Part shown: one piece after another, positions 1 to 64,000 of the stretch
How positions within the stretch are numbered: the first letter of the stretch is position 1
Layout: each line of letters starts with the position of its first letter
Source of the DNA: a virus
DNA: 64,000 bases
Direction: 5' to 3' (one strand)
IMG/VR virus record: IMGVR_UViG_3300027763_002499
Location: 26,549-90,548 of that record
Translations under genes and position numbers: made by a program
The notes under the pieces: generated by a model
Database searches by the model: none
Told to the model about the DNA's origin: nothing
The model's input: the letters and a program-made list of their open reading frames with translations, nothing else

Positions 1-46
1 AGTTGAGCCAACTCGCGGATTTGCTTTTGCGTTAAGATTACATTTG

Positions 47-280
47 TCATCGTGTTCCTTTTAGTGTTTCTAGCATAACTTCTTCACTGTGCTCTTGTAA
101 CCAATCTTCTTCGGGTGCAAATGTAGAACACTTTTTTAATTGACGCTCCACTTCCCAAAGAATTTGATAGAGCTTTTGTTTTTGTCCCCACTGGAAGTAC
201 CCATCCATGTAAGGGTCGGTGGCTTTATAGCCTATGCGTTGAATGTCCCAAATGACATCGTTAATGCTTACGTCTTTCAA
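47..280 (-). CDS. hypothetical phage protein
   Basis: 77-aa ORF, packed with neighbours on the coding strand. Confidence 0.7.
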   Translation of the reverse strand: MKDVSINDVIWDIQRIGYKATDPYMDGYFQWGQKQKLYQILWEVERQLKKCSTFAPEEDWLQEHSEEVMLETLKGTR

Positions 281-443
281 ATAAACCTCGTACTGAGTTA
301 ATAAGGTTAAGGAATCTAGCTTTGAATGGATCGTTAATGATCTGTTCTGCTAGGCTAAGATGTTGTGGACATCGACCTTGCCTCCAGTCGCAAAGAGGAG
401 AATATTCTTGTCTACAGGTTTTACACTTCGTCTGGCTCATCAT
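261..443 (-). CDS. small Cys-rich hypothetical protein
   Basis: CKTC...C...CP pattern; overlaps both neighbours. Confidence 0.5.
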   Translation of the reverse strand: MMSQTKCKTCRQEYSPLCDWRQGRCPQHLSLAEQIINDPFKARFLNLINSVRGLFERRKH

Positions 444-732
444 CGCTTGCTAATAAGATTTCGTTATTGTCAAGATGGACTAGCTTTAGCTTTTCGCCAT
501 TGTGTTCACATTCAAACTGGCGACTCCATCTACCATGTGCTACTAATACATATTGACCAGGCTGTACCCAATCAATGTCTTCTCCGACTAATTTAACTTT
601 TGCCCAGCGTGGTCGTACTCCATGGTCTTTACCGTTATCCGACTTTAGCACAATACCGCCAGAAGATACACGTTCTCCTAGCCCAAGCAATTCAGCAAGA
701 ATTCTTTTTGGTAATGGTTTAATTTTACTCAT
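421..732 (-). CDS. groES: co-chaperonin GroES-like protein
   Basis: KIKPLPKRIL start, SSGGIVL mobile loop, VKLVG..VQPGQYVL, terminal EILL. Confidence 0.8.
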   Translation of the reverse strand: MSKIKPLPKRILAELLGLGERVSSGGIVLKSDNGKDHGVRPRWAKVKLVGEDIDWVQPGQYVLVAHGRWSRQFECEHNGEKLKLVHLDNNEILLASDDEPDEV

Positions 733-1111
733 CTTGTTCCTTTAAGATAACTTCCATACTTCCATCTGAGTATGTGATTTCAATGGCAGGACCTTCGGGT
801 GTATTGACTTCGGATTCTGACACAATTGTCACTGGTTCATTTACTGGAGTAAGGTCTTCGACAACAGGAGCATTTTTTACAGGAGCAATGTTTTCATCTG
901 CTTTTAAACTAACACTTTGTTTCTCGTTAGATTTAATTACAGATGTAGCTCTGGAAATGGTCTGGCTTGGAATTTTAACATTTCCCTTGGCATCTATAAT
1001 GTCTCCACGTGCATTCATTGAGATGTTGCTTACTGCTCTTACATTTCCGTTTTGTTCAACAAACGCGGCCATGTTAAATTCTCGTCCTCGATGTGTTTTA
1101 TATCTGCTCAT
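725..1111 (-). CDS. hypothetical phage protein
   Basis: 128-aa ORF, translationally coupled. Confidence 0.7.
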   Translation of the reverse strand: MSRYKTHRGREFNMAAFVEQNGNVRAVSNISMNARGDIIDAKGNVKIPSQTISRATSVIKSNEKQSVSLKADENIAPVKNAPVVEDLTPVNEPVTIVSESEVNTPEGPAIEITYSDGSMEVILKEQDE

Positions 1112-1578
1112 CTGATAAATTCCTCTATTCCTAAGTTATACTTAATTGGATTAATCTGGTGTAGTCCTACCAAATAAAGTAAAAAGGAACTAACAGAGCT
1201 TCCTCGACCTACACCCCACACAATTTTATTGTCTTTCATTACTTGAACCATGTAAATCATAAAACGCAACATATGAGTTAAGTTACGCTCTTGAAATAAC
1301 TGTAGTTCTAATACAACACGCTCAGCTTCTTCCACTGTTGAAATCTTCTCAGCAAAGAATAAATCTAAATCTAAGTTTTGATAATGCTCGGGCATGGACC
1401 ATTGCGTTACTGCTTCTTCTGGTGCAAGATCAATGCCAGGTGTGAATCTAATGTCAAGACCTAGTTCTTTACATCCGCAGTCATACAATGACATAACCTC
1501 AGGGCTGACAAGTACTGGGCCGCTCTTGTCTTGATAAAGCAATTCAATAAGATCCGAATCGGTCAATTTTACACTCAT
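1108..1578 (-). CDS. stand-alone DNA polymerase III alpha (DnaE)-like fragment
   Basis: WGVGRGSSVSSFLLYLVGLHQINPIKYNLGIEEF matches the DnaE GxGRGS...DPI.Y.L.FERF segment; only 156 aa. Confidence 0.75.
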   Translation of the reverse strand: MSVKLTDSDLIELLYQDKSGPVLVSPEVMSLYDCGCKELGLDIRFTPGIDLAPEEAVTQWSMPEHYQNLDLDLFFAEKISTVEEAERVVLELQLFQERNLTHMLRFMIYMVQVMKDNKIVWGVGRGSSVSSFLLYLVGLHQINPIKYNLGIEEFIR

Positions 1579-1811
1579 TAGTTAATAATACTATCTTTAA
1601 AAGGATCACTGTCTTTGTCAGAATCCATTTTTCTCTTATAACCCAATTCCCACATAGCATGTTTAATAGCTTCCATATGGGCATACATTTGATTCATAAC
1701 TTCCTGGCTGGCACCAGCTGAATAGGCCGCATTATACTTTTTAGTAATTTCTGCTTGTTTAGTCATTAGTTCATCAAATGTCATTGTATAGTATGGTGCA
1801 AACATAGTCAA
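1578..1811 (-). CDS. hypothetical protein
   Basis: 77-aa helical ORF. Confidence 0.65.
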   Translation of the reverse strand: MTMFAPYYTMTFDELMTKQAEITKKYNAAYSAGASQEVMNQMYAHMEAIKHAMWELGYKRKMDSDKDSDPFKDSIIN

Positions 1812-1813
1812 CC

Positions 1814-2152
1814 TTAAAATGGCATAGAAGGTGAAAAGCTACTGCCACACCCACATGTTGTTTGAGCATTTGGATTATCAATTACAAAGCGACTGCCTGT
1901 AATATCATCTTTAAAATCAATGACTGCTGAGGATAGATATTGCATACTCATTGAATCAACTAGAATCTTAACACCATCTTGTTCTAATTCAAAATCATCT
2001 TCGTTTTTTTCTTCGTCAAATGTAAAGCCGTACTCCATACCGCTACATCCACCACCTTGTACAAAGATACGTAATGGTAAGCTTGCATTGCCCTCATCAA
2101 TGGCAATTTCTCTAACTCTGTTGATTGCTGAATCTGTAATTTTAATTTGCAT
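1814..2152 (-). CDS. erpA: iron-sulfur cluster insertion protein (A-type carrier, ErpA/IscA family)
   Basis: [17 protein letters not shown] and [14 protein letters not shown] motifs. Confidence 0.92.
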
Positions 2153-2153
2153 A

Positions 2154-2360
2154 TTATGACCTTAGAATAATTTCAATTATCTCTTCTTTTTTCTTACGAC
2201 TGTTAAACACAATAGAGTGCTGATGTCCGTAAGCAATTACTTCTTTTTTAGTTAGCTGACTGAGGTACTCAGCATTGTGCATTGGCCTTACGACTAAAGT
2301 ATCACTGGTGATAGCTTTATCGTTGTCAATTTGCTTGCCTAAAAAAGATTTAATTGACAT
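2154..2360 (-). CDS. hypothetical protein
   Basis: 68-aa ORF. Confidence 0.6.
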
Positions 2361-2640
2361 TTATATGTTCCCCATATATTAATTTAGCAAAAATAGCATC
2401 ATGCTCTTGCTCGAACAACATATAAGGCTTAGATTCTTGGTTAGGTCCTGCTTCAAACGCCCAGCCGCTCCAACCATGTGACTTTTCAACACAATCATCA
2501 ATCATGAGCCCGGGAATTCCATCACCCTCTAGCTGTATAGCCCATACCTGGCTTGGTTTATCAGAGTCAAGTACAGAAAACACTTGATAGAAGCTGGATA
2601 ATGGCACGTTCTTGATCACGCAAACAAGTCCTCGTTCCAC
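2350..2640 (-). CDS. hypothetical protein (start uncertain)
   Basis: ORF fills the gap downstream of queD. Confidence 0.55.
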   Translation of the reverse strand: MERGLVCVIKNVPLSSFYQVFSVLDSDKPSQVWAIQLEGDGIPGLMIDDCVEKSHGWSGWAFEAGPNQESKPYMLFEQEHDAIFAKLIYGEHINVN

Positions 2641-3119
2641 TCGCGATGGCCTTCGCGGAAAGCCATATTACTTTGTGTTTCTCTAACTTCAACCCGATAG
2701 CACCACAAGCGAGCCGCTTCACCTGGTCCCCACATCTCAGGAATATAAACTCCGTTAACATATTTGTACAACATGTCACTGAGACCTTCACAGCCTAATT
2801 TAGGAAGCACAACTACTTTTGCCATCTTCTTTTCTACTAACAAATTGTATGTTTCCATTTCCGGATCATCTTGCGCTACAATAAGTGTATGATCAAACTG
2901 GTCTTCTAACGTCTTTTTAAGTTCTTTAAGTCCTCCATAGTCTGCCGCCCAGTTACGAACGTCCAGATCATTGGTTCCGAAATAGAACTTCATGCTAAAT
3001 GAATAGCCGTGGATTAGATTGCAATGGCTATCTGCTCTCCACTGTCGGTAAGCGCATGGAAATGCGTCATGGTACTCTTTTGTACTTGTGTATTTGTATA
3101 CAACTGGTTGTAATGCCAT
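2616..3119 (-). CDS. queD: 6-carboxytetrahydropterin synthase (QueD/PTPS family)
   Basis: SHCNLIHGYSF, DYGGLKELK, FDHTL and terminal VEVRET motifs. Confidence 0.88.
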   Translation of the reverse strand: MALQPVVYKYTSTKEYHDAFPCAYRQWRADSHCNLIHGYSFSMKFYFGTNDLDVRNWAADYGGLKELKKTLEDQFDHTLIVAQDDPEMETYNLLVEKKMAKVVVLPKLGCEGLSDMLYKYVNGVYIPEMWGPGEAARLWCYRVEVRETQSNMAFREGHREWNEDLFA

Positions 3120-3124
3120 CTTAT

Positions 3125-3195
3125 TCTCCTATGTTAAATTATAGCATAGGCTTGCAGAATTTGTATAGCGGGATGAATGCCAGAAAGGCCGCTGT
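3125..3195 (-). ncRNA. preQ1-I-like riboswitch candidate in the queD leader
   Basis: minus strand AGCGG-17 nt loop-CCGCU stem, then AUACAAA tail, then CCUAUG/CAUAGG hairpin covering the AGGAGA RBS. Confidence 0.55.
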
Positions 3196-3203
3196 CATAT
3201 TTA

Positions 3204-3788
3204 TTAACGATTTCTTAGTTCGTTAATACCTAATGCTTTAAATGCTCGCTGAACGCCAACCAACTGACTCCAACAATCCCAAAGTGCGTGGTGAGCGGCT
3301 CCCTGTGGTCGTTCAAGTCCTGGTACAAGTGCATATAAAGTTCGTGCATCACGGGCTTGCCAGTAGTTCCAAGCAACTCCACGTTTTAATTCTCTACTAA
3401 AGTGTTCAAGTATGTTCAAGTCAAATCCAGTGCCATTGGCCCATATTGCATCAATGCCTCCACACCACTTGTGAAAGTCTCGCAAAACATCTTGTATACT
3501 GTGCCTATCATCTTCAGCAAATGCTTCTGCTCTAACTTCTTCGTTTTGGTTACCCCACCATGCTAATGTGGCATCATCAATAACATGATCTAATCCTTCA
3601 AAACTTTCAAAGCTAACACGACGATAAAATGTATCCATAGTCTCCATTGGATTATCTGTGTCATCTGCAAAAGGGTTAAAACGAATTGCGCCAATAGTAA
3701 GCATTAAACTATTTGGCTTTGTACCAAGTGTCTCCAAGTCAACCATAACGTGATTGCCCGGCGCTCGGATGTTCATTTCATTTGCCAT
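3204..3788 (-). CDS. DEDDh 3'-5' exonuclease/exoribonuclease (Rv2179c-like)
   Basis: VMVDLETLG, WANGTGFD, RDART, HHALWD motifs. Confidence 0.85.
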   Translation of the reverse strand: MANEMNIRAPGNHVMVDLETLGTKPNSLMLTIGAIRFNPFADDTDNPMETMDTFYRRVSFESFEGLDHVIDDATLAWWGNQNEEVRAEAFAEDDRHSIQDVLRDFHKWCGGIDAIWANGTGFDLNILEHFSRELKRGVAWNYWQARDARTLYALVPGLERPQGAAHHALWDCWSQLVGVQRAFKALGINELRNR

Positions 3789-3957
3789 TGGTAACTTCCA
3801 GTTTCTTTAATGACCAAGTGCCATTTTTGTTGTCAATCCACTCTAAGGTATCACCTTCTGCCCATCCTGTTTCTTTAAGAAAATCTTCTGGAAATGGCAA
3901 TATAAGCTCTTCCGGATTATCCGGATTCTCTTCAACAGTGATGGTCCACGATTTCAT
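3778..3957 (-). CDS. AbrB/SpoVT-like small DNA-binding protein (not in ORF track)
   Basis: hand translation MKSWTITVEENPDNPEELILPFPEDFLKETGWAEGDTLEW..., 59 aa; LPFP..L...GW.EGD.L pattern. Confidence 0.7.
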   Translation of the reverse strand: MKSWTITVEENPDNPEELILPFPEDFLKETGWAEGDTLEWIDNKNGTWSLKKLEVTNGK

Positions 3958-4175
3958 TTTATGTTGTTTCCGTTAAAGTCTTTTGTTGCAAGCATGTCGG
4001 GAATTTGAGTAGACATAGCTTCTAGTTCAAATCGATTAGGATAGTGTCGCATTATCCAACGAGCTCGTTCTCGAATTTGTCCTGGCACCCGAGGAGTAAC
4101 CTGCGGAATAAGTAAATCTTCAATAAGACGCATGCCTTCAAGCATAGCGCGATAGCGTTCATCTGGCATTGTCAT
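3954..4175 (-). CDS. hypothetical phage protein
   Basis: MTMPDERYRA...RHYP ORF with 4-nt overlaps. Confidence 0.7.
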   Translation of the reverse strand: MTMPDERYRAMLEGMRLIEDLLIPQVTPRVPGQIRERARWIMRHYPNRFELEAMSTQIPDMLATKDFNGNNIK

Positions 4176-4339
4176 TGTTCAATCCTCGTTTCAGGCACAT
4201 CTGGCCTACTTATACAAAATTCACATTTTGGGTCATTACATGTTGACTCCAACCACTTATTGCAAGATTTACAGTAATAGGCATCATACTTTTCTGAATA
4301 TGATTTCTTTTCATTGCACCTACAGTAATTTGTATTCAA
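4172..4339 (-). CDS. small Cys-rich (zinc-finger-like) protein (not in ORF track)
   Basis: TTG start, 55 aa, YDAYYCKSCNKWLESTCNDPKCEFC. Confidence 0.6.
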   Translation of the reverse strand: MNTNYCRCNEKKSYSEKYDAYYCKSCNKWLESTCNDPKCEFCISRPDVPETRIEQ

Positions 4340-5175
4340 GTCCACAGCGAATCTCTTGCCTTAATAAGTCGAATCATCATAGCTTCATCTTCTTTTTCAT
4401 AAGCGGCTTCAATTTTTTGTAGCAACTTATGAGCCTTGTCACTCATCTTTTTAAGTTCAGGTGTTTTGTCACTGCTAAAACTCAACTTGCCACCATTGGC
4501 AATGCGACTTGCTTCGCAATACTCAGTCCAACCACTAGCATCATACGGATCTGGACGATTACGATATGTAACAGTCCACCATGTGTATAGCTCTTTAATC
4601 TCTTGAGCACGAACTGCCTGTAGCGTGGGCTTACCATATTCGGGATGATCAGGCTCCAGCCAATCGCTGTTGGTTAAAGTCATTGCCCAATCGAGATGAT
4701 CTAAACCTGCTTGAGGGCAACGCCATGTTCTCCAACGGAACCAGCCACTGGCCCAAAATGGAGGATTATACTTGGCACGAGCTTGTTCGTCGCCCCAAGC
4801 AATATGACTCCATGCAGTTTCTATCTCAACAAAGTCCACAAGCTCATTGAATAAGCAAGGTAAAAAGCGGTTCCCTACGTCTTGCCACTGGCCAGGTTTA
4901 ATATCTCGGGGATGAGCGGTAAGACCATGAGTGCGACTAACCCAACGGTTGTTAATGTAGTACTTGATATCATAAATTTTCCTTACAGGCCATGTTACAA
5001 AATCCTGGATATGTCCAAGTCCCTCTTCTGCCAACCAGTAGCGGAAGTTGTGCTTCATCTGTGCCCGAGTAGTCCAGTCATCCCATTCTTCAGCTGTGCC
5101 TGCACTTAATTTCTTAGTGCCGCGAAGCCAATCTGCAAAAGGACTGCATGACCAGTAATGTGTGTGATGTGCCAT
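4336..5175 (-). CDS. Trp-rich hypothetical phage protein
   Basis: 279-aa ORF, no family recognised. Confidence 0.75.
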   Translation of the reverse strand: MAHHTHYWSCSPFADWLRGTKKLSAGTAEEWDDWTTRAQMKHNFRYWLAEEGLGHIQDFVTWPVRKIYDIKYYINNRWVSRTHGLTAHPRDIKPGQWQDVGNRFLPCLFNELVDFVEIETAWSHIAWGDEQARAKYNPPFWASGWFRWRTWRCPQAGLDHLDWAMTLTNSDWLEPDHPEYGKPTLQAVRAQEIKELYTWWTVTYRNRPDPYDASGWTEYCEASRIANGGKLSFSSDKTPELKKMSDKAHKLLQKIEAAYEKEDEAMMIRLIKARDSLWT

Positions 5176-5640
5176 TTATTCTTCTACCTTGTTAATTGTA
5201 ATTCCTGCTTGCTTTAAAAATACAATGCCGGCTTCACTTCTATAATTATCCCGATAAAACACCTGTTTAATACCACTTTGGTATATCAATTTAGCACATT
5301 CAATACAAGGTGCATGGGTAACAAAGATTACTGCATTTTCAGATGACTCTGGACTACGTGCTACCTTTGCAATGGCATTTGCTTCTGCATGAAGAACTTC
5401 AGGTTTGGTTACCAGTTCTCCTGTCTTGACTAGTATAGAACCAACACCATACTCGGGCTGGATTTCAGTTACTTCATCTTCACAGTTGTTGTCCCAACCA
5501 CTGGGCATTCCATTATAACCAATGCTAATGATCCTGTCATCTTTAACTACAATAGCACCCACTTGCAGTCGTCTAGCTGTGCTGAGACGGGCATAAGTAC
5601 CTGCCACTTCCATGTGTGCTTTGATGTATTTGGGTTTCAT
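5176..5640 (-). CDS. dCMP deaminase (ComEB-like)
   Basis: VGAIVV..IGYNG, HAEANAI and APCIEC zinc motifs. Confidence 0.92.
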   Translation of the reverse strand: MKPKYIKAHMEVAGTYARLSTARRLQVGAIVVKDDRIISIGYNGMPSGWDNNCEDEVTEIQPEYGVGSILVKTGELVTKPEVLHAEANAIAKVARSPESSENAVIFVTHAPCIECAKLIYQSGIKQVFYRDNYRSEAGIVFLKQAGITINKVEE

Positions 5641-5646
5641 ACGATA

Positions 5647-5675
5647 AGTATAACACTAGTTCTGACTAATGTCAA
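5647..5675 (-). promoter_or_regulatory. sigma70-type early promoter (leaderless transcript)
   Basis: TTGACA-17-TATACT; ATG at 5640 falls at +1. Confidence 0.8.
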
Positions 5676-5694
5676 CGGTAAAAGGGAATTTTGA

Positions 5695-6261
5695 ATGATT
5701 GTTTATATCCACGGCGCTAGTGCTACAGGTGAAAGTTTCAATTACATTCGCCAAAACATCAAAATTAAGGACCTTGTACTAGAATACTCGAGTTCAAGTG
5801 GTTTTGAAAACAATTTAATTAAAATGGAAAAGTCCATTGAATCATGTGACAAGATATTTTTTATTGCACATAGTTTAGGTGGAATATATGCGCTTCATTT
5901 GGCAAATCGTTTTGCAGGTGAAGTATTGGGTGGTGTTACTCTTAGTACACCATATGGCGGCTGTATTCAAGCCGATTATGCAAAATACTTCCTGCCATTT
6001 AGCAGACTCATGCGTGACATTGGCACAATGAGTCGCCCAATGAGTGATGTAGCAAAAATTCCAGCCCCTAACAATTGGACCAACATTGTCACCACTGTAG
6101 GCAAGAGTCCTTGGATACTTGAACCAAACGATGGTGTTGTTACAATTGATAGTATGCGGGCCAGGCAAGACATAGAACTAATTGAAATGTCACTAAACCA
6201 TTACGAAGTTGTGTTGAGCAATGATGTAATTAAAATAATCAAAGACCGAATAAAAAATTAA
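5695..6261 (+). CDS. alpha/beta hydrolase
   Basis: YIHG, AHSLGG nucleophile elbow, NDGVV, NHYEV. Confidence 0.85.
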   Translation: MIVYIHGASATGESFNYIRQNIKIKDLVLEYSSSSGFENNLIKMEKSIESCDKIFFIAHSLGGIYALHLANRFAGEVLGGVTLSTPYGGCIQADYAKYFLPFSRLMRDIGTMSRPMSDVAKIPAPNNWTNIVTTVGKSPWILEPNDGVVTIDSMRARQDIELIEMSLNHYEVVLSNDVIKIIKDRIKN

Positions 6262-6596
6262 ACAATCACTGACTTTTCTTTGGCATACTTGAACAGATTT
6301 GTGCCCTTCTCTCTGACCGAATCTGCTACCACTTGTGGAGAGTCTGTCCACATCTCACGCATGTCTTCGTACGTGAAATCATCTTCTGTATCATATGCCC
6401 ATACTTCAGGAAAGCGTTGGTGATTAGCCTTGGCTCGCATGATCATCATGTTAACACGTTGACCTGCATGATCTTTTGGTTTCTTACCTGACAATATTGC
6501 TAACATGTCTTCCCCTTTAAGATCATCCCAAGGAATAAGGGTGTCAACTCCCAGTGTATCAAATAACACAATCCATTGTTTAGCCACGGATTTCAC
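6258..6596 (-). CDS. hypothetical protein
   Basis: 112-aa ORF. Confidence 0.65.
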   Translation of the reverse strand: MKSVAKQWIVLFDTLGVDTLIPWDDLKGEDMLAILSGKKPKDHAGQRVNMMIMRAKANHQRFPEVWAYDTEDDFTYEDMREMWTDSPQVVADSVREKGTNLFKYAKEKSVIV

Positions 6597-6774
6597 CTTT
6601 TAAAATTCTAAGAGCCCTTTCTAGATTCTCTACTGTTGGTTCAACCATTCTCATGAGTGTATTTTCTGTAGACTCATCAAACACAGACAATGAAACTTTG
6701 TCATTTGACTTGTCTTGGATCAACAATAAAGCTTTGCGATCTAATTCGGTTATCTTAAAAACAGTGTAAATCAT
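6580..6774 (-). CDS. hypothetical protein
   Basis: 64-aa ORF with overlaps. Confidence 0.55.
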   Translation of the reverse strand: MIYTVFKITELDRKALLLIQDKSNDKVSLSVFDESTENTLMRMVEPTVENLERALRILKGEIRG

Positions 6775-7115
6775 TTTAATAATACCTCATCATCTTTTAC
6801 AAGAATACCCTTTGCTCCAGGAAACCTTTTACCAAAGTTTTCATTTAATTCATCAAATGTGTTACCTTGACAAACAAATTCATTGTTTGTTGCGTTATAT
6901 GCAAATTGAATGCCATTGTGTTCTTCAATCTTGAGAAAAATAAACTTATTCCTTAAGTCTTCAATCTGTGCTTCAACTTCGTCTTGCATCTTTTTAAAAT
7001 GCCAATTTGTCCAGAATATAAATATCCTCAGCAATAGAATGGAACCTAAAAAAATCAGTAGAATGTTGTCAGTATTATTAAGCATCTGGTGATGCCTTAA
7101 TGTCCTTAATGTCAT
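6771..7115 (-). CDS. hypothetical membrane-anchored protein (start probably at MLNN)
   Basis: N-terminal hydrophobic helix. Confidence 0.6.
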   Translation of the reverse strand: MTLRTLRHHQMLNNTDNILLIFLGSILLLRIFIFWTNWHFKKMQDEVEAQIEDLRNKFIFLKIEEHNGIQFAYNATNNEFVCQGNTFDELNENFGKRFPGAKGILVKDDEVLLK

Positions 7116-7389
7116 TAATGTCCTTAATGTTAATAACGTTATCTACTCGAAAACTCCTCCACTGTTGTTTGTCAGTACAAAAAACGCTCATGACTTCCAG
7201 CTTGGGTTCTTTCTTTTTCTTACCCTCAACAATTGCCACCTGAGGTAATAACGCAGGTTGCAAAGTACAAGGCATGGTACGCAATTCGCCATCAACCTTG
7301 GTAAAGGTAACCTCTACAATTCCTGCATTGAGTTGTTCACTAAGAACTTGCCTACGCTGTTCTATAGTTTCTTTATCAAACCAAATCAT
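7078..7389 (-). CDS. WYL-like / SH3 beta-barrel protein
   Basis: VTFTKVDGELRTMPCTL and WRSFRVDNV motifs. Confidence 0.7.
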   Translation of the reverse strand: MIWFDKETIEQRRQVLSEQLNAGIVEVTFTKVDGELRTMPCTLQPALLPQVAIVEGKKKKEPKLEVMSVFCTDKQQWRSFRVDNVINIKDINDIKDIKASPDA

Positions 7390-7402
7390 TTAGTCCTCAC
7401 TA

Positions 7403-8014
7403 TTAATTAAAAACATCATTAACAAATTGTCTATTGGAGTCGATTGATTCATAGTCTTTCATTGCAGAATCTGTTACTCTAAATGCCCAGCTAGTTCCTG
7501 TTTTAGTTTTTTCAAAATAACCCGGACAATTTGCAAATCCTTTAACAGTGACCCAAGGAAGTGAATTAGCATACTTTGGGTTGGATATTAAAATTGTTCT
7601 AGCCTCTTCATATGATTTTTTAATCTGAGATTGAATACAATCATCTGTGAACTGGCAAACTTTTGCTTTAACTATAAAGCCAGGTTCACCGTTTTTAAAG
7701 TATACTCTATATTGCTGTTGAAATTTTTTGCAGACATTAGATTGCTCATATGGTGTATTACAAATTTCTTCATATGTCATAGAACCTACTGTGTGTGGAG
7801 CATCTGAATCTATGTTTCTTGTTTTAACTTCAACATCAACACCACTGATGTTAATATCGCATCCAGCACCCTTATTAACAGGATAACCATTTGAATTTAA
7901 CACTTCCTCTACATAGCATCCAATGTTGCCGTGACTGCCGTTTCCATCTGCTTGCTTTGGTACTGGCATTCCAATTAGCATTTCATCAATTTTTAATTTT
8001 TTAACAACAATCAT
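7403..8014 (-). CDS. PD-(D/E)xK nuclease-like protein
   Basis: GNIGCYVE...N...GCD....DVEVKT resembles a MutH/Sau3AI-type catalytic core. Confidence 0.55.
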   Translation of the reverse strand: MIVVKKLKIDEMLIGMPVPKQADGNGSHGNIGCYVEEVLNSNGYPVNKGAGCDINISGVDVEVKTRNIDSDAPHTVGSMTYEEICNTPYEQSNVCKKFQQQYRVYFKNGEPGFIVKAKVCQFTDDCIQSQIKKSYEEARTILISNPKYANSLPWVTVKGFANCPGYFEKTKTGTSWAFRVTDSAMKDYESIDSNRQFVNDVFN

Positions 8015-8334
8015 TTCTGTTCCTTTACAATGTTATATAGTACGTCAAATTCCTTCTTGGCTTCTGCAAGGTTTGGATATTGCTTACAAAGCTCTTTGAT
8101 AGCTTCTTCCTCTGCCCTCATCTTTTCAAACCAAACAATCATCTCTCTTAGCTTAGGTCCAACATTGATGTTAGCACTACCCTGTGGAATTGTTTGTGCG
8201 CTTCCATTAGCATCAACAACTTTATATTGTCTGCTGTTTGCGTCCCAATAAAGAGCACCACTAGCATATGGACCATTGTTAAAGGTTGATACTTCTAAGA
8301 TGCCTGGATCAATACTATTGATATAATCTATCAT
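8011..8334 (-). CDS. hypothetical phage protein
   Basis: 107-aa ORF behind TTGAAA-17-TATAAT (8340-8368). Confidence 0.7.
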   Translation of the reverse strand: MIDYINSIDPGILEVSTFNNGPYASGALYWDANSRQYKVVDANGSAQTIPQGSANINVGPKLREMIVWFEKMRAEEEAIKELCKQYPNLAEAKKEFDVLYNIVKEQK

Positions 8335-8356
8335 AATCTATTATACACTACTTTGT

Positions 8357-8917
8357 TTAGATTTTCAAGTGTTTGAAATACTCAAAATGCTTTTCAAGTG
8401 TCCATGTTTCAGGATTAACCAGTGTACCATCATGAGTTTGGTAACTTGCCGAAAACACATTTGAGTAACGCTTGAATGGCAACCACATGTCTGGGGTATG
8501 GCTAGCCCAACCTGCATCCTTTAGAGCCATGTGTTTGGCACGACTCAACTTCACAGTTGGTACATTAAGAGCTTGTTCAACTGTAATAATACTTGCTAAC
8601 AACAAGTCACGAATACGGGCCGCCGGAATTAAATGCTCAAAGTCAGTTTCATTGTCTGCACCAATCTCAACATAGTGAGCATCCATACCATCGCGTTCTT
8701 CGATACAGTACTTGTGGTACCTACGCAAATAGTAATCAATGTCGTTGCGAATTTCACGCAACAATTGTTGATTATTCTTAACCATGAGGTATTCGTTAAC
8801 TAAACGCTCAATATGTTTGGTGCAATGTTCTGCTACTGTTTTATAGGTAGCAGGACTACGTTTTGTCTTGCCGTAAACTGGAGCCGTAAAGTTTTCAAGA
8901 GATTCTTTTAAGTTCAT
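8357..8917 (-). CDS. hypothetical protein with possible His-Me finger start motif
   Basis: DFEHLIP motif; 4-nt overlap with upstream gene. Confidence 0.55.
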   Translation of the reverse strand: MNLKESLENFTAPVYGKTKRSPATYKTVAEHCTKHIERLVNEYLMVKNNQQLLREIRNDIDYYLRRYHKYCIEERDGMDAHYVEIGADNETDFEHLIPAARIRDLLLASIITVEQALNVPTVKLSRAKHMALKDAGWASHTPDMWLPFKRYSNVFSASYQTHDGTLVNPETWTLEKHFEYFKHLKI

Positions 8918-9957
8918 AACCCCTCCGGAATCAATCCGTCAACAATATTACCTTCCTCGATACCAATCTTAGAACCTTCGCCATGGTATGGCAAATCAAG
9001 TTTACCACCATTACGAATATGCATTTCCCTTAGGAAGTTGCTCATTGCTTCCGGGGCACTCCAACTGGCACCAGGCCGAACGTGTGTCCATTGTAGTTTA
9101 GCACGACTGTGAACAAGCGCAGAGCTCTTAAAGGTTTTCTTAACACTGTCAAGTAAAGTTTTCATCCAACCAATAGGTAAAGATGCGGCCTCGGCTTTAG
9201 AAAGCTTGTACAATTCCAACAGGCCAATGTAAACACCTTGATCAATTTCTTCTTGCAAGGGAAACGCATCTTTGATAGTTGTAAGAATCTCTAACAACAC
9301 TTTACCTTTCTCGTCAACTTCAATGCCCTTTTGTGCATACTTAAAGTGACTAAAGAAGTAGTCGTTCTCACCCCGTAGATTGTCACTTGCACGACTGCTC
9401 TTGTCTTGTAAGTCGATGCCTGCTACATCAAATTGATCTTGCATAGTTTTAGCGGCAACAACCTTTTTATCACGACTACCATTTTTATAACGTACTAGAG
9501 CATTACGGTGAAGGTCGCCTGGGGTTAGACGCTTAACTCCAGTGTCATTTAATAATTCAAACGCATAACTTGCAAAGTTTGGATCTGTAGTGTCAACAAT
9601 GGCACACGGCACTTGGGTGTAACCTAGTAATGCGGCCGACAAAGTGCGGTGTTGTGCATCATACAAATAAATCTTGCCATTGATGCGACATGCAGAACCT
9701 GGGCTACATACCCTTGGGTCCCACTTTTTCATAATGTTCATAACGTGTTTATGAATAACATCACGCTGAACTTCATAGTCAATCCACAGGTCTTCAATCT
9801 CAACCATGGTGCTATGTGGGAATAAATGGACCAAAGCTTTGGCACGATTACGCCATGCTTCTAAGTCCTTGTCGGTAACTTCGTAATGTGCTTTGAGTTG
9901 ACGTTCAACTTCAGCAACCACATCGGTAAATTTGCGTGTAAGACGCTTAACTGCCAT
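8914..9957 (-). CDS. ParB/Srx-like (DGQHR-type) domain protein
   Basis: IDYEVQRD and LYDAQHRTLSA motifs. Confidence 0.65.
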   Translation of the reverse strand: MAVKRLTRKFTDVVAEVERQLKAHYEVTDKDLEAWRNRAKALVHLFPHSTMVEIEDLWIDYEVQRDVIHKHVMNIMKKWDPRVCSPGSACRINGKIYLYDAQHRTLSAALLGYTQVPCAIVDTTDPNFASYAFELLNDTGVKRLTPGDLHRNALVRYKNGSRDKKVVAAKTMQDQFDVAGIDLQDKSSRASDNLRGENDYFFSHFKYAQKGIEVDEKGKVLLEILTTIKDAFPLQEEIDQGVYIGLLELYKLSKAEAASLPIGWMKTLLDSVKKTFKSSALVHSRAKLQWTHVRPGASWSAPEAMSNFLREMHIRNGGKLDLPYHGEGSKIGIEEGNIVDGLIPEGL

Positions 9958-10006
9958 TTGCTTTCTCCTTCATTACCCGACACAATGCGGGATTAGTAAA
10001 GTATAT

Positions 10007-10035
10007 ATTGTATTAAAAAATACTTAGTTTGTCAA
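10007..10035 (-). promoter_or_regulatory. sigma70-type promoter
   Basis: TTGACA-17-TACAAT. Confidence 0.7.
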
Positions 10036-10043
10036 TTATTATT

Positions 10044-10484
10044 TTACCAACTTGCTTGATAATAAAATTCCCAACTATTCCAGTCTCGGGTGAACAGGTC
10101 TTGTAGCTTAGATTGGGTCTCTCTTAGATCTTGCCAGTACCAGTCATCAACATCAGTACCACCAAAAAAGAAACCTGCATGTGGTGGTAATAGATCACGT
10201 GCCAGACTTGGATCATCTAGAACCAAATCAATCACATCAAGAAGCTTTTCAAGTTGTTCAAGGCTTACTTCAGTCTCCTGGCATTCGTCCCGACCATTTT
10301 GTACATTATCTACAAACCATTTGTGGATTGCATTGGCTTTGCGCCAGTACATGGCTTCAATAATCACTTCCTTGATTCGCATGTGTTCAGGAAGCTCTGG
10401 CATGACCTGTTTGAGATTGTCAGCAAGAGTTTGATCGGTATGCCACAAGAAGCGTCGAGCATTCAAGTACATGTCCAGTCCCAT
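10044..10484 (-). CDS. conserved phage hypothetical protein
   Basis: MGLDMYL...YWRKANAIHKWF...GFFFG...YQASW; GGAG RBS before the ATG at 10484. Confidence 0.8.
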   Translation of the reverse strand: MGLDMYLNARRFLWHTDQTLADNLKQVMPELPEHMRIKEVIIEAMYWRKANAIHKWFVDNVQNGRDECQETEVSLEQLEKLLDVIDLVLDDPSLARDLLPPHAGFFFGGTDVDDWYWQDLRETQSKLQDLFTRDWNSWEFYYQASW

Positions 10485-10485
10485 C

Positions 10486-10578
10486 TTAATCTCCAAATGC
10501 TAGAATACAGAATACCAAAAACAATGCCCACCAGGGATGGCCAATAGCCGCTAGAATAATTACACCAACCCAGGCCAT
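10486..10578 (-). CDS. 30-aa hydrophobic peptide (not in ORF track)
   Basis: MAWVGVIILAAIGHPWWALFLVFCILAFGD fills the gap exactly. Confidence 0.5.
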   Translation of the reverse strand: MAWVGVIILAAIGHPWWALFLVFCILAFGD

Positions 10579-10752
10579 TTATACAGCACCAAGGTAAGGA
10601 CTGTAAATTTCCTCATCTACGGTAACTACCGGCATTACCCAAGATTGCATCACTGCATCCAATGCCGCAAAATCATATTGTGGCAACTTAGGACGAACTT
10701 TGCTGTTTGCACGAGCGGTGTGTTCTGTGTTTTTTTCGCGATTAGTTTTCAT
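10579..10752 (-). CDS. hypothetical protein (not in ORF track)
   Basis: 57-aa ORF with AAGGA RBS. Confidence 0.5.
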   Translation of the reverse strand: MKTNREKNTEHTARANSKVRPKLPQYDFAALDAVMQSWVMPVVTVDEEIYSPYLGAV

Positions 10753-10761
10753 GATGTTTCC

Positions 10762-10971
10762 TTATAGTGACTTAATGTGTTTAATAACTTCTTTTGCTTC
10801 TCTATACTCAGAATCTTCTAGCATTTGATTTTCATTTATTTCTGCTATCATTTTCCTGGCTATCATTTCTAAATTTAATTTAGATAATGGTCCATTGAGA
10901 TTGTATGCCTGTATCCAACGAATCTTATATCCTTTAAGAGGATCGTTGTTTTCCATGTTACACCTTTTCAC
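10762..10971 (-). CDS. hypothetical protein (start probably 10956)
   Basis: ORF in the early-gene run. Confidence 0.55.
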   Translation of the reverse strand: MKRCNMENNDPLKGYKIRWIQAYNLNGPLSKLNLEMIARKMIAEINENQMLEDSEYREAKEVIKHIKSL

Positions 10972-11134
10972 CTTCCTGCTTTAGGAATTGCTCATTACGA
11001 CGTTGAGCAACACCTGCAATACTAGCAATGGCTCGAAAAATTTCTGCCTCTTGCTTGGTTGTCAAAGATTCAGTTTTAAGTCGGTTAATACCAAACTCAA
11101 TGCGAGCAATGAGTTCTCGATTTGATACAGTCAT
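10958..11134 (-). CDS. hypothetical protein (not in ORF track)
   Basis: 58 aa MTVSNRELIAR..., ATGA overlap. Confidence 0.55.
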   Translation of the reverse strand: MTVSNRELIARIEFGINRLKTESLTTKQEAEIFRAIASIAGVAQRRNEQFLKQEGEKV

Positions 11135-11271
11135 GCATCAACCCCTTGACTTTCAATCCAACCCAATACCAATTCAATTGGACACTCAAGCTCACTTGCA
11201 ATCTGCTTCGGGCTCATGCCATCAATATACAGTTGCTCAATGTCCCAGGCCAAATCTTTCATCGTGCTCAT
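11131..11271 (-). CDS. small HTH-like protein
   Basis: MSTMKDLAWDIEQLYIDGMSPKQIASELECP; C-terminal part of the track ORF. Confidence 0.6.
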   Translation of the reverse strand: MSTMKDLAWDIEQLYIDGMSPKQIASELECPIELVLGWIESQGVDA

Positions 11272-11720
11272 ACTGTTTCCTTTTCTTCTTGGGCAATAGC
11301 ATCTGTTAACGCTGTCAATGTCCGGCTCAATGGATGAGTGTTTTCGTATGTAGTACCGCAATACCAAACACCATCTTTGATAATGTAGTAATACTCTGCA
11401 CCACAGTTGTCGCATTGTTCCAGAAACTCTGTGAATGTGTGTGCTACTTTAAACTCTGCACCTGTTTCGCCACGGTCACGGCCGTAAAAAACAGTAATGT
11501 CTTCTGCTGGCTTTTCAAACGAGTGCTCAACACCGTCAGGAATCTCAATGTTGTTGCACAGACTTGACATGTCACCAAGTGCTACCAGGTGGTTTGCTTT
11601 AGAGCTGTCGTAGCTGTTTTCCAAGATTTTACCATTGTGAGCCAAATAGCCGTCCCAGTGACAGTAAACACTTTTGACTTTGTCACCGTGCATGACACCA
11701 ATTCTTGAACGTGTACCCAT
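11268..11720 (-). CDS. conserved phage early protein
   Basis: MGTRSRIG...SVYCHWDGY...AEYYYI; AGGAG RBS. Confidence 0.8.
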   Translation of the reverse strand: MGTRSRIGVMHGDKVKSVYCHWDGYLAHNGKILENSYDSSKANHLVALGDMSSLCNNIEIPDGVEHSFEKPAEDITVFYGRDRGETGAEFKVAHTFTEFLEQCDNCGAEYYYIIKDGVWYCGTTYENTHPLSRTLTALTDAIAQEEKETV

Positions 11721-11752
11721 TTTAAACTCCTGTTTTGTTTGTGTATGTATGT

Positions 11753-11781
11753 ATTATAGCACTGAACCAATAACCCGTCAA
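11753..11781 (-). promoter_or_regulatory. sigma70-type early promoter
   Basis: TTGACG-17-TATAAT. Confidence 0.85.
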
Positions 11782-11798
11782 CCACCCGGGTTATTTTG

Positions 11799-11816
11799 TG
11801 TTGGTTTTAAGCAACA
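11799..11816. promoter_or_regulatory. TGTTG-N8-CAACA operator-like palindrome
   Basis: copies also at 12584, 13016, 55049, 55945, 57331, each just upstream of a -35 box. Confidence 0.6.
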
Positions 11817-12100
11817 ACTTCCAGCATGTTAGCAGGCACTTTCCACAAACCACTGGTAAAAGAACCTGGTTTATTTTCGCGAATTGTAACATACTTGATG
11901 GCAATCTTTTCCACAGTACCAACCACAGGCTGACCGCGTTTGGTGCTGTTGAATTTTACCTTGGAGCCCAAAGTCAGACTACGTTTGGTCTGGTCCATTA
12001 ATCGAGCTCGGGCAAACTTGACAGCATCGATGATGCTGGTCAGTTCATCGTTTGTACAGTTGCCAGTGATGATGGCACGGTTGATTTCTTTGATATCCAT
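11807..12100 (-). CDS. hypothetical phage protein
   Basis: 97 aa, AAGGAG RBS. Confidence 0.75.
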   Translation of the reverse strand: MDIKEINRAIITGNCTNDELTSIIDAVKFARARLMDQTKRSLTLGSKVKFNSTKRGQPVVGTVEKIAIKYVTIRENKPGSFTSGLWKVPANMLEVVA

Positions 12101-12273
12101 TTGAGTCTCCTTGGTTAAGCTTGATACATTTCTTGGGCCAATTGTTCAGCGTATTCCTGTGCTTCCTCATAGTCATCTGTGCCAGTGAGCACTACATCAC
12201 CATTGATGGTAACAGTATAAACGTTGAACAAAAAGTCAAATTCTAATTCATAATCCATTTGAGTCTCCTTGAT

Positions 12274-12507
12274 TTAACAGTAAAAATCTTCGCCACGATC
12301 GTAAGCACCAATCGCTTCGTAAACCACTTCACGAACCGCGGTGTCCATTGCTTCGCCAAACTTTTCGTAATCTGAGTCAGCCAAGTCACGCAGGTTTTGT
12401 TGAACCAAGGCCCAGGGGCTTTTGCGATGTGCATGGTATTCGATAATACCTTAATGGCTTGGATTACCAGCTTCGCTAAACATACCAAAACTTTGAACAA
12501 CTTGCAT
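12274..12507 (-). pseudogene. early gene interrupted by an in-frame TAA (pseudogene or sequence error)
   Basis: promoter and AAGGAG RBS; MQVVQSFGMFSEAGNPSH*GIIEYH...EAMDTAVREVVYEAIG; TAA at 12451-12453. Confidence 0.55.
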
Positions 12508-12537
12508 GCCCGACTCCTTTTTACTGAACATGTATGT

Positions 12538-12566
12538 ATTATACGGTATTTTGAATAACCCGTCAA
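12538..12566 (-). promoter_or_regulatory. sigma70-type early promoter
   Basis: TTGACG-17-TATAAT; inverted repeat AATAACCCGT/ACGGGTTATT over the -35 box. Confidence 0.85.
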
Positions 12567-12591
12567 CTCAACGGGTTATTATTTGTTGTTT

Positions 12592-12906
12592 TTAAACAAC
12601 GTATGAAGTGCCAGTAATCACATTGTAAACACGGGTACCAGCACCAAATTCTGCACGGGCTTCGAGCTTTTCTTCATCGCTTGGACCACGATAGTTGGCA
12701 CGATAATTTTCCAAAAACTTACGAGTTTCTTGTGCTCGGGCTTCGTTGCTGTTAGCAACAACCAAACTATCAACCAAACCTGCTTTTTGGAATTCTTCTA
12801 ACATGTCGTTAAAAGGAACTTGATCATTGCTGTTCCAACGCACTACTGGACCTGTAGCATCATTAGTTTCGTCAATGTAAAATTTGTCTGCGTATTTGTG
12901 GCTCAT
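12592..12906 (-). CDS. conserved phage hypothetical protein
   Basis: AAGGAG RBS before MSHKY; VVRWNSNDQVPF..EARAEFGAG..NVITG. Confidence 0.75.
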   Translation of the reverse strand: MSHKYADKFYIDETNDATGPVVRWNSNDQVPFNDMLEEFQKAGLVDSLVVANSNEARAQETRKFLENYRANYRGPSDEEKLEARAEFGAGTRVYNVITGTSYVV

Positions 12907-12937
12907 CTTTTGCTCCTTATTACCTAACATACTTTGT

Positions 12938-12966
12938 ATTATAGATAGATCTGGACCAAGAGTCAA
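12938..12966 (-). promoter_or_regulatory. sigma70-type early promoter
   Basis: TTGACT-17-TATAAT. Confidence 0.85.
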
Positions 12967-13038
12967 CCACTTTTGTGAAAAACCCTACAAAAAGTAGGGT
13001 TTTTTGGGATAAATTTGTTGTTTTTTTACAAAAAAGTG

Positions 13039-13323
13039 TTAATTTTGGGCTTTTTTCTTCTTTTGTAAGTCCTGCATTTTTAAAACGGGTTTTTTTGGTG
13101 CAGATTTTGCTTTTTTTACTGTAAATTCTGCCCGCATATAATAAGATATCATCTTCTTACGAATATTGTGAACTACATCTACACTATCATCATCAATGAC
13201 CCACTGGTAAGGACAATGTGACCATTTCATTGTTTTTTCAAATGTATAAAATAACTTACGATGCTCGGGATTATTTGCATCAAAGATGTAAGCTGGTCTA
13301 ATAGCAGTAAAAGACTTAATCAT
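13039..13323 (-). CDS. hypothetical protein
   Basis: 94 aa, basic tail. Confidence 0.7.
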   Translation of the reverse strand: MIKSFTAIRPAYIFDANNPEHRKLFYTFEKTMKWSHCPYQWVIDDDSVDVVHNIRKKMISYYMRAEFTVKKAKSAPKKPVLKMQDLQKKKKAQN

Positions 13324-13335
13324 AAATTTCCTTTG

Positions 13336-13752
13336 TTAACGGCGCATCGTGCTAATGTCACGAGCTTCTTCATCACTAAAAATAGGCACAGCATTAGACT
13401 TGTGCATGGTACCGATACCCTTTACCTTTGTACCAGTATATTGCTTAATTGGAGTATTTGTGCTTGTACCTGCTTCACCAGTATTGCGTGAAGGAATATG
13501 ACTAGAAGTTGATCTACCAGGCGGCGCACTCAAGGTATAGGAGAGTGGTGCCGCTGACATGGCCCGTCTGCGTTTCCGTTCTTCCTGTTCAATGCCCCAA
13601 CGCTTTTGTAACTCGCGCCATTCTTGGTCCAACTGGCGGGCTTTTTGGGCCTCAGCGGCATTGCGAAACTTACGCTTGCCTTTCTGTTTGCCTGTTGTAC
13701 TAAGCCATGGGCCTTCTAAATGCATACTCATAATAGGTACCTCCAAGATCAA
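13336..13752 (-). CDS. conserved phage hypothetical protein (start probably MSMHLEG)
   Basis: YTGTKVKGIGTMHKSNAVP...MRR motif; promoter TTGACT-17-TATAAT at 13752-13780. Confidence 0.75.
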   Translation of the reverse strand: MILEVPIMSMHLEGPWLSTTGKQKGKRKFRNAAEAQKARQLDQEWRELQKRWGIEQEERKRRRAMSAAPLSYTLSAPPGRSTSSHIPSRNTGEAGTSTNTPIKQYTGTKVKGIGTMHKSNAVPIFSDEEARDISTMRR

Positions 13753-13949
13753 TTATAACTGTTATAGTCTGGAAAGTCAAAGAATTTTTCTAGAAAATGG
13801 CCAATGTTGCCATAAATTATAGCTTCTAGATATTCTTGGTCCTCTGTACTTAGGTTCACATCATTTTCAATGGCTTCGTGCATTTGCAGTAGCCAATGAT
13901 TAATCATGTCCATGTGTACACTAGATTTTTCAAGCTTTTTCTTGATCAT
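13749..13949 (-). CDS. hypothetical protein, leaderless start
   Basis: TTGACA-17-TATAAT at 13956-13984 puts +1 on the ATG at 13949. Confidence 0.55.
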   Translation of the reverse strand: MIKKKLEKSSVHMDMINHWLLQMHEAIENDVNLSTEDQEYLEAIIYGNIGHFLEKFFDFPDYNSYN

Positions 13950-14023
13950 GTGTTTATTATAATGTATAATGAAGCAATTGTCAAATTTTTTTTGATAAGT
14001 AAACTTATACAACCTTTCAAGTT

Positions 14024-14581
14024 ATGATTGCATTAAACGCATACCCTGCACTATTACTCAACGCCGATTTTCAACCGGTCCATATGCATCCATTAAGTAC
14101 TATAAATTGGCAAGACGCTATTAAATCAGTCTTTTCTGATCGAGTGAATGTAGTTGCAGAATACGATGTTGAAATTCATAGTGCTACGCAAAGTTGGCGC
14201 TTGCCCAGTGTTGTGGCTCTCAAAGACTATGTCAAAAGAGACCAAACTCCTACATTCAGCAGATACAATGTTTATCTACGTGACCAGTTTACTTGCCAAT
14301 ATTGTGGAGGAGAGTTTGAAGCTCGTCATTTGACATTTGACCATGTTATCCCAAGAGCACATGGTGGTATAAGTTCATGGCAAAACGTTGTTGCGGCTTG
14401 CAGTCCTTGCAATCACAAAAAAGGATCAAAGTTGCCAAATGAAGCCAAGATGTTCCCGATCAACAAACCTGTACCTCCTACTGCATGGGACTTGTACGCT
14501 AGGGGAAAACGTAGGCCTCAAAGTAATCTACACGAATCTTGGAGAGATTATCTATATTGGGATAGTGCTTTAGAAGCATAA
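14024..14581 (+). CDS. HNH endonuclease (McrA-like)
   Basis: RDQFTCQYCG, TFDHVIPRAHGG, WQNVVAACSPCNHKK. Confidence 0.92.
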   Translation: MIALNAYPALLLNADFQPVHMHPLSTINWQDAIKSVFSDRVNVVAEYDVEIHSATQSWRLPSVVALKDYVKRDQTPTFSRYNVYLRDQFTCQYCGGEFEARHLTFDHVIPRAHGGISSWQNVVAACSPCNHKKGSKLPNEAKMFPINKPVPPTAWDLYARGKRRPQSNLHESWRDYLYWDSALEA

Positions 14582-14592
14582 AGAAAAGGCTG

Positions 14593-14934
14593 TCAATCCG
14601 ACAGCTTTTTCATCATCAAAGACTCGGCTTCGTCTTTTCTTCTTTCAGCTTGCGCTTCGGCCAACATTGGGACTGCTTGTCTTATAACCGTTAGCATGAA
14701 TTCTTCACCAGCTTCCCTCATATGACTAAACTCGGGCTTTGAGCTAACATAACAGTATTCACTGTCATTAAGCATTTCCTTTAATGCACCCATGATTAGA
14801 ATTGAGATTTGTTTTTCCTTAGGTGTCATGTGATTAATGGCAATAGCAGGTTTTACCGGACTAGCCACTCCGAAACAGATTTTCCTCCAAGTTGCCCTGA
14901 AGCTGTTGATAATTTTTTCCATCGTGAGTTGCAT
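14593..14934 (-). CDS. hypothetical protein
   Basis: 113-aa ORF, start uncertain. Confidence 0.6.
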   Translation of the reverse strand: MQLTMEKIINSFRATWRKICFGVASPVKPAIAINHMTPKEKQISILIMGALKEMLNDSEYCYVSSKPEFSHMREAGEEFMLTVIRQAVPMLAEAQAERRKDEAESLMMKKLSD

Positions 14935-15458
14935 ACGCTGTTATCTCTAACAATTACTCTACCAAGCAATACTACCAAAGCCCATTCCTTTCTTTCCCAT
15001 CGAGGAAGATAAGGTTCAATTGGCTTGCCTGTATTTTTATATTCTTCACTGAGTATTTCTCTCATTAATGGATGTTTGGTTTGTGGGTTAATAGTATGAT
15101 ATACAGCATCTGGTGGTGGTACTGTACCGTCGGGAATACGGTCAGCTTCATACCAATGTCTGAATCCTTCACTTAACCATTCTACCATTACCTGTTTTTC
15201 CCAGAGTAATCTGTTGGCACTATCCCTCAAGTGTTTGTTGTGCCACTCACCCGGTGAACCGTGTGTGATAATGGCCACTGATGTATTGTCTCCGCCAACA
15301 ACGCCAATGATATCGCTAGGATCTACATCAAATGGTGCCCTGTCAGCTGGTATTACTTTACCATCGTGTAACACGACTGTTAAACCAGCACGATCTTCAC
15401 CTACAGGATTTCCATCCCACCATTCAAACATTTCAGAATAACCACTTGGTGCGCTCAT
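14853..15458 (-). CDS. stand-alone Peptidase_G2-like intramolecular chaperone domain
   Basis: GYSEMFEWWDGN..EDRAG..V.L, IIGVV, YLPRWERKEW..V.LLGRV.VRD. Confidence 0.65.
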   Translation of the reverse strand: MSAPSGYSEMFEWWDGNPVGEDRAGLTVVLHDGKVIPADRAPFDVDPSDIIGVVGGDNTSVAIITHGSPGEWHNKHLRDSANRLLWEKQVMVEWLSEGFRHWYEADRIPDGTVPPPDAVYHTINPQTKHPLMREILSEEYKNTGKPIEPYLPRWERKEWALVVLLGRVIVRDNSVCNSRWKKLSTASGQLGGKSVSEWLVR

Positions 15459-16012
15459 TTAGTTTCCAATTTTACGTTTAGTTCTTTTAAGACTTCCCTA
15501 TATAAAGGTTCGCCTGCGGCAACTTGTTCCTTCCAAGTTTTGCCAGCGCCAGAATCTGCCGGATCGCTAATGTATTTCCATACTTCAATATCAATGCCTA
15601 GTTTATTTGCAGCCTTGGCCACACTGTAGGCCTCCATATCAACTACATCACACTCAACACGAAGTTTGTTGGGTTCTGTAATAAAGATGTCACCTGATGC
15701 ACAAGTCTTGCCTACGCCTGGCATGATAATCATACTTTCTGGATCATTAAAGTGAATGCCAGGTTGCATACCAAGTGCCATCAAGTTTACATCATGTTGC
15801 CATACAGTATTGATACGATGAACACCTGTGCCAAGTGTAATGCCACCAGCAGTGCCCATGTTAATAATACGCTTAGGATGATACAAGTGGCATAGGCGCA
15901 TTGTGTTAATTGCGGCATTTACTTTACCTACGCCAATGCAATGTACATTAGAATATTCTTTAAAAAGATTTGGCGCTTCGTCTGTGAGTGCAAATACAAT
16001 TAGATCAGTCAT
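15455..16012 (-). CDS. MTA/SAH nucleosidase-like protein (PNP_UDP_1 family)
   Basis: GVGKVNAA, INMGTAGG, SGDIF, VDMEAYSVA, KYISD. Confidence 0.85.
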   Translation of the reverse strand: MTDLIVFALTDEAPNLFKEYSNVHCIGVGKVNAAINTMRLCHLYHPKRIINMGTAGGITLGTGVHRINTVWQHDVNLMALGMQPGIHFNDPESMIIMPGVGKTCASGDIFITEPNKLRVECDVVDMEAYSVAKAANKLGIDIEVWKYISDPADSGAGKTWKEQVAAGEPLYREVLKELNVKLETK

Positions 16013-16562
16013 TTATTAATCCAAAAACACGAACACCTTTTTCTTCTAACAACCGTTGTCCTGGTAAGAATGAGAGGTTAACCAATACGGCCACGTTCAT
16101 TGAAGTATATGGGATAGCTAGGTTATTATGCAATAATTTACAAATTGCTTCTGCTGTGCCGCCCGTTGCAAGTACATCATCAATGATTAATATTGGGCGA
16201 TTGCCAATGTTAGTGGTTGTTGAAAGTTCCAGGGTATCGGTACCATACTCAAGATTATAAGTTTGGCTCCACACGGCACCAGGAAGTTTACCTGGCTTCC
16301 TTACCACATGCAAAGGTAGTTTACAATGATTTGCAGTTGGAGCACCCCAAATAAAGCCACGAGCATCAGCGGCAAAAATATCTTGTACATTGCAATCTTC
16401 AGCAACTGCTTTAAACCATTGTACACTTTGATCAAATGCAATTGGGTGCTGACAAAGTCCAACTGTATTAAGATAATTAACTCCTGGCTTGGGCCAGTTA
16501 GAATATATTGGTATATGTTTGCGTACAGAGTCTGATGTTGTTGAAGTAAGATGTGTTAGCAT
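16005..16562 (-). CDS. apt: adenine phosphoribosyltransferase
   Basis: WPKPGV, ARGFIWG, VRKPGKLPG, YNLEYG, IIDDVLATGGT. Confidence 0.92.
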   Translation of the reverse strand: MLTHLTSTTSDSVRKHIPIYSNWPKPGVNYLNTVGLCQHPIAFDQSVQWFKAVAEDCNVQDIFAADARGFIWGAPTANHCKLPLHVVRKPGKLPGAVWSQTYNLEYGTDTLELSTTTNIGNRPILIIDDVLATGGTAEAICKLLHNNLAIPYTSMNVAVLVNLSFLPGQRLLEEKGVRVFGLIND

Positions 16563-16622
16563 ACAACTAATTAGTATCTATACTTCCAGCATGTAAGATC
16601 AAAATCCTGCTAGGATTATAAA

Positions 16623-17318
16623 TTACAAAATCTTTACTCTGGTCAGTCTGGTTTCTTTTGTACCAAACTGATCATTACCATGTGCTTTAACAACACCAAC
16701 AATGGGGAATTCTTCAGGTGAGTCGGGCCACATATCAACCATCATGCTACTGGACCAAAAATACATGTTAGTACCATCTGTGGCACGAACAACACTCCCT
16801 GGAAATGCTCGGCCCATATATTTTGCCACCACACGAACTTTTAGGTTAAGCTTTTGGCCGATTTCGCCTTGATGGATACTGGTACGTGCAACAAGGTCTA
16901 GCTCTTCCTTTTTGCGTTCTTTAACCAACTCCCTGCGATACCTGCTGGGCATACAAGCAAGATAAGCCAAACCCATACGAACATTAACTTTTTCTTCAGT
17001 GATCAAATTTAAAATCTTTTGATCAAACTCTGATATCTTGCCTGTAATGGCATCCATGGCAATATATTGAAAGTGTTCGTTTAACTGCTGGGCTAACGCA
17101 CGGTCTTCATCTGTAATATTGACCATGCCAAGTTTAACTTGGTCCGCAATAATATCTCTGTTTGGCCTCAACTTAACATTGCCAGTTTCTTGATCAAGCT
17201 CAGCAAACTTAATGTATTGTCCGCCATTGATCCGATCAGCTAGAGCAACCAAGGACCAGGCATCAATGAGGGGAAGTACACCTTCTTTGAGGAACTTTGT
17301 CTTTTCTTGATTATCCAT
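16623..17318 (-). CDS. hypothetical protein, possible C-terminal OB fold
   Basis: GEIGQKL...GVVKAH...ETRLTRVK; promoter TTGACT-17-TATAAT at 17356-17384. Confidence 0.65.
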   Translation of the reverse strand: MDNQEKTKFLKEGVLPLIDAWSLVALADRINGGQYIKFAELDQETGNVKLRPNRDIIADQVKLGMVNITDEDRALAQQLNEHFQYIAMDAITGKISEFDQKILNLITEEKVNVRMGLAYLACMPSRYRRELVKERKKEELDLVARTSIHQGEIGQKLNLKVRVVAKYMGRAFPGSVVRATDGTNMYFWSSSMMVDMWPDSPEEFPIVGVVKAHGNDQFGTKETRLTRVKIL

Positions 17319-17406
17319 TGTTGATAACTTTCAAATTGAAACGTTGATGTTTGCTATTATACCACAAACAAACAGAAAAGTCAATGGTTAATATGTTGTA
17401 TACAAT

Positions 17407-17847
17407 TTACATAGAAATACACAATCTGATTCCTCTACTGCGAAGCTTTTCTTCCCAGGCAAAAAATGTTGTGTATCCGTGGGTCATAACGCCGTGATAT
17501 TCCCATTCCCATTGATGGACCATTTCATGGGCCACTACAGAAATAAACTTTTTAAAATTGGGCCAGTGTTTTTGCAACCTTATGGCTTTTGTGTAATAAG
17601 GTCCCCAACGACTGCCGCGTTGTAGGCCTTCGCACTCTCCCCAGATTTGTCTATGCTTATAATCCCTGACTATAATTTTAGGGATTGTAAGAGCATTACT
17701 AAAAACGGAAGAATTGATAGAATGATAGACTGTTTTGGCAAGATTTTCGGTAGCGACAAATGGACATTTTATGCCCATATTATTGGCCACCCCTACTAAT
17801 TGATGTAGTTGGTATCGTGGAGACTGTTTTAGTTCTAAAACTACCAT
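17407..17847 (-). CDS. SprT-like zinc metalloprotease
   Basis: HEMVHQW...HG..F motif. Confidence 0.75.
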   Translation of the reverse strand: MVVLELKQSPRYQLHQLVGVANNMGIKCPFVATENLAKTVYHSINSSVFSNALTIPKIIVRDYKHRQIWGECEGLQRGSRWGPYYTKAIRLQKHWPNFKKFISVVAHEMVHQWEWEYHGVMTHGYTTFFAWEEKLRSRGIRLCISM

Positions 17848-17935
17848 GTATACTCCTGCCTGTACAGATAACTGTACTAGCTATTTAGTCATACATCTGG
17901 TGTTATAAACTACAGTTATAGGAAGCAATTAAAGC

Positions 17936-18547
17936 TTACTTTAAATACCGTTGTAGTGCTTGTTCTATATCAGTCCAATTGTTAAACTTTCGGATGCGAA
18001 TATCTGAAAATTCATGGTTCCATGGCTGATTCATTAAAAATGTAGCATGCCCTGCCTGAGCACTGGCTATGGCTGTTGATTCAAGAGCAGTGATACAAAT
18101 ACTATAATCATAGCCTTTTAAAATTGGATAAAAATTTTCATCTTTGTGCATCACATAGACATCGTTGAAAATACCAGGAAAAAGTAGTTCAAGATTTGCT
18201 CTGCGTAATATTGCCCTATGCATGTCTTTGCTTGCTCTACTGAAAGCAATGATATGCCAACCTCGACTTTTAATTTTAGACAGTGCTGTATCTGCTCCTA
18301 GACATGGAAGGGTAGCACCCCATTGCCAAGAATATTCGGTAAATTCTTTAAGCCATAAATCAGCGTGTTCATCACTAACGCCTAGCCAGGATCCAAGTTT
18401 TTCCCTGTCAGATATTTTTTCTGAGGAAACTTTACTTAAACGATCTAGTCCTGCTAGCCATTTTACAAATGCAGTAAGCGTATCAAGACACGTATCGTCT
18501 ATGTCGATGATTAACTTTGGTGGTAGTTCATCAGACGAGTTCAACAC
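17936..18547 (-). CDS. HAD-family 5'(3')-nucleotidase-like protein
   Basis: IDIDDT motif I, terminal PWN..R..NW; motif IV looks degenerate. Confidence 0.65.
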   Translation of the reverse strand: MLNSSDELPPKLIIDIDDTCLDTLTAFVKWLAGLDRLSKVSSEKISDREKLGSWLGVSDEHADLWLKEFTEYSWQWGATLPCLGADTALSKIKSRGWHIIAFSRASKDMHRAILRRANLELLFPGIFNDVYVMHKDENFYPILKGYDYSICITALESTAIASAQAGHATFLMNQPWNHEFSDIRIRKFNNWTDIEQALQRYLK

Positions 18548-18836
18548 TAACCCCTAATGGGTGACCATTTGTTCTAGCAACCTGTGTAGACTCAAGTGCT
18601 TTTTGTTCAGCAACTTCGTAGCTATAAATTCCAGCAGTGCCTTTTCCTTTTTCATGTACTTCAAGCATGATTTTAACAGAAGCATCATGGCTGTGGTGAA
18701 AAATTGCTTTTAGCAATTCAATTACAAATTCCATAGGCGTAGCGTTGTCGTTTAAAATAACAACACGGTAACGTTCGGGCTCTTTTACTCCTACTATGTT
18801 TTCTGTTTTCTTAATTGTGTCTACTGCTGTGCTCAT
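18531..18836 (-). CDS. clpS: Clp protease adaptor ClpS
   Basis: YRVVILNDNATPMEFV..IML.VH..G.G..G.YSYEVAEQK..HPL. Confidence 0.93.
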   Translation of the reverse strand: MSTAVDTIKKTENIVGVKEPERYRVVILNDNATPMEFVIELLKAIFHHSHDASVKIMLEVHEKGKGTAGIYSYEVAEQKALESTQVARTNGHPLGVSVELV

Positions 18837-18865
18837 TTTAAAAATCCATATTCTATTTTTATTTA

Positions 18866-18889
18866 GTAAGGTAGCAGGTGCTACCTTAC
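18866..18889 (-). terminator. hairpin after hsp20
   Basis: GTAAGGTAGCA-GG-TGCTACCTTAC perfect inverted repeat; no clear U tract. Confidence 0.5.
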
Positions 18890-18895
18890 ATTATC

Positions 18896-19327
18896 TTATT
18901 CCTTTATTAAAGGAATTTTTTTAGGTTGTAGTTGGTCTGGAATTTGTTGTTCCAAATCAATGACTAACATACCGTCTTTGAGACTTGCTGTTTTTACTTC
19001 AACATGGTCAGCTAATACAAATTCTTGTTTAAAATTTCGTTTAGCAATACCACGGTAAACAAAAGTAGTATCAGCAGATTCCTCTTCTGATTTCTTACCT
19101 TCTACAACAAGGATATTTTCTTGTTGAGTAACATCAATATCAGCTTCACTAAAGCCTGCGACGGCCATAGTGATGCGAGTAGCAGTGTCACTGATCTTCT
19201 CAACATTGATTGGTGGGTAAGTACTTTTACCTTGGGGGCTTGTAGCCATTAAGCGTTCGAGTTCATTAAAAATGTTATCGAAGCCGATACCAAAGTGGTG
19301 TGATGGGAATAGTCGCAGATTTGACAT
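18896..19327 (-). CDS. hsp20: small heat-shock protein Hsp20 (IbpA-like)
   Basis: YPPINV, MAVAGF, YRGIAKRNF..F.LA, LKDGML.IDL. Confidence 0.93.
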   Translation of the reverse strand: MSNLRLFPSHHFGIGFDNIFNELERLMATSPQGKSTYPPINVEKISDTATRITMAVAGFSEADIDVTQQENILVVEGKKSEEESADTTFVYRGIAKRNFKQEFVLADHVEVKTASLKDGMLVIDLEQQIPDQLQPKKIPLIKE

Positions 19328-19420
19328 GATATAGTCTCCTTTATTAAGCGAGTTTTAATTTGACAACCCCTCTTGGGCCTTGTCTTGTAATGCTAACCCT
19401 CATGGCATTAGCATTACAAT
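19328..19420 (-). promoter_or_regulatory. ROSE-like RNA thermometer leader
   Basis: two upstream hairpins, then CUCGCUU-AAUA-AAGGAG pairing with the RBS. Confidence 0.65.
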
Positions 19421-19450
19421 TGTATTTATCATTGACATGAAAGTCAAGTA

Positions 19451-19726
19451 TTAAAATAACCTTTTTCTTGTACCTTCTCTTGCTGGTCTGCGTCCTTCAA
19501 GTTCATCTTTTTCAACCTGACGCAACCAGCGTCTACGGGCTTGATTTTCATCTTTTAATCTACGCACACATGGTTTTACATACTCCATGCGTTCGCGGAC
19601 TTCTTCTAATAGGCCGCTTTCCTGAATTTTGTTCTTAAATTTTCTTAGAGCTTTGTCAACATTGCCATCCTTGACTTCTACTCTTGCTCCACCCTTTCTT
19701 GTGGAACTTGGCTTGTCTCTACTCAT
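19451..19726 (-). CDS. rpsU: 30S ribosomal protein bS21
   Basis: [16 protein letters not shown]...[15 protein letters not shown]. Confidence 0.88.
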
Positions 19727-20961
19727 CTTGCAATGACTTCTTTATTTTTATAGATCATAACAGGCAAGTGGTCCTCCACTGCTTTTTCGTTGATTATGAC
19801 TTTACTTAATCCTTCATGTGATAATTCGGGTAGATTAAACTGTGTTTTTAACAGAATATTCTCAACAATGCTCCTGATTCCACGAGCGCCTGTTTTTTTA
19901 ATAAAACCAAGTTTGGCTATGGCTTTTCTTGCTTCGGGTGTAAATTCTAGAGATACCTTATCCATTTCAAATATAGCACAATATTCTTTTTCAATGCTAT
20001 CTTCTGGTTCAGTCATAATTCTAACCAAGTCTTCAATCGACAATTCATTGAGAGTTGTTATTACTGGTATACGTCCCATGAACTCGGGAATCATACCAAA
20101 CTTAACAAAATCGTCGGGTTCAACAGCAGACAACCACGAATCAACATTTTGTTTTGCTGATTCTACTGTAGCATTAAAACCAATTTTTACCCCACCGGTC
20201 ACACGCTTTTTTACTTCTTCTTCGAGACCAACAAATGCGCCGCCAAGGATAAACAGTATATCTTTTGTATTAACAATGTTTGCTTCACTGCCCGGGTGTT
20301 TACGTCCACCGTTAACTGGTACACGACACTCGGTACCTTCTATTAATTTTAACAATGCTTGTTGTACACCTTCGCCTGATACGTCACGAGTAATACTTGC
20401 GCTTTCACTCTTACGACCTTTCTTGTCAATTTCGTCAATGTAGATAATACCTTTTTCAGCTTTCTTAATGTCACCATCGGCACTTTGAACAAGACGATGA
20501 ATAATACTTTCAACGTCGTCACCTACATAACCACTTTCAGTTAGTGTGGTAGCATCAGCAACAGCAAACGGAACATTAAGGCGCTCTGCTAATTTTTTAG
20601 CAAGCAATGTCTTACCACTACCCGTTGGCCCAATCAATAGTACATTACTTTTCTTAATAAGATTGCCAAAGATGTTATAGTGCAATCTTTTGTAATGATT
20701 TCTAACTGCGACGCTCAGTGCAATCTTTGCTGAGTCTTGGCCAACAACAAATCTATCAAGATATGATTTAATTTCACTAGGGGTAGTTGTATCGTTAAAC
20801 TCAATGTTTTTATTTTTATCTTTGTCTGAATCCAATGCTTCAAGGCAAAGATTAATACACTCGTTGCAAATGTATGCCTTGTCCCCAGCAATTAGTGCTT
20901 GGACTTCGTCCCTATGCTTATTGCAAAAACTGCAATAGAGTGATATTGACTTATCCACCAA
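19723..20961 (-). CDS. clpX: ATP-dependent Clp protease ATPase subunit ClpX
   Basis: CSFC/CNEC zinc finger, [12 protein letters not shown] pore loop, [25 protein letters not shown] loop. Confidence 0.96.
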
Positions 20962-21373
20962 AAGCTGCCTCTAATAATACAGGTAAGTTATCCAAGTCAT
21001 CAAAGCAAGGAACGTCGATTGCATTGAGCAAAGCAACAAACTCGTCGTTACCATCCTTCACATAAAATACAACAGGATTATCTAATTTGCAAAGTCCTAA
21101 TGCCATGCGTATTTCTTGTTCAGTACAACTTGATGTATCAACAATGATTAAATTACAATTATCAACCACATGCCAATACCAGACCCAAGCCTTTGGGTCT
21201 TTTGAACCTGATTCATTTACATAAAATGTAATTTGATTCTGAACTACCTTTTCAATTGTAGTTAGGGCTTTGTCTTGCCATTTTTTATCACTACCTATTA
21301 GACATATTGCAATGCCTCCACCAGGCATATACAATGTTGGTGGACTAACAACATAAACATTAGAATCGTTCAA
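20951..21373 (-). CDS. hypothetical protein
   Basis: 140-aa ORF. Confidence 0.65.
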
Positions 21374-21382
21374 AATACTTCC

Positions 21383-22732
21383 TTAATCTGATTTCTTTGG
21401 AAACACTGCTTGGAACCAGCCGCGACTGCGTTGCTGTTTAGCTAGTTCTTCTGCACTTGTCTTATATATTTTATCAATTTTACTTTCTGTTTGTTGCTCG
21501 GATTTGGTAGGAGCAGTCCATGCTTCTCCGGGAGTACCTGGTGGTGCAAATGTATTGTCTGGGGTTAGATAATCTCCCGGACGTTCTAAAGCATCATTGT
21601 CATTGACTGTGGATGTTTCAATATCTTTGTCAAATGCTTCAGACTTGGCACTATCAACGGCTTCATTATATTCTTCAATCTCTTCTTCTGTTGAAGGATA
21701 TGCTTTTATAGTATCTAATTCTTCAGCAGGTTCCTCTACAGATTGTACTACTGCTTCATTGGGTGCCTTAGTTGATGTATAGTTAGATGGGAATGGCCAT
21801 AGCTTAGTATCGGGGATAAAGGGCTCAGGTACAGTTTTCTTTTCAATTGTCTCTTCTACAGTTTCATTATACGTTTCTGGTACAGGAGGTGGTGCAACAG
21901 TAGCTGGCAAACTTTCGCTTGGGCTTAACGGGCTGTTGCCCTCCTCTTCTCGTTGTTGGCGGAACCATTGGAAGCTGTACTGACTTGCTAACAATAAGAT
22001 GACTGCTAATGGATCAAATACTGACACTATAATAATAATCACCCATGTCACTGCTTTTTCTAACACATTGGCGTCAGGATTGTCACCATAGACAAATGCC
22101 GCAATGTATTTGATAGGTCCTACTTCTGCTTCAACCTTGCGTACTTCAGCCGCAATAGGCGCTCGTTCTTCTCGTAGTCCTGCAATTGTTTTCTGCTCGG
22201 CTGTAATTTCAGCAAGAAGTCTAGTTCTTTCCTTTGCTTGGGATTTGCGTATAGCAACGGCCTTATCCGCACCCGTTTCTGAAGTCGAGCGGCCCATGAC
22301 TTGGTCCACTGCCTCATCGAGCTGTTTAAGTGCTTTGCGATTTGCATCTATGTTGTCCTGTGAAGTTTTAATTTTTTCATCATATACGGCAATTCTACTT
22401 TGTACATCGCCGCTTACCAAACTTTGATCACTGTGTGCTTTGCTCAGAAAACCAAAGATACCCATGCTGGTAATAATCATTAGAATGGCCACTGCCATGC
22501 TCATGTATGCCTTAATAAAGAATGGGGCACGGGACCAGTTTAGTTTTAGCCAAATGGTAGCAATCAGTTTACTGATTTCAAGTGCTACACCCATAACAAT
22601 AATAGGAATGACTGCGGCAGCAAAAATGCTTACTAAGCCTGCAACCGAATAGTATACGGCCACAACTGATATGCTAAGGCCGCTTATTAGTGCCAAGTAG
22701 GCAACTATTCTGTCAGATGTTTCAACTTTCAT
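21383..22732 (-). CDS. membrane protein with coiled coil and acidic low-complexity tail
   Basis: three N-terminal TM segments, FGFLSKAH, EVGPIKYIA, FDPLAV. Confidence 0.75.
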   Translation of the reverse strand: MKVETSDRIVAYLALISGLSISVVAVYYSVAGLVSIFAAAVIPIIVMGVALEISKLIATIWLKLNWSRAPFFIKAYMSMAVAILMIITSMGIFGFLSKAHSDQSLVSGDVQSRIAVYDEKIKTSQDNIDANRKALKQLDEAVDQVMGRSTSETGADKAVAIRKSQAKERTRLLAEITAEQKTIAGLREERAPIAAEVRKVEAEVGPIKYIAAFVYGDNPDANVLEKAVTWVIIIIVSVFDPLAVILLLASQYSFQWFRQQREEEGNSPLSPSESLPATVAPPPVPETYNETVEETIEKKTVPEPFIPDTKLWPFPSNYTSTKAPNEAVVQSVEEPAEELDTIKAYPSTEEEIEEYNEAVDSAKSEAFDKDIETSTVNDNDALERPGDYLTPDNTFAPPGTPGEAWTAPTKSEQQTESKIDKIYKTSAEELAKQQRSRGWFQAVFPKKSD

Positions 22733-23073
22733 TCGTCCTCTTCCTCATACGGGGCCTGGAAGCTTGTGGCCAAACCCTGGTCTACTAATGCTTCATTAAG
22801 GTTAACCTTGGGTTCACCTGCTTCGTCGGCAATATATGCCCAACCTAGGACTCGGCCTAGTTTTGCTCGTTTTGTAATAATTGGTTCAATAACCAAACCA
22901 TCTTTGCACAATTCAGTTAAGACAATTCGAACTTCGGTGTCTTTTCCTGAGCTTGCTACACCAAATAGTCTAATTTTTTGTTTGGTAAAAACATTGAAGC
23001 CAAGATCAAGTTCTACGTCTAGTGTGTCTGCACCGCGTACTTCAAGTAATCTAGCTGGATATAATCTTCTCAT
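22729..23073 (-). CDS. thermonuclease (SNase)-like protein, degenerate
   Basis: GADTLDVELDLGF..IRLFGV..KLGRVLG..NLNEALV.QGLA. Confidence 0.65.
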   Translation of the reverse strand: MRRLYPARLLEVRGADTLDVELDLGFNVFTKQKIRLFGVASSGKDTEVRIVLTELCKDGLVIEPIITKRAKLGRVLGWAYIADEAGEPKVNLNEALVDQGLATSFQAPYEEEDE

Positions 23074-23756
23074 TTTTCCTCTTTTGATTTTACTCTATAA
23101 AAAACATGGTTGCCAATTCGTTGAACCGAATCTTTGACTCGTTTCCATGCTGGTTGCCAGTTAATATATGTAGCATGGAAGTGGGTGGCTCCGTTAGTCG
23201 GATCCTCTATCTTGTCTGATTCATTGAGTACCACAAGAGCAACACCAACTGCCTGACTCCAAAGGAAGCCACTTGGCGATATAGTGTTTTTGTTGCACAC
23301 CCACGAAAACTGACAGTTGCCTGCTTCACGCTGTTTAACTACTCCACATACAGTTTTTGCATAGCCTTCGTCTAATCTATTTAACGTAACTTTAGCAACT
23401 GCAACTTGTCCAGCAAGGCCTTCACCTCGACTTTCATAGTATACATTTTCTGCTAAACAGCGAACCTGTTTATCTGAAAGTGCTTCTTTTACTCCACCAA
23501 TGTTATTAATATTAGTTTGTATTAAATTAAGAACGTCTTGCTCCCAGTGTTTGTTTTCGTGCAATACTATTTGTTTATCAAACCATTCGTGTATTGAGAC
23601 AAGACTTATGTCTTGAGATTTTGAATTGTTTTTAACTTCTGCAGATGCTGTTGTAATAGACAACGCAAATGTCAGAGTCATTAAAAATACCGTTATTAGC
23701 AAACGTAAGGCCGCTTGCTTATACATGCCCGTGAAAAACTTAAGGGTCATGTGCAT
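23070..23756 (-). CDS. SleB-like cell wall hydrolase
   Basis: CLAENVYYESRGE, VTLNR, CQFSW, DPTNGATHFHA, IGNHVFY. Confidence 0.9.
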   Translation of the reverse strand: MHMTLKFFTGMYKQAALRLLITVFLMTLTFALSITTASAEVKNNSKSQDISLVSIHEWFDKQIVLHENKHWEQDVLNLIQTNINNIGGVKEALSDKQVRCLAENVYYESRGEGLAGQVAVAKVTLNRLDEGYAKTVCGVVKQREAGNCQFSWVCNKNTISPSGFLWSQAVGVALVVLNESDKIEDPTNGATHFHATYINWQPAWKRVKDSVQRIGNHVFYRVKSKEEK

Positions 23757-23788
23757 GTTACACCTCCTTTCATAAGGATTACCTCCAG

Positions 23789-24307
23789 TCAGGCCTTTGA
23801 CAATAAAATATCATCTAAGACTTCACCTGGGTTACTGTATCCATAATCAACCTGGGTGTAGGTTATATTATGCTTCGCCAGTAACGCCGCAATCCGTCGA
23901 TCGACCTCAATGCTTGCATCAAGGTTATGCACACGGCCGCGATCATCGAACCACGGGCCGCGCCCTAGAAATGCCACGTGATTATCGTAACGCTTCCAGA
24001 GTTCTACTACTACCCGCTCCCACTCTGCAGGATAATCTGCTGGAGCATAGATAGCACTCAATAATACCGGGCTGTCGGTTATTACATAATCAACTTGTCC
24101 CGCAAGCCTGTGTATTCTTTGTACTTGACGACCGAATACATAAGCTTGATTTTCCAGCGCACAATGCCTGCCTTCCCAAACTAGGTCTTTAGCAACTTCC
24201 GTTACTAATTCTACATTCCACCCACGGCGTTTTGCTTCATGATACAAGCCTGACGCTAAGGTGCTTTTACCTGCTCCTGGGCCAGCAATAACATTGATAA
24301 CTTTCAT
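23789..24307 (-). CDS. P-loop kinase/ATPase (NadR/AAA_28-like)
   Basis: AGPGAGKST, ELVTEVAKDLVW, ITDSP. Confidence 0.8.
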   Translation of the reverse strand: MKVINVIAGPGAGKSTLASGLYHEAKRRGWNVELVTEVAKDLVWEGRHCALENQAYVFGRQVQRIHRLAGQVDYVITDSPVLLSAIYAPADYPAEWERVVVELWKRYDNHVAFLGRGPWFDDRGRVHNLDASIEVDRRIAALLAKHNITYTQVDYGYSNPGEVLDDILLSKA

Positions 24308-24313
24308 CTTATT

Positions 24314-24342
24314 ATTGTAGCAAAATACTTATTGAAAGTCAA
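24314..24342 (-). promoter_or_regulatory. sigma70-type promoter (leaderless transcript)
   Basis: TTGACT-17-TACAAT; ATG at 24307 falls at +1. Confidence 0.7.
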
Positions 24343-24346
24343 AGAA

Positions 24347-24369
24347 ATAGGGCACTCAATGTGCCCTAT
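24347..24369 (-). terminator. intrinsic terminator
   Basis: ATAGGGCAC/GTGCCCTAT stem followed by TTCTTT on the minus strand. Confidence 0.7.
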
Positions 24370-24426
24370 CTAGCGGTGCCGTATTTGGCGATTCTTAATT
24401 TTTTAAAAATTAATTTGCCATTAACA

Positions 24427-24786
24427 TTATACTTTATCCCAATACATACGGTTATTTTGTTGATAAAAGAGGTCTTTCTTGAGTGCTATCATGTCATCGG
24501 GGGAAATTCTATACTGGTGGCCAATACCATTGTGATAAATTGAAATTCTAACGTAAGCGCACGGAACTCTAGGTTCGGGTGTATGCCATTTAAGTTGAAC
24601 AAGCCAGTGCTGGTTGGATATGTCTTTAACAAAGCCTTCTCCGGCATAATATGTTTCGAGCATTTCTTGTAACACTGGTGTAGGCAGATTAAATGTTTGT
24701 GCGTATTGCTCGCTTACCATAATGGTAAGGTCAGATGTGCCTTTGTCTTTAAACACATAAAGCTTGAATGTTTTTGAAAAATTCAT
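24427..24786 (-). CDS. hypothetical protein
   Basis: 119-aa ORF. Confidence 0.6.
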   Translation of the reverse strand: MNFSKTFKLYVFKDKGTSDLTIMVSEQYAQTFNLPTPVLQEMLETYYAGEGFVKDISNQHWLVQLKWHTPEPRVPCAYVRISIYHNGIGHQYRISPDDMIALKKDLFYQQNNRMYWDKV

Positions 24787-24790
24787 TTGT

Positions 24791-25933
24791 TTACTGCTTT
24801 ACAAAAATAATATTACCAAAGTCTGACATGATAGACCCGTTACGCTCAATGATCCAATCTATCCACGTTGAATATCCATTTCTAGAATCTATAAAATTAG
24901 GATTTGAATATGCAATGGAACTGGTTTTATCTGCCAACGAAAATTTCTGAATCCACACTCCCTTGTATAGGTCGCTTGCACCTTCAGAGCTTCCACCTGT
25001 TCTTAGAACATATATAGAATTTGTATTTTTAGAATATACAAAATCTAATACAATCCTGGCTCCATCAACTGGGGGTATTACCATAGAAGGTGTACCAGTA
25101 AATTTATTATTACCGGGGTTTAGTTCAATCGCTGTTGGTTCAGCATAACCCCATTCAATTGCACCATACACCAAATCAAATTTACCATCGTTGTTTACGT
25201 CAATGGCTTCAACTTGAAATACTGTTTTTTGTGTTGGTGGAAATGCATATTCACTTGAGCGAACAAACTTGCCAGTCTTGTCATTTATATAAACAACCAG
25301 GCCATTGAATGTAGTAACAACAACATCAGGGTAGCCGTCGCCATTGAAATCGTTTGCACTGCCACCGTGATAAAAACCTGTGTCAGATTCCGATGCTGTA
25401 AGATAATCTGTCTTGTATCTACCATTGGATTGGCTTAACACAATACGATTGCGTTCTCCGGGAAAAGGCATAGTATCATATCCATGACAAACAATTACAA
25501 AGTCTAACACACCATCTTGGTTGTAATCTGCTGGTAGAACTTTCCTAGGATGGATACACATTGGAACAGATTCATCAACTATGGGATTTGTGGTCCACGA
25601 TCCATTAACCTGTTTCCACATTGTTAATATTGCAGGAGGAGCATTGTTAGCAGTGTGACGATCCAAATAATAATTTAAGCTAGTGGTTATTAAACCTTGA
25701 GTATCATCATTATATTTGAAAAAGGAACGAGCATTAATTTGTTTATTTAATTGTAGTAGGTCTACATAAAATCCGGGATTCTTTGAGTTTTCGTAAGAAC
25801 TTAAACTATATGTAACCTTTGCCGCGGGTGGTACTGGATCAACAACAGGAGTAACAGCCGCTTGTCCACCACCCCCGCCGCAGGCCACCAGTAGTGTTGC
25901 AAATAAACTAGCTAAAATTAGACGAAGTTTCAT
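24791..25933 (-). CDS. FG-GAP/VCBS-repeat lipoprotein
   Basis: MKLRLILASLFATLLVAC-GGGGG lipobox; DYNQDGVLD, DFNGDGYPD, DVNNDGKFD repeats; promoter at 25965-25993. Confidence 0.85.
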   Translation of the reverse strand: MKLRLILASLFATLLVACGGGGGQAAVTPVVDPVPPAAKVTYSLSSYENSKNPGFYVDLLQLNKQINARSFFKYNDDTQGLITTSLNYYLDRHTANNAPPAILTMWKQVNGSWTTNPIVDESVPMCIHPRKVLPADYNQDGVLDFVIVCHGYDTMPFPGERNRIVLSQSNGRYKTDYLTASESDTGFYHGGSANDFNGDGYPDVVVTTFNGLVVYINDKTGKFVRSSEYAFPPTQKTVFQVEAIDVNNDGKFDLVYGAIEWGYAEPTAIELNPGNNKFTGTPSMVIPPVDGARIVLDFVYSKNTNSIYVLRTGGSSEGASDLYKGVWIQKFSLADKTSSIAYSNPNFIDSRNGYSTWIDWIIERNGSIMSDFGNIIFVKQ

Positions 25934-25995
25934 AAAATCCCCAAATTGGTTTAATATAAAGGTTATTATACTCAAATTTATGAAACTTGTCAAGT

Positions 25996-26802
25996 TTATT
26001 TACAAATGGCCCTCTTTGCGTTGGTCAAAGCACCAAAATCCACGGCCCACTCTGATCCAACAGCTAGTTCCTTGGCACCTGTTGGATATTCATATTTTAC
26101 CCCGGCTTCCTTTTGTATTTGTGCAATTGGAGAACGGAATTTAGTAAGGTCATTGCCTAGATTAACATATGGTTTGGTATGTGGGAATTTCCATCCAGCC
26201 ATTTCCTTAGTAGCATTGTTAATTACAATTTTATAATAACCGTGTGGGACAATAACCTTACCCGGACCTATAAATTCATCGCCTGATCCATAGAATGCAC
26301 CTACATAAATTGTATAAGGTTGATTATGTTGTACAGCCCAACCACGAATACTAGTTTCTAACAATTTCCAAATACCACGATTTAGACTGCCGTGTTGTGG
26401 ATACATGTTGGTCATTAGGAAACTTTCGTACTCTACTTGTTCACTCCAAGATAAGTCACCATCTGGAGCGGCATGGCCCTTGTCATAGCCTGTACCAGCA
26501 TAGTCATCTGGCTTTGCACCGTTGGGAACTGATTTGTCTGCTACAAAGGCATTTGTGCGTGGCCAGCAACCTAATGCATTTTTTGGAAGTAGCGTATAAC
26601 TTACATACGCTGGAATTTTAACAGGTGCATCATAAGCAACCAAATATGCTTCACGGCAAATTGGTTTTGCATCTCTGGTTGTTTCAGCAAAACCATATGG
26701 GGCATGAACTTTACATGCGGCAAGTGGCAATGGCGCACGTTGTTCCCATGCATGTGATATGTTAGCAAAAAATACAAGTGCTAAGACGAGTAATCGTTTC
26801 AT
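25996..26802 (-). CDS. DNA/RNA non-specific endonuclease (NucA/EndoG family) with signal peptide
   Basis: MKRLLVLALVFFANISHA signal; YDKGHAAP, MTNMYPQ, LNRGIWK.LE. Confidence 0.9.
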   Translation of the reverse strand: MKRLLVLALVFFANISHAWEQRAPLPLAACKVHAPYGFAETTRDAKPICREAYLVAYDAPVKIPAYVSYTLLPKNALGCWPRTNAFVADKSVPNGAKPDDYAGTGYDKGHAAPDGDLSWSEQVEYESFLMTNMYPQHGSLNRGIWKLLETSIRGWAVQHNQPYTIYVGAFYGSGDEFIGPGKVIVPHGYYKIVINNATKEMAGWKFPHTKPYVNLGNDLTKFRSPIAQIQKEAGVKYEYPTGAKELAVGSEWAVDFGALTNAKRAICK

Positions 26803-26828
26803 TGGAAAATCCTTTAAAACGATACTTA

Positions 26829-28286
26829 TCAATATACTGGTATATTATGTAGATTTTGAAATTTCAGTGCATCATCCCAGGTGTTTACCAAGGGCTCACC
26901 TTTGATGTTAAGGCTTGTATTCATTAATACAGGACAACCGCTTTTTCTGTTCCACTCTTCCAATAATGTTCTAAAAGTTATATTGTCATCTTTTGATACA
27001 GTTTGCACCCTACTTGTTCCATCTACATGACAAACTCCAGGCAGTTCACCGCTGGTACACTTTGCTACAAACTGCATATAAGGACTAGAGGACACAGGCA
27101 TGTCAAAGTATGCACCAGCATGTTCTTTTAGTACTGCTGGTGCAAATGGTCTAAACTGTTCTCGCTTTTTAATAGCGTTCATTCTAGACTTGGCTTTGGG
27201 TCCACGCGGGTCACATAGTAGACTACGATTGCCTAACGCTCTTGGTCCAAACTCTGCTCTGCCATTTGCTACTGCTACTACTTCTCCTGCCTGTAGACGT
27301 TTGACCACAGCATCAATGTCAAGTTCACGTTCAATATCTGTGCCAAGATAAGGATGCTTCCATGTCAAGTGCTCTTTGGTATGTACGGCAACTGCTCCAA
27401 TAGCACTACCAGCATCACCAGGGTTAGGCATGATCCAAATGTTGTCAAAGACTTGACTGCGAGCAAGCCTAGCATTGGCAACACAATTTAATGCCACTCC
27501 CCCCATGAACACAAGATTTTTGCTCTTGATATTCATGCTCATACCAATTACAGTTTCTATCAGGTAATCTTCAACTATGCTCTGAACACATGCGGCAATA
27601 TCAAACTTATTGGTGTTTAATGGTGCAGTCCACCAACGACATCCGCGATGTAAGTTATGTCTTAGTTTAAAATCTGGTGCTTCAATATATTCAAAGAATT
27701 CATTCTTAATATGGTTTTTAAGAACTAGGTCAACAGAACCATATGCTGCCATGCCCATAAGAATGTATTCTTCTTCGTTGGGCTTTAGGCCAACATAATC
27801 AGTAAATGCTGTGTAAAACAATCCAATGCTATTGGGATAACGCTGTCGCCATTTACACTTTAATTTATTTGCCTGACCTTCCCAGATGCTAACAGTATCC
27901 CATTCACCAATGGCATCAACTACAAGTACTGCGGCATCACTGTATCCGCTTGTGTAGTATCCAGCTGCCGCATGACTATGATGGTGTCCAACAACCTCCA
28001 TTGGCAAATTATCCAACCCAACAAGTTTGAGTTGATCTTGAGGATTTACAATCCAAGGTCTTTGTCCCGAGTAAAGTCTACGCAAATTCTTAGACCAAGG
28101 CTTTTCAAACCATACAATTTGAGTTGGTTCGCCGTACTCACGCATTTCACGCACCATGTTAACATCTAACATAGTATCGTTTTTCTTTCTGCTATAGCGT
28201 TCGCTGTGCCCTGCCCAGAGTATTTTATCTCCATCAATCAGTGCCATACTGGCATCATGATTCTGGGCAGTGATACCCAGAATCAT
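26829..28286 (-). CDS. carbamoyltransferase (NodU/CmcH family)
   Basis: HDAS, HHHSHAA, DAIGE, GGVALNC, GDAG, EFGPRALGNRS, RPFAP, HVDGTSRVQT, NTSLN. Confidence 0.95.
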   Translation of the reverse strand: MILGITAQNHDASMALIDGDKILWAGHSERYSRKKNDTMLDVNMVREMREYGEPTQIVWFEKPWSKNLRRLYSGQRPWIVNPQDQLKLVGLDNLPMEVVGHHHSHAAAGYYTSGYSDAAVLVVDAIGEWDTVSIWEGQANKLKCKWRQRYPNSIGLFYTAFTDYVGLKPNEEEYILMGMAAYGSVDLVLKNHIKNEFFEYIEAPDFKLRHNLHRGCRWWTAPLNTNKFDIAACVQSIVEDYLIETVIGMSMNIKSKNLVFMGGVALNCVANARLARSQVFDNIWIMPNPGDAGSAIGAVAVHTKEHLTWKHPYLGTDIERELDIDAVVKRLQAGEVVAVANGRAEFGPRALGNRSLLCDPRGPKAKSRMNAIKKREQFRPFAPAVLKEHAGAYFDMPVSSSPYMQFVAKCTSGELPGVCHVDGTSRVQTVSKDDNITFRTLLEEWNRKSGCPVLMNTSLNIKGEPLVNTWDDALKFQNLHNIPVY

Positions 28287-30356
28287 TTAAATACCCTTCC
28301 ACTTACTAACTGGAATGTCGCCGCCACAGTGGCAACGCAAACTATTACAGATAACCGGGCGAGAAAAACTGTCCCAATTAATTTTATCAAATTCTTTTAC
28401 AGAGCCAACAACACCGCCTACATCACAATTTCCACGTTTGATATGTCCATTTTGATGAATGAATAAACTTTCAGCACCAATGTTGCACAAGTAATCATAG
28501 AAGTTTGTCTGTCCTTTGTTGATTAGACCCTGAGGACTTGTTATGTTTTCAGTGGTGTTATCTTCAAAGGTTGCTTGGACAGGAGTTGCATGGAAATCTC
28601 TATATATTGGATTGGTTATTCTAATCAAATCAGCAGATGATCGACTTGGTGTTTCTTTAAATGTTTTAAAAAATTCAAGTTGTTCTTCGCTGTAATTAAT
28701 TTTAGCCAACTTGGTCCTGCTTGCACCATACTGGTCGTCGATATAAACAATTTCAATTTTAGCAGTAGTTTTCTTTTTAAGTTTTTCAATGAACTCTATA
28801 GATTTATCCCAATGCAACGGATCCATCATAATACGAGCCGCAACTTGAGTTTCTAAACTGGCAATTTTAATTTTTTCCAACCATTCATCTGCTGTACCAT
28901 TGGGAAACTCTTGTGCTGGATGAAAGCTACATGCCGCATAAGTCAGATATTTAAAATTATCTTTAATAAATCTTGGAGTACGCACAAGATTTGTAGTCAT
29001 ACCACCGGTACCACCAAGAGTGTGAATACGCTCAATCATCTCCGGGAAGAAAGGACTTAGCGTAGGTTCTCCACCGCTCAATGAAAATGTCAAATGCCGG
29101 TTCTTGCCATATTGTTCAAATAACCTGTCAAGGAAAGGAGAAACAACATCCCAGTTAAACAAATGGTTTTTTCCATCGTGTAATACTGGTGGGCAATACC
29201 TACAAGCATAATTACAAATGTCATTTAAGATCCAGGTAATGATTGCTTTGTCTTCATTCTTAATTTCAATGATCTTTTTAGCCTGGACTGGGATTGGAAA
29301 CTTCCACTGCGGAATACGTGCTCTTGGAGTTTTAAATGCTGAATGCATTTGTATGTTGTCAACAATCTGTACATCTTGGATGCTTTTAAATCTACTTAGG
29401 TCTTTCTTCAAGCCATGTGATGCAGAATATAATGTATCTCGTTGTTCACCTAGCATGTGCCCAATGCCCATATACCCATGGCGATTGTCTGGATGAGACC
29501 ATTTGTGTCCTTGTATGCCATCAATGTTTAATGCTTTGAATTTTTTATATTCATTTGTAAGTGTATATGGATCATAATCGTCATATACAAGATACGCGGC
29601 CATTTCATTAGACCATGTTTCCTGACGATAAAAGGCATTTTCGTCAACAGCTCGTTGGTCATTATCAGCAATAATGTGACTCATGTTTTTACCAAGAGTA
29701 TTATAGCCTAGTACCAAGTCGCCAAATCTAAGCCTGTGTAAAAAGCTGGCTGCATCCTCTTCGGTAATTTCAAAATCAATCCTTGGATTGAAACTGATCA
29801 AAATATTGGCAGCAGAATAACTAGGTTCCTTTTTGCCTGATCCTCTTTTTTTAATAAACATTTCAGCAGTGTGAATAGCATCGTTCAACTGAATGAATGT
29901 ACTGTGAAAATCCTCATTGAAGGTAATACCTGGCCAACACTTGGCTTCTGGGCTGTCTGCTGAAATGCGTTTATAAGCATCATCCCACCATTTTTGTGAT
30001 AGCTTTTCGCTTAGACGTTCACCATAAATCTCATATTCCTCGTGGAGGTAATTTAGTGCATCTTGATCGTGTTCTCGAAACATTGTCAATGGGCGGTCAT
30101 AAAAAAGATTAATTTTTCTAACAATATTACTCAAACGCTCATCAAGATCCAATCCTTGATAGGCCGCACTCCTTGTAAACTTAATGCGCTTTTCTCGAAA
30201 ACTTTTCTCTCCGTAACGCATGTCTTCCATGAGCTTGACCCATTTCTTGGCAAGATTGGTATTGTACAGCTTATAGTATATGTCAAAAGGTTCCCACGTT
30301 GTTGTATCAACAAGCGTGAGCCGTACGTTTTTGTCGTTTAGATATTTTCCGCTCAT
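28287..30356 (-). CDS. fusion: unnamed His/Glu domain plus radical SAM with C-terminal Cys cluster
   Basis: CNYACRYC, SGGEP, terminal CNIG..GNC..CNSLRCHC. Confidence 0.88.
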   Translation of the reverse strand: MSGKYLNDKNVRLTLVDTTTWEPFDIYYKLYNTNLAKKWVKLMEDMRYGEKSFREKRIKFTRSAAYQGLDLDERLSNIVRKINLFYDRPLTMFREHDQDALNYLHEEYEIYGERLSEKLSQKWWDDAYKRISADSPEAKCWPGITFNEDFHSTFIQLNDAIHTAEMFIKKRGSGKKEPSYSAANILISFNPRIDFEITEEDAASFLHRLRFGDLVLGYNTLGKNMSHIIADNDQRAVDENAFYRQETWSNEMAAYLVYDDYDPYTLTNEYKKFKALNIDGIQGHKWSHPDNRHGYMGIGHMLGEQRDTLYSASHGLKKDLSRFKSIQDVQIVDNIQMHSAFKTPRARIPQWKFPIPVQAKKIIEIKNEDKAIITWILNDICNYACRYCPPVLHDGKNHLFNWDVVSPFLDRLFEQYGKNRHLTFSLSGGEPTLSPFFPEMIERIHTLGGTGGMTTNLVRTPRFIKDNFKYLTYAACSFHPAQEFPNGTADEWLEKIKIASLETQVAARIMMDPLHWDKSIEFIEKLKKKTTAKIEIVYIDDQYGASRTKLAKINYSEEQLEFFKTFKETPSRSSADLIRITNPIYRDFHATPVQATFEDNTTENITSPQGLINKGQTNFYDYLCNIGAESLFIHQNGHIKRGNCDVGGVVGSVKEFDKINWDSFSRPVICNSLRCHCGGDIPVSKWKGI

Positions 30357-30376
30357 AAAGTCCTCAAATAATGTTT

Positions 30377-31609
30377 TTATATATCAAGTAATCTGGCATG
30401 CGTTGTGCCATGTAATTCATCTAGCCCGTTTACATAATCCAACATTTGTGGATATAAATGGCTCCAATCTTCGCTATTCATAAATGATATTAGGCCTGTA
30501 AATCTAGAAACAAGTTTGTTATCAGGATGTTTATCTATATATTCTTGTAACTTCTTGGTAATTTTTTCTTTTTTGTCTGCAGGCAATGATTTAGAACACA
30601 GGTATGGTGGCCAGTGCAAAATGCCCAAGAAGAAAATGCCACCTTTATTGTCACGTTTAATCTTTTCCAAATCTAAACTCATCATCCAATCTGCAAACTC
30701 TGGCAACCAGTTAATGTTTAAGGCCTGCACTGTACACAGTACCTTGACATGAATGTTTTCTGGCAATTCACAGTAGGCCTTAAAGTTCTTTTCAATGGTT
30801 GCCCAATCGGCCGGATGACGAATATATGAGTTAACCCAATCGTATCCATCAATACTGAGCATGAGTTCTACTTTTTCAAAGTGTTCCCACAGCTCGACAA
30901 TTTCAGGACTATAAATTGTACAGTTGGTGTGATATCGCAATTCAATGTTCTTAGACAGTCCACTTTCAACCAAGCGTTTGATTAGTGTTTTGTGTTCTTT
31001 AATATAAAGAGGCTCGCCACCGCCAAATATAATATGTTTGATGTCTTTGGCATGTGTAAAGAAATCATCCCAGAATTCTTCATTTTTATACCATTCAAAC
31101 TTTTCACTGGCAAATGTTTCAATCTTATGCTTCCAATCATATCGAGCATCAGTTTGTAAACTATTGCTGAGTGTTTCTGCATCCTTGATCCACTTGCTGG
31201 AATCTTTGGGCCCACACATGACACATTGTAAATTGCAAGTATTACCTAGTCGTAGGTCCAAGGTTATAATGTCATGATTAACTGTGCCATTTTTGTTGGT
31301 GCCAGCAACTAAATTGTCAAGATATGTTGTGTCTAACTGTTGATACCAATAATGGTTTTCATTTTGTCTATGACTTTTAATACCATTTGCTTCTTCTTTG
31401 TAGCAGGCTTCGCAAGCAGGAAACTTACGACCGCCAAGCATGGCCAGTCTGGCTTCTGTAAAATGATTACTGTTCCATATCTTGGTCCAATTGCTTGTAT
31501 TTAAATTTAGACCACTGGTCTTGGCCACACAGCATAACAATGCTGAACCGTCGTTATAAGTTGCCGCATGTATCCATGGGAGAATACAAAATGTATCAGA
31601 TTTTACCAT
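30377..31609 (-). CDS. radical SAM enzyme with N-terminal twitch/SPASM-like domain
   Basis: CILPW..CC..CEAC; CNLQCVMC; GGEP. Confidence 0.92.
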   Translation of the reverse strand: MVKSDTFCILPWIHAATYNDGSALLCCVAKTSGLNLNTSNWTKIWNSNHFTEARLAMLGGRKFPACEACYKEEANGIKSHRQNENHYWYQQLDTTYLDNLVAGTNKNGTVNHDIITLDLRLGNTCNLQCVMCGPKDSSKWIKDAETLSNSLQTDARYDWKHKIETFASEKFEWYKNEEFWDDFFTHAKDIKHIIFGGGEPLYIKEHKTLIKRLVESGLSKNIELRYHTNCTIYSPEIVELWEHFEKVELMLSIDGYDWVNSYIRHPADWATIEKNFKAYCELPENIHVKVLCTVQALNINWLPEFADWMMSLDLEKIKRDNKGGIFFLGILHWPPYLCSKSLPADKKEKITKKLQEYIDKHPDNKLVSRFTGLISFMNSEDWSHLYPQMLDYVNGLDELHGTTHARLLDI

Positions 31610-32900
31610 TAATGAAATCCACTATTCTCGAGTCAAGAACTGTATAGTCCTGTTTCCTTGCACTATCCAGGCTCTTGGTGTAAACTTGTAATCGTGCAAG
31701 TTGTTCTTGCCAATCTTCTGCTCTTGTTTGCTGTAGTAATCCTATTATACCATTAACGCTGTTCTTTGTCAAGTCATGAACATTCCATGGCATCTTTTTA
31801 TCTCTATAATCTGTTAACATTTTTAGAGCAGTGGCTCGCAGACTATCTGGTAGTATGTTCACATTCAAATGATGTGGATGTATGTTGATTAATAAATCAA
31901 CAAATATCTTCTTACTGTATTTCTTGTTAAGTTCGTCAACCCAGGTCAGTGTCTCGACTAAATTAAATACATTGTAAACTTGTACCGTTGGAGTAACGCC
32001 TAGCTTAATGTTAGGTAATGCGGCTAGTTTTTCAACATTGACTTTGAGCTGGCTCCATTTGCTAGGAGGACGAATGTATTCGTTGACAGCACCAATGCCA
32101 TCAAGACTTGCGTTAATGTTAATTTCATCAAATTGGCTAATCAAGTCTGTAAACTTTTGATTTACGTTTGTACAGTTGGTATTAAAGAATAACAGTATAT
32201 CCTTTCTGCCTTGATCAATACACTCCTGCATAAACTTAAAGTTATGCTCAATCAATGTAGGCTCTCCGCCTGTCATGTAAACTTTTTTAAGATCTGGAAT
32301 TAATTTTATAACCTGGTCCCAAAGCAAATCGCTTTCAAACCATTCCTGGTTCTTCATTACAGCTTCGGGGAACTTGCCAAATGTCTTGCCCCAAACCTTA
32401 CTATACTCGCTGTCTGCAATTACAATGTCCTTGTGTTCTTTAGCAATCTGACTAGAGTTCCAGGGATTGCACATGCGGCATTTTAAATTGCATAGATTGC
32501 CTAATCGCAGGTCTAGATATACAATATCCTTGTTTACTACGCCTCCGTTCATCTTGGCAAATCTTACTCGTTGTTGTAGTTCCTCTTCTCCGAGACGCCA
32601 AGCCCATTCATTGTTGGCATGCATGCGATTGCTTTCACGACCTGATTCCTCTTGTAGGTAGCATGTACTGCAACCCTCAACCCGATCACCTTGTATCATA
32701 GCAGTACGAATGTCTCGCATGTCTTTGCCATTCCATGCGTGTTCTATAAACTGGTCCTGGATTGTAAAAAATTTACCATCTTCTTTTTTGAGTTTGTTAG
32801 CAGAACCCTTTACCATACAGCAATAACGAACTGTGGTATCGGTATTCACCATCATACTAACAAACGGGATGGCACAAAATGTATTTGAAATTGGTTTCAT
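31596..32900 (-). CDS. radical SAM enzyme with N-terminal twitch/SPASM-like domain
   Basis: CAIPF..CC..CSTC; CNLKCRMC; GGEP. Confidence 0.92.
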   Translation of the reverse strand: MKPISNTFCAIPFVSMMVNTDTTVRYCCMVKGSANKLKKEDGKFFTIQDQFIEHAWNGKDMRDIRTAMIQGDRVEGCSTCYLQEESGRESNRMHANNEWAWRLGEEELQQRVRFAKMNGGVVNKDIVYLDLRLGNLCNLKCRMCNPWNSSQIAKEHKDIVIADSEYSKVWGKTFGKFPEAVMKNQEWFESDLLWDQVIKLIPDLKKVYMTGGEPTLIEHNFKFMQECIDQGRKDILLFFNTNCTNVNQKFTDLISQFDEININASLDGIGAVNEYIRPPSKWSQLKVNVEKLAALPNIKLGVTPTVQVYNVFNLVETLTWVDELNKKYSKKIFVDLLINIHPHHLNVNILPDSLRATALKMLTDYRDKKMPWNVHDLTKNSVNGIIGLLQQTRAEDWQEQLARLQVYTKSLDSARKQDYTVLDSRIVDFINGKI

Positions 32901-32941
32901 TAAACTAAGATTTAACTTTAATAGCTTTACTTAGTGGTTTT

Positions 32942-32964
32942 AGACTGGGCAGATCTGCCCAGTC
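32942..32964. terminator. palindromic hairpin inside the cluster
   Basis: AGACTGGGCAGATCTGCCCAGTCT. Confidence 0.5.
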
Positions 32965-32966
32965 TT

Positions 32967-34463
32967 TCAAGATGTGCGAGATTCTTCTTGAGTAACTTGG
33001 TCTCGCCAAGTGTAATTTAGTACCTTGCTTGCAATTGTGTTGTTATTAAAATCAACCAATTCCATCTTGTAAACATCATCATAGTTAAACAGATCGAGCA
33101 TGATACTTTCGGTACTATCGCTGGAATCCCAATCGCTTCTTATTATTTGAGCCACTGGGATTTTACCAATGCTGGTAAACTTACTTTCTGGATCAACATT
33201 TCTTTCTCGTAACCAAGGAAACATTTTGTTGTTTAAATTATTAATAACTTGCGTTTGTAAATCACGGCTATGTTCTTTTAAGAACATTACATTACATTCA
33301 CCGCTAAGGTAACGTAAACCACTTATATTCTCATCGTGGATCTCGCCATCTTTGTCGTGATAGGCTTCAATTGGTGTTTTTCCAAGTTGGCAATAGTGTA
33401 AAAATACATCACCAAAAAATTCATATTGTGTAAAATTGTCAAAGTCGCTTTCAACGAATTTGTAACGCCTGACTGGCATTGCAGGGAAAAAAACATAAGA
33501 ACTCCAGAATCCTTGTCCAATTTTGTTTTGTCTGCAACCTTCTATTTCATGACATAGGTTATTGAGTTGTCTAATTGCAAACATCACGGGCAATGTTGCA
33601 TTGGCAAAATACTTGGCTGGATTCCATACTTGCCCTATCAATAGCTCAAAGTGATGATGAATCTCATTAAGAATCTGTTGATCCAGTGTTACAGGATCAA
33701 AGAATTGTGTAATGTTATATAACGGGCGTTTTTCTTCATCACTACCGTCAAAGTATTCATTGATTGTGTTTACATACTTGTTTAATTCACTGCACAATGC
33801 TGGTATATTTCTTGCAACAGGACTGTTATCTGGGTACTGCCAATTTTGCAACATAAAATTCTTTTCAAATGTAGCATTGTCATCTGCCAAATAGTCATTG
33901 TGACAGCATCTTGCCCATTTTTGTGCAATAAAAGATGTATTAATTCTAAACCTTACTTTTTTTGTTTGGTTGTTGGCAACTGACCTGAAAGTCAATTGAA
34001 ATTCATTGTAATTGGTATTCTTATATGCATTGCCGATTTTTTCTACGGTAGAACCATCTGTGGTAATTTCTGAACTAAACAATCTGGCCTGGCGCACCTG
34101 TTCAACATGGTCATAGTCTGCCAACCAAAGAAAGTTGTTTACATGGCATTGAGATTCTAGGTCATCAAAAAATTCCCGGCTGTCAGCAATAAAGAAAGAC
34201 TTGTATATACTGTTACAATATGCCCAAAATTCGTCAAATTTCTCCCTGCTGTTGAAATAATGAATTAGGTTATCAACTTTGCCGTTGGGACTTGCCAACG
34301 CTTCTTTAATAAAGTTGATTTCACTTTCAGCATCGCATAAAAAAATTAAACGAGTATTTGAGGCCTTTTGCAAGGTTGCAAAAGCCAACAGTCCGGGTAA
34401 AGATATACCATAGACATAATAGTTTTCAACATAGGTTTCGGGATTTGTAAATTGTGTCAGCAT
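32967..34463 (-). CDS. hypothetical protein with C-terminal His/Glu-motif domain
   Basis: LNEIHHHFE..QLNNLCHEIE..FGDVFLHYCQLGK, shared with two cluster paralogs. Confidence 0.8.
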   Translation of the reverse strand: MLTQFTNPETYVENYYVYGISLPGLLAFATLQKASNTRLIFLCDAESEINFIKEALASPNGKVDNLIHYFNSREKFDEFWAYCNSIYKSFFIADSREFFDDLESQCHVNNFLWLADYDHVEQVRQARLFSSEITTDGSTVEKIGNAYKNTNYNEFQLTFRSVANNQTKKVRFRINTSFIAQKWARCCHNDYLADDNATFEKNFMLQNWQYPDNSPVARNIPALCSELNKYVNTINEYFDGSDEEKRPLYNITQFFDPVTLDQQILNEIHHHFELLIGQVWNPAKYFANATLPVMFAIRQLNNLCHEIEGCRQNKIGQGFWSSYVFFPAMPVRRYKFVESDFDNFTQYEFFGDVFLHYCQLGKTPIEAYHDKDGEIHDENISGLRYLSGECNVMFLKEHSRDLQTQVINNLNNKMFPWLRERNVDPESKFTSIGKIPVAQIIRSDWDSSDSTESIMLDLFNYDDVYKMELVDFNNNTIASKVLNYTWRDQVTQEESRTS

Positions 34464-34466
34464 AGA

Positions 34467-34568
34467 TTAATAGATAAATGGGTCACGCTTTTTCAGCTCT
34501 TTGAGTCGTTTTCTGTAGCGAATTTCGCCTTTGATTTTTTCAATAATATTTTTAATAAAATTCCACAT
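34467..34568 (-). CDS. 33-aa basic peptide ending RDPFIY (not in ORF track)
   Basis: MWNFIKNIIEKIKGEIRYRKRLKELKKRDPFIY; AGGA RBS; fills the gap. Confidence 0.75.
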   Translation of the reverse strand: MWNFIKNIIEKIKGEIRYRKRLKELKKRDPFIY

Positions 34569-34579
34569 TGTGTTTCTTC

Positions 34580-35470
34580 CTATAGTGAATATTTGGAGAC
34601 AAAGTAATTATACACATTGTCGGCTGCTATATCGTGTATATATTCCATGACATGGCCGCCGATCCTGGCCACTGCCTTGTTTGCATCTTGTTTTTTTGCA
34701 ATATCTTCTAAGTCTATTAGGTAGCCAATATCTAATTCTTTGTAAAGCTGTTGTATTGCCCAATTTATTGATGATGGCGGTTCTCTAGATCCTGCCAATT
34801 CAACTAACCAATCTGGGGCCATTTCGGTGACTGATCTTACAAAATACAGTTCAATCCCTTTGCTTTGGCAAAATGTTTTTAGCAATAAATTAGAAAGCAA
34901 CCACTTGTGTAACCGCACATCTTCATGTTCGTGCATTATCGCAGTTTTGCGTATAGCATCAATTTGTGTACCAGTGCGAGCAGGTTCATTGCTTAACAAA
35001 ATAGAAGACCAATAATTAACTGTTTCGTTAAAGTATTGAATCCTATTGACACTGGTAGTTCCAATTAAGAAAATTACTCGTTTGCCTTGTGTTCGCCCGT
35101 GTTTTGTTTCGTTTAAGTATTGGTCAATAATTTCTCTGTTGATCCATTCTTGGCTTGCACCACCGCATGCATAATTATGTACAGTACATTTCACACCAGG
35201 GTGGTTAGAAAGTCTCATTGCAATTTTAGCAGGATAGGCCCTGTTACGGTTTTCGTTCATTAGACTATCTTGTTGTTCCCGGGTAAGTTTGGTATTATTT
35301 TTACGTTGAAACCACGCCTTTACCATATTCTGTCTATTTACTTTGTTGTCAATTCCTCGCCACTCATTGAACGTTATATCTTCATGACCAACATTGGTGT
35401 AAAATAAATCATCAGACAGCTCTTCGCCAGCTGTAAAGCTATCACCACATGCAAAAATTACTATTTCCAT
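34580..35470 (-). CDS. SGNH/GDSL hydrolase-like protein
   Basis: GDSFTAG block I, NYACGGAS block II, terminal GGH. Confidence 0.7.
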   Translation of the reverse strand: MEIVIFACGDSFTAGEELSDDLFYTNVGHEDITFNEWRGIDNKVNRQNMVKAWFQRKNNTKLTREQQDSLMNENRNRAYPAKIAMRLSNHPGVKCTVHNYACGGASQEWINREIIDQYLNETKHGRTQGKRVIFLIGTTSVNRIQYFNETVNYWSSILLSNEPARTGTQIDAIRKTAIMHEHEDVRLHKWLLSNLLLKTFCQSKGIELYFVRSVTEMAPDWLVELAGSREPPSSINWAIQQLYKELDIGYLIDLEDIAKKQDANKAVARIGGHVMEYIHDIAADNVYNYFVSKYSL

Positions 35471-35484
35471 TTAATTCTCTTGCT

Positions 35485-36372
35485 CTATAATGAATACTTA
35501 GCAACAAACTCGTTGAAGATTTTATCAGCAGCCATATCATGTATGTATTCTACAAAGTGGCCGCCGGGTTTGACAATATGAGCATTTTCATCTTGTTCTT
35601 TGGCAATGTCTTCTAAGTTTATTATATAATTAATGTCTAGTTCATCAAACAGAGATACAATAGACTGTCCAATAAAAGATTGTTTCTCGCCAATTGCAAT
35701 AGGGTTGACCAAGTTTTCAGGACCAAATACTGACCTTACAAAATATAAATCAATGCCTTTACTCTGACAAAATGTTTTTAGTAGTAGATTACAAAGCAAC
35801 CACTTGTGTAAACGTGCATCTTCATGTTCGTGCATTATTGCAGTTTTACGTATATCATTAATTTGAGGTGTGATGCTATCTGTTATGTGCAACATAATAG
35901 AAGACCAATAGTTAACCGACTTACTGGTACTAAAATATTGAATCCTATTAACATAGGTAATGCCAACTAGAAAAATTACTTTTCTGCCCTGTGTTCTTCC
36001 GTGTTTTGTTTCATGCAGGTACTTGTCGATAATTTCCCTGTTTATCCATTCTTGTCCTGCGCCGCCTGCGGCATAATTGTGTAACACACATTGACCATTC
36101 AATTTTTCAGATAGTTTTGTATATAATTTAGCAGGATAAGCCCTTCTTAAATTCTCTGCTTCTAGATTATATTTCTGCTCTGCGGTTAGTTTGTGATTAT
36201 TTTTATGCTGGTGAATTGCTTGTATACGTAACGTATTACTTTTTTGACTTTCAGGATCTATCCATTCTTGATGTGTAAGATTACCAAGTCCCGAATCGGG
36301 GTAAAACATATCATCGGCCAACTCATCACCAGCAGTAAAACTATCGCCACAAGCAAAAACTACCAGTTCCAT
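35485..36372 (-). CDS. SGNH/GDSL hydrolase-like protein (tandem paralog)
   Basis: GDSFTAG, NYAAGGAG, GGHF; long identical stretches with 34580-35470. Confidence 0.7.
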   Translation of the reverse strand: MELVVFACGDSFTAGDELADDMFYPDSGLGNLTHQEWIDPESQKSNTLRIQAIHQHKNNHKLTAEQKYNLEAENLRRAYPAKLYTKLSEKLNGQCVLHNYAAGGAGQEWINREIIDKYLHETKHGRTQGRKVIFLVGITYVNRIQYFSTSKSVNYWSSIMLHITDSITPQINDIRKTAIMHEHEDARLHKWLLCNLLLKTFCQSKGIDLYFVRSVFGPENLVNPIAIGEKQSFIGQSIVSLFDELDINYIINLEDIAKEQDENAHIVKPGGHFVEYIHDMAADKIFNEFVAKYSL

Positions 36373-36375
36373 GAT

Positions 36376-37113
36376 TTACATTATTGCTTTTAAACTATCT
36401 AATACAATTTGATTGAATGGATCGCGGGCACCGCCATGACTGATCATGTGAATTCTAGGTGTGTCACTGTTGTTCCAGACTGAGTGCAGGTTTCCAATAT
36501 CTACCAAGCAGGCATTGCCTTCATTTTTAAAAGGAACATAACCCTTGCCTTCCATTTTAAAATTACAACCCGCTGGATTGTTCAATGCTACATTAATTGG
36601 CAACAAGAAGTGTTCATTTCGATCCTTATGTGGCTGAATGTAACCGTGTGGATCTAACCACATGTAACGTAGTCTGTGATATCTGTGATTTGGAAACACA
36701 TCGAGGAAGTATCTTGTTGTTTCGGGACAACGTTCGGTTATCTCGCCGCACCAATGATAATTGATATCATCAATGGTTTTACCTTTGTTATCTTCATATG
36801 CTTCCCAATGTCCAGTTCTGTCCCAGGCCTCACCATGCAAACAAATACTCTTCCATCCTTTATTTGCATATTCTGGGTTTTCATTTGGATGTGTTCTGTG
36901 CATCTGGAAAAGATCTTCCATGGCAAATGCTTCACGCAACATGTCTGCAAACGGTGCACCTGGAAGAATCAGTGGCAAGTAAGGCCACCCACTTTTCATA
37001 ATGATCCAATCAACCAATTCATGTTCATGCTCAAACTTTGGTAATTCTACTTTTTTAAAATCCATGGTCCATGGACTATCATTGAAAAATTCTACAATTG
37101 CTTTTGGTATCAT
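36376..37113 (-). CDS. 2OG-Fe(II) oxygenase, aspartyl/asparaginyl beta-hydroxylase-like
   Basis: GWKSICLHG, IQPHKD, HSVWNNSDTPRIHM (HxD...H and R); ATGA overlap sets the start at 37113. Confidence 0.85.
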   Translation of the reverse strand: MIPKAIVEFFNDSPWTMDFKKVELPKFEHEHELVDWIIMKSGWPYLPLILPGAPFADMLREAFAMEDLFQMHRTHPNENPEYANKGWKSICLHGEAWDRTGHWEAYEDNKGKTIDDINYHWCGEITERCPETTRYFLDVFPNHRYHRLRYMWLDPHGYIQPHKDRNEHFLLPINVALNNPAGCNFKMEGKGYVPFKNEGNACLVDIGNLHSVWNNSDTPRIHMISHGGARDPFNQIVLDSLKAIM

Positions 37114-38495
37114 TTTATTACATTTCCTAGGTGTGTCCAACCAGATATGCCAGAGCTTGTTGTTCCACATACTTGTATGCTGGTATTATTTAATCGTAGT
37201 TCCTGTGAAAAAGAATCATACACTGACTTTAACCACGCTGGTTTAAAGTGGCGTAGGCTTGCCTCAGTGTAGAAACTATTACTGAACCAAATTAAATTAT
37301 TGCCTGGATGTTGACGCATATCAGCAATCAATTCACTGCGATCGTAATACAGGTTAGTCTTTAAGAATCTATGCTCAAGTGCTCTGTATCTGTTCCATAT
37401 GTCTAACCAGGCGGATTCTCCGCCAAATACTGCAATGGTTTTTTCCCACTCAGGAGTGTAGTCTTTTTGTGCAAACCAAATTGGTCTAAACCCTGGATCA
37501 ACATTGTTGATATAATGTTGTATAATGCCCAGATAATCACGCCCGTCCCAGTTCTTTAATAACCATTCTTTAAATGCCAGTGCTGAGTCACTATAATCAA
37601 AATATATCACTCTGGTAGTCGAATCCCATTTGCATTGGTCTAAGAATTGAATTGGCTTAAAACCTGCCGCAACACAATACAAATTGTCAAGTTTGGTTGT
37701 CTTATCATAAGCAATATTGTCTGGCGTCATTGGGTCTGTGTTAAACACATAAACACTGCCTTGGAATCCAGAAAAATCCATCATGCTAATATAATTCTTT
37801 TGATTGTATTCCACTGGCTCCACTGATGTGTCGCCATCTAAAATACGCTCAAGTTCAGTGCCTACTTCTGGATAGAAGTGCTGTTTAAACTTTCTAATTT
37901 CTTCTGGGAAATTGCCAATGCCAAATCCATGCTTTAGTACTTCACTTGCAAGATTCCAACCTTCTCTAAGTTGTCCGGTAAATTGTCTTGTTTCATTGGT
38001 AGGTAAAATATAAAAAGGCGTGTACCCATCGTGGAAGTCTTCACTGCTACGCTGTACCTTTGGTAGAGTTACATTGTTGACTGTGTCATGATTACCCCAA
38101 AAAGGACTGCCGCTTTGTCTCCAATGATTCAAGTTGATCAATACACATTGATTATGTAAGGAATAAAAGCCTTGCTCTTTATCGGTGGGATTATCTTCTA
38201 ATATGTGTGCTAATACACTGTAATTATTACCTTCAGCATGTTTAATCATGCTTTCAACCAGGCGAGGGTCATAGCTTCTATACCCATAAGCAACAATGTA
38301 GAGATAATCATCATCTGTTAAACGAACAGAATTGAGTATTGAGTCTATTGTATCGGCAACAAGTAAATCGCCAGTGTGTTGATTTGCCATTGTCAATTGT
38401 AAGGATACTGCAAAGTCAGTGATGGCCCTGACATGATCTTGATAGCCTTGTGACCTGTTGGCTATTTGATTAAAAAGTCCAAATTTAATTTTCAT
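37110..38495 (-). CDS. two-domain hypothetical enzyme
   Basis: 461 aa; C-terminal LYCVAAGFKP..VIYFDYS suggests a SAM-binding Rossmann fold. Confidence 0.6.
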   Translation of the reverse strand: MKIKFGLFNQIANRSQGYQDHVRAITDFAVSLQLTMANQHTGDLLVADTIDSILNSVRLTDDDYLYIVAYGYRSYDPRLVESMIKHAEGNNYSVLAHILEDNPTDKEQGFYSLHNQCVLINLNHWRQSGSPFWGNHDTVNNVTLPKVQRSSEDFHDGYTPFYILPTNETRQFTGQLREGWNLASEVLKHGFGIGNFPEEIRKFKQHFYPEVGTELERILDGDTSVEPVEYNQKNYISMMDFSGFQGSVYVFNTDPMTPDNIAYDKTTKLDNLYCVAAGFKPIQFLDQCKWDSTTRVIYFDYSDSALAFKEWLLKNWDGRDYLGIIQHYINNVDPGFRPIWFAQKDYTPEWEKTIAVFGGESAWLDIWNRYRALEHRFLKTNLYYDRSELIADMRQHPGNNLIWFSNSFYTEASLRHFKPAWLKSVYDSFSQELRLNNTSIQVCGTTSSGISGWTHLGNVIK

Positions 38496-38498
38496 GAT

Positions 38499-39443
38499 TT
38501 ACTCTATTAGTCTTGCGGCAGAAATTTTGCCCAATTCAAAGATTTCGTTTACTTCGTCATACGTTACTTCATCTCTATTTACTAGCTGTCCCAGTAATGG
38601 TCGTGCCACTGCTTGATTTTCTGGCAATGACATATCAACATACTCATTGAGTTCGTTATCATCTACCCACTTGATTAAGTCTTCTAACACTAACTTTGAG
38701 TGGCCTTCATACTGTGGTTGTCTAATGGTTTCTGAAAATGATAATATCACTTCGTTACTAATTGTACGCTGTGGTCTAATCATATTTTTCTTAACTAAAT
38801 CAATATCGTTGTCAACATAGCAATGATAAATGTTTTTGCCAACTGTATGATAACCCAATAATAGATCACCAAATACTACATCATGCAAGAAATATTCATA
38901 TAGTGAGGGGTCTGTAATTTCTTCTACATGAATTCCTGCAACGACACCTTCATTATGACTGGCATGTAAGAAAAAACCTGCAAGTAAATCGTTACCATAA
39001 CTGTTTAGCATTGTTTCCAAAACATGAATATCAACGTTTAATCTGATCAAAGGATCATATTCTACTAATATTCCGTTAAGTTGTTCTTCAAATCTATGAA
39101 ATTCATAGTGTAAGTAATTTAAAATTTGACGGTTATTTCTAGTTTCATCAAATTCCTCCGGCATGTCAATAAAATCAACCTGAATGTACTTTCCGGAATT
39201 GGCTTCATCTACTAACCGTTTCATCTCTTTCCATAAAGCACTAATTTTTTCCTTGGATGCTGAACTGGCAATCCACTGATTTTCAAAAATGTGGCAGTCT
39301 GGATGAGATGTTACCCAACGTACACGCTCTAACCATTTCTGACTAACTGGAGTATCTACAATTTGATAACGCAGTGTTTTTGTAACTTCACCGTCGGTAA
39401 AGTCAATTTCATAAAATTTATCTAATAAGTTATAAGTCGTCAT
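38499..39443 (-). CDS. stand-alone His/Glu-motif domain protein
   Basis: LNYLHYEFH..RLNVDIHVLE..FGDLLLGYHTVGKN. Confidence 0.8.
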   Translation of the reverse strand: MTTYNLLDKFYEIDFTDGEVTKTLRYQIVDTPVSQKWLERVRWVTSHPDCHIFENQWIASSASKEKISALWKEMKRLVDEANSGKYIQVDFIDMPEEFDETRNNRQILNYLHYEFHRFEEQLNGILVEYDPLIRLNVDIHVLETMLNSYGNDLLAGFFLHASHNEGVVAGIHVEEITDPSLYEYFLHDVVFGDLLLGYHTVGKNIYHCYVDNDIDLVKKNMIRPQRTISNEVILSFSETIRQPQYEGHSKLVLEDLIKWVDDNELNEYVDMSLPENQAVARPLLGQLVNRDEVTYDEVNEIFELGKISAARLIE

Positions 39444-40686
39444 TTAAATGTCCATAGATATCAATTTTACTTATATCCTTGTTTCGTCGTTGTGCAAACT
39501 GCTTGATGAAAGAGAGAAAGTCCTTGGCCAGCGCCGTTTGGTTAGGTGCTTCACGCACATCAAGCAAGGTTAAAAGTCTACTGTAGCGATTTGTCTCATG
39601 TTCATTAAATTGCGGAAGCAGTCTTGCAAATACCTTTTCATACTTGTTGTAGTATTGATCAATTGACATTTGATCTAGTATTTTGAAACTTTGAAACTCA
39701 GGGTAGGTTAAAAAGTTAAAGTCAATTGAGATAGGTGTACGCATGCCTTGTCGGAGACGTATTATATCTTCTAAGAATTTATCAAAGTTTTGTAAACACA
39801 TTGCGCCAATTGTGGTCATTACAAATATATGATCAAGTCCGGCATCATCTAAGAATTTGATGTTATCAAGCCACTCTTGATAGTTCATACCATCTCGCAA
39901 AATTTCTGCAACATGATCTGCGCTTTCATTGCTGGTATAGATAGATACTTGCTTGATACCTTTAATTTTTTCTTTGAATCTTTCTAGTACCAGTGGCTTC
40001 TGACAGAGGTTAGAATTAATTGCAATCTTAACATTGGGATTCTTGGTACGCACTCGGTCAAGCAAATCAAAAGTTTGCTCATGTAACAATGGTTCGCCTC
40101 CAGTGATGCGAATAATATCAATATTATCTACAACTGTATCAAACCAGGCCCAGAATAGATCAAAGTCAACTGAATTATCCTTGTACTGCTCTATTGGTCT
40201 CTGATAGTGTTTGCGAGCATCTGTTGTGATATTCTCATAAACACCATTGTTCCTAATATCATTTGCCCACTGCGAGCTAAAGTCAGCATTACAGTAAGAG
40301 CAACCTAGGTTACAGGTCTTTTGGAAGGCCAATTCTAATACCTTGGGTTTAAAATTAAAACCAGGGTCTAGGTAATTTTCTGGAGTCAGGTGATCAGGGT
40401 AACTGACAGATTTATATTCCCTGTCACTGGTTAATCCTTGTGCTTCCAATTTCCAGCAGTAGTTGCAAGGCTCTGGTTTTTCACCTGCAAGCATGGACTT
40501 TTGCTGGTTGCGTTTGTCTGTTGTGTTATAAAAAGTTTCAACAGTTGAACCAGTGCTGTGGAAGGGGTTATGATGGCAACTGGCAATTTTACCACTGTAC
40601 AACCAAATTGTTGCTTCGTGAAATTTAGCCATACAAAATGTATTGCTAGTGTTTGCCCACAATTTTTCTAATTCTATTTTTTGCAT
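39430..40686 (-). CDS. radical SAM enzyme (SCHH subtype)
   Basis: CMAKF..SCHH..CNYCW; CNLGCSYC; GGEP. Confidence 0.92.
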   Translation of the reverse strand: MQKIELEKLWANTSNTFCMAKFHEATIWLYSGKIASCHHNPFHSTGSTVETFYNTTDKRNQQKSMLAGEKPEPCNYCWKLEAQGLTSDREYKSVSYPDHLTPENYLDPGFNFKPKVLELAFQKTCNLGCSYCNADFSSQWANDIRNNGVYENITTDARKHYQRPIEQYKDNSVDFDLFWAWFDTVVDNIDIIRITGGEPLLHEQTFDLLDRVRTKNPNVKIAINSNLCQKPLVLERFKEKIKGIKQVSIYTSNESADHVAEILRDGMNYQEWLDNIKFLDDAGLDHIFVMTTIGAMCLQNFDKFLEDIIRLRQGMRTPISIDFNFLTYPEFQSFKILDQMSIDQYYNKYEKVFARLLPQFNEHETNRYSRLLTLLDVREAPNQTALAKDFLSFIKQFAQRRNKDISKIDIYGHLNDDL

Positions 40687-42035
40687 TATTGACCTGTAAT
40701 CATTGGCTTCAAGTCTATATATTCAGGAAAGACCTCAAAGAAATCTTCTTTTCTATTATTATCAAGCCACAATTCTCTTCGCCAGCCTGCTGTTATTAAA
40801 TTATTAAACTTTGCAGGATTCTTTAAGATATCAATTGCACTTTGGTATCCCTGAATCGCATTGTGTAAATTTGAGCTTGTGGGATTTTCTGTATCAGCAA
40901 ATGTCGATAGCCATTTAATTTGCTCTTCGTACAATTCAGTTAGCTTGGCTTTGTGATGGTCTGGCAGGTTGGAAATACACCAGTGTTCTGGACCAAACAA
41001 TAGGTTAACAATAATGTCGCCTGGTCCAACATATCCAAGGTTGACCCATTCTCTGTGAAAATCAACAATATTATATGCTGTCATTATGCTTAACGTTGCA
41101 CCAATGATAAACTTCACATGCGGAACCTCAGCAATCATTCGTTCTCTGTTTTTAACTACCTGTTCCCATGACAAATTTTTACGAGCATATTCTCCTCTTT
41201 TATAACTGCCGTCAAGACTGGCCGAAACTGTTACCCTCTTAAATTTTTTCCAATACTCAATGACATCAAATTTTGAATGAGTCAACTTGCTAAAATTTGT
41301 ATTGTAAAAAATGTCAATGTCGGTGTTTCCTAGTTCTAAGAAATAATCTAAGATTTCGTAATGCTGAGGCATAATTAACGGTTCGCCGCCGGCAAAGTAA
41401 ATTCTATGGCAGCTTCTTAGATTTTGTTTAAGACTCTCAACAGACACGTCGGCTTTGTGAAATCTGGTCAGGTTATTATTGACTATGATTTTTTTCTCAA
41501 CCATTTCTAGCTCTTCAGGATACCACGTTGAGCTATATTCTGGACCACATGACCTGCATCTTAAATTGCAAGTGTTATCAAACCGCACATCTAGGTAATT
41601 AATCTCAGGTTCGTCAACTGTGTAATCTTCGGCGACTGCATTGCGAATAGTTTCACCAACTTCCCACTGATCCATCCATCCTAGCATTGCATGTCGCATA
41701 CTATGAGTATTAACTGCTTCGCCCTTCCAGCAATATTCACATTGTGAATTTTTAACTCCGTTTAGCAGATCCTTACGCAGGTCTTTAAAAGACTTGGTAT
41801 TATATGCATTGACAATATCCTTGTTTGTTGAACCTTCAATTTTAGATCGTGGTTCACCTGTACCGTATTTGTCGCCAGACTTGGGTGCCCTATGCACACA
41901 ACAGGCACCTAAACTGCCGTCTGTATGGATATAATAAGAGTTAAATGGTGCTGGACAAAATGTACCATTTGTTTTAATTTTCTCCCATTCTGCATCTGTA
42001 AATTCTAATTTTTTAGTCATTGTCATTTGTCTCAT
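40686..42035 (-). CDS. radical SAM enzyme with N-terminal twitch/SPASM-like domain
   Basis: CPAPF..CC..CEYCW; CNLRCRSC; GGEP. Confidence 0.92.
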   Translation of the reverse strand: MRQMTMTKKLEFTDAEWEKIKTNGTFCPAPFNSYYIHTDGSLGACCVHRAPKSGDKYGTGEPRSKIEGSTNKDIVNAYNTKSFKDLRKDLLNGVKNSQCEYCWKGEAVNTHSMRHAMLGWMDQWEVGETIRNAVAEDYTVDEPEINYLDVRFDNTCNLRCRSCGPEYSSTWYPEELEMVEKKIIVNNNLTRFHKADVSVESLKQNLRSCHRIYFAGGEPLIMPQHYEILDYFLELGNTDIDIFYNTNFSKLTHSKFDVIEYWKKFKRVTVSASLDGSYKRGEYARKNLSWEQVVKNRERMIAEVPHVKFIIGATLSIMTAYNIVDFHREWVNLGYVGPGDIIVNLLFGPEHWCISNLPDHHKAKLTELYEEQIKWLSTFADTENPTSSNLHNAIQGYQSAIDILKNPAKFNNLITAGWRRELWLDNNRKEDFFEVFPEYIDLKPMITGQ

Positions 42036-43242
42036 ATCGCGGCAACAGCCCCCTGATATAATCTAATATCTTAGGTTCAACAAAATGTCTGGTCTTTTGG
42101 TTTCTTGAAAGATCAACCAAATAAAATTTATTATAAATGTCAGCTAGCTCATTGTTGCTTGGTAGTCGGCTGTTCATATGATTTACAAGTCCCTTGACAA
42201 CATCTTTGTCTAATGCACTTTTATTCCATTTATCTTCGATAAGATCTTTTGCACCATCCGGTAAAGCCCATAAGGCCATGTGAGGAGGACTGTGAATTAG
42301 ATTATACCAAATTGAAAATGTTGGTGTATTGGTATTAATCCATTCAACAAATTGAGGTAGGTCCCAGGCATTTATCCAGCCAATGGTATGACTAACGGAG
42401 ATATTTGTGTTATCAAGTTCTCCGGCAGCTTTTATGGCATTATACCTGATTAGGTTTTCTTGTACTTCGTCCCATTTACCAGGATAACGAAGATACTCAT
42501 AGGTCCTACCAAGTCCGTCGATACTTAATCCCAATCCCACTGACTTGAAATTATCATTGAGGAATTTAACACGTTCGCCTGAGAATATTGTAGCGTTTGA
42601 ACTTAGTGATATATTAATTTCTTTACTGCGACCACTGGTCACAAACTCATCCCATATGTCATTCCATTGCTGAATATAAAATGGTTCGCCACCAACAATT
42701 TCCAAGTTTTTTACATGTTGCATCCACTCATGACGATTTTTCCAAAGTAGTCCATTCTTATCTCCACTTTGGCTATGCTTCATTTCATAACCAGTGGTTC
42801 CGTATAATACCTTATGCTCGGCTTGCCATAAATTACTATGACTTGGAGAGCAACTGCGGCATTTGAGATTGCAGGCATTGTTAATAATCATCTGATATTC
42901 GTAAGGCAAGCCCGGCTCGCTATCAAAGTCAACTATAGAATCAAAAGTTTTATCTGCATTTCTAGTGTAAATCTGACGTTTGCTTTTGTGTCCGTTGTTT
43001 TCATCAACAATGCAGGTTTCACATGCCAGTGGTTTTTTACCATCACGGAAATCTTGTCTTAGTTTCTTCATGTAGTTACTGGAAAATATTTCTGTAACAG
43101 TGTTTGTTTGAACGTGCATGAATTCGCCATTGTCGTCTTTGATGTAATCTTTATACAGGCAACAAGGACGTACCTTACCGTCAGGATCGTTACTGAATCC
43201 TGTCCATGGAAGGCTACAGAGCCATTTTTTAGATTGAGTCAT
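42013..43242 (-). CDS. radical SAM enzyme with N-terminal twitch/SPASM-like domain
   Basis: CSLPW..CC..CETC; CNLKCRSC; GGEP. Confidence 0.92.
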   Translation of the reverse strand: MTQSKKWLCSLPWTGFSNDPDGKVRPCCLYKDYIKDDNGEFMHVQTNTVTEIFSSNYMKKLRQDFRDGKKPLACETCIVDENNGHKSKRQIYTRNADKTFDSIVDFDSEPGLPYEYQMIINNACNLKCRSCSPSHSNLWQAEHKVLYGTTGYEMKHSQSGDKNGLLWKNRHEWMQHVKNLEIVGGEPFYIQQWNDIWDEFVTSGRSKEINISLSSNATIFSGERVKFLNDNFKSVGLGLSIDGLGRTYEYLRYPGKWDEVQENLIRYNAIKAAGELDNTNISVSHTIGWINAWDLPQFVEWINTNTPTFSIWYNLIHSPPHMALWALPDGAKDLIEDKWNKSALDKDVVKGLVNHMNSRLPSNNELADIYNKFYLVDLSRNQKTRHFVEPKILDYIRGLLPRYETNDND

Positions 43243-44584
43243 ACCAGTTTATAAACCTTTGATCTAGTGATTCACGGAAATTCTTATTTCTTCTTTTGTC
43301 ATATTGTGACACATATGATTTTAAATCTTTTAATGCGTTTTCTTCACTCAAATGCTTTTCCCATTTAACGTTTGTTTCTGACATATTTACAATTAGTCGT
43401 TCAACGTGAGCAATTTCAGTATCATGGCACAGGCTTCTATTTTCATCTAGCCAGGCAGTAAATTCTTTTACCATCTCTAACCTAAGCTCAATAGGGATAA
43501 GCTGAACACGCATAAATGCAGGTGAATGAACAAAGTTGCAATTAAGTTCAACCCTGAGTTGTCCATATTTAATCTTAAGGTCTTTGATCATATTTAGATA
43601 ATCAATCATGGACCAAACACCAAGGTTGTTAATGCTTGTAGTAAAGTTTAATCTATTGACAACATAGCTTGGACTTTCAAGTACTGTAATCACATTCTTC
43701 ATCCATACATCGCCATCAAACCCGTCACGAATGTATTCAGTTTGTTTTAACGAACTTTCAATGCTGGTGTGTAACACTGTTCTAAAATTACTACCCACTG
43801 TATCAAGCAAACGCTGTAGCACATCTTCTTTGCAAACAAGATTGGTATTAATTGACAAGTCTCTATTAAACTCACCTTCTTTTAATCTATCTAGGAAGCG
43901 CCAAAAGTTTGGACTCATGGTAGGTTCGCCACCAGTGACACGAAGCCACTTTAGGTCTCTTTCTAAAGTAGGTAACCATTTAAAAAAAGCTTCAACATAG
44001 GGGTTTTCTCCCTGATCAATCATGTCTTCATCGTTTGATTTGGTATATCTAGAATCAGTAAGCAATCCTTCATATGGACCGTAATTTTTAATGTCATTTG
44101 CCCATTTGGTGCTAAATGCTGGACCGCAATAGGCACATGCCAAATTACAAATCCTGTCAAACGCAATTTCTAGCATGTAAGGATTAGTTGTTAGTGGTCT
44201 CTCTGCCTTCATCCATTTGTATAAACGATAGGTTGGAACAGCCTGTGTTTTAATATAGCGATCACTTAGTCCTCCGTCATCTTCAATGCTCCAGCAATAA
44301 TTACAACCGCTGGGCTTTTCACCATCAAGCATGGCCTGTCTCTCTCGTATTTTTTGAGGAGTATTTTGTAGACTTGACGGGTCATTTGGATCTAGTTCAA
44401 TCTTGTGAAATGGGTTGTGATGGCAACTGGCTGTTGCACCCTGGTATAGCCAAATTGTACCTTCAAACCATTTGGCGCCACAGAAGCTAGGACTAACCTT
44501 GTCCATTTGCTCTTCTTTAAAAATTTTAAATCGAGCAGTTTCTCCAGTCTGATGTGATTTCATGTCTGACATATTAAATTTCAA
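43229..44584 (-). CDS. radical SAM enzyme (SCHH subtype)
   Basis: CGAKW..SCHH..CNYCW; CNLACAYC; GGEP. Confidence 0.92.
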   Translation of the reverse strand: MKFNMSDMKSHQTGETARFKIFKEEQMDKVSPSFCGAKWFEGTIWLYQGATASCHHNPFHKIELDPNDPSSLQNTPQKIRERQAMLDGEKPSGCNYCWSIEDDGGLSDRYIKTQAVPTYRLYKWMKAERPLTTNPYMLEIAFDRICNLACAYCGPAFSTKWANDIKNYGPYEGLLTDSRYTKSNDEDMIDQGENPYVEAFFKWLPTLERDLKWLRVTGGEPTMSPNFWRFLDRLKEGEFNRDLSINTNLVCKEDVLQRLLDTVGSNFRTVLHTSIESSLKQTEYIRDGFDGDVWMKNVITVLESPSYVVNRLNFTTSINNLGVWSMIDYLNMIKDLKIKYGQLRVELNCNFVHSPAFMRVQLIPIELRLEMVKEFTAWLDENRSLCHDTEIAHVERLIVNMSETNVKWEKHLSEENALKDLKSYVSQYDKRRNKNFRESLDQRFINWYDSI

Positions 44585-45944
44585 TCCTGTTGTACCAATC
44601 TGCTAAATCTGGAAATGCTTCTGTGAAATTCTTTCCGCGACGTTGATCATATTGCTGATAGAAACTCTTAAAATCCTTTTCGAGTTTTTCTCTTTCAAAT
44701 GCATCCTTGTGCGGTGTTTTTACAACGTCAAGATAGTCAATCAATCGTTGAGTTTGATTAACTTCCATCTGATGCAATAATTCACTGTCTTTGTTATCAT
44801 CTAGCCACTGTTGTAATTTATCTTTTCTAGTTTGCCTCATATCATCTGGCATAACAGTAGGACTTTGGAAACTTGGGAAACGCAAGATGTTCAGGGAAAA
44901 TACAGCATAATTTCTACCATGCTTGGCCTTGAAAGCCATTACCCAATCTAAGAATTCAGTCAGACTTTCCAAGCAAAGTAAATTGATTGTACACATAACA
45001 TGCAATGCTTTAAAATTACCACTGGTGGCCAGTTTGTGCATATTATCTTCCCACTGTTTCCAATCAAGCCCGTCACGAATGTACTCGGCTTGTAGACCCA
45101 CTGCTTCGCCACTGGTATAAATTTGTAGGTCATCAATGTACTGTGCTCTATCAATTAACTTGTCAATGAGTTCATCTTTTCCGCCCAGATTACTGTTAAC
45201 TGCCAATCTCATATCAGGATTACGAGTATTCTTTGGGTCAGCAAACCAATCTAATAAACGCCATGTATGTGGGCTCATCAATGGTTCACCACCAGTGACA
45301 CGAAGTTCATATAGTGTTCTGTGCAAGTCACTTTCCCACCACTTGAAGAATGCTTCAATATAAGGATTACTTGGATCATGGTCATATACACCAGCAGAGT
45401 CATGAATATGATTATAGTGACCACGCCCATCTGTGTGCAGGTTGGTATAGTTGCCAAACTTCTTTAAATCGTTTACCCATGTTGTACTAAACGCAGGATT
45501 GCAATAAGAACAGGCAAACTGACAGGTGCGGTCAAACGCAATTTCTAGTGTGCGGAGATCTACATCGTTATTATAATCACCTTCCCATGCTTCTTTTAGC
45601 AAGTTGTCATCATATATCACACTTTTGTAAACGCGATCGCTGATGTTGTCTCTGCCAATGTCTTCAACTTTCCAGCAATATTCACAACCTGGTGGACGTT
45701 CACCATCTTGCATTTGCCTACGTTCATTTTTCTTATGGGCTGTATTGTGAATAGCCTTAGGGTTAAATTTAATTTCTTGTAAATCAGCTTGGTGTGGCAA
45801 AGGATGGTGACAGCTGGTGGTTTGTCCGCTGCCTAACCAAATGGTTGCATTGTACCATTTAGCTAGACATAAACTTTTACTGTGCCCGTCAAGCAAGTTT
45901 TTAATTTCGTGGTCAGTTGATCTGCCCGGAACACGTAATGTCAT
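44574..45944 (-). CDS. radical SAM enzyme (SCHH subtype)
   Basis: CLAKW..SCHH..CEYCW; CQFACSYC; GGEP. Confidence 0.92.
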   Translation of the reverse strand: MTLRVPGRSTDHEIKNLLDGHSKSLCLAKWYNATIWLGSGQTTSCHHPLPHQADLQEIKFNPKAIHNTAHKKNERRQMQDGERPPGCEYCWKVEDIGRDNISDRVYKSVIYDDNLLKEAWEGDYNNDVDLRTLEIAFDRTCQFACSYCNPAFSTTWVNDLKKFGNYTNLHTDGRGHYNHIHDSAGVYDHDPSNPYIEAFFKWWESDLHRTLYELRVTGGEPLMSPHTWRLLDWFADPKNTRNPDMRLAVNSNLGGKDELIDKLIDRAQYIDDLQIYTSGEAVGLQAEYIRDGLDWKQWEDNMHKLATSGNFKALHVMCTINLLCLESLTEFLDWVMAFKAKHGRNYAVFSLNILRFPSFQSPTVMPDDMRQTRKDKLQQWLDDNKDSELLHQMEVNQTQRLIDYLDVVKTPHKDAFEREKLEKDFKSFYQQYDQRRGKNFTEAFPDLADWYNRIEI

Positions 45945-47536
45945 TTTGTTTTTCCTGTGATATTTTTAAAGCTTTGTTCGCTTAGTATATATAACTCTTC
46001 CAATTCGGGGAAGGTTTTCCTAAAGTTGGTATTGCGTCGCTGATCATGTTGAGTTACAAATGCAAAGAAATCAGCCCTGGCCATTTCTAATTTATCCGCT
46101 GTTAGTGGTTGTATTGCCCAGTCGTACAAACGTTGAACTTTATCTATTTCAAAATCTTTAAATCCTTTATATGGATTTTCTGATGTTTCAATGTTTTCTT
46201 TCATGAACTCAATTGATTCAAGTAACACATCAAAGTAGTGTGTTGGTAGTAATTTTAAACTTAACCAAACAGGATCGTTTAGCATTGGCACATCAAACCA
46301 TACCAATTGACGAGTAGTATTAAATTCTTGACGTAAACGTAAAATATTTTTTACATAATCCATCCAACCTGGAATACTAAGTGCATTAAAAGTAACAATT
46401 AAATTCAAGCTGTGTTTTCGGCCTACACGCAAATACTCTGTTATGTTTCTATGAAGCATTTCAAAGTCCAAGCCATATCTGCCGTACTCAGCCTGTGGCC
46501 CCCACGAATCTAGGCTACAGTAAAGCATGAAATGGTCAATTGCATTTTTTGTTTCCAATTCGTCAAGTGAGGTTAAAAACTTATTCCACTGATTACCAGG
46601 TGGACAGCAGTTTGATGTAACACTTAAATGTAGGTCGTCGCCTTTTGGATTGGCTGCCACATAGTCAAAAATCTTAAAGGTATTTTTATCCATAAAAGGC
46701 TCGCCGCCAGTCATGCGAAATGTTTGTAGTGTTGGGTAGATAGTAGGGAACCATTCCCAGAATGCCAATAGGTATGGATTATCTGGTCCGTTATCTGGAA
46801 TCATGTTTTCATTTTTCATCCAGGTTGTATCATTGTGTCTACGACCATCTGCCAATATTAACGGACCATGCTTGTCAATTTCTTTGTGCCATTCTGTGCT
46901 CAAATGAGGACTACAATATGAACACTTGAGATTACAGGCCTGGTTAAAGTTTACTTCCACATACTTTGGTGTTGGGTCACCATTATAACCATCCTTGACC
47001 ACTTCATTGAGTACACCTGGGCGCCAAACATCTTTGCTACGATAAGCTCGGTCACTTAACATTTCACCACTGTCTTCAATTTCCCAACAGAAATTGCACT
47101 CCTTGGGTCTGACACCATTGAGCATTTTCTTACGCTGTTCTTTTTTAAATTTAGTGTTATGAATTGCACCGGCATCAAGTTTAATTTCCTCTAAAGGAAT
47201 CTTGTGTGCAGGCGGATGATAACAACTATGTGTCTTGCCAGTGGGAATGTGAATACTTACATTGTACCACTTGGCCAAGCACATGCTAGGGCTAATCTCA
47301 TTGAGAATTTTAAATACTTTTTTAGTATCTTCTAGGTATACACTTTTTGCAACACCATTTGTTGTAATGGTGCCATCACCTTTAACTTGATGTAACTCGC
47401 CTCGGAATTCTTCCTTCTCTTCCTCAGACATGTATGCATATAGCTTTGGCTCAACAAGACCTGCAATTCTCTTTTTTGCTAATTCTTCATTGCTATTGTC
47501 AAACTTGTTGTTCTTAATTTTATTGAAAATGTTCAT
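45941..47536 (-). CDS. radical SAM enzyme (SCYH subtype, N-terminal extension)
   Basis: CLAKW..SCYH..CNFCW; CNLKCSYC; GGEP. Confidence 0.92.
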   Translation of the reverse strand: MNIFNKIKNNKFDNSNEELAKKRIAGLVEPKLYAYMSEEEKEEFRGELHQVKGDGTITTNGVAKSVYLEDTKKVFKILNEISPSMCLAKWYNVSIHIPTGKTHSCYHPPAHKIPLEEIKLDAGAIHNTKFKKEQRKKMLNGVRPKECNFCWEIEDSGEMLSDRAYRSKDVWRPGVLNEVVKDGYNGDPTPKYVEVNFNQACNLKCSYCSPHLSTEWHKEIDKHGPLILADGRRHNDTTWMKNENMIPDNGPDNPYLLAFWEWFPTIYPTLQTFRMTGGEPFMDKNTFKIFDYVAANPKGDDLHLSVTSNCCPPGNQWNKFLTSLDELETKNAIDHFMLYCSLDSWGPQAEYGRYGLDFEMLHRNITEYLRVGRKHSLNLIVTFNALSIPGWMDYVKNILRLRQEFNTTRQLVWFDVPMLNDPVWLSLKLLPTHYFDVLLESIEFMKENIETSENPYKGFKDFEIDKVQRLYDWAIQPLTADKLEMARADFFAFVTQHDQRRNTNFRKTFPELEELYILSEQSFKNITGKTK

Positions 47537-47593
47537 TTGTGTGCTTAGATAAAATGATAATGATACTTATCATGCAAAATGTCAAGGGTTTAT

Positions 47594-48856
47594 TCAGATG
47601 AGCTTTTTGTTGTATTTGAGTATGGTTTCCATATCACTTGCCAACTTTGGCAATTCCTTCCTCCATTGTGTTTTTCGAATCTTATCCTTATCATTTAACT
47701 TGTACACTTGCTCATTAACCTTGTCAATTACTACATCTTTACTATAATTAGAAGGATTTTTAAGTACATATAAAAATTCTTTAAATGCCCTTCTTCTTTC
47801 CTCGATGGCGTATTTGTCAAATAAAGGATTAGTGAAATTTTTGCTTAAATCTTCTACATTCTGTATAGTTTCTTCTCGCATTGCAGGTGTTAGTACATCA
47901 ATAGAAAGTCCAACGGGATAAACCATTGGACCAAAATTCATGCGACAGCCATTGTTGTTGGTTATGCCATCTAGCCAATTTGCAATTTTGCCTATCATGC
48001 GATAGTTTGCTAAACCAATTGTTATGGTAAATTCTAAACGTATATGAGGGCCTTTCTTTGCCATCAAGGTTCTTATATTTGATGCAAACTCCTTGGCATC
48101 AAGACCATAACGAATGTACTCTCCCCATCTGTCAAAACCGTCGATACTAACTGATAATATCACTTTACCGTTTACCTTATTCCACATGTCTATTAGATCA
48201 TAATTCTTATAGGTTAAGTGACTAAAATTGGTATTGTAAAATATTTCAATTGGTTGCTGGCTGTCAATGAACAATTGTAATATTTCATAATGATGTTCTG
48301 CTATAGTAGGTTCGCCGCCAGCAAAATAAATTCTCTCAATATCTCTATAAAATTCTTTAATTTCACTTAATATTTTATCACTATCTACACTAATAATTGG
48401 TGTAGGAAGTTTTGGAACCTTAAGTCTTTTATCTTCTACAGCGTGTGAAGAACTATATGTATCACCGCAACCAATACAGGCAAAATTGCACTTGTTGGTA
48501 AATCTATAGTCCAGGTACAATTGTTTAAATTCTGCATGTCCGGTAAGATCTGTTTCTATCAATGATATAAATTCTTTCCATTTTTCATTTACATCCTGTC
48601 GTAACGATCTCCTACCAGCCTCTTCAAATCGAGCACATGAACTACATTCTGTAGGCAGTGCGTCAGAAGTAAGCATGTGTTTTCTAATTTTTTTATACGT
48701 GTGACCTTGGAAAATTTCCTTTAATGTGTTGTTTTTCAAATTGCCAACAGGAGTTTTTGAAGTAAGACAGCATAAATTTACATTGCTGTCTGGATCAATT
48801 TCCGAGTGCATCCATGGTAGGACACAAAATGCTTTGGGTAGATTGTTGATATCCAT
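47594..48856 (-). CDS. radical SAM enzyme with N-terminal twitch/SPASM-like domain
   Basis: CVLPW..CC..CSSC; CNFACIGC; GGEP. Confidence 0.92.
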   Translation of the reverse strand: MDINNLPKAFCVLPWMHSEIDPDSNVNLCCLTSKTPVGNLKNNTLKEIFQGHTYKKIRKHMLTSDALPTECSSCARFEEAGRRSLRQDVNEKWKEFISLIETDLTGHAEFKQLYLDYRFTNKCNFACIGCGDTYSSSHAVEDKRLKVPKLPTPIISVDSDKILSEIKEFYRDIERIYFAGGEPTIAEHHYEILQLFIDSQQPIEIFYNTNFSHLTYKNYDLIDMWNKVNGKVILSVSIDGFDRWGEYIRYGLDAKEFASNIRTLMAKKGPHIRLEFTITIGLANYRMIGKIANWLDGITNNNGCRMNFGPMVYPVGLSIDVLTPAMREETIQNVEDLSKNFTNPLFDKYAIEERRRAFKEFLYVLKNPSNYSKDVVIDKVNEQVYKLNDKDKIRKTQWRKELPKLASDMETILKYNKKLI

Positions 48857-48860
48857 TTTA

Positions 48861-48906
48861 ATAGTACTTTAGTCGAGGTATTTACCTCCTATGACTAAAG
48901 TACTAT
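48861..48906 (-). promoter_or_regulatory. long hairpin enclosing a TAAATA motif at the head of the cluster
   Basis: 14-bp ATAGTACTTTAGTC/GACTAAAGTACTAT stem with inner GAGGTA/TACCTC. Confidence 0.55.
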
Positions 48907-48916
48907 ATTGGATATC

Positions 48917-49426
48917 TTATTCTACAGTTAATCCGTGCCTGGCAATAGCGTCACGTAGTGCTTCTTCTACAAAATCGTTAAAGGTTTGGCCACGTTCATG
49001 TGCCATAATCATGTACTTTAACAGCTCATCATTTGGAATATCCAATGGTAAACTTACACGAGTGTCGTAGTCCTCACCAGCAACAATAGCAGATGCCTTT
49101 TCAATAAAGTCTTCTATTACATCTAAATCAATATACTTTACGTTATCATATGCAAATTCAAGGTCAACTTTTCTAGCACGTTGTTCATCTTGATATTGTT
49201 GTAAATATTCAGGGTGAATCATTCTATAACAACGATCGTTGGCTGAGTCATGTACTTCAGCCACATAAACTACCTGTGTTTTACTATCAAAAACAGCACT
49301 GGCAGAATAATGCCCGCCGTCACTGTCTAACCAACGTGCGTTTGGACCAAAGCATTGCCAGCCATAATCACTACCACCAGTAATGCTATAATCAATGGAC
49401 TCAATAAACTCTTTTAGCGTTAACAT
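48917..49426 (-). CDS. conserved phage hypothetical protein
   Basis: 169-aa ORF, possible C-terminal RHH-like segment. Confidence 0.75.
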   Translation of the reverse strand: MLTLKEFIESIDYSITGGSDYGWQCFGPNARWLDSDGGHYSASAVFDSKTQVVYVAEVHDSANDRCYRMIHPEYLQQYQDEQRARKVDLEFAYDNVKYIDLDVIEDFIEKASAIVAGEDYDTRVSLPLDIPNDELLKYMIMAHERGQTFNDFVEEALRDAIARHGLTVE

Positions 49427-49570
49427 ATTAAACCTTATCTAGTACTTCATACGAATCATAGTAACACAATTCGTTCTCGAGTAGTTCGTCTAACTCAATT
49501 TCATTATAACACGATTCTGTTCTTACTGCAACCTGTTCATTGTTGATTACACGATAAAAGATTATTGTAA

Positions 49571-49852
49571 TCATGATTTATTCTCCCAGGAACCTTTTGT
49601 ATAATCCCAATGCCGAACATCATATATTTTTGCTGATAAACTATACCCAAACAGATTTATTTCAACTAAAGGACCAGCGTGGTCAAAACCAGTAAAATTT
49701 AAATCTACTGCAAATTCAAACATAAACGACGGGAAATGGATAAGGCTCACACTGTAAGCCTTTCTTTGAGAAATTAACTTTTCCCGTTGCCACAAACTTT
49801 TAAAAGTATTTTTTGAAAACGGATTTCGCACACCAAAATAAAATTTTAACAT
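49571..49852 (-). CDS. hypothetical protein
   Basis: 93-aa ORF, DHAG..YD.RHW. Confidence 0.65.
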   Translation of the reverse strand: MLKFYFGVRNPFSKNTFKSLWQREKLISQRKAYSVSLIHFPSFMFEFAVDLNFTGFDHAGPLVEINLFGYSLSAKIYDVRHWDYTKGSWENKS

Positions 49853-49873
49853 AATGTACCTATAAAGTAAATG

Positions 49874-50395
49874 TCATTTGTTTGAACCTTCAGGTGGTCG
49901 TTCGTAAGGAAAAGGCCAATTGTTGTTTATAATTGCTTCTGGTTTTGGACGCTTTTTTAGTTTAACATTTTCTTCAATTACAGTGCCATCATCTTTGCAT
50001 AGATCAACTTGATACGGTGCAATGATATGAACAGCACAGTCTTCTTCTTGCCACTCATGTTCACCATCGTAAAGCCATGCCGCGCCGCCTTCGTAGTAGA
50101 GTTCTTTAAGTTCTTGTTGTTCTAGTTCACCAATATCATCACTGAATTCCCACTCAACACTGATGCTGTCATCAAACTCGCAACCCCACCCTGCATCTGT
50201 TTTAGCGTATGCTACAGGATCACCCTTGTAAGGTAGGTTACAGTCCATGTCCGCTTCAATGAAGCCTTGACCCCAACGATAAGTTTCGTCAATGTTAAAC
50301 CAACTGATAGAACCATCAGGATTTTCTCGAAACATTTCTACATGGTAGACAATGCTTTTCTTTTCAAGGGGTTTAATGACATATACCTTAGACAT
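49874..50395 (-). CDS. acidic hypothetical protein
   Basis: 173-aa ORF. Confidence 0.7.
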   Translation of the reverse strand: MSKVYVIKPLEKKSIVYHVEMFRENPDGSISWFNIDETYRWGQGFIEADMDCNLPYKGDPVAYAKTDAGWGCEFDDSISVEWEFSDDIGELEQQELKELYYEGGAAWLYDGEHEWQEEDCAVHIIAPYQVDLCKDDGTVIEENVKLKKRPKPEAIINNNWPFPYERPPEGSNK

Positions 50396-50398
50396 AAT

Positions 50399-51112
50399 TT
50401 ATTTCCTATCACCAAATAGATTTAACAAGTTTAAGAACAGGTTGATAAAGTCCATATACAACGTTAACGCACCGCTAACTTCTGCGGCAGGACTTGTATC
50501 TACACTCAACTCTTCACGAATCTTCTGTGTATCATAAGCAGTTAAGCCAAGGAAGATGATAATAGCCAATGCTGAGATCACCATTTGCATTACTGTACTG
50601 CCAATAAAAATATTAACAATGCTGGCAATAAAAATATTAACAATGCTGGCAATAACAATGGCAATTAATCCTACAAACATAAACTTTCCCATGCTATCTA
50701 GACTACGTTTGGTAAAGTAGCCATAGCCACTCATAACACCAAACAAGATGGCCGCACCCATGAACGCACTTACAATACTACCCATGGTGAATACAGCAAA
50801 GATTGTAGCAAAGCTCAGGCCCATCAATGCCGCAAATCCATGTAAGCAAAGTTGTGCTACACTCTTACTTGGATTGTTGGCCAGCACCATGCCAACACCA
50901 AAAATTGCTAACAACGGAGCAAAGATCACAATCCATTTCGTTATTCCTGTAAAAAAGAATTGTAGCAACTCTGGGCTAGAGCCTACAAAATAACTAACAA
51001 TCATTGATACAATAATAGCAAGACTCATATGTCCGTAGACACGACCCATTGCTGAGTTAATTTCACTGGCTGAGCGATATGATACTTCGCCTGTATAATT
51101 TGCTTCAAACAT
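50399..51112 (-). CDS. Bax inhibitor-1/YccA family membrane protein
   Basis: about 7 TM segments, YGYFTKRSL, GLTAYDTQKI, GALTLYMDFINLFL. Confidence 0.92.
   Translation of the reverse strand: MFEANYTGEVSYRSASEINSAMGRVYGHMSLAIIVSMIVSYFVGSSPELLQFFFTGITKWIVIFAPLLAIFGVGMVLANNPSKSVAQLCLHGFAALMGLSFATIFAVFTMGSIVSAFMGAAILFGVMSGYGYFTKRSLDSMGKFMFVGLIAIVIASIVNIFIASIVNIFIGSTVMQMVISALAIIIFLGLTAYDTQKIREELSVDTSPAAEVSGALTLYMDFINLFLNLLNLFGDRK
50602..50649. repeat. perfect 24-bp tandem duplication
   Basis: CAATAAAAATATTAACAATGCTGG x2 (ASIVNIFI x2). Confidence 0.9.
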
Positions 51113-51204
51113 TTTAATCTCCTTGTTTAATTAGTTCATTCAATTCTAACATAAGTTTCTCCAGGTCGTCAACTAAATCCTGCTTGGCGATTTAAATTTC
51201 TGGT

Positions 51205-51414
51205 TTACGCTTCAACATCTTTCTTCTTTCGGGTGCGCTTTGGTTTTTCTGCCGCGCCTTCCACACCTGCAATGGCTTCGCGCACATCACGTAGTAAGGC
51301 CTCATCATCCCACTTTAACTCTGTACGCCCATTTGGATAGGTTGTTACTGTAAGGTGACTGCCCTTAACAATCACCGCATCGGTAACTTCTGCAAGTTTC
51401 TTTTTTGTAGCCAT
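51205..51414 (-). CDS. hypothetical protein
   Basis: 69-aa ORF. Confidence 0.65.
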   Translation of the reverse strand: MATKKKLAEVTDAVIVKGSHLTVTTYPNGRTELKWDDEALLRDVREAIAGVEGAAEKPKRTRKKKDVEA

Positions 51415-51657
51415 TTAATAATCCTCATCATAATTGAGAGCAATGTGTTTACCTATTTCAAGCAATCCAACTGCTGTAGGCAAATCACTTACCATAGTGT
51501 GAATCTGTTGTTCACCGTCTTTGCACGTACTTACTGCAACAAATTCTACAATGTTGCCCTGTTCAATTTGTTCTCGTATATCGTCAAGGATTTCTAGTAA
51601 GTCTGCTTTGAGCTTTCGCTGTTCTTTATCTTTTGGGTCAATACTAATAACGTTCAT
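51415..51657 (-). CDS. hypothetical protein
   Basis: 80 aa, GGAG RBS. Confidence 0.7.
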   Translation of the reverse strand: MNVISIDPKDKEQRKLKADLLEILDDIREQIEQGNIVEFVAVSTCKDGEQQIHTMVSDLPTAVGLLEIGKHIALNYDEDY

Positions 51658-51665
51658 ATACTCTC

Positions 51666-51893
51666 CTAGTTAGACAACTGCATTACCATGTACTCTTCGT
51701 CGGTAACATGGGCAACAGGTTTGATCCATCCTCGGTCGATACAGGCAGCAATAATCTGTCTATATTCCTGTGGACAACTTTTACTAATTTCAAAACTGGC
51801 ACGGCCCGATGTTACTAACCCATCAGTAATTCTAAAATGTTTATCCCCGGGTTGAATTGATTTGATGTTAGATTTAGCAAATGTAAAGTTCAT
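51666..51893 (-). CDS. hypothetical protein
   Basis: 75-aa ORF. Confidence 0.65.
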   Translation of the reverse strand: MNFTFAKSNIKSIQPGDKHFRITDGLVTSGRASFEISKSCPQEYRQIIAACIDRGWIKPVAHVTDEEYMVMQLSN

Positions 51894-52132
51894 TCTTCAA
51901 CTCCATTTTCTTTATCTAATAGATATTGAGCATGATCTCCATTGATTGGATTACCTTTCAATACTAAATGATCGTGCATTGCCATCATAGCATTGGCGAA
52001 CCACGCAGTCATTACGGCCTCAGAGTCAGCTTCAACACCATCTTCCGACCATACTTTATACTTTTCAGTAAAGAATTTAGCCCAAGCTCTGGCATCAGGA
52101 TTTGTGTGTATAGTCATATCATAATCGTTCAT
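51890..52132 (-). CDS. hypothetical protein
   Basis: 80 aa, DARAWAKFF..WFANAMM. Confidence 0.65.
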   Translation of the reverse strand: MNDYDMTIHTNPDARAWAKFFTEKYKVWSEDGVEADSEAVMTAWFANAMMAMHDHLVLKGNPINGDHAQYLLDKENGVEE

Positions 52133-52341
52133 TCTTCTTCAATTCCAAAATGACGTTTGACAGCTCTACTGGTGTTCCATCCTATGCCTTGAAAAAGATT
52201 TTTCTCAATTACAGTGTTACACTCTTGAATAATCAGCTCAGCAAATCGTTGCTCAAATTCGTTATCTAATGCATAGCGTGTAATACCATCAATGGTTATT
52301 AGTCTAGCTTCAATAGCAAGTTCTTGTATTCGTTTATTCAT
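52129..52341 (-). CDS. hypothetical protein
   Basis: MNKRIQELA..FAELIIQEC..HFGIEE. Confidence 0.65.
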   Translation of the reverse strand: MNKRIQELAIEARLITIDGITRYALDNEFEQRFAELIIQECNTVIEKNLFQGIGWNTSRAVKRHFGIEEE

Positions 52342-52538
52342 TTGTGGCCTTTGTGTATCAACTGATTCACAATGTTAAGGTCAAACTGTAGATCTACAAT
52401 ACGTTCTTTAAGAACTTGATATTCTGTACTATCCACATTGCCATTGTTACTAACAACAATACTCAGGTACATGTTTGCGGCCTCTTCATGGGCTCTTTTA
52501 ATTTCTTGTTCTAATAATGCTCGTCTATCTTTTAACAT
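52338..52538 (-). CDS. hypothetical protein
   Basis: 66 aa, AAGGAG RBS. Confidence 0.65.
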   Translation of the reverse strand: MLKDRRALLEQEIKRAHEEAANMYLSIVVSNNGNVDSTEYQVLKERIVDLQFDLNIVNQLIHKGHK

Positions 52539-52549
52539 ATCATACTCCT

Positions 52550-52720
52550 TTAGAATTCATCTTCATCAAATTCATCACTTACTTGATGAACCATATCGCA
52601 CATACAACTAAAACATGTGGGACAGAAGGATACAGGCAAAATACCAAAGTGGCCATGTATACCACCTTCGTCGTCTGTAAATTCGCAACTGCATACATTA
52701 CATTTGTGAGCATCGTTCAT
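52550..52720 (-). CDS. small Cys-rich protein (not in ORF track)
   Basis: 56 aa, CNVCSC..GHFGILPVSFCPTC; ATGA overlap with ligase. Confidence 0.65.
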   Translation of the reverse strand: MNDAHKCNVCSCEFTDDEGGIHGHFGILPVSFCPTCFSCMCDMVHQVSDEFDEDEF

Positions 52721-54051
52721 AGTTTCTCTCCTAATTCAAATCCCCTGAATCTCAAAAATCGAGGGAATCGCAAACTGTATGTACCATCTTGATTTTGTGT
52801 AATGGCATCGGCCCGTACTTCTACAATACTGCCATTAAGACTAGTCCTGTCATTCCAATACTCAATGCGGTGCTCATCAGTAAAGCCGCTACCCACGTTG
52901 ACCCGAATTGACTTGCCATCATCAATTCCTTCACATACAAGAGCACCGAGACGTCCAATATTTTTTCCTGTACCTTCTTCAACATCTATAACTCCTAAGC
53001 TAACTTCAATAAATGGTTTCAATTTGAGCCAAGCTACACTGCGTTTGCATTCGTAGCCGGCATCGGGATCTTTGATCATAATACCTTCATAACCACCAGC
53101 GATGGCCTGTGCATTGATTTCTTTAAAACGTTTCTTGCCTGCATCTGTATCTAAATCAACAAGTTCCTGTGACAATGTACGCACATGAGTCAGCGTATCT
53201 TTGTGATGCTCAACAAATGCGGCAATATGTTGTGTGCGGAAACTTTGTTTGGCGTTCCACTTGCCTGCTTTAAAGTGTACCAGAGGAACGCAATCAAATA
53301 GATTCAATACAGCATCATCTGCGGCTACAGCACTCTTACGATGCACCTGCTTCATTAAGTCTTGGAAACTACTTGACATTATCTCGCCGTCGAACACCCA
53401 AGGCTCCAGCAAGCCAGTCGCCACTTGTTCGAACTGCTTTTTGACATGACCAAAGTTCACCAATTCCTTGCCGTTGCGGCTGTACTGATTTACCTGTCCA
53501 TCCGGATACACGATTGTTAGAATCCTGACCCCATCCAGTTTCACTTCGATTAGTCGTTTGCCACATACTTTGCTTTCATGGTTAGCCGAATCATGTGCCA
53601 GCTGACATTCAAATACAGGAATCAAGTAATGAGGTTTGGCTTGCTTGACTGGTTTTAGTTTGTTGATTACCTTGTTTACGGTAACTTCACTAATACCACA
53701 GCGCAGATCCTTTTGTAGGATACGCATGTACCAGTCGTTCCATTCATTTTGCTTTGCAACAGACAAGCATAGTTCAATTGCAGTTTTTGCGGAATCGCCA
53801 GTGAGCTCTCGTCTAGCAAGGTTATCTGCTAACGCACGGAAGGCAGTCCAGGTTAGGCCTTGACCATCTGGACCACTGTGCCGGGGGATTTTTTTGACAC
53901 CAAAAGTGATCATGGGGTCAAGTGCAAGACGCACACCGGCAAAGAATTCGTCATTCCCTGCTAAGGCCTCGGCTTCAATGATTGCTTCCTTTTCCAAACG
54001 ACTAGGATGTGTTTCTAGTGCATGAATAACAAAAGTATTTTGAGCCGACAT
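52717..54051 (-). CDS. lig: ATP-dependent DNA ligase
   Basis: EVKLDGVR, FDGEI, EGIMIK, WLKLK, VGSGF, SLRFPRF; start set by AGGA RBS. Confidence 0.95.
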   Translation of the reverse strand: MSAQNTFVIHALETHPSRLEKEAIIEAEALAGNDEFFAGVRLALDPMITFGVKKIPRHSGPDGQGLTWTAFRALADNLARRELTGDSAKTAIELCLSVAKQNEWNDWYMRILQKDLRCGISEVTVNKVINKLKPVKQAKPHYLIPVFECQLAHDSANHESKVCGKRLIEVKLDGVRILTIVYPDGQVNQYSRNGKELVNFGHVKKQFEQVATGLLEPWVFDGEIMSSSFQDLMKQVHRKSAVAADDAVLNLFDCVPLVHFKAGKWNAKQSFRTQHIAAFVEHHKDTLTHVRTLSQELVDLDTDAGKKRFKEINAQAIAGGYEGIMIKDPDAGYECKRSVAWLKLKPFIEVSLGVIDVEEGTGKNIGRLGALVCEGIDDGKSIRVNVGSGFTDEHRIEYWNDRTSLNGSIVEVRADAITQNQDGTYSLRFPRFLRFRGFELGEKL

Positions 54052-54111
54052 GTGCATCCTTAAGAAATTAGTTGGGGGCTTTAGGCCTGCCCCCGCAAGG
54101 CCCAAAGTCTA

Positions 54112-54402
54112 TTAAGCGGCTTTGGAAACAGGGCCAGTCTTAATAAGATCAGCCACTTTGCGCTTTGTGCGCTTGGCCAGCTCTTCGGCGATAGCAACGC
54201 CAGCATGACCAGAGATGTTCTTGGCATGCAAGAACTCCAGTGCTTCAACCTTTGAAGCAGGTTTTGCCAACTCATAAAGTTGGATGTCGGTATGACCGGT
54301 CTTGACCAAGGTCTTGATGCGAGTCATGTCAGTTGCGAAACGGGCCTTTGTTTTGCCATCTTTAGTTGAATAGCCAGCCACTGTAAAAAGTTTATCAGAC
54401 AT
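54112..54402 (-). CDS. conserved phage hypothetical protein
   Basis: 96 aa, AGGAG RBS; promoter TTGACC-17-TATAAT at 54480-54508. Confidence 0.75.
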   Translation of the reverse strand: MSDKLFTVAGYSTKDGKTKARFATDMTRIKTLVKTGHTDIQLYELAKPASKVEALEFLHAKNISGHAGVAIAEELAKRTKRKVADLIKTGPVSKAA

Positions 54403-54533
54403 ATTATCTCCTGTGAGTGTGTCTTAGTTTAGCAAGAAATCCGCTTGCTGTCGGTTATGAGCATCGTGCCCATAATCTTATTATACCACCAAGTGTTCGA
54501 AAGGTCAACCACTTTTTGGCAAAATATCTCAAA

Positions 54534-54956
54534 TTATTTTGTCACCATGTAAGGCTTATCCCATGAGCCAACACTCAGGTGAATGTAATAAGCGGTATGG
54601 AAGTAATCAGTCATTGCATCACTATCATCAAACCAACGACGTCCGCCGGGGATGGTGCTGGGTGCAATTTTAATGATACGCAAAAACTGATCAATAGAGT
54701 CTTTGGCTTCGCCAGTAAAATGATCTTGGAACCAGTATTGATTAACCTGCATATAACCTTCTGCAAGACGAGTGTCAACATGACGGTCATCTATAGTTTG
54801 GTTATAGTTTTCAATAAAGTCAACCGGACCAGACTTGACTGTGACGTCAACGCTGAGTGAACCACTGCCTTTACGCACACCAAATTTGAACTTAGGGAAT
54901 TGAGCTTTGAGTTCGTCGCGAATTGCCTTAACTTCGTTTGCACTAATATAAGCCAT
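54534..54956 (-). CDS. phage early protein (LPD29-like)
   Basis: IRDELKAQFPKFKFGVR..WFDDSDAMTDYF; promoter TTGACC-17-TATAAT at 54989-55017. Confidence 0.6.
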   Translation of the reverse strand: MAYISANEVKAIRDELKAQFPKFKFGVRKGSGSLSVDVTVKSGPVDFIENYNQTIDDRHVDTRLAEGYMQVNQYWFQDHFTGEAKDSIDQFLRIIKIAPSTIPGGRRWFDDSDAMTDYFHTAYYIHLSVGSWDKPYMVTK

Positions 54957-55023
54957 TTGTCAGTTCCTTTTTGTTTAACAATACGTGTATTATACTGGAT
55001 TCTGCCCGTTTGGTCAACCGAAA

Positions 55024-55278
55024 TCAGTCACCAATTGCTCTTACAAGTTGTTGTGTTTTTGCAACAACATTTTCAATTTCTATCAAGCTTGCTTGACCAT
55101 GGCCCAATAATGCTTCAGATTCTGTAGCATATCTACGGACCACATCACTGTCGCCATTGGGATAAAATACACAGGTCTCGTATTTCATTGTTCCATAGTG
55201 CATGTCGTGCAGATTAACGGTACTGATCATCAATTTACCGACTTCGGTAACTGCTACAGTTTCAGGTGTCTTAAACAT
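55024..55278 (-). CDS. hypothetical protein
   Basis: ISTV..YETCVF..RYATESEALLGH. Confidence 0.65.
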   Translation of the reverse strand: MFKTPETVAVTEVGKLMISTVNLHDMHYGTMKYETCVFYPNGDSDVVRRYATESEALLGHGQASLIEIENVVAKTQQLVRAIGD

Positions 55279-55474
55279 TTACAAACTCCATTCTAGGATG
55301 ATATTCAATTCGGTAGCCTTGACTAGCAGGATATAACCCAAACAATTCGGCGCATTCGCGTTTCATGCTTGCTTCATCCCTATCACGCCAAACTGTGATA
55401 CTAACCGTACGCTCGCCAGTTTTTACACGACGGTCTGCTTTGTAGATGAACAAGGTATAGTCTTGACGCATCAT
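55271..55474 (-). CDS. hypothetical protein
   Basis: MMRQDYTLFIYKADRR; AAGGAG RBS. Confidence 0.65.
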   Translation of the reverse strand: MMRQDYTLFIYKADRRVKTGERTVSITVWRDRDEASMKRECAELFGLYPASQGYRIEYHPRMEFVNV

Positions 55475-55845
55475 GCAATCTCCTTGCGAAAATAACCATA
55501 GGGCAAGCCCTGGGTAAAACAAAAATACTCCGAGTCGCCGTTGGCGCCTTCTGCGTCCATGAGCCACGCAATCACACGCTCACGGTTGGTACCAGTGTGC
55601 ATTAGATTTGCAACACGGTTTTCAAAATCAACAACGGCCTGGGCTTCGGCGGCCTTACGAGCAATATCTTCACGCTCGATAATTTCTTCCAACTGCCTGA
55701 ACTCGGCTAGGTAGTCTGCTTCGGTCCAACTAGAAGTATCAATACCGCGGGGGCGAATGCCAAACGCATCTTTGTACATGTCCCAATAGATACAGGCATA
55801 CTGCTCAAGGGTTGTCATCTCTTCCCAGCTTTTGAAGTCTTCCAT
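55471..55845 (-). CDS. conserved phage early protein
   Basis: YWDMYKDAFGIRPR..GLPYGYF; promoter TTGACC-17-TATAAT at 55876-55904. Confidence 0.8.
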   Translation of the reverse strand: MEDFKSWEEMTTLEQYACIYWDMYKDAFGIRPRGIDTSSWTEADYLAEFRQLEEIIEREDIARKAAEAQAVVDFENRVANLMHTGTNRERVIAWLMDAEGANGDSEYFCFTQGLPYGYFRKEIA

Positions 55846-55963
55846 TTTGAACTCCTTTTTACTTAACATGTATCTATTATAGCCGATTTAGCCCTTTTGG
55901 TCAACCATTTTTTGGTGTTTTTTAGACTTTTTTGAGCCTATTTTTGTTGTTTTTTAGCAACAC

Positions 55964-55988
55964 ATTCTGCTTAAAAATTAAGCAGAAT
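55964..55988. promoter_or_regulatory. palindrome ATTCTGCTTAA-AAA-TTAAGCAGAAT
   Basis: perfect 11-bp arms next to a TGTTG-N8-CAACA site. Confidence 0.5.
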
Positions 55989-55993
55989 TTCAC

Positions 55994-56353
55994 CTAATAT
56001 GTTACGCCAGGGCCGGCTACAAAGGACGGTATAATTGGAGTAGGATCAACGACCTCGCCGTAACGACGCACTTGTCTCTGTTCATATTCTGTAAGAAAGT
56101 CGTTACTGACCAATTCCCAGTCTGAAATACATTCTCCATATCGTTTGGGATTTGCTTGTATTGTTTTATTATTCAATACAATTTTAGGTCTTAACTGGTA
56201 CAAAATAAAATCTAACATTTTCCAGTCTTTTCGAAAATGTTTTTTATATGTTTCAGCGTCTGGAATGTAAAAGTATTCATTATGACGCTTACCAAAACCA
56301 TAATCACCGTCAAGGTAGGTAACATAAAACCATGTTACGACACGAAGTTTCAT
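55994..56353 (-). CDS. hypothetical protein
   Basis: 119 aa; promoter TTGACT-17-TACAAT at 56384-56412. Confidence 0.65.
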   Translation of the reverse strand: MKLRVVTWFYVTYLDGDYGFGKRHNEYFYIPDAETYKKHFRKDWKMLDFILYQLRPKIVLNNKTIQANPKRYGECISDWELVSNDFLTEYEQRQVRRYGEVVDPTPIIPSFVAGPGVTY

Positions 56354-56408
56354 TTTTAATCCTTGTTTAGTCTCAATACAAGTATTGTAGCAGTTTGGAA
56401 ATTTTTAG

Positions 56409-56642
56409 TCAACCAAAGGCAGATATTAACCCTACAATTCCAATGGCTATTGACACAATGTTAACTGCCATTTGTGGCCGATTACCTGCACGAATAGCCC
56501 AGATTAAAAACGCTAGAGTCCCTACGGCAAAGACCACAATATTATAAGGATACATTGTAGGACCAATAGCATTCAATGAGTGCCCTGCAATAATTAAAAC
56601 AGCTCCGGCCCATTGTAGCACTTCATCAAAGTCAATTTTCAT
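56409..56642 (-). CDS. small membrane protein
   Basis: three hydrophobic segments. Confidence 0.7.
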   Translation of the reverse strand: MKIDFDEVLQWAGAVLIIAGHSLNAIGPTMYPYNIVVFAVGTLAFLIWAIRAGNRPQMAVNIVSIAIGIVGLISAFG

Positions 56643-56848
56643 TGTGATAAGGTGTCCACAATTCGTTGCTCGATCAGATCCATTTCTGCCTGCTCCAAGT
56701 AAAAGTCTGTGGTTGGGTCATAGTACTGACCTTCTCGAACATCGTAATACAACACACGACCATTGAAGTTGAATGGACCTTCCAAGCCCGCACGTGGACC
56801 ATACTTTTCACGCATACGGTCTACGGAATTCAAAACTCGATAACCCAT
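56639..56848 (-). CDS. conserved phage hypothetical protein
   Basis: GLEGPF..GRVLYYD..EGQYYDPTTDFY. Confidence 0.75.
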   Translation of the reverse strand: MGYRVLNSVDRMREKYGPRAGLEGPFNFNGRVLYYDVREGQYYDPTTDFYLEQAEMDLIEQRIVDTLSQ

Positions 56849-56856
56849 GTCAATCC

Positions 56857-57024
56857 TTAAGAAAAGAACTCTGCGGCTTCAGCCATAAACACACGATAGG
56901 CTTCCAAGGTCTTTTGTGTTTGGGCCAGGGGATGGTCTTTGACAAATTGTATAAAGTCCAAAAAGTTCATACCCAAAAAGTCTGCGTCTTTTTGCAAAAC
57001 TGAAATAGCTGTAGAGATTTTCAT
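56857..57024 (-). CDS. hypothetical protein (not in ORF track)
   Basis: 55 aa MKISTAISVLQKDADFLG..., AAGGA RBS. Confidence 0.6.
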   Translation of the reverse strand: MKISTAISVLQKDADFLGMNFLDFIQFVKDHPLAQTQKTLEAYRVFMAEAAEFFS

Positions 57025-57036
57025 AATTTGTTCCTT

Positions 57037-57261
57037 TTAACCACGAATTTCAAAGGCAAAATCAGTGCCTGTCCTAGTGACATAAATCTTACGACCATGC
57101 ACCGTAATGTAACCCCACTCGCCATCTTGGTAAATGTCATGTGGATCTTTTTCAAGTGTGACATTACGCACAATTTCACAAAAACCATTGCGCCATGTAG
57201 GCAGTTTTTGCTTAAAGTACCGGTCGTTATCACGTTGTACAATAAAGATTTTTGCTTTCAT
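57037..57261 (-). CDS. hypothetical protein, leaderless start
   Basis: TTGACC-17-TATAAT at 57268-57296 puts +1 on the ATG. Confidence 0.65.
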   Translation of the reverse strand: MKAKIFIVQRDNDRYFKQKLPTWRNGFCEIVRNVTLEKDPHDIYQDGEWGYITVHGRKIYVTRTGTDFAFEIRG

Positions 57262-57355
57262 GTATTGATTATACTGGTTCTACCCCAAATGGTCAACCAT
57301 TTAAAGAAAAACCCTACACAAGGTAGGGTTTGTTGTATTTTTGCAACAAATCTGC

Positions 57356-57643
57356 TTATTTTTTAGGCAAATCCCTTGCTAATTGGTACCAGTCTGTGGC
57401 TTTTTTGTAGTTAAAATTTGGGTGCCTATACATATAATCTCGTTTGCGCTCTGCTATCTCTAGTGCATCTAACAAACGCATTTTGTCATTAAACGGAAGC
57501 GACATTAAGATACTGTTCATATCTGTAATGTCTAACATGTACTCTACCCACTTTTCCGTGGCTTTTATTTTGTGAAAGCTGGACTGCCCTTTATTATTGT
57601 TATTAGTAGCAGTGTATTTTTGAATAAAATTAATTGCTCGCAT
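57356..57643 (-). CDS. hypothetical protein
   Basis: 95 aa; promoter TTGACA-17-TATAAT at 57673-57701. Confidence 0.7.
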   Translation of the reverse strand: MRAINFIQKYTATNNNNKGQSSFHKIKATEKWVEYMLDITDMNSILMSLPFNDKMRLLDALEIAERKRDYMYRHPNFNYKKATDWYQLARDLPKK

Positions 57644-57703
57644 ACTAATCCTTCCTTGGTGGTTGAATTAGTATTATACTACAAAACAAACCATTTGTCA
57701 AGT

Positions 57704-58126
57704 CTACTTGCTTAGACGTTCTAGGGCCAGAATTTCACTCAGTGACTTGGCCATGTCCTCATCGGGTGTGACAATGTGCAAGGATACTCGACTGATATCT
57801 TTGCGATTGTCATATGATGATACTCGAATAATAGTTCCACCTGCCGCAGGGATTACTTTGAAGTTGATTGAATCATCTGAGTCAACATCAATGTCCTCAT
57901 TTACATAAACGCTACCACTGACGGTTTCCTTGTCGTGGGTAAACAACCAATTACGAAGTTTTTCTTTGAACCAACTCATGTGCATTTTCTTTCTTAAACC
58001 AATTGTTTCATTGTCATCATAACGATTGAGTCGTTGACTCATTGGCTTGGGTTGTAGACCGGGTCTCGTCCTCGGCCCAAACCGTCCATTCGCCATACTC
58101 TTTTTTGAAGCATAACCACCGCTCAT
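57704..58126 (-). CDS. hypothetical protein
   Basis: 140-aa ORF. Confidence 0.7.
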   Translation of the reverse strand: MSGGYASKKSMANGRFGPRTRPGLQPKPMSQRLNRYDDNETIGLRKKMHMSWFKEKLRNWLFTHDKETVSGSVYVNEDIDVDSDDSINFKVIPAAGGTIIRVSSYDNRKDISRVSLHIVTPDEDMAKSLSEILALERLSK

Positions 58127-58294
58127 AATCTATCCTTACATCTACCGGGTAAAATTCTAGGCTCTCACCAATGACTGCTAACAAACCGGGATTCATGCCG
58201 CGTGAAGCATGGTACAGGTTTGGAAATTCTAATTTATATGACATTGTCAACAATTATAGTTTATATGCAATAACATTGTCAACATTGAATTTGC

Positions 58295-58828
58295 CTAAAG
58301 TTCAAGACTTGAACCACGAGCTTTTTTGTAAAAGATGTGTCGTCCAATTTGTGCTATCTTGTACGACTTGTCAGCCCAGTAAGGATCCTTGATGTAGTCA
58401 GCATGATAAAACAAACTGTTTTCTAAACTGGCAACTCTGTGTCCTTGTAGTACGTCTCGAGCAATGAACAAGCTTTCATTCCAGGATTCCTGATCAGGCT
58501 TGGGAAGTGTTTTGAGTCTGGTCCAGGAAAATTGATCCTTGGAGTAAACAACCTCACAAACACTCTTGCCCCAGTGGCCAGTCTTCAATCTATTCATGGT
58601 GATATGGCCCACTGCATACTTGCCAACTCGATCCTCAATGCCTGCTTCGTAATAGATGTTTTTGGTCATGCAATCCACATCTGCAGAAGTAAGAGCAATA
58701 CCTTGATTGGTTTTGACAATGTGATTAAGGTCTTGAACCTGTGCTTGAATGTTTTCGAGTTGGTCCTCTAAACGAATCATAAAAATTACTGCCACACCCA
58801 CACATACTGCTGTAATACATCGGTCCAT
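58295..58828 (-). CDS. SleB-like cell wall hydrolase (second copy)
   Basis: CMTKNIYYEAG, TMNR, QFSWT, FYHADY, IGRHIFY; promoter at 58858-58886. Confidence 0.88.
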   Translation of the reverse strand: MDRCITAVCVGVAVIFMIRLEDQLENIQAQVQDLNHIVKTNQGIALTSADVDCMTKNIYYEAGIEDRVGKYAVGHITMNRLKTGHWGKSVCEVVYSKDQFSWTRLKTLPKPDQESWNESLFIARDVLQGHRVASLENSLFYHADYIKDPYWADKSYKIAQIGRHIFYKKARGSSLEL

Positions 58829-58888
58829 ATCTACCTCGAGTAAATTGATAAGTGTCTAGTATAGCATGAAATTTGTTTGTGGTCAATG

Positions 58889-58912
58889 AAAAAGGCTTCC
58901 GAAGAAGCCTTT
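58889..58912 (-). terminator. intrinsic terminator
   Basis: AAAGGCTTC-CGAA-GAAGCCTTT with T-tract on the minus strand. Confidence 0.8.
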
Positions 58913-58934
58913 CTATTTGTGGTTAAGATAGTTA

Positions 58935-61073
58935 TTAGAATGTAATTGACCCTGAACCAACTGTGGTCCATTTGTAAATTCTATAACCACCTGCTACTGT
59001 AATATCAGGTGATCCTGTAGTGGACGTTGCGGCTGCGTATGTGTCTGGGTAACGAACGACAACAATACCAGATCCGCCTGATCCTTGGGAGCCACCGCCA
59101 CCGCCACCTGTGTTTGGTGTAGCTGAAGAATATGCATTACCGCCGCCGCCTAGGCCTCCTACACCCTGTGTACCAGAACCACTTTCTGTCATACCACCAC
59201 CGCCACCGGCATAGTAAGTAGGTGTTCCTGTGATAGAATTTTGTATACCTATGCCACCATCGCCGCCTTTAAGTGATTGGGCATTTGAACCTGCTGCGCC
59301 TGCACCACCACCACCACCGCCGCCAGAATCTCCGGATTGAATTCGTCCTGTTCCACCAGCGTTACCTTGCCCGGCAGTGCCTGCACCGCCAGGCATTTGT
59401 GCTCCGCCACCCCCTCCGGAACCTCCAGCTAGACCAGTAGCATAAGTATTTCCGCCACCACCGCCTCCGATAGCAGTTATTGAACTAAAGACAGAATTTG
59501 ATCCATTGTAACCGATAACTCCGGGAAAAGAAGCTTCTGGTGCGGTACGGCCTATTCCACCTGCACCTACCGTAATAGCGTAAGGAGTTCCAGCAGTGAC
59601 GCTTGTACTACCTGCTCGATATCCTCCGGCGCCGCCGCCACCTGAAAAGAAATTTCCAGCGCCGCCGCCACCGGCGACTACAAGATATTCCAATGTGGAT
59701 GGAGGAGGAGGAGCCACATAACTTGATATCACCATACCACTGCCTGTGCCACCCATTGTGATACCTGATGGGATAACTGCGCCCGTTGATGTACCGGTTG
59801 TAGTTGAAGCCGCTGTGTATGTAGGTGTTGCTGTAGCTGTGTTAGCTGTTAACGATGGGGTTGCTACAGTAAGGGTACTCGTTGCACCTGTCAATGAAAG
59901 TGCCGCATCACTCCAAGAGCCGGCCCCATCAGTCAAAGCAGTAGCTGATGCATAACTAAAATTATATCCACCAACTGTATACGTGCCTGTCATAGTTCCA
60001 TCTGTTGGTAATTTTGCAAATACTATATCATTATTTCCGCCGCTTGTGGCCGCATTATTTTTACCAGTAATATACATTATTGAATTTTTAACAAATATAC
60101 CATAACATTCAGCATACCACGCTGTTGGTCCAAATTGACGTTGCCATTGCAATGTTCCACTGGAATCATATTTTACAATAACAAATTTAGTTAGGCCAGA
60201 AATGGATGCACTGGTAGCAAGATATATATTCCCAGAGTCATCACTTGATAAATTAACATCTCCATTGCCAGTCGAACTAAGCGATCGTTGCCATTGTCTA
60301 GTACCACTAGAATTATATTTTGCTATAAAATATCCGCCACCTTGTTGATAAGCACCAACGTAAACATTGCCCGAGCTATCTGTTACTATACCGGTACCAA
60401 TATTACCAGAACTATTACCAAATTGACGTTGCCATTGTAGTGTTCCAGTTGAATCGTATTTTGCTATAACTGCATCTACTGTTGTACTACCGCTGGCAGT
60501 GCCACCTTGATACCAGCCCACTATATAAACGTTATTAGAAGAGTCAGTGGTTATTTTTACAGGAGCTTTTCTGTAAAAATTTGAAGCATCCTTTAGACTT
60601 CTTTGCCATTGTATTGCGCCAGTCGAATCAAACTTGGCCAATGAAATAAAACCAACATCAGTGCCATCGCTGGCCTCTCCTGCTACATAGATGTAATTGG
60701 CGCTATCTACAGCTACCGCTGCCGCACTAGAATTACCTACAGTTTTCTGCCATTGTTTATTGCCACTTGAATCGTATTTTACTAAACCTATGCCGCTGTT
60801 GCCGCCAAGATATATATTACTTGATGAATCAATTGCTATAGATCGAGCATTAAAACCCTGTGTACCTAACGTCCGTTGCCATTGTATTGTGCCACTTGAA
60901 TTATATTTGGCAACAAAATAGCCTTCTTGGGCTGTATTGCCGCCACAGATATAAATGTTCCCAGAAGAGTCAGTTACAGCACCATTTGCCTGTTCACTAA
61001 CCGGTCCTGATAATGTTGCAATAAAACACGTTTCTCCAGCCGCTGTTGCTTGTCCGCCTATAATAAATCCCAT
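58935..61073 (-). CDS. beta-propeller plus glycine-rich domain protein (putative tail fibre/adhesin)
   Basis: repeated DSSGNIY...KYDSSGTLQWQR blades; YLVVAGGGG...YYAGGGGG...GGSGIVVVRY. Confidence 0.8.
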   Translation of the reverse strand: MGFIIGGQATAAGETCFIATLSGPVSEQANGAVTDSSGNIYICGGNTAQEGYFVAKYNSSGTIQWQRTLGTQGFNARSIAIDSSSNIYLGGNSGIGLVKYDSSGNKQWQKTVGNSSAAAVAVDSANYIYVAGEASDGTDVGFISLAKFDSTGAIQWQRSLKDASNFYRKAPVKITTDSSNNVYIVGWYQGGTASGSTTVDAVIAKYDSTGTLQWQRQFGNSSGNIGTGIVTDSSGNVYVGAYQQGGGYFIAKYNSSGTRQWQRSLSSTGNGDVNLSSDDSGNIYLATSASISGLTKFVIVKYDSSGTLQWQRQFGPTAWYAECYGIFVKNSIMYITGKNNAATSGGNNDIVFAKLPTDGTMTGTYTVGGYNFSYASATALTDGAGSWSDAALSLTGATSTLTVATPSLTANTATATPTYTAASTTTGTSTGAVIPSGITMGGTGSGMVISSYVAPPPPSTLEYLVVAGGGGAGNFFSGGGGAGGYRAGSTSVTAGTPYAITVGAGGIGRTAPEASFPGVIGYNGSNSVFSSITAIGGGGGGNTYATGLAGGSGGGGGAQMPGGAGTAGQGNAGGTGRIQSGDSGGGGGGGAGAAGSNAQSLKGGDGGIGIQNSITGTPTYYAGGGGGMTESGSGTQGVGGLGGGGNAYSSATPNTGGGGGGSQGSGGSGIVVVRYPDTYAAATSTTGSPDITVAGGYRIYKWTTVGSGSITF

Positions 61074-61130
61074 GATTGTTTCCTTTTAATTATGGCAACT
61101 TACAGTGCCATTGATGTCCTTATTTAGTTG

Positions 61131-61715
61131 TTACATCCAAAGTAACAGACCTTGGCTGCTTAACAGTATGCCAACACCTGCTACCACAAAGCTACCCCAG
61201 AATAGTGGCATGCTGACAGCAAGAATACTGGCACTTAGTAGCACAATGCTCATTTGGTACGCTGTACTGGCATAACCCAACCATGGACTACGCAACTTGG
61301 CAGCATCACGTTCGGCTTCCAATGCACGAGCCTTGACCATCAATTCCTTCTTGCCATCTTTGGGTTCGTTTTCATAACGATCAATTTTGGCAGTGAGTTC
61401 TTCTGCACGTTTTTTATCACCTGCTCGTACAGCATCATCACGAGCATACTCAGCCATGGTCTGTTTCATACTCTTGGCTTGATAAAAGGCCCATGTGTCA
61501 TTGGCCTTGATTGTGTTGTTTAAAATCAAACTGCTGTAACTGCCAGCAAAATAAGAATTCACGGCCAGCAATAGTGCAAACACATTGATTACAAGACCTG
61601 CTTTGTCTTTGATCTTGGCTTCGCGTTCACTGCGTGAGCCAACTGGCGGCTTGGGTGCATCCGGATCCTTGGGTGTTTTGTTTATTAAGTTTAATACTGA
61701 ATCTATTAGTGCCAT
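61131..61715 (-). CDS. DUF4337-like membrane protein
   Basis: WAFYQAKSMKQ motif with flanking TM helices. Confidence 0.75.
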   Translation of the reverse strand: MALIDSVLNLINKTPKDPDAPKPPVGSRSEREAKIKDKAGLVINVFALLLAVNSYFAGSYSSLILNNTIKANDTWAFYQAKSMKQTMAEYARDDAVRAGDKKRAEELTAKIDRYENEPKDGKKELMVKARALEAERDAAKLRSPWLGYASTAYQMSIVLLSASILAVSMPLFWGSFVVAGVGILLSSQGLLLWM

Positions 61716-61724
61716 TTTCTTTCC

Positions 61725-61778
61725 TTATTTGCTGTGTTTGCCGCCACATACAGGGCATTCTTCTTGTGTTGGGTACAT
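61725..61778 (-). CDS. 17-aa micro-ORF MYPTQEECPVCGGKHSK
   Basis: AAGGAG RBS; its stop abuts the RBS of the next gene. Confidence 0.5.
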   Translation of the reverse strand: MYPTQEECPVCGGKHSK

Positions 61779-61833
61779 GCTATGTTCTCCTTGAATATGG
61801 CAGATATCTATACTGCCATTGTTGTATCACTGG

Positions 61834-61841
61834 TATTTATA
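61834..61841 (-). promoter_or_regulatory. T4-type late promoter motif
   Basis: exact TATAAATA right after a terminator; related TAAATA/TAAGTA motifs near 3200, 17883, 18860, 19424, 26823, 47564, 48880, 61122. Confidence 0.6.
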
Positions 61842-61849
61842 TAAAAAGG

Positions 61850-61875
61850 AAAAAGGCTTCCGGAGAAGCCTTTTT
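61850..61875 (-). terminator. intrinsic terminator (copy of 58889)
   Basis: AAAAAGGCTTC-CGGA-GAAGCCTTTTT. Confidence 0.8.
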
Positions 61876-61895
61876 GTTTGTGGGTAAAGTAATTG

Positions 61896-64000
61896 TTAGA
61901 ATGTAATTGACCCGGAACCAACTGTGGTCCATTTGTAAATTCTATAACCGTCACTAACAACTGGATACCCAGCGGCTAACCCGGTTGTACTTGCGGCTGC
62001 TGCCACAGAGGAAGGAGTTCTCAGTATCACAACACCAGAGCCACCCGCGGCACCATTGCCTTGTTGACCGCTACCGCCGCCACCACTACCGGTATTGACT
62101 GCTCCAGCGGTGGCGCTCGCGCCAGTTGTGCCGCCATTGCCGCCTATACCACTACCACCTGCACCACCTGCACCACCGTAATTACTGCCACCACCACCAC
62201 CACCAGCATAGGTTACCGAGCTTCCGCTAATTGTTGATGTAATACCAATGCCGCCTGCGCCACCTGTATTATCGAGAGTGCCTGTACCACCAACACCGCC
62301 TGCACCACCGCCGCCGCCACCAGCGTAATTTGAGGAGCTTCGACCACCATCAAAACCCTGCCCTGCTGTTCCAGATCCTTTATTAGAGTTGGCATGTCCG
62401 CCACCACCACCACCTGAACCGCCACTTAAACCAAGACCAAATGGACTGGCACCACCACCACCACCTATCGCAGTGGTCAAGCCTGTAACGGTGCTATTTG
62501 TACCGCTAGTACCAACGCCAAAAGTTCCACCACCTGCACCACCACCACCAACGGTAACCGCGTAAGTGGTCCCGGCCACATAGGTTGTAGAGCCAGTGAC
62601 AACACCACCTGCACCACCGCCAGATGCGCCATACCCACCACCACCGCCACCACCTGCTACCATGAGATAGTCTATCATGACCGGTGGTACATAACTTGAT
62701 ATCACCATGCCTGTGCCTGTGCCACCCATGAAGGCTCCAAATGGTCCTGAAGCGCCAGCTGATGAAATCGTAGTCACTGAAGTTGACAATGATGGTGTTT
62801 GTAATGTGTATCCGGCTGGTGTTCCTACTGATCCTGCATCTGTTGTTTCAGTAACTGAAATAGTAGAAGAAGTTAATGTAGGTGTTGTAGAAGATATACT
62901 AGAAGCCGCATATACATAACTATAACCACCAACTGTATAAGTTCCTGTTGATGTGCCATCTAAAGATAATCTAGCAAAGAATACTTTGTCAGAACCACTT
63001 GCACTTGTTATACCGGCAATGTTAATCCCACTACCGTTAACAGCAATACTTTCTACAGTCATTGCAGTTGATGCATGACTTATAGTTCTTTGCCATTGTA
63101 AAGAGCCCGAACTATCATGCTTGAATATACCAATTTTACTTGTAGAATCTGTTGTATTGCTAGCAGAATAGATATTACCAGACGTATCTATTCCTAAATA
63201 TTGGCCAGCAGTCCCTGCTCTTTGCCATTCCACAACCCCTGAACTATTAAATTTAACAATTTGCTTGGTAGGATAGCCGATGCCAATGTAAAGATTACCT
63301 GAACTATCTACCGCTGTGCTTGATGGCTGACCTGGGTAAATATTATTAGTTCCGTCACCTACCGAAGTCATCCATTGTAATACTCCCGAGCTATTAGTTT
63401 TAAATCCAAACGGTCTGGCTAGTCCAGTTGCTGTTGTGTAACCAGAACCGTATACATTTCCAGAACTATCTACTGTTAAAGACCCACTTGCAACAAGACT
63501 TGTAGCAGAATATTTTTTACCCCATTGAACAGTGCCCGAAGTATTTAATTTAAACAGTACTATTGCTCCAGACCTTGTACCACTAACATAAAGGTTATCT
63601 GAACTATCTATATAGAATCCAAGATTACTTATGCCTGCATTACCTGCATCACGTATATATCTTTGCCATTGCAGTGTACCAGAACTATCGTATTTGAATA
63701 CAACAATTGAACCGACTCGGCCAACACCTGCGCCATAAGCCTCAGACGCAAAATAATAGTTACCTGAACTATCAACTCCAGATACTACACCACTATTAGA
63801 TAAAGTGCCTGCCATGTCGTCTTGTTTTCCAGCCTGCCATTGTGCTGTTCCAGAAGAGTTGAGTTTTATTATTCTATTATCAAATCCCGTCATAGCATTC
63901 ATATAAATGTTGTTTGAACTATCAACATTTATATGAACTTGTTTCATATTTGTTCCATATACACCAATGATGCTGGCCACCGGTGGCACCACTGTTCCGC
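61896..64000 (-). CDS. beta-propeller plus glycine-rich domain protein, 5' end beyond the window
   Basis: same architecture as 58935-61073; identical GYRIYKWTTVGSGSITF end; frame open to the window edge. Confidence 0.8.
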   Translation of the reverse strand, partial: GTVVPPVASIIGVYGTNMKQVHINVDSSNNIYMNAMTGFDNRIIKLNSSGTAQWQAGKQDDMAGTLSNSGVVSGVDSSGNYYFASEAYGAGVGRVGSIVVFKYDSSGTLQWQRYIRDAGNAGISNLGFYIDSSDNLYVSGTRSGAIVLFKLNTSGTVQWGKKYSATSLVASGSLTVDSSGNVYGSGYTTATGLARPFGFKTNSSGVLQWMTSVGDGTNNIYPGQPSSTAVDSSGNLYIGIGYPTKQIVKFNSSGVVEWQRAGTAGQYLGIDTSGNIYSASNTTDSTSKIGIFKHDSSGSLQWQRTISHASTAMTVESIAVNGSGINIAGITSASGSDKVFFARLSLDGTSTGTYTVGGYSYVYAASSISSTTPTLTSSTISVTETTDAGSVGTPAGYTLQTPSLSTSVTTISSAGASGPFGAFMGGTGTGMVISSYVPPVMIDYLMVAGGGGGGGYGASGGGAGGVVTGSTTYVAGTTYAVTVGGGGAGGGTFGVGTSGTNSTVTGLTTAIGGGGGASPFGLGLSGGSGGGGGGHANSNKGSGTAGQGFDGGRSSSNYAGGGGGGAGGVGGTGTLDNTGGAGGIGITSTISGSSVTYAGGGGGGSNYGGAGGAGGSGIGGNGGTTGASATAGAVNTGSGGGGSGQQGNGAAGGSGVVILRTPSSVAAAASTTGLAAGYPVVSDGYRIYKWTTVGSGSITF

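Follow-up and report, generated by a model that had tools for sequence, protein, structure and literature searches.

A conserved preQ1-I-like leader pseudoknot, a candidate translational ON riboswitch, ahead of PTPS/QueD-family genes of uncultured freshwater phages

Introduction

The leader of a gene labelled queD in an uncultured lake phage raises the question of whether the phage controls this gene through a small-molecule RNA switch and, if so, whether the switch belongs to the class I preQ1 riboswitches (preQ1-I). The gene lies in the IMG/VR virus record IMGVR_UViG_3300027763_002499, a 90.5-kb record with an estimated completeness of 27%. Positions 26,549 to 90,548 of that record, a stretch of 64,000 nucleotides, were analysed and are referred to as the window. 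From the letters alone, the original prediction had placed a preQ1-I-like riboswitch in front of the gene, with a 5-bp helix, a loop-tail pseudoknot and a hairpin burying the ribosome binding site.

Class I preQ1 aptamers are described as H-type pseudoknots in which a strictly conserved specificity cytosine, located before the 3' strand of P1, sits on a G-C floor, and they are further defined by an L1 uridine and an L3 adenine, which read the edge of the ligand (available text of PMC11625349 and PMC10622847). In their type I, UC precedes the P1 3' strand (available text of PMC11625349). The evidence described below favors, with a probability of roughly 55%, a leader that acts as a small-molecule riboswitch and as a translational ON switch for the PTPS/QueD-family gene.

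The leader and its gene

The leader separates two genes transcribed in the same direction:

3204-3788, minus strand: upstream gene encoding a Rv2179c-like 3'-5' exonuclease (PF16473, 2.9e-35; PHROG 255, exonuclease), which is context and lies outside the element
3203-3120, minus strand: intergenic leader of 84 nt that holds the pseudoknot, between the exonuclease gene and the PTPS-family gene
3119-3117, minus strand: start codon AUG of the PTPS-family gene, read from the sequence
2616-3119, minus strand: QueD-like PTPS-family gene of 167 aa (PF01242, 1.9e-15; PHROG 2389 'QueD-like', 4.5e-35)

The PF01242 match places the protein in the PTPS fold family. Against the NCBIfam QueD equivalog TIGR03367 it reaches 34.2 bits, below the cut-off of 89.25. 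The QueD motif consists of Cys-x3-His-Gly-His plus a first His. Aligned with four canonical-type phage QueD proteins, the window protein retains the Cys and the middle His and has a Tyr at two positions that are His in those proteins. It is best described, by these comparisons, as a divergent PTPS-family paralog that falls short of the QueD equivalog level; the label queD is thus right for the family, not for the equivalog, and the name is kept because of the gene context in relatives. Among the INPHARED phage records the sole match is a 193-nt coding match to the PTPS gene of a Dinoroseobacter phage and, being coding only, it leaves the leader with no annotated relative in that collection.

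Anatomy of the leader pseudoknot

The element is an H-type pseudoknot of about 45 nt that would open the mRNA or lie close to its 5' end. It is composed of P1 (5 bp), L1, P2 (8 positions here, in relatives as many as about 10), the junction UC and L3, which is rich in A. All the strings on which the original prediction was built (AGCGG, CCGCU, CCUAUG, CAUAGG, the loop and the tail) are present on the minus strand, between 3193 and 3125. The parts are as follows:

3189-3193, minus strand: P1 5' strand AGCGG, pairing with 3171-3167
3188-3172, minus strand: 17-nt loop CCUUUCUGGCAUUCAUC between the P1 strands, read from the sequence
3182-3188, minus strand: L1, CCUUUCU, with a conserved N-C-U-U start in the alignments and a variable length among relatives
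3174-3181, minus strand: P2 5' strand GGCAUUCA, pairing with 3156-3149; of the 8 window positions, 6 form standard pairs and 2 are mismatched
3172-3173, minus strand: junction UC preceding the P1 3' strand, with an invariant C at the position of the preQ1-I specificity cytosine
3167-3171, minus strand: P1 3' strand CCGCU, a covarying helix
3166-3151, minus strand: tail AUACAAAUUCUGCAAG after P1, read from the sequence
3157-3166, minus strand: L3 tail AUACAAAUUC; its A's are conserved, and one alignment shows A, A, A, U and C as invariant
3149-3156, minus strand: P2 3' strand UGCAAGCC, whose final two C's (3150, 3149) also open the SD-masking hairpin H1
3128-3150, minus strand: hairpin H1, CCUAUG (3150-3145) with CAUAGG (3133-3128), masking the SD
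3138-3146, minus strand: extended -10-like TGCTATAAT in the H1 loop, from the promoter scan
3126-3130, minus strand: Shine-Dalgarno (SD) AGGAG, ending 6 nt ahead of the AUG

The standard P2 pairs of the window are G3181-C3149, G3180-C3150, C3179-G3151, U3177-A3153, C3175-G3155 and A3174-U3156, and the mismatches are A3178/A3152 and U3176/C3154. The three Cs at 3172-3170 are invariant in the first alignment, and the top P1 pair, G3189-C3171, is a G-C in 56 of 56 and in 77 of 77 distinct rows. A ligand-binding role of the junction C3172 may be suggested from its position. The SD lies outside the aptamer, about 19-20 nt past the end of P2, and H1 pairs across it as had been predicted.

The loop-tail pseudoknot was correctly anticipated in kind, since the helix covaries, but not in register. 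The originally proposed partners, CUGGCA in the loop and UGCAAG in the tail, do form five of six standard pairs. However, this register clashes with the covarying junction-side C-G and A-U/G-C pairs, as U3156, G3155 and C3154 are used otherwise, and it was replaced by GGCAUUCA with UGCAAGCC. A further register, UGGC with GCCA (with the conserved GC of CUGC), suits few leaders (L040 and the second copy of L007) and was rejected, not being conserved across the leader types.

Folded alone, the leader gives z = -0.51, with 57 of 200 shuffles folding as well or better, and its MFE structure lacks P1. The single-sequence signal is therefore at chance level, and the support for the structure comes from the comparison between leaders.

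Conservation and covariation

IMG/VR contains at least 594 relatives of the downstream protein, and at the best 80 loci the proteins are 89-98% identical. The leaders of these loci are far more diverged than the proteins, yet the motif is common to them. A first covariance model, built from P1 only, scored the window at 69.7 bits (E about 1e-21). By covariance model the motif is present in 78 of 81 sources, the misses (L057, L071 and L079) being truncated at the 5' end near the gene; one locus, L007, has an extra, second copy. A second sample, chosen via a core sequence pattern instead of the protein, carries the motif in 84 of 85 sources, and each of five large phage records has one copy. The first refitted alignment, with P2 as a modelled helix, comprises 56 distinct rows and that of the second sample 77, of which 64 are new; the alignments are no artefacts of one recent clonal lineage.

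Both helices covary, as the original prediction would require of homologous leaders. P1 is paired in 99.3% (56 rows) and 98.7% (77 rows) of the cells, with double-sided changes at four of its five pairs, including AU/UA, GC/CG and CG/AU/UA. P2 is paired in 88.7% and 89.9%, respectively, with double-sided changes at 4-5 of 7 pairs. Taking all cells together, 93.3% and 93.8% are paired, versus 31.6-47.5% with slid partners (32.3-46.7% for the 56 rows), and none of 500 shuffles attains the observed values in either alignment. Double-sided changes thus occur at 8-9 of 12 pairs, including a change from A-U to G-C at the junction-side P2 pair, seen in several lineages. These counts come from alignments fitted by covariance models and are biased toward the structure; the earlier P1-fitted alignment, in which P2 was not tuned, is still 90.3% paired. 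The compensatory changes can also be followed by eye, in P1 (AGCGG/CCGCU, AGAGG/CCUCU, ACCGG/CCGGU, UGCGG/CCGCA, UCCGG/CCGGA and AGUGG/CCACU) as well as in P2 (GGCA/UGCC, GGCG/CGCC, GACGC/GUGUC, GGCAU/AUGCC, ACGUCAU/AUGUCGU and AUGGCAU/AUGUCAU). It is next to certain that a real structured RNA is present.

Covariation is proof of structure and not of ligand binding, which leaves room for a leader that works without any ligand: a 5' pseudoknot that protects the mRNA, a temperature tuner, or an operator for a phage or host protein. The unpaired part of the RNA bears on this alternative. Across leaders whose paired positions vary freely, some 20 unpaired positions stay invariant or almost so, a pattern typical of a pocket, which counts against a ligand-independent leader. 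On the other hand, conserved L3 adenines and junction bases are also found in ligand-free H-type pseudoknots, which counts against the riboswitch.

The element was seen only in viral contigs among the matches listed. A search of bacterial and archaeal genomes (596 Gb) with a 14-base core pattern gave 120 stretches. None of the 80 matches listed out of these 120 looks genuine, the top model score being 21 bits with an imperfect P1, whereas the phage copies score 44-71 bits; the bacterial and archaeal pattern matches look like chance. Inside the window, a second weak model match (51291-51334, plus strand, 10.3 bits, E 0.11) is antisense within a 69-aa ORF and was dismissed.

Association with PTPS/QueD-family genes

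The gene that follows the motif was inspected in 80 core-pattern matches from viral contigs, of which one is a chance match and 79 are genuine. A PTPS-family gene is the first or second gene downstream in 78 of the 79, and the remaining motif is cut at the contig end. The PTPS gene follows directly in 71 cases according to the ORF caller and in 4 more on inspection; in three others a gene intervenes (an 85-aa unknown, a 112-aa cupin and a 243-aa unknown), with the PTPS gene after each. The PTPS subgroups found behind the motif are the window's 168-aa type, a 141-aa type, which retains both histidines that the window protein replaces, and homologs 33-40% identical to that of the window. A metabolite of the enzymatic step would explain better than a ligand-independent leader why the RNA tracks paralogs that are only 33-40% identical.

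The association has a limited range. Among 80 loci found with the 141-aa canonical-type QueD, the motif is present in 10 and absent from 70, and the RNA is therefore lineage-limited and not general to phage queD. In L008 a single motif precedes both PTPS paralogs in tandem, and the divergent second copy of L007 lies ahead of a methyltransferase-like gene. Within a few kb of the motif, folE is found in three of the five larger related records and a queE-like gene in two of them; in L367 a queE-like gene comes directly after the PTPS gene. A QueC search in the five records gave weak partial PP-loop matches in two. TGT/DpdA was found in none of the five, each only 27-58% complete, so that absence there proves nothing.

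Given these genes, a 7-deazapurine, a pterin or a guanine-like pathway compound would be the natural guess for a ligand.

Expression platform and direction of switching

Three platform designs and one variant have in common that part of the P2 3' strand also belongs to the strand masking the SD or the AUG. The window is of type A (32 distinct leaders), where the SD is masked by CCUAUG/CAUAGG, the two C's of which are at the same time the last bases of the P2 3' strand. Type B (15 distinct leaders) has the P2 3' strand AUGUCGUC paired with GAUGGCA at the start codon, and in type C (11 distinct leaders) G(C/U)CAUUG pairs with CAAUGGC. In the variant (L229), which lies ahead of a canonical QueD, the CUC of the P2 strand is opposite the GAG of the SD. 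In the free ensemble, types A, B and C each engage about 3-4 bases of the P2 3' strand in pairs with the SD-AUG region.

The following mechanism may be proposed. When P2 is absent, its 3' strand would find a partner downstream; in the window, this means that its last two C's would become part of CCUAUG/CAUAGG, which buries the Shine-Dalgarno. Formation of the pseudoknot, presumably stabilised by a small ligand at the P1/P2 junction, would withdraw the shared bases and open the ribosome site. The outcome would be a translational ON switch for the PTPS/QueD-family gene. The repression implied by the original prediction does not fit this arrangement: the hairpin that buries the ribosome binding site competes with P2 and is not promoted by it, which points to an ON wiring. 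A similar logic is known from the adenine-sensing add switch, which is a translational ON switch where the aptamer 3' strand competes with an SD-masking helix. In both systems a helix stabilised by a ligand would withdraw the strand that masks the ribosome site; the add aptamer, however, is a three-way junction and not an H-type pseudoknot, and its ligand is unrelated.

The openness of the ribosome site was calculated with a partition function in which P1 was forced and both P2 strands were blocked, this blocking standing in for the energy of the pseudoknot. Holding the pseudoknot raises the SD openness of type A from 0.25 to 0.78, and in types B and C the openness of whichever site is less open, SD or AUG, goes from 0.03 to 0.33 and from 0.00 to 0.42, respectively. 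For the window, the calculation gives -0.8 kcal/mol to P2 alone and -5.7 kcal/mol to H1. The pseudoknot would therefore need stabilisation from outside, as a ligand would supply. The ON reading is drawn from these three elements: the overlap of the P2 strand, the opening of the SD in the model and the weakness of P2 relative to H1.

Type A does not give a clean ON outcome, because of a re-pairing of the start codon. In the model, AUGCUAU (3147-3141), once released, has a possible partner in AUGGCAU (3119-3113), with -4.0 kcal/mol for the pairing. With the pseudoknot held, the AUG openness of the window stays at 0.03-0.06, and the mean lower SD/AUG openness of type A drops from 0.24 to 0.13. 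This mixed in-silico outcome is in favor of the ligand-independent leader. Against it stands the fact that three platform designs and one variant, with different sequences, overlap the same aptamer strand. Taken with the other evidence, a pseudoknot that works without a ligand or binds a protein, although the main rival to the riboswitch reading, is considered somewhat unlikely.

Promoter-like boxes and transcript data

A promoter-like box stands immediately before the element:

3198-3205, minus strand: late-promoter-like box AATAAATA, overlapping the upstream stop codon and ending 4 nt ahead of P1

Boxes of this kind are a regular feature of the leaders. A promoter-like box ends 3-12 nt ahead of P1 in 53 of 60 scorable distinct leaders, in the form of TAAATA/TAAGTA boxes (30) or TTGNNN-N16-18-TANNNT (23), and the pooled set comprises 131 leaders, 104 of them with such a box ahead of P1. 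The boxes upstream of type A are mostly late-like (51 of 73), those upstream of type C mostly sigma-70-like (18 of 20). The late box of T4-like phages is TATAAAT (available text of PMC9004378). From its form and place, AATAAATA may work as a promoter. The element would then begin a few nucleotides from the predicted transcript start, a fit place for a stabiliser of the mRNA, and T4-type phages use leader pseudoknots as protein operators; both points count for the ligand-independent leader.

A second promoter-like site lies at H1, where the promoter scan finds TATACA-18-TATAAT with an upstream TG, matching at 10 of 12 positions. The TGnTAnnnT in the H1 loop is kept in 28 of 32 distinct type-A leaders. 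This site allows the conservation to be read at the level of DNA, as the promoter TATACA-18-TGCTATAAT or as a terminator of the upstream gene, with the RNA structure as a chance fold, to which the lack of signal in the single-sequence fold would correspond. Such a promoter, however, does not explain the compensatory changes in two helices, and types B and C keep the aptamer without a -10-like hexamer. The window leader shows no U-run after P1, and the scan called no site resembling a terminator there. A promoter inside the leader may coexist with the RNA but does not replace it, and the DNA-level or chance explanation is hardly credible. It is plausible that an internal promoter at TGCTATAAT in type A yields transcripts that bypass the switch.

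Two metatranscriptomic runs provide contigs that are compatible with a transcribed leader, and no more than compatible: in X19 one contig matches 3120-3193 without a difference while the flanks differ, and in X20 one contig spans 2944-3195. These contigs cover the leaders of relatives, cannot show transcript starts and possibly derive from DNA in the libraries; uncovered parts of the stretch carry no weight either way.

Comparison with known riboswitches

The architecture is closest to preQ1-I type I, and the RNA can be called preQ1-I-like without being a demonstrable member of the family. With preQ1-I (RF00522) it shares a small H-type pseudoknot, the 5-bp P1, the loop-tail P2 and the A-rich 3' tail, which starts with (A/U)UA; it shares with type I, at the sequence level, the invariant top G-C of P1 and the invariant C3172 preceded by U, and it precedes a gene family of the queuosine/deazaguanine pathway. 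This resemblance, noted in the original prediction, holds. The assignment to the family does not. Rfam 15 gives no match at E<=10 in 501 nt (2900-3400) or in 81 nt (3125-3205) of the window, and the whole 64-kb window has no Rfam match at the gathering thresholds. In 16 related loci the Rfam scan returned no preQ1 family, only three chance matches to eukaryotic families. The most compact relative, L315, reaches in a narrow Rfam scan a PreQ1 score of 10.7 bits (E 4.9), one of four sub-threshold matches and far under the gathering score of 39; the alignment covers P1, UCCC and the tail. A preQ1-II match in the L315 scan (14.5 bits) was rejected, as it is made only of the model flanks, the -10-like string and SD-AUG, with the 69-nt core deleted.

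The phage RNA differs from preQ1-I in several respects. The P2 of preQ1-I has 3-4 pairs, whereas that of the phage RNA is about twice as long (7-10 positions) with a conserved internal mismatch. The phage L1 is longer (N-C-U-U plus 0-6 nt) and lacks the UU start that type I has atop the P1 5' strand, its conserved UU being displaced by two bases relative to the type I position. About five extra conserved bases, UCUGC, stand in the phage tail before the variable part of P2. As for the C that type I carries in its A-rich tail, the putative counterpart is likewise C in leaders of type A, but U or A in the others. In addition, the SD is neither in P2 nor adjoining it but follows at a distance of about 20 nt. 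The P2 3' strand shares bases with the anti-SD or anti-AUG strand instead, which would wire the RNA as an ON switch, whereas in preQ1-I ligand binding sequesters the SD or a terminator and shuts the genes off; the preQ1 review, in its available text, describes SD occlusion strategies only (PMC11625349).

A true but divergent preQ1-I riboswitch, one that binds preQ1 or preQ0 and represses queD, would agree with the shared H-type fold, the 5-bp P1, the invariant G-C, the UC and the A-rich L3 (features of the class in the available text of PMC11625349 and PMC10622847), with the sub-threshold L315 alignment and with the gene family, which suits it. Against the negative Rfam scans of the window and of the 16 relatives, the low L315 score, the longer P2 and L1 with the extra tail bases and the placement of the SD, it is improbable. 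For an ON switch on a biosynthetic gene, preQ1 itself would be a less fitting ligand than a precursor or a signal of demand.

The other preQ1 classes are more distant. PreQ1-II and preQ1-III (RF01054 and RF02680) are likewise pseudoknotted and have SD/anti-SD platforms, in class III away from the pocket (available text of PMC11625349), but theirs is an HLout fold, about 80-100 nt long and built from at least four helices. Among phage riboswitches, which are called rare, a glutamine riboswitch and a psbA-associated candidate occur in T4-like aquatic phages (available text of PMC9004378). The queD-leader RNA resembles these as a candidate metabolite-sensing leader of aquatic phages and differs in that they are, according to the same text, copies of cellular classes, whereas the present element has no convincing cellular counterpart among the matches listed. 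A literature search, which was thin on subscription journals and had supplementary motif lists outside its scope, found no description of the element.

Implications for phage biology

The RNA is an aptamer-like pseudoknot kept by hundreds of uncultured freshwater phage contigs and tied to one 7-deazaguanine/pterin enzyme family. Within the riboswitch reading, a more specific proposal can be put forward tentatively and at less than even odds: a new, phage-only class on the preQ1-I scaffold, which would sense a compound of the deazapurine/pterin pathway or a precursor (GTP or dihydroneopterin triphosphate) and would turn translation ON. If so, it would differ in its direction of switching from every preQ1 riboswitch described. 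The 7-deazaguanine pathway feeds DNA base modification in other phages. With such a switch a jumbo phage could time or meter the synthesis of the precursor of a modified DNA base, and the internal promoter of type A would be an unregulated bypass.

Phage-carried riboswitches are rare and those reported copy cellular classes, as far as the available text of PMC9004378 goes. If the leader binds a metabolite, it would represent a new pair of ligand and RNA on the smallest known riboswitch scaffold. In that case it would also be an activator related to a family for which repression alone is known, and would give a direct view of how phages regulate the 7-deazaguanine/pterin pathway. The aptamer, of about 45 nt, is easily tested, since its natural variants are ready-made compensatory mutants.

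Promoter-like sequence and the preQ1-II model

The hairpin that masks the Shine-Dalgarno sequence carries a promoter-like element in its loop:

3138-3146, minus strand: extended -10-like element, TGCTATAAT

Positions 1, 2 and 6 of the -10-like hexamer are conserved in 28 of the 32 leaders of type A, the platform design of the window, and positions 3-5 are variable. It may act as a promoter inside the leader, giving transcription a route around the switch.

Against the Rfam preQ1-II model, the related viral locus L315 gives a match of 14.5 bits at 10668-10698 (plus strand). The match to the type-A platforms is confined to the model's flanks, a -10-like string UAUGCUAUA and AGGAGAA..AUG, and the entire 69-nt core is deleted. 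Type-A platforms could receive a wrong preQ1-II label in automated annotation.

The queD-like protein and neighbouring genes

The queD-like protein of the window (2616-3119, minus strand) has two Tyr residues at positions where four canonical-type phage QueD sequences have His, and retains the Cys and the middle His of those sequences. The Tyr and His forms occur in tandem behind one common leader in four related loci (L008, L228, L235 and L250).

The following genes are placed elsewhere in the window:

1814-2152, minus strand: ErpA/IscA-type iron-sulfur cluster insertion protein (NF010147, 1.8e-48)
5176-5640, minus strand: dCMP-deaminase-family gene (PF00383, 4.5e-22)
5695-6261, plus strand: 188-aa ORF, divergent to the adjoining dCMP-deaminase-family gene
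28287-48856, minus strand: large paralogous radical SAM genes in series (PF04055 matches)

A sigma-70-like site (11 of 12, 5675-5647) lies immediately upstream of the dCMP-deaminase-family gene. The nine PF04055 matches in the record are all on a single strand and span approximately 20 kb; the relatives contain between 1 and 13 radical SAM genes of this kind. In 4 of the 10 ORFs scanned, a SPASM domain is N-terminal (residues about 8-80) and precedes the radical SAM core, which is the opposite of the usual domain order. The ErpA/IscA-type gene is the third gene downstream of the queD-like gene, and such a phage-encoded Fe-S helper would suit the abundance of radical SAM enzymes. It is also present in L008, where the translation of an additional ORF reads as superoxide-dismutase-like.

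The pseudoknot in other gene contexts

The pseudoknot is also found in other gene arrangements among the related loci. One locus (L007) contains a second, divergent copy, and in two phages (L355 and L367) the pseudoknot is separated from the PTPS gene by another gene:

L007 1876-1924, plus strand: second pseudoknot copy (37.7-43.5 bits)
L355 6409-6747, minus strand: 112-aa cupin (PF07883, 3.2e-11)
L367 4432-5160, plus strand: 243-aa protein, for which NCBIfam gave no match

The second copy has the P1 ACCAG/CUGGU and is placed between an upstream HIT-family gene and a downstream gene for a 309-aa class I methyltransferase-like protein. Next in line in L355 is a DAHP-synthetase-family gene, which we read as KdsA-like.

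A contig of a metatranscriptomic library (run X19, record 15) matches the 74 bases of window 3120-3193 with no differences. Its upstream flank has a different TAAATA-type box, and its downstream flank is unlike the window sequence where the gene starts. The leader may be transferred as a unit between gene contexts.

Follow-up and report, generated by a model that had tools for sequence, protein, structure and literature searches.

A phage block with ten radical SAM enzymes as a candidate carbohydrate-tailoring pathway

In an uncultured giant phage from fresh water, 18 genes, all on the minus strand, make up a 22-kb block at positions 26829-48856 of the window (the whole stretch of 64,000 nucleotides that was analysed). 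We read this block, at roughly even chances, as a pathway that tailors a carbohydrate-type substrate, be it a nucleotide-sugar, an oligosaccharide, or a glycan borne on protein or lipid. The block is an enlarged form of a smaller recurrent cassette, g04-g03-g02'-g09-g10. One part of the cassette is a radical SAM trio that also stands beside GT2 glycosyltransferases in Bdellovibrionota genomes, a second is a 2OG hydroxylase with a GT-A/methyltransferase-fold protein, naturally fused in places, and a third is an O-carbamoyltransferase with a conserved micropeptide ending in DPFIY. We found no published description of such cassettes.

Results

A closely packed and conserved block

The record that holds the window is 90.5 kb long, about 27% of the phage genome. 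Families, folds, gene linkage, fusions, purifying selection and genomic contexts are reported here as direct observations. Every open reading frame of the block lies on the minus strand, in agreement with the earlier count of 18 co-oriented genes:

g01, 26829..28286, minus strand: 485 aa, O-carbamoyltransferase of the NodU/CmcH/TobZ type
g02, 28287..30356, minus strand: 689 aa, g11-like N-terminal domain fused to a non-N_Twi radical SAM domain
g03, 30377..31609, minus strand: N-terminal-twitch radical SAM, group A; NF033640 370.1 bits
g04, 31596..32900, minus strand: N-terminal-twitch radical SAM, group A; NF033640 352.3 bits
g05, 32967..34463, minus strand: 498 aa, bears a g11-type domain
g06, 34467..34568, minus strand: 33-aa micropeptide, C-terminal KKRDPFIY
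g07, 34580..35470, minus strand: 296 aa, GDS-motif protein, tentatively SGNH/DUF6071-like
g08, 35485..36372, minus strand: 295 aa, g07 paralog
g09, 36376..37170, minus strand: 2OG-Fe(II) hydroxylase, Asp/Asn beta-hydroxylase family
g10, 37110..38495, minus strand: 461 aa, GT-A-fold N-domain (1-238) and class I methyltransferase-like C-domain (240-458)
g11, 38499..39443, minus strand: 314 aa, domain with invariant Asn/His/Glu/Lys positions
g12, 39430..40686, minus strand: N-terminal-twitch radical SAM, group B; NF033640 259.1 bits
g13, 40686..42035, minus strand: N-terminal-twitch radical SAM, group A; NF033640 341.1 bits
g14, 42013..43242, minus strand: N-terminal-twitch radical SAM, group A; NF033640 273.4 bits
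g15, 43229..44584, minus strand: N-terminal-twitch radical SAM, group B, TTG start; NF033640 258.1 bits
g16, 44574..45944, minus strand: N-terminal-twitch radical SAM, group B; NF033640 316.9 bits
g17, 45941..47536, minus strand: N-terminal-twitch radical SAM, group B; NF033640 317.2 bits
g18, 47594..48856, minus strand: N-terminal-twitch radical SAM, group A; NF033640 288.3 bits

Genes elsewhere in the window that enter the argument are:

1814..2152, minus strand: A-type Fe-S carrier (ErpA/IscA-like); PF01521 80.8 bits
15455..16562, minus strand: nucleosidase-like (PNP_UDP_1) and phosphoribosyltransferase; PF01048 57.4 bits, PF00156 31.9 bits
52717-54105, near the cassette: ATP-dependent DNA ligase

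Packing is close, although the earlier description "mostly overlapping" is slightly too strong: 8 of the 17 junctions overlap, 1 abuts, 15 lie at ≤20 nt, and the only two gaps above 50 nt are g04/g05 (66 nt) and g17/g18 (57 nt). A downstream nuclease gene has a 4-nt overlap with the g01 start. The block is intact, with dN/dS ≤0.19 in 12 of 17 genes, those with estimable dS. Its gene order is kept in other viral contigs, and it is also found in independent lake metagenomes. The supposition that similar radical SAM-rich regions exist in related uncultured phages proved right (L009-L017 and L054), and at least five N_Twi radical SAM proteins occur in 8 of the 80 loci of a second viral locus set. 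The late-type motifs invoked in the sequence-only reading did not hold up; promoter-like sites number 81 against 70.7 +/- 8.9 in shuffles, and from 26 to 52 kb the coding strand has no TATAAATA.

Nine radical SAM enzymes of one family

One CxxxCxxC and one GGEP motif occur in each of exactly ten proteins, g02-g04 and g12-g18, and both motifs are absent from the other eight, so the reported count of ten radical SAM enzymes is correct. Pfam PF04055 scores over its gathering score in seven of them and under it in g14, g16, and g17. Nine match NCBIfam NF033640 (N_Twi_rSAM) over the full model at 258.1-370.1 bits, the curated cut-off being a whole-protein score of 170 bits. The tenth, g02, lies outside the family (16.4 bits against the 170-bit cut-off); its CxxxCxxC is at residue 381 and its GGEP at 428, and it scores 31.8 bits with PF04055.

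All nine N_Twi proteins have an N-terminal twitch-like domain before the radical SAM core, with C8, C27, C66, and C69 (g03 numbering) invariant. In g17, there is an 80-residue N-terminal extension, and the NF033640 match spans residues 82-516. Pfam SPASM matches the N terminus above cut-off in g03, g04, g14, and g18 (residues 11-74 of g18, 42.5 bits). The SPASM domain (PF13186) is C-terminal, has seven Cys, and binds two auxiliary clusters, whereas the domain of the N_Twi proteins is N-terminal with four invariant Cys and departs from that definition.

With mutual identity of 18-37%, the nine are old paralogs, and other phages have separate orthologs of each. The g03 ortholog clade takes in Bdellovibrionota (the g03 family yields 501 proteins at E <= 1e-10), g12 forms its own clade of 5 rows, and the g16 ortholog is RsoM2USA_202 (54% identity; tblastn E 3e-156; phmmer E 2e-165). 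NF033640 itself is a catalogue entry for which we found neither a characterised member nor a solved structure. The proteins here resemble it in full-model score, the four N-terminal Cys, CxxxCxxC, and GGEP, but differ from the catalogue family in that nine diverged paralogs share a single phage operon.

Below NF033640, the best matches to the N_Twi proteins in NCBIfam and the PDB are the peptide maturases PapB, YhhB, CcpM, and SkfB (E 6.7e-8), SkfB being the best PDB match; the sugar enzyme BlsE gives a weak profile match (E 0.008). BtrN is a twitch/SPASM radical SAM enzyme that acts on a sugar. Both BtrN and BlsE (cytosylglucuronate decarboxylase, PDB 7vob) also have one auxiliary cluster beside the SAM cluster, but their auxiliary domain is C-terminal rather than N-terminal, and the likeness is of the generic core only. 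The similarity to the RiPP maturases is likewise a weak one of the core; here, a precursor linked to the radical SAM enzymes was not found, and an RRE-type domain is absent in Pfam and NCBIfam scans.

A smaller cassette in viruses and bacteria

Viral contigs repeatedly contain the compact cassette g04-g03-g02'-g09-g10, and the cultured Ralstonia phage RsoM2USA bears a minimal version. Among 80 viral loci recovered with g03, 76 also have a g04 homolog, which adjoins g03 in the loci mapped. The extra genes of L054 include, by sequence motif, APS-kinase-like and cytidylyltransferase-like genes and five GDS proteins.

Bacterial loci with g03 relatives (n = 31) come mostly from Bdellovibrionales MAGs, on contigs of up to 945 kb. 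There, g03 adjoins g04, often with a g02-type radical SAM and sometimes with g01. This Bdellovibrionota trio is chromosomal and sits beside GT2 and MFS genes, GT2 being by far the commonest neighbouring family, to which 17 of the 115 representative neighbours within 5 kb belong. In L091 and L104, the gene directly upstream of g03 is of one GT2 type, whose cluster at 50% identity includes 8 neighbouring proteins. The sequence-only reading had missed both that nine of the ten radical SAM proteins belong to one named family and that the block expands a smaller cassette also found in bacterial chromosomes.

The g09-g10-g11 core

The call of g09 as a 2OG-Fe(II) hydroxylase stands, with PF05118 at 45.5 bits (cut-off 22.6) and the iron triad H181-x-D183...H229 present. 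Because relatives in L012 begin at the equivalent of Met20, the true start of g09 is probably Met20, at 37113. The "possible SAM-binding protein" proves to be g10, the C-terminal half of which has a class I methyltransferase-like fold in a structure model (pLDDT 91.6), from which both g10 folds were read. No Pfam, NCBIfam, or PHROG match was found for g10, nor a GT sequence family. In the model, residues 1-238 match LH3 (6fxm; Z 11.6, rmsd 3.0, 160 aligned), Mimivirus R699 (Z 11.1), and COLGALT1 (Z 10.7) as well as hyaluronan and heparosan synthases and TarP, within a Z range of 10-11.6 and at 8-16% identity. The LH3 region matched, residues 296-540, is its accessory GT-like domain. Invariant residues of the N-domain are H97 and H155-D156, and a clear DxD is not evident. 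The N-terminal half is modelled as a GT-A-fold protein, a glycosyltransferase by fold only. The modelled C-domain (240-458) matches small-molecule N-methyltransferases (NNMT 7wmt, Z 9.5; 6ulo, Z 10.2); G278 and D300 are invariant in it, and it is without a Pfam methyltransferase match.

Relatives of g10 number 587 cluster representatives at E <= 0.001, and at least 497 viral loci contain the g09-g10 pair. The two genes abut in 70 of 80 loci, and in 9 of the remaining 10, g10 is at a contig edge. Long g10 relatives (n = 17) include 9 fusions of g09 and g10, in either order, 2 of g11 and g10 (P0016 and P0236), and 1 of g10 with a g02-type radical SAM. Because g09 abuts g10 and these natural fusions exist, g09, g10, and g11 are predicted to act together. 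Phages with only the g09-g10 pair have among 138 representative neighbours within 7 kb 9 GT4 glycosyltransferases, 4 NAD-dependent sugar epimerase/dehydratases, methyltransferases, and 6 more PF05118 proteins.

In the g11 alignment A2, of 28 sequences, N82, H112, H116, N136, H140, E143, and K203, among others, are invariant. The "unnamed His/Glu domain" proposed earlier is indeed common to the g02 N terminus, g05, and g11, which are related by BLASTP (g02 N terminus with g11, E 2.6e-10; g05 with g02, 7.7e-4; g05 with g11, 1.5e-4) and by profile matches, the A2 profile matching the L009 ortholog of g05 at 4.5e-11. No match to g05 was found in Pfam, NCBIfam, or PHROG, and the g11 model (pLDDT 90) gave no fold match over background (best Z 8.5).

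The coupling of a 2OG hydroxylase to a GT-A-fold protein, sometimes by fusion, is shared with LH3, COLGALT1, and R699. However, g09 is a PF05118 protein, the LH3 hydroxylase belongs to a different 2OG family, identity is at the low level given above, and a collagen-like substrate was not seen. These matches bear on direct protein modification, in which the radical SAM enzymes would be SPASM/twitch-type maturases acting on side chains of phage or host proteins, such as a virion protein, g09 would hydroxylate Asp/Asn-type residues, and g01 would carbamoylate the new hydroxyl, sugar chemistry not being central. The maturase matches of the N_Twi proteins, headed in the PDB by SkfB, point this way, as do the naming of PF05118 after a protein hydroxylase and the presence of collagen-modifying LH3 and COLGALT1 among the best fold matches of g10. 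We nevertheless consider protein modification unlikely. A conserved candidate substrate protein was not found beside the cluster, the downstream neighbours of which differ in L010, L012, and L015; the bacterial trio accompanies GT2 genes, not small precursor genes; and the maturase likeness is limited to the generic radical SAM core (E 1e-5 to 1e-9).

The carbamoyltransferase and its micropeptide

Both Pfam domains of the carbamoyltransferases are present in g01 (PF16861, Carbam_trans_C, 188.8 bits; PF02543, Carbam_trans_N, 169.3 bits), which bears out the NodU/CmcH call. It matches PHROG 1601, "Nol-like carbamoyltransferase," at E 6e-101, and fails the NodU equivalog NF041651 (138.7 bits against a 1000-bit cut-off). 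The nearest solved chains are NovN (E 5.9e-61), GdmN, and TobZ (5e-42). NovN and TobZ carbamoylate sugar hydroxyls. Although g01 shares both domains with NovN, GdmN, TobZ, and NodU/NolO, it is shorter than the NovN/GdmN/TobZ/NodU types (485 versus 576-687 aa) and has a dedicated micropeptide.

That micropeptide, g06, is real, with conserved counterparts in L009, L010/L011, L054, and RsoM2USA. A Pfam scan of it returned nothing; its N-terminal part is variable, basic, and helical, and its C-terminal motif DPFIY is invariant. Such an architecture, and the fact that rSAM-SPASM enzymes, by their family names, commonly mature peptides, would suit the RiPP-like product offered in the sequence-only reading, with g06 as the precursor and DPFIY as the core modified by the radical SAM enzymes. 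The co-occurrence data already largely refute this proposal, which we regard as very improbable: g06 tracks the carbamoyltransferase and not the radical SAM enzymes, with 15 of the 16 viral loci that have g01 also having g06, against 0 of the 64 radical SAM loci that lack g01 (Fisher p 2e-15). The peptide is absent from the radical SAM-rich loci L012 and L013-L017, which are without g01, a g06-like peptide was not found in the 31 bacterial loci, and space for further small ORFs was not found in the packed block.

A trio of methyltransferase-like protein, dioxygenase, and GT-A protein resembles the base J and phage TET systems. DNA or nucleotide hypermodification, in which a base would be methylated (g10 C-domain), hydroxylated (g09), glycosylated (g10 N-domain), and carbamoylated (g01) as in 5hmC pathways, with the radical SAM enzymes elaborating the adduct, would draw on the same trio here. 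An ATP-dependent DNA ligase gene lies near the cassette in this phage and directly beside that of RsoM2USA. In the sections of Yang et al. (2021; PMC8670742) drawn on here, a phage-encoded NodU-type enzyme of the same superfamily as g01 carbamoylates 5hmC in DNA and 5hmdCTP, which confirms the precedent named in the earlier reading. The same sections, however, place a thymidylate-synthase homolog within 3 kb of the 5hmC carbamoyltransferases, link that subgroup to dCMP deaminase genes as well, and assign carbamoyltransferases flanked by glycosyltransferases to unmodified contigs. Neither gene was found in our 90.5-kb record (PF00303 has no match in this ~27% of the genome). Moreover, g09 is PF05118 by Pfam, the g10 C-domain matches small-molecule N-methyltransferases, and the Bdellovibrionota trio is chromosomal, beside GT2 and MFS genes. 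We judge DNA modification to be distinctly unlikely.

GDS-motif proteins and support genes

The description of g07 and g08 as two SGNH proteins is tentative. Both have an N-terminal GDS motif and are 60% identical (L009 has one copy only of this type), but g07 scores 14.9 bits with Lipase_GDSL_2, below the cut-off of 32.9. With hhalign, g07 matches the L054 GDS proteins at 89.5% probability, over 60 columns only, and three RsoM2USA DUF6071 proteins at 41% probability. DUF6071 (PF19547) gave no Pfam match to g07 or g08 at E <= 5, and it occurs in 20% of members of an Atlas neighbour cluster. The saxitoxin gene set offers a parallel in gene make-up only: as far as the consulted part of PMC2885083 describes it, the sxtI carbamoyltransferase adjoins the short ORFs sxtJ/sxtK, so that carbamoyltransferase, short ORF, and GDS-type proteins (GDSL sxtL) are shared.

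Elsewhere in the window, the Fe-S carrier at 1814..2152 is possibly a support gene for the cluster, and the nucleosidase-like and phosphoribosyltransferase genes could clear 5'-deoxyadenosine on its behalf.

Discussion

Our analysis supports the earlier proposal of a multi-step tailoring system. Among the three substrates it offered, context speaks most clearly for a glycan or sugar, DNA is a lower-rated rival, and a peptide product falls with the link of g06 to g01. We favour a carbohydrate because the nearest solved relatives of g01 are the O-carbamoyltransferases NovN, GdmN, and TobZ, because of the GT-A fold of g10 and the g09-g10-g11 linkage, and because GT4 and sugar epimerase genes neighbour the phage pairs and GT2 genes the bacterial loci. 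The extra genes of L054, the recurring compact cassette, and the candidate genes for Fe-S supply and 5'-deoxyadenosine clearance elsewhere in the window argue in the same direction. We infer the substrate class from genomic association, and each reaction and the reaction order are likewise our reconstruction.

In the pathway that we envisage, the g09-g10-g11 core would first make or install a sugar-bearing intermediate: g09 would hydroxylate an acceptor, which may be a protein of the virion or part of the host envelope, g10 would add a sugar with its GT-A-like half, and the methyltransferase-like half would methylate. The ten radical SAM enzymes, each with one SAM cluster and, in the nine N_Twi enzymes, one auxiliary four-Cys cluster besides, could then each take hydrogen from a different carbon; the resulting redox-neutral or oxidative changes could include epimerisation, dehydrogenation, deoxygenation, or C-C bond formation. 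In a third step, g01, aided by g06, would O-carbamoylate a free hydroxyl with carbamoyl phosphate and ATP, and in a fourth, the GDS proteins g07 and g08 may add or remove an acyl group.

Several observations count against a sugar substrate. No Pfam GT2 or GT1 match is present in the 90.5-kb record (~27% of the genome), the minimal RsoM2USA cassette has no GT, and g10 is a GT by its fold only. The next-best matches of the N_Twi proteins are peptide maturases as much as BlsE. The substrates of characterised PF05118 enzymes are protein residues or lipid A. The proposed pathway also gives no account of why an O2-dependent hydroxylase, g09, stands amid O2-sensitive radical SAM enzymes.

A more far-reaching and rather doubtful proposal is that the N_Twi proteins are a new class of carbohydrate-editing radical enzyme, of which large aquatic phages use arrays with as many as nine or ten members, together with the hydroxylate-then-glycosylate core g09-g10-g11. 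The product would be a carbamoylated, hyper-edited glycan borne by an acceptor of the virion or envelope, a phage surface chemistry without characterised precedent.

Whatever its substrate, 22 kb devoted to ten radical SAM enzymes, together with Fe-S carrier and nucleosidase-like genes, is a heavy phage investment in chemistry. Both the NF033640 family and the g09-g10 pair occur widely among viral contigs, and working out one cassette would lead to the annotation of thousands of environmental genes. The minimal cassette of RsoM2USA, a cultured phage, could serve as an experimental system, and a solved cassette could bring to light new radical reactions on sugars, along with a further level of phage-host recognition or defence evasion.

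Architecture and integrity of the cluster

The cluster comprises 18 ORFs, g01–g18 in order of coordinate, all on the minus strand within 26829–48856. Eight of the 17 junctions are overlapping and one abuts; 15 are of at most 20 nt, and gaps of more than 50 nt occur only at g04/g05 (66 nt) and g17/g18 (57 nt). Two perfect inverted repeats, listed here with the flanking genes, may be RNA hairpins that split the block into sub-operons.

24791–25993: FG-GAP repeat protein, next after the nuclease below
25996–26832: PF01223 non-specific nuclease, directly downstream of g01 with a 4-nt overlap; N-terminus hydrophobic by eye
32901–32966: g04/g05 gap, containing a perfect inverted repeat, after g05 (hairpin)
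48857–48916: intergenic gap upstream of g18, containing a perfect inverted repeat
50399–51112: Bax inhibitor-1 family membrane protein (PF01027, 173 bits), about 1.5 kb upstream of the cluster

The Bax inhibitor-1 family protein is unusual for a phage. Elsewhere in the window are an A-type Fe-S carrier, a PNP_UDP_1 nucleosidase-like protein and a phosphoribosyltransferase, which would fit supply and clean-up functions for radical SAM chemistry. Neither promoter-like sites (81 versus 70.7 ± 8.9 in shuffled sequences) nor terminator-like sites (16 versus 12.4 ± 2.8) exceeded expectation in the respective scans; TATAAATA was not found on the coding strand between 26 and 52 kb, no tRNA genes were found, and no Rfam family reached its gathering score in the window. 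For a candidate preQ1-I riboswitch at 3125–3195, before a QueD/PTPS gene (2616–3119, PF01242), Rfam offered no support: in 3000–3350 nothing matched at its gathering score or even at E ≤ 1.

The window is bases 26549–90548 of a linear IMG/VR virus record that is 90.5 kb long. CheckV rates this record 27% complete, so that the whole genome would measure roughly 335 kb. The possibility that the contig is a chimera is ruled out by the nuclease, ATPase and ClpX-like genes that three viral comparison loci, L010, L012 and L015, share downstream of the cluster; the PF01223 nuclease follows the cluster in both L010 and L015. A further viral locus, L009, on a 105-kb contig, matches the cluster in gene content and order, except that a single GDS gene replaces the two in the window, and amino-acid identity is 63–93%. 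The dN/dS ratio between the two is 0.02–0.19 in the 12 of 17 genes for which dS was computable, with dS saturated or high (≥0.8 or not computable) in every comparison. Lake and freshwater metagenomes from other studies hold contigs with at least 99% identity to the cluster, and two contigs of one related strain, 8.3 and 10.7 kb long, cover it. When the whole cluster was compared with phages by megablast, there was no match. In the lake metatranscriptome library X8, eight contigs of 151–236 nt lie inside g04, g05, g12, g13 and g16 with at most one mismatch; as these are contigs in which DNA carry-over is possible, and the uncovered parts of the cluster are uninformative, they weakly suggest transcription.

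The radical SAM enzymes

The sequence-only reading had counted ten radical SAM proteins, and exactly ten carry one CxxxCxxC and one GGEP motif each. Nine of these (g03, g04 and g12–g18) match NCBIfam NF033640 ("twitch domain-containing radical SAM protein") across the whole model at 258–370 bits, with a cut-off of 170, and we refer to them as N-terminal-twitch (N_Twi) enzymes. The tenth, g02, falls outside the family at 16.4 bits. Besides the SAM-cluster motif, the nine N_Twi enzymes have four invariant cysteines in the N-terminal domain in common, and their pairwise identity is only 18–37%.

A FastTree phylogeny was built from 77 family members (E < 1e-15, ≥340 aa) drawn from the window, seven viral loci, 13 bacterial loci and RsoM2USA, a cultured Ralstonia phage of 343.8 kb. 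It separates group A (g03, g04, g13, g14 and g18) from group B (g12, g15, g16 and g17; 23 rows, support 100), with several long branches, and we rely only on the ortholog clades. Every N_Twi paralog of the window groups with its orthologs from other phages in a separate supported clade; the array is thus an ancient set of specialized enzymes rather than the outcome of recent amplification. Bdellovibrionota proteins also fall inside the g03 and g04 clades.

No close solved structure was found for the N_Twi enzymes, for which the best profile matches are SkfB (E 6.7e-8) and BlsE (E 0.008), and the radical SAM core of the cluster is as similar to peptide maturases as it is to sugar enzymes. NF033640 is already catalogued and the component superfamilies are known. 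Our literature search found neither a characterized NF033640 member nor a description of N-terminal-twitch radical SAM arrays in phages.

The remaining proteins

By PF02543 and PF16861, g01 is an O-carbamoyltransferase, with NovN, GdmN and TobZ as the nearest solved chains; NovN and TobZ act on sugar hydroxyls. The g09 protein is a PF05118 2-oxoglutarate oxygenase with the motif H181-x-D183...H229, and translation probably starts at Met20 (37113), the position at which the L012 homolog begins.

No family in Pfam, NCBIfam or PHROGs matches g10. Its model, from an 18-sequence alignment, has a pLDDT of 91.6 and two domains. The N-terminal domain (residues 1–238) is predicted to have a GT-A fold, with LH3 (6fxm; Z 11.6, rmsd 3.0, 160 residues aligned), Mimivirus R699 (Z 11.1), COLGALT1 (Z 10.7) and several GT2-type synthases (Z about 10) as matches; a clear DxD motif is absent. 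The C-terminal domain (240–458) is predicted to be class I methyltransferase-like (NNMT, Z 9.5; 6ulo, Z 10.2). A tblastn search of 50,697 GenBank phage records with g10, or with its distant relative from viral locus L042, gave no match.

None of the fold matches to the g11 model (pLDDT 90) rises above background, the highest being Z 8.5 on a helical segment; cyclophilin-like barrels at Z 7–8 are likewise not above background, and we do not claim a new fold. The same domain occurs in g05 and in the N-terminal half of g02. It has invariant Asn, His, Glu and Lys positions, and the equivalents of H112, N136, H140 and E143 are retained, by eye, in g02 and g05. For g05 and g11, Pfam, NCBIfam and PHROGs gave no match except sub-threshold Pfam hits at E about 0.1. 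The GDS-motif paralogs g07 and g08 are 60% identical and matched nothing above cut-off in the same three databases, and we assign them to the SGNH proteins tentatively. The 33-residue peptide g06 ends in KKRDPFIY and has no match in Pfam, the one family database searched.

Recurrent modules in viruses and bacteria

As a single-protein query, g10 retrieved no related loci; A1, a multiple alignment of its relatives, did succeed as a profile query, with at least 497 viral loci. In 70 of the 80 fetched, g09 abuts g10, and nine of the other ten have g10 at a contig edge. At least one N_Twi gene lies within 10 kb in 11 of the 80, and five or more in six. Among 17 long g10 relatives, nine are g09/g10 fusions (in either order), two join g11 to g10, and one joins g10 to a g02-type radical SAM protein. 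As far as gene organization can tell, these fusions show g09, g10 and g11 to work on one substrate.

The g09–g10 pair (window 36376–38495; viral loci L018–L088) is a widespread unit that, in small marine phages, often lies within GT4/epimerase clusters. In phages with the pair only, clustering the neighbors within 7 kb at 60% identity gave 138 representatives, among them nine GT4, seven PF01521, six further PF05118 and four sugar epimerase/dehydratase proteins, together with 5, 3 and 3 matches, possibly overlapping, to three methyltransferase families. An A-type Fe-S carrier-like gene just upstream of the pair is a neighbor type common to 29 sampled loci, and in viral loci L140, L145 and L154 (about 13870–17540) an ORF of about 1170 residues begins with the g10 homolog.

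A g03 profile search returned 140 viral stretches. The 80 fetched, which include near-duplicates (L121 is the L009 contig), contain g04 in 76, a g02-type radical SAM gene in 59, g09 in 33, g10 in 28 and g01 in 16; eight have five or more N_Twi genes. The order g04-g03-g02'-g09-g10 is recurrent, g02' being the g02-type gene. Among bacteria the g03 profile matched 31 loci, most of them from Bdellovibrionales MAGs on contigs of up to 945 kb, in which g03 stands beside g04, often with a g02-type gene and sometimes with g01. Within 5 kb of these, GT2 is the top family (17 of 115 representatives). Other genes seen in the bacterial loci include GDSL, MFS and class V aminotransferase genes. One 108-kb contig labelled bacterial (L090; MAG "Gammaproteobacteria bacterium MED685", NZGL01000008.1) has phage-like genes around g04-g03-g02' and may be a mis-binned phage; in the tree, no relatives without a viral label lie closer to the window genes than the g03 and g04 of this contig.

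The micropeptide and the carbamoyltransferase

Of 16 viral loci with g01, 15 have the g06 motif, against none of the 64 without g01 (Fisher p 2e-15); the motif is likewise missing from the radical SAM-rich loci that have no g01. That the cluster makes a RiPP-like product, as had been suggested, is contradicted by this co-occurrence, in which the micropeptide tracks the carbamoyltransferase, and we regard such a pathway as highly improbable.

RsoM2USA carries, in a row, DUF6071, a g16 ortholog, DUF6071, the micropeptide, DUF6071 and a g01 ortholog, with a DNA ligase adjoining. Its micropeptide is unannotated:

L089 (MG752970.1) 16168–16278: 36-codon ORF ending QDPFIYK, between RsoM2USA_201 and RsoM2USA_200

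The three DUF6071 genes, the N_Twi enzyme and the carbamoyltransferase that flank this ORF are all annotated only as hypothetical. The main text of the RsoM2USA paper (PMC8504454) mentions neither radical SAM nor carbamoyl, and its supplementary files might list these ORFs. RsoM2USA is the only one of the 50,697 GenBank phage records with a g16-type gene.

Proposed pathway

A carbohydrate-type substrate is suggested by the GT-A fold of g10, the relatives of g01, the GDS proteins and the glycosyltransferase-rich neighborhoods, which arise independently in phage and in Bdellovibrionota, and from these features we propose a scheme of hydroxylation, glycosylation, radical editing and carbamoylation. 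The core would hydroxylate and transfer a glycosyl group, the specialized radical SAM enzymes would edit the substrate stepwise by radical chemistry, and g01 would finish by carbamoylation, with g06 as a possible accessory and some acyl handling. Against a sugar substrate stand the lack of a clear DxD in g10, the equally maturase-like radical SAM core, and the absence by Pfam of a canonical glycosyltransferase from the 90.5-kb record. Direct modification of a protein, without such a sugar, seems to us unlikely. Hypermodification of DNA or nucleotides is slightly less likely still; it is weakened because no thymidylate-synthase homolog was found in the 90.5-kb record, about 27% of the genome, and because, according to PMC8670742, carbamoyltransferases flanked by glycosyltransferases sat on unmodified contigs.

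With a carbohydrate-type substrate as the preferred reading, the cluster is a kind of tailoring gene cluster whose chemistry is predicted. New here are the fusions that join g10 to g09, to g11 or to a radical SAM protein, the extent to which the g09–g10 pair is widespread and autonomous, the Bdellovibrionota module linked to GT2, a quantified link between peptide and carbamoyltransferase, and RsoM2USA as a cultured handle.
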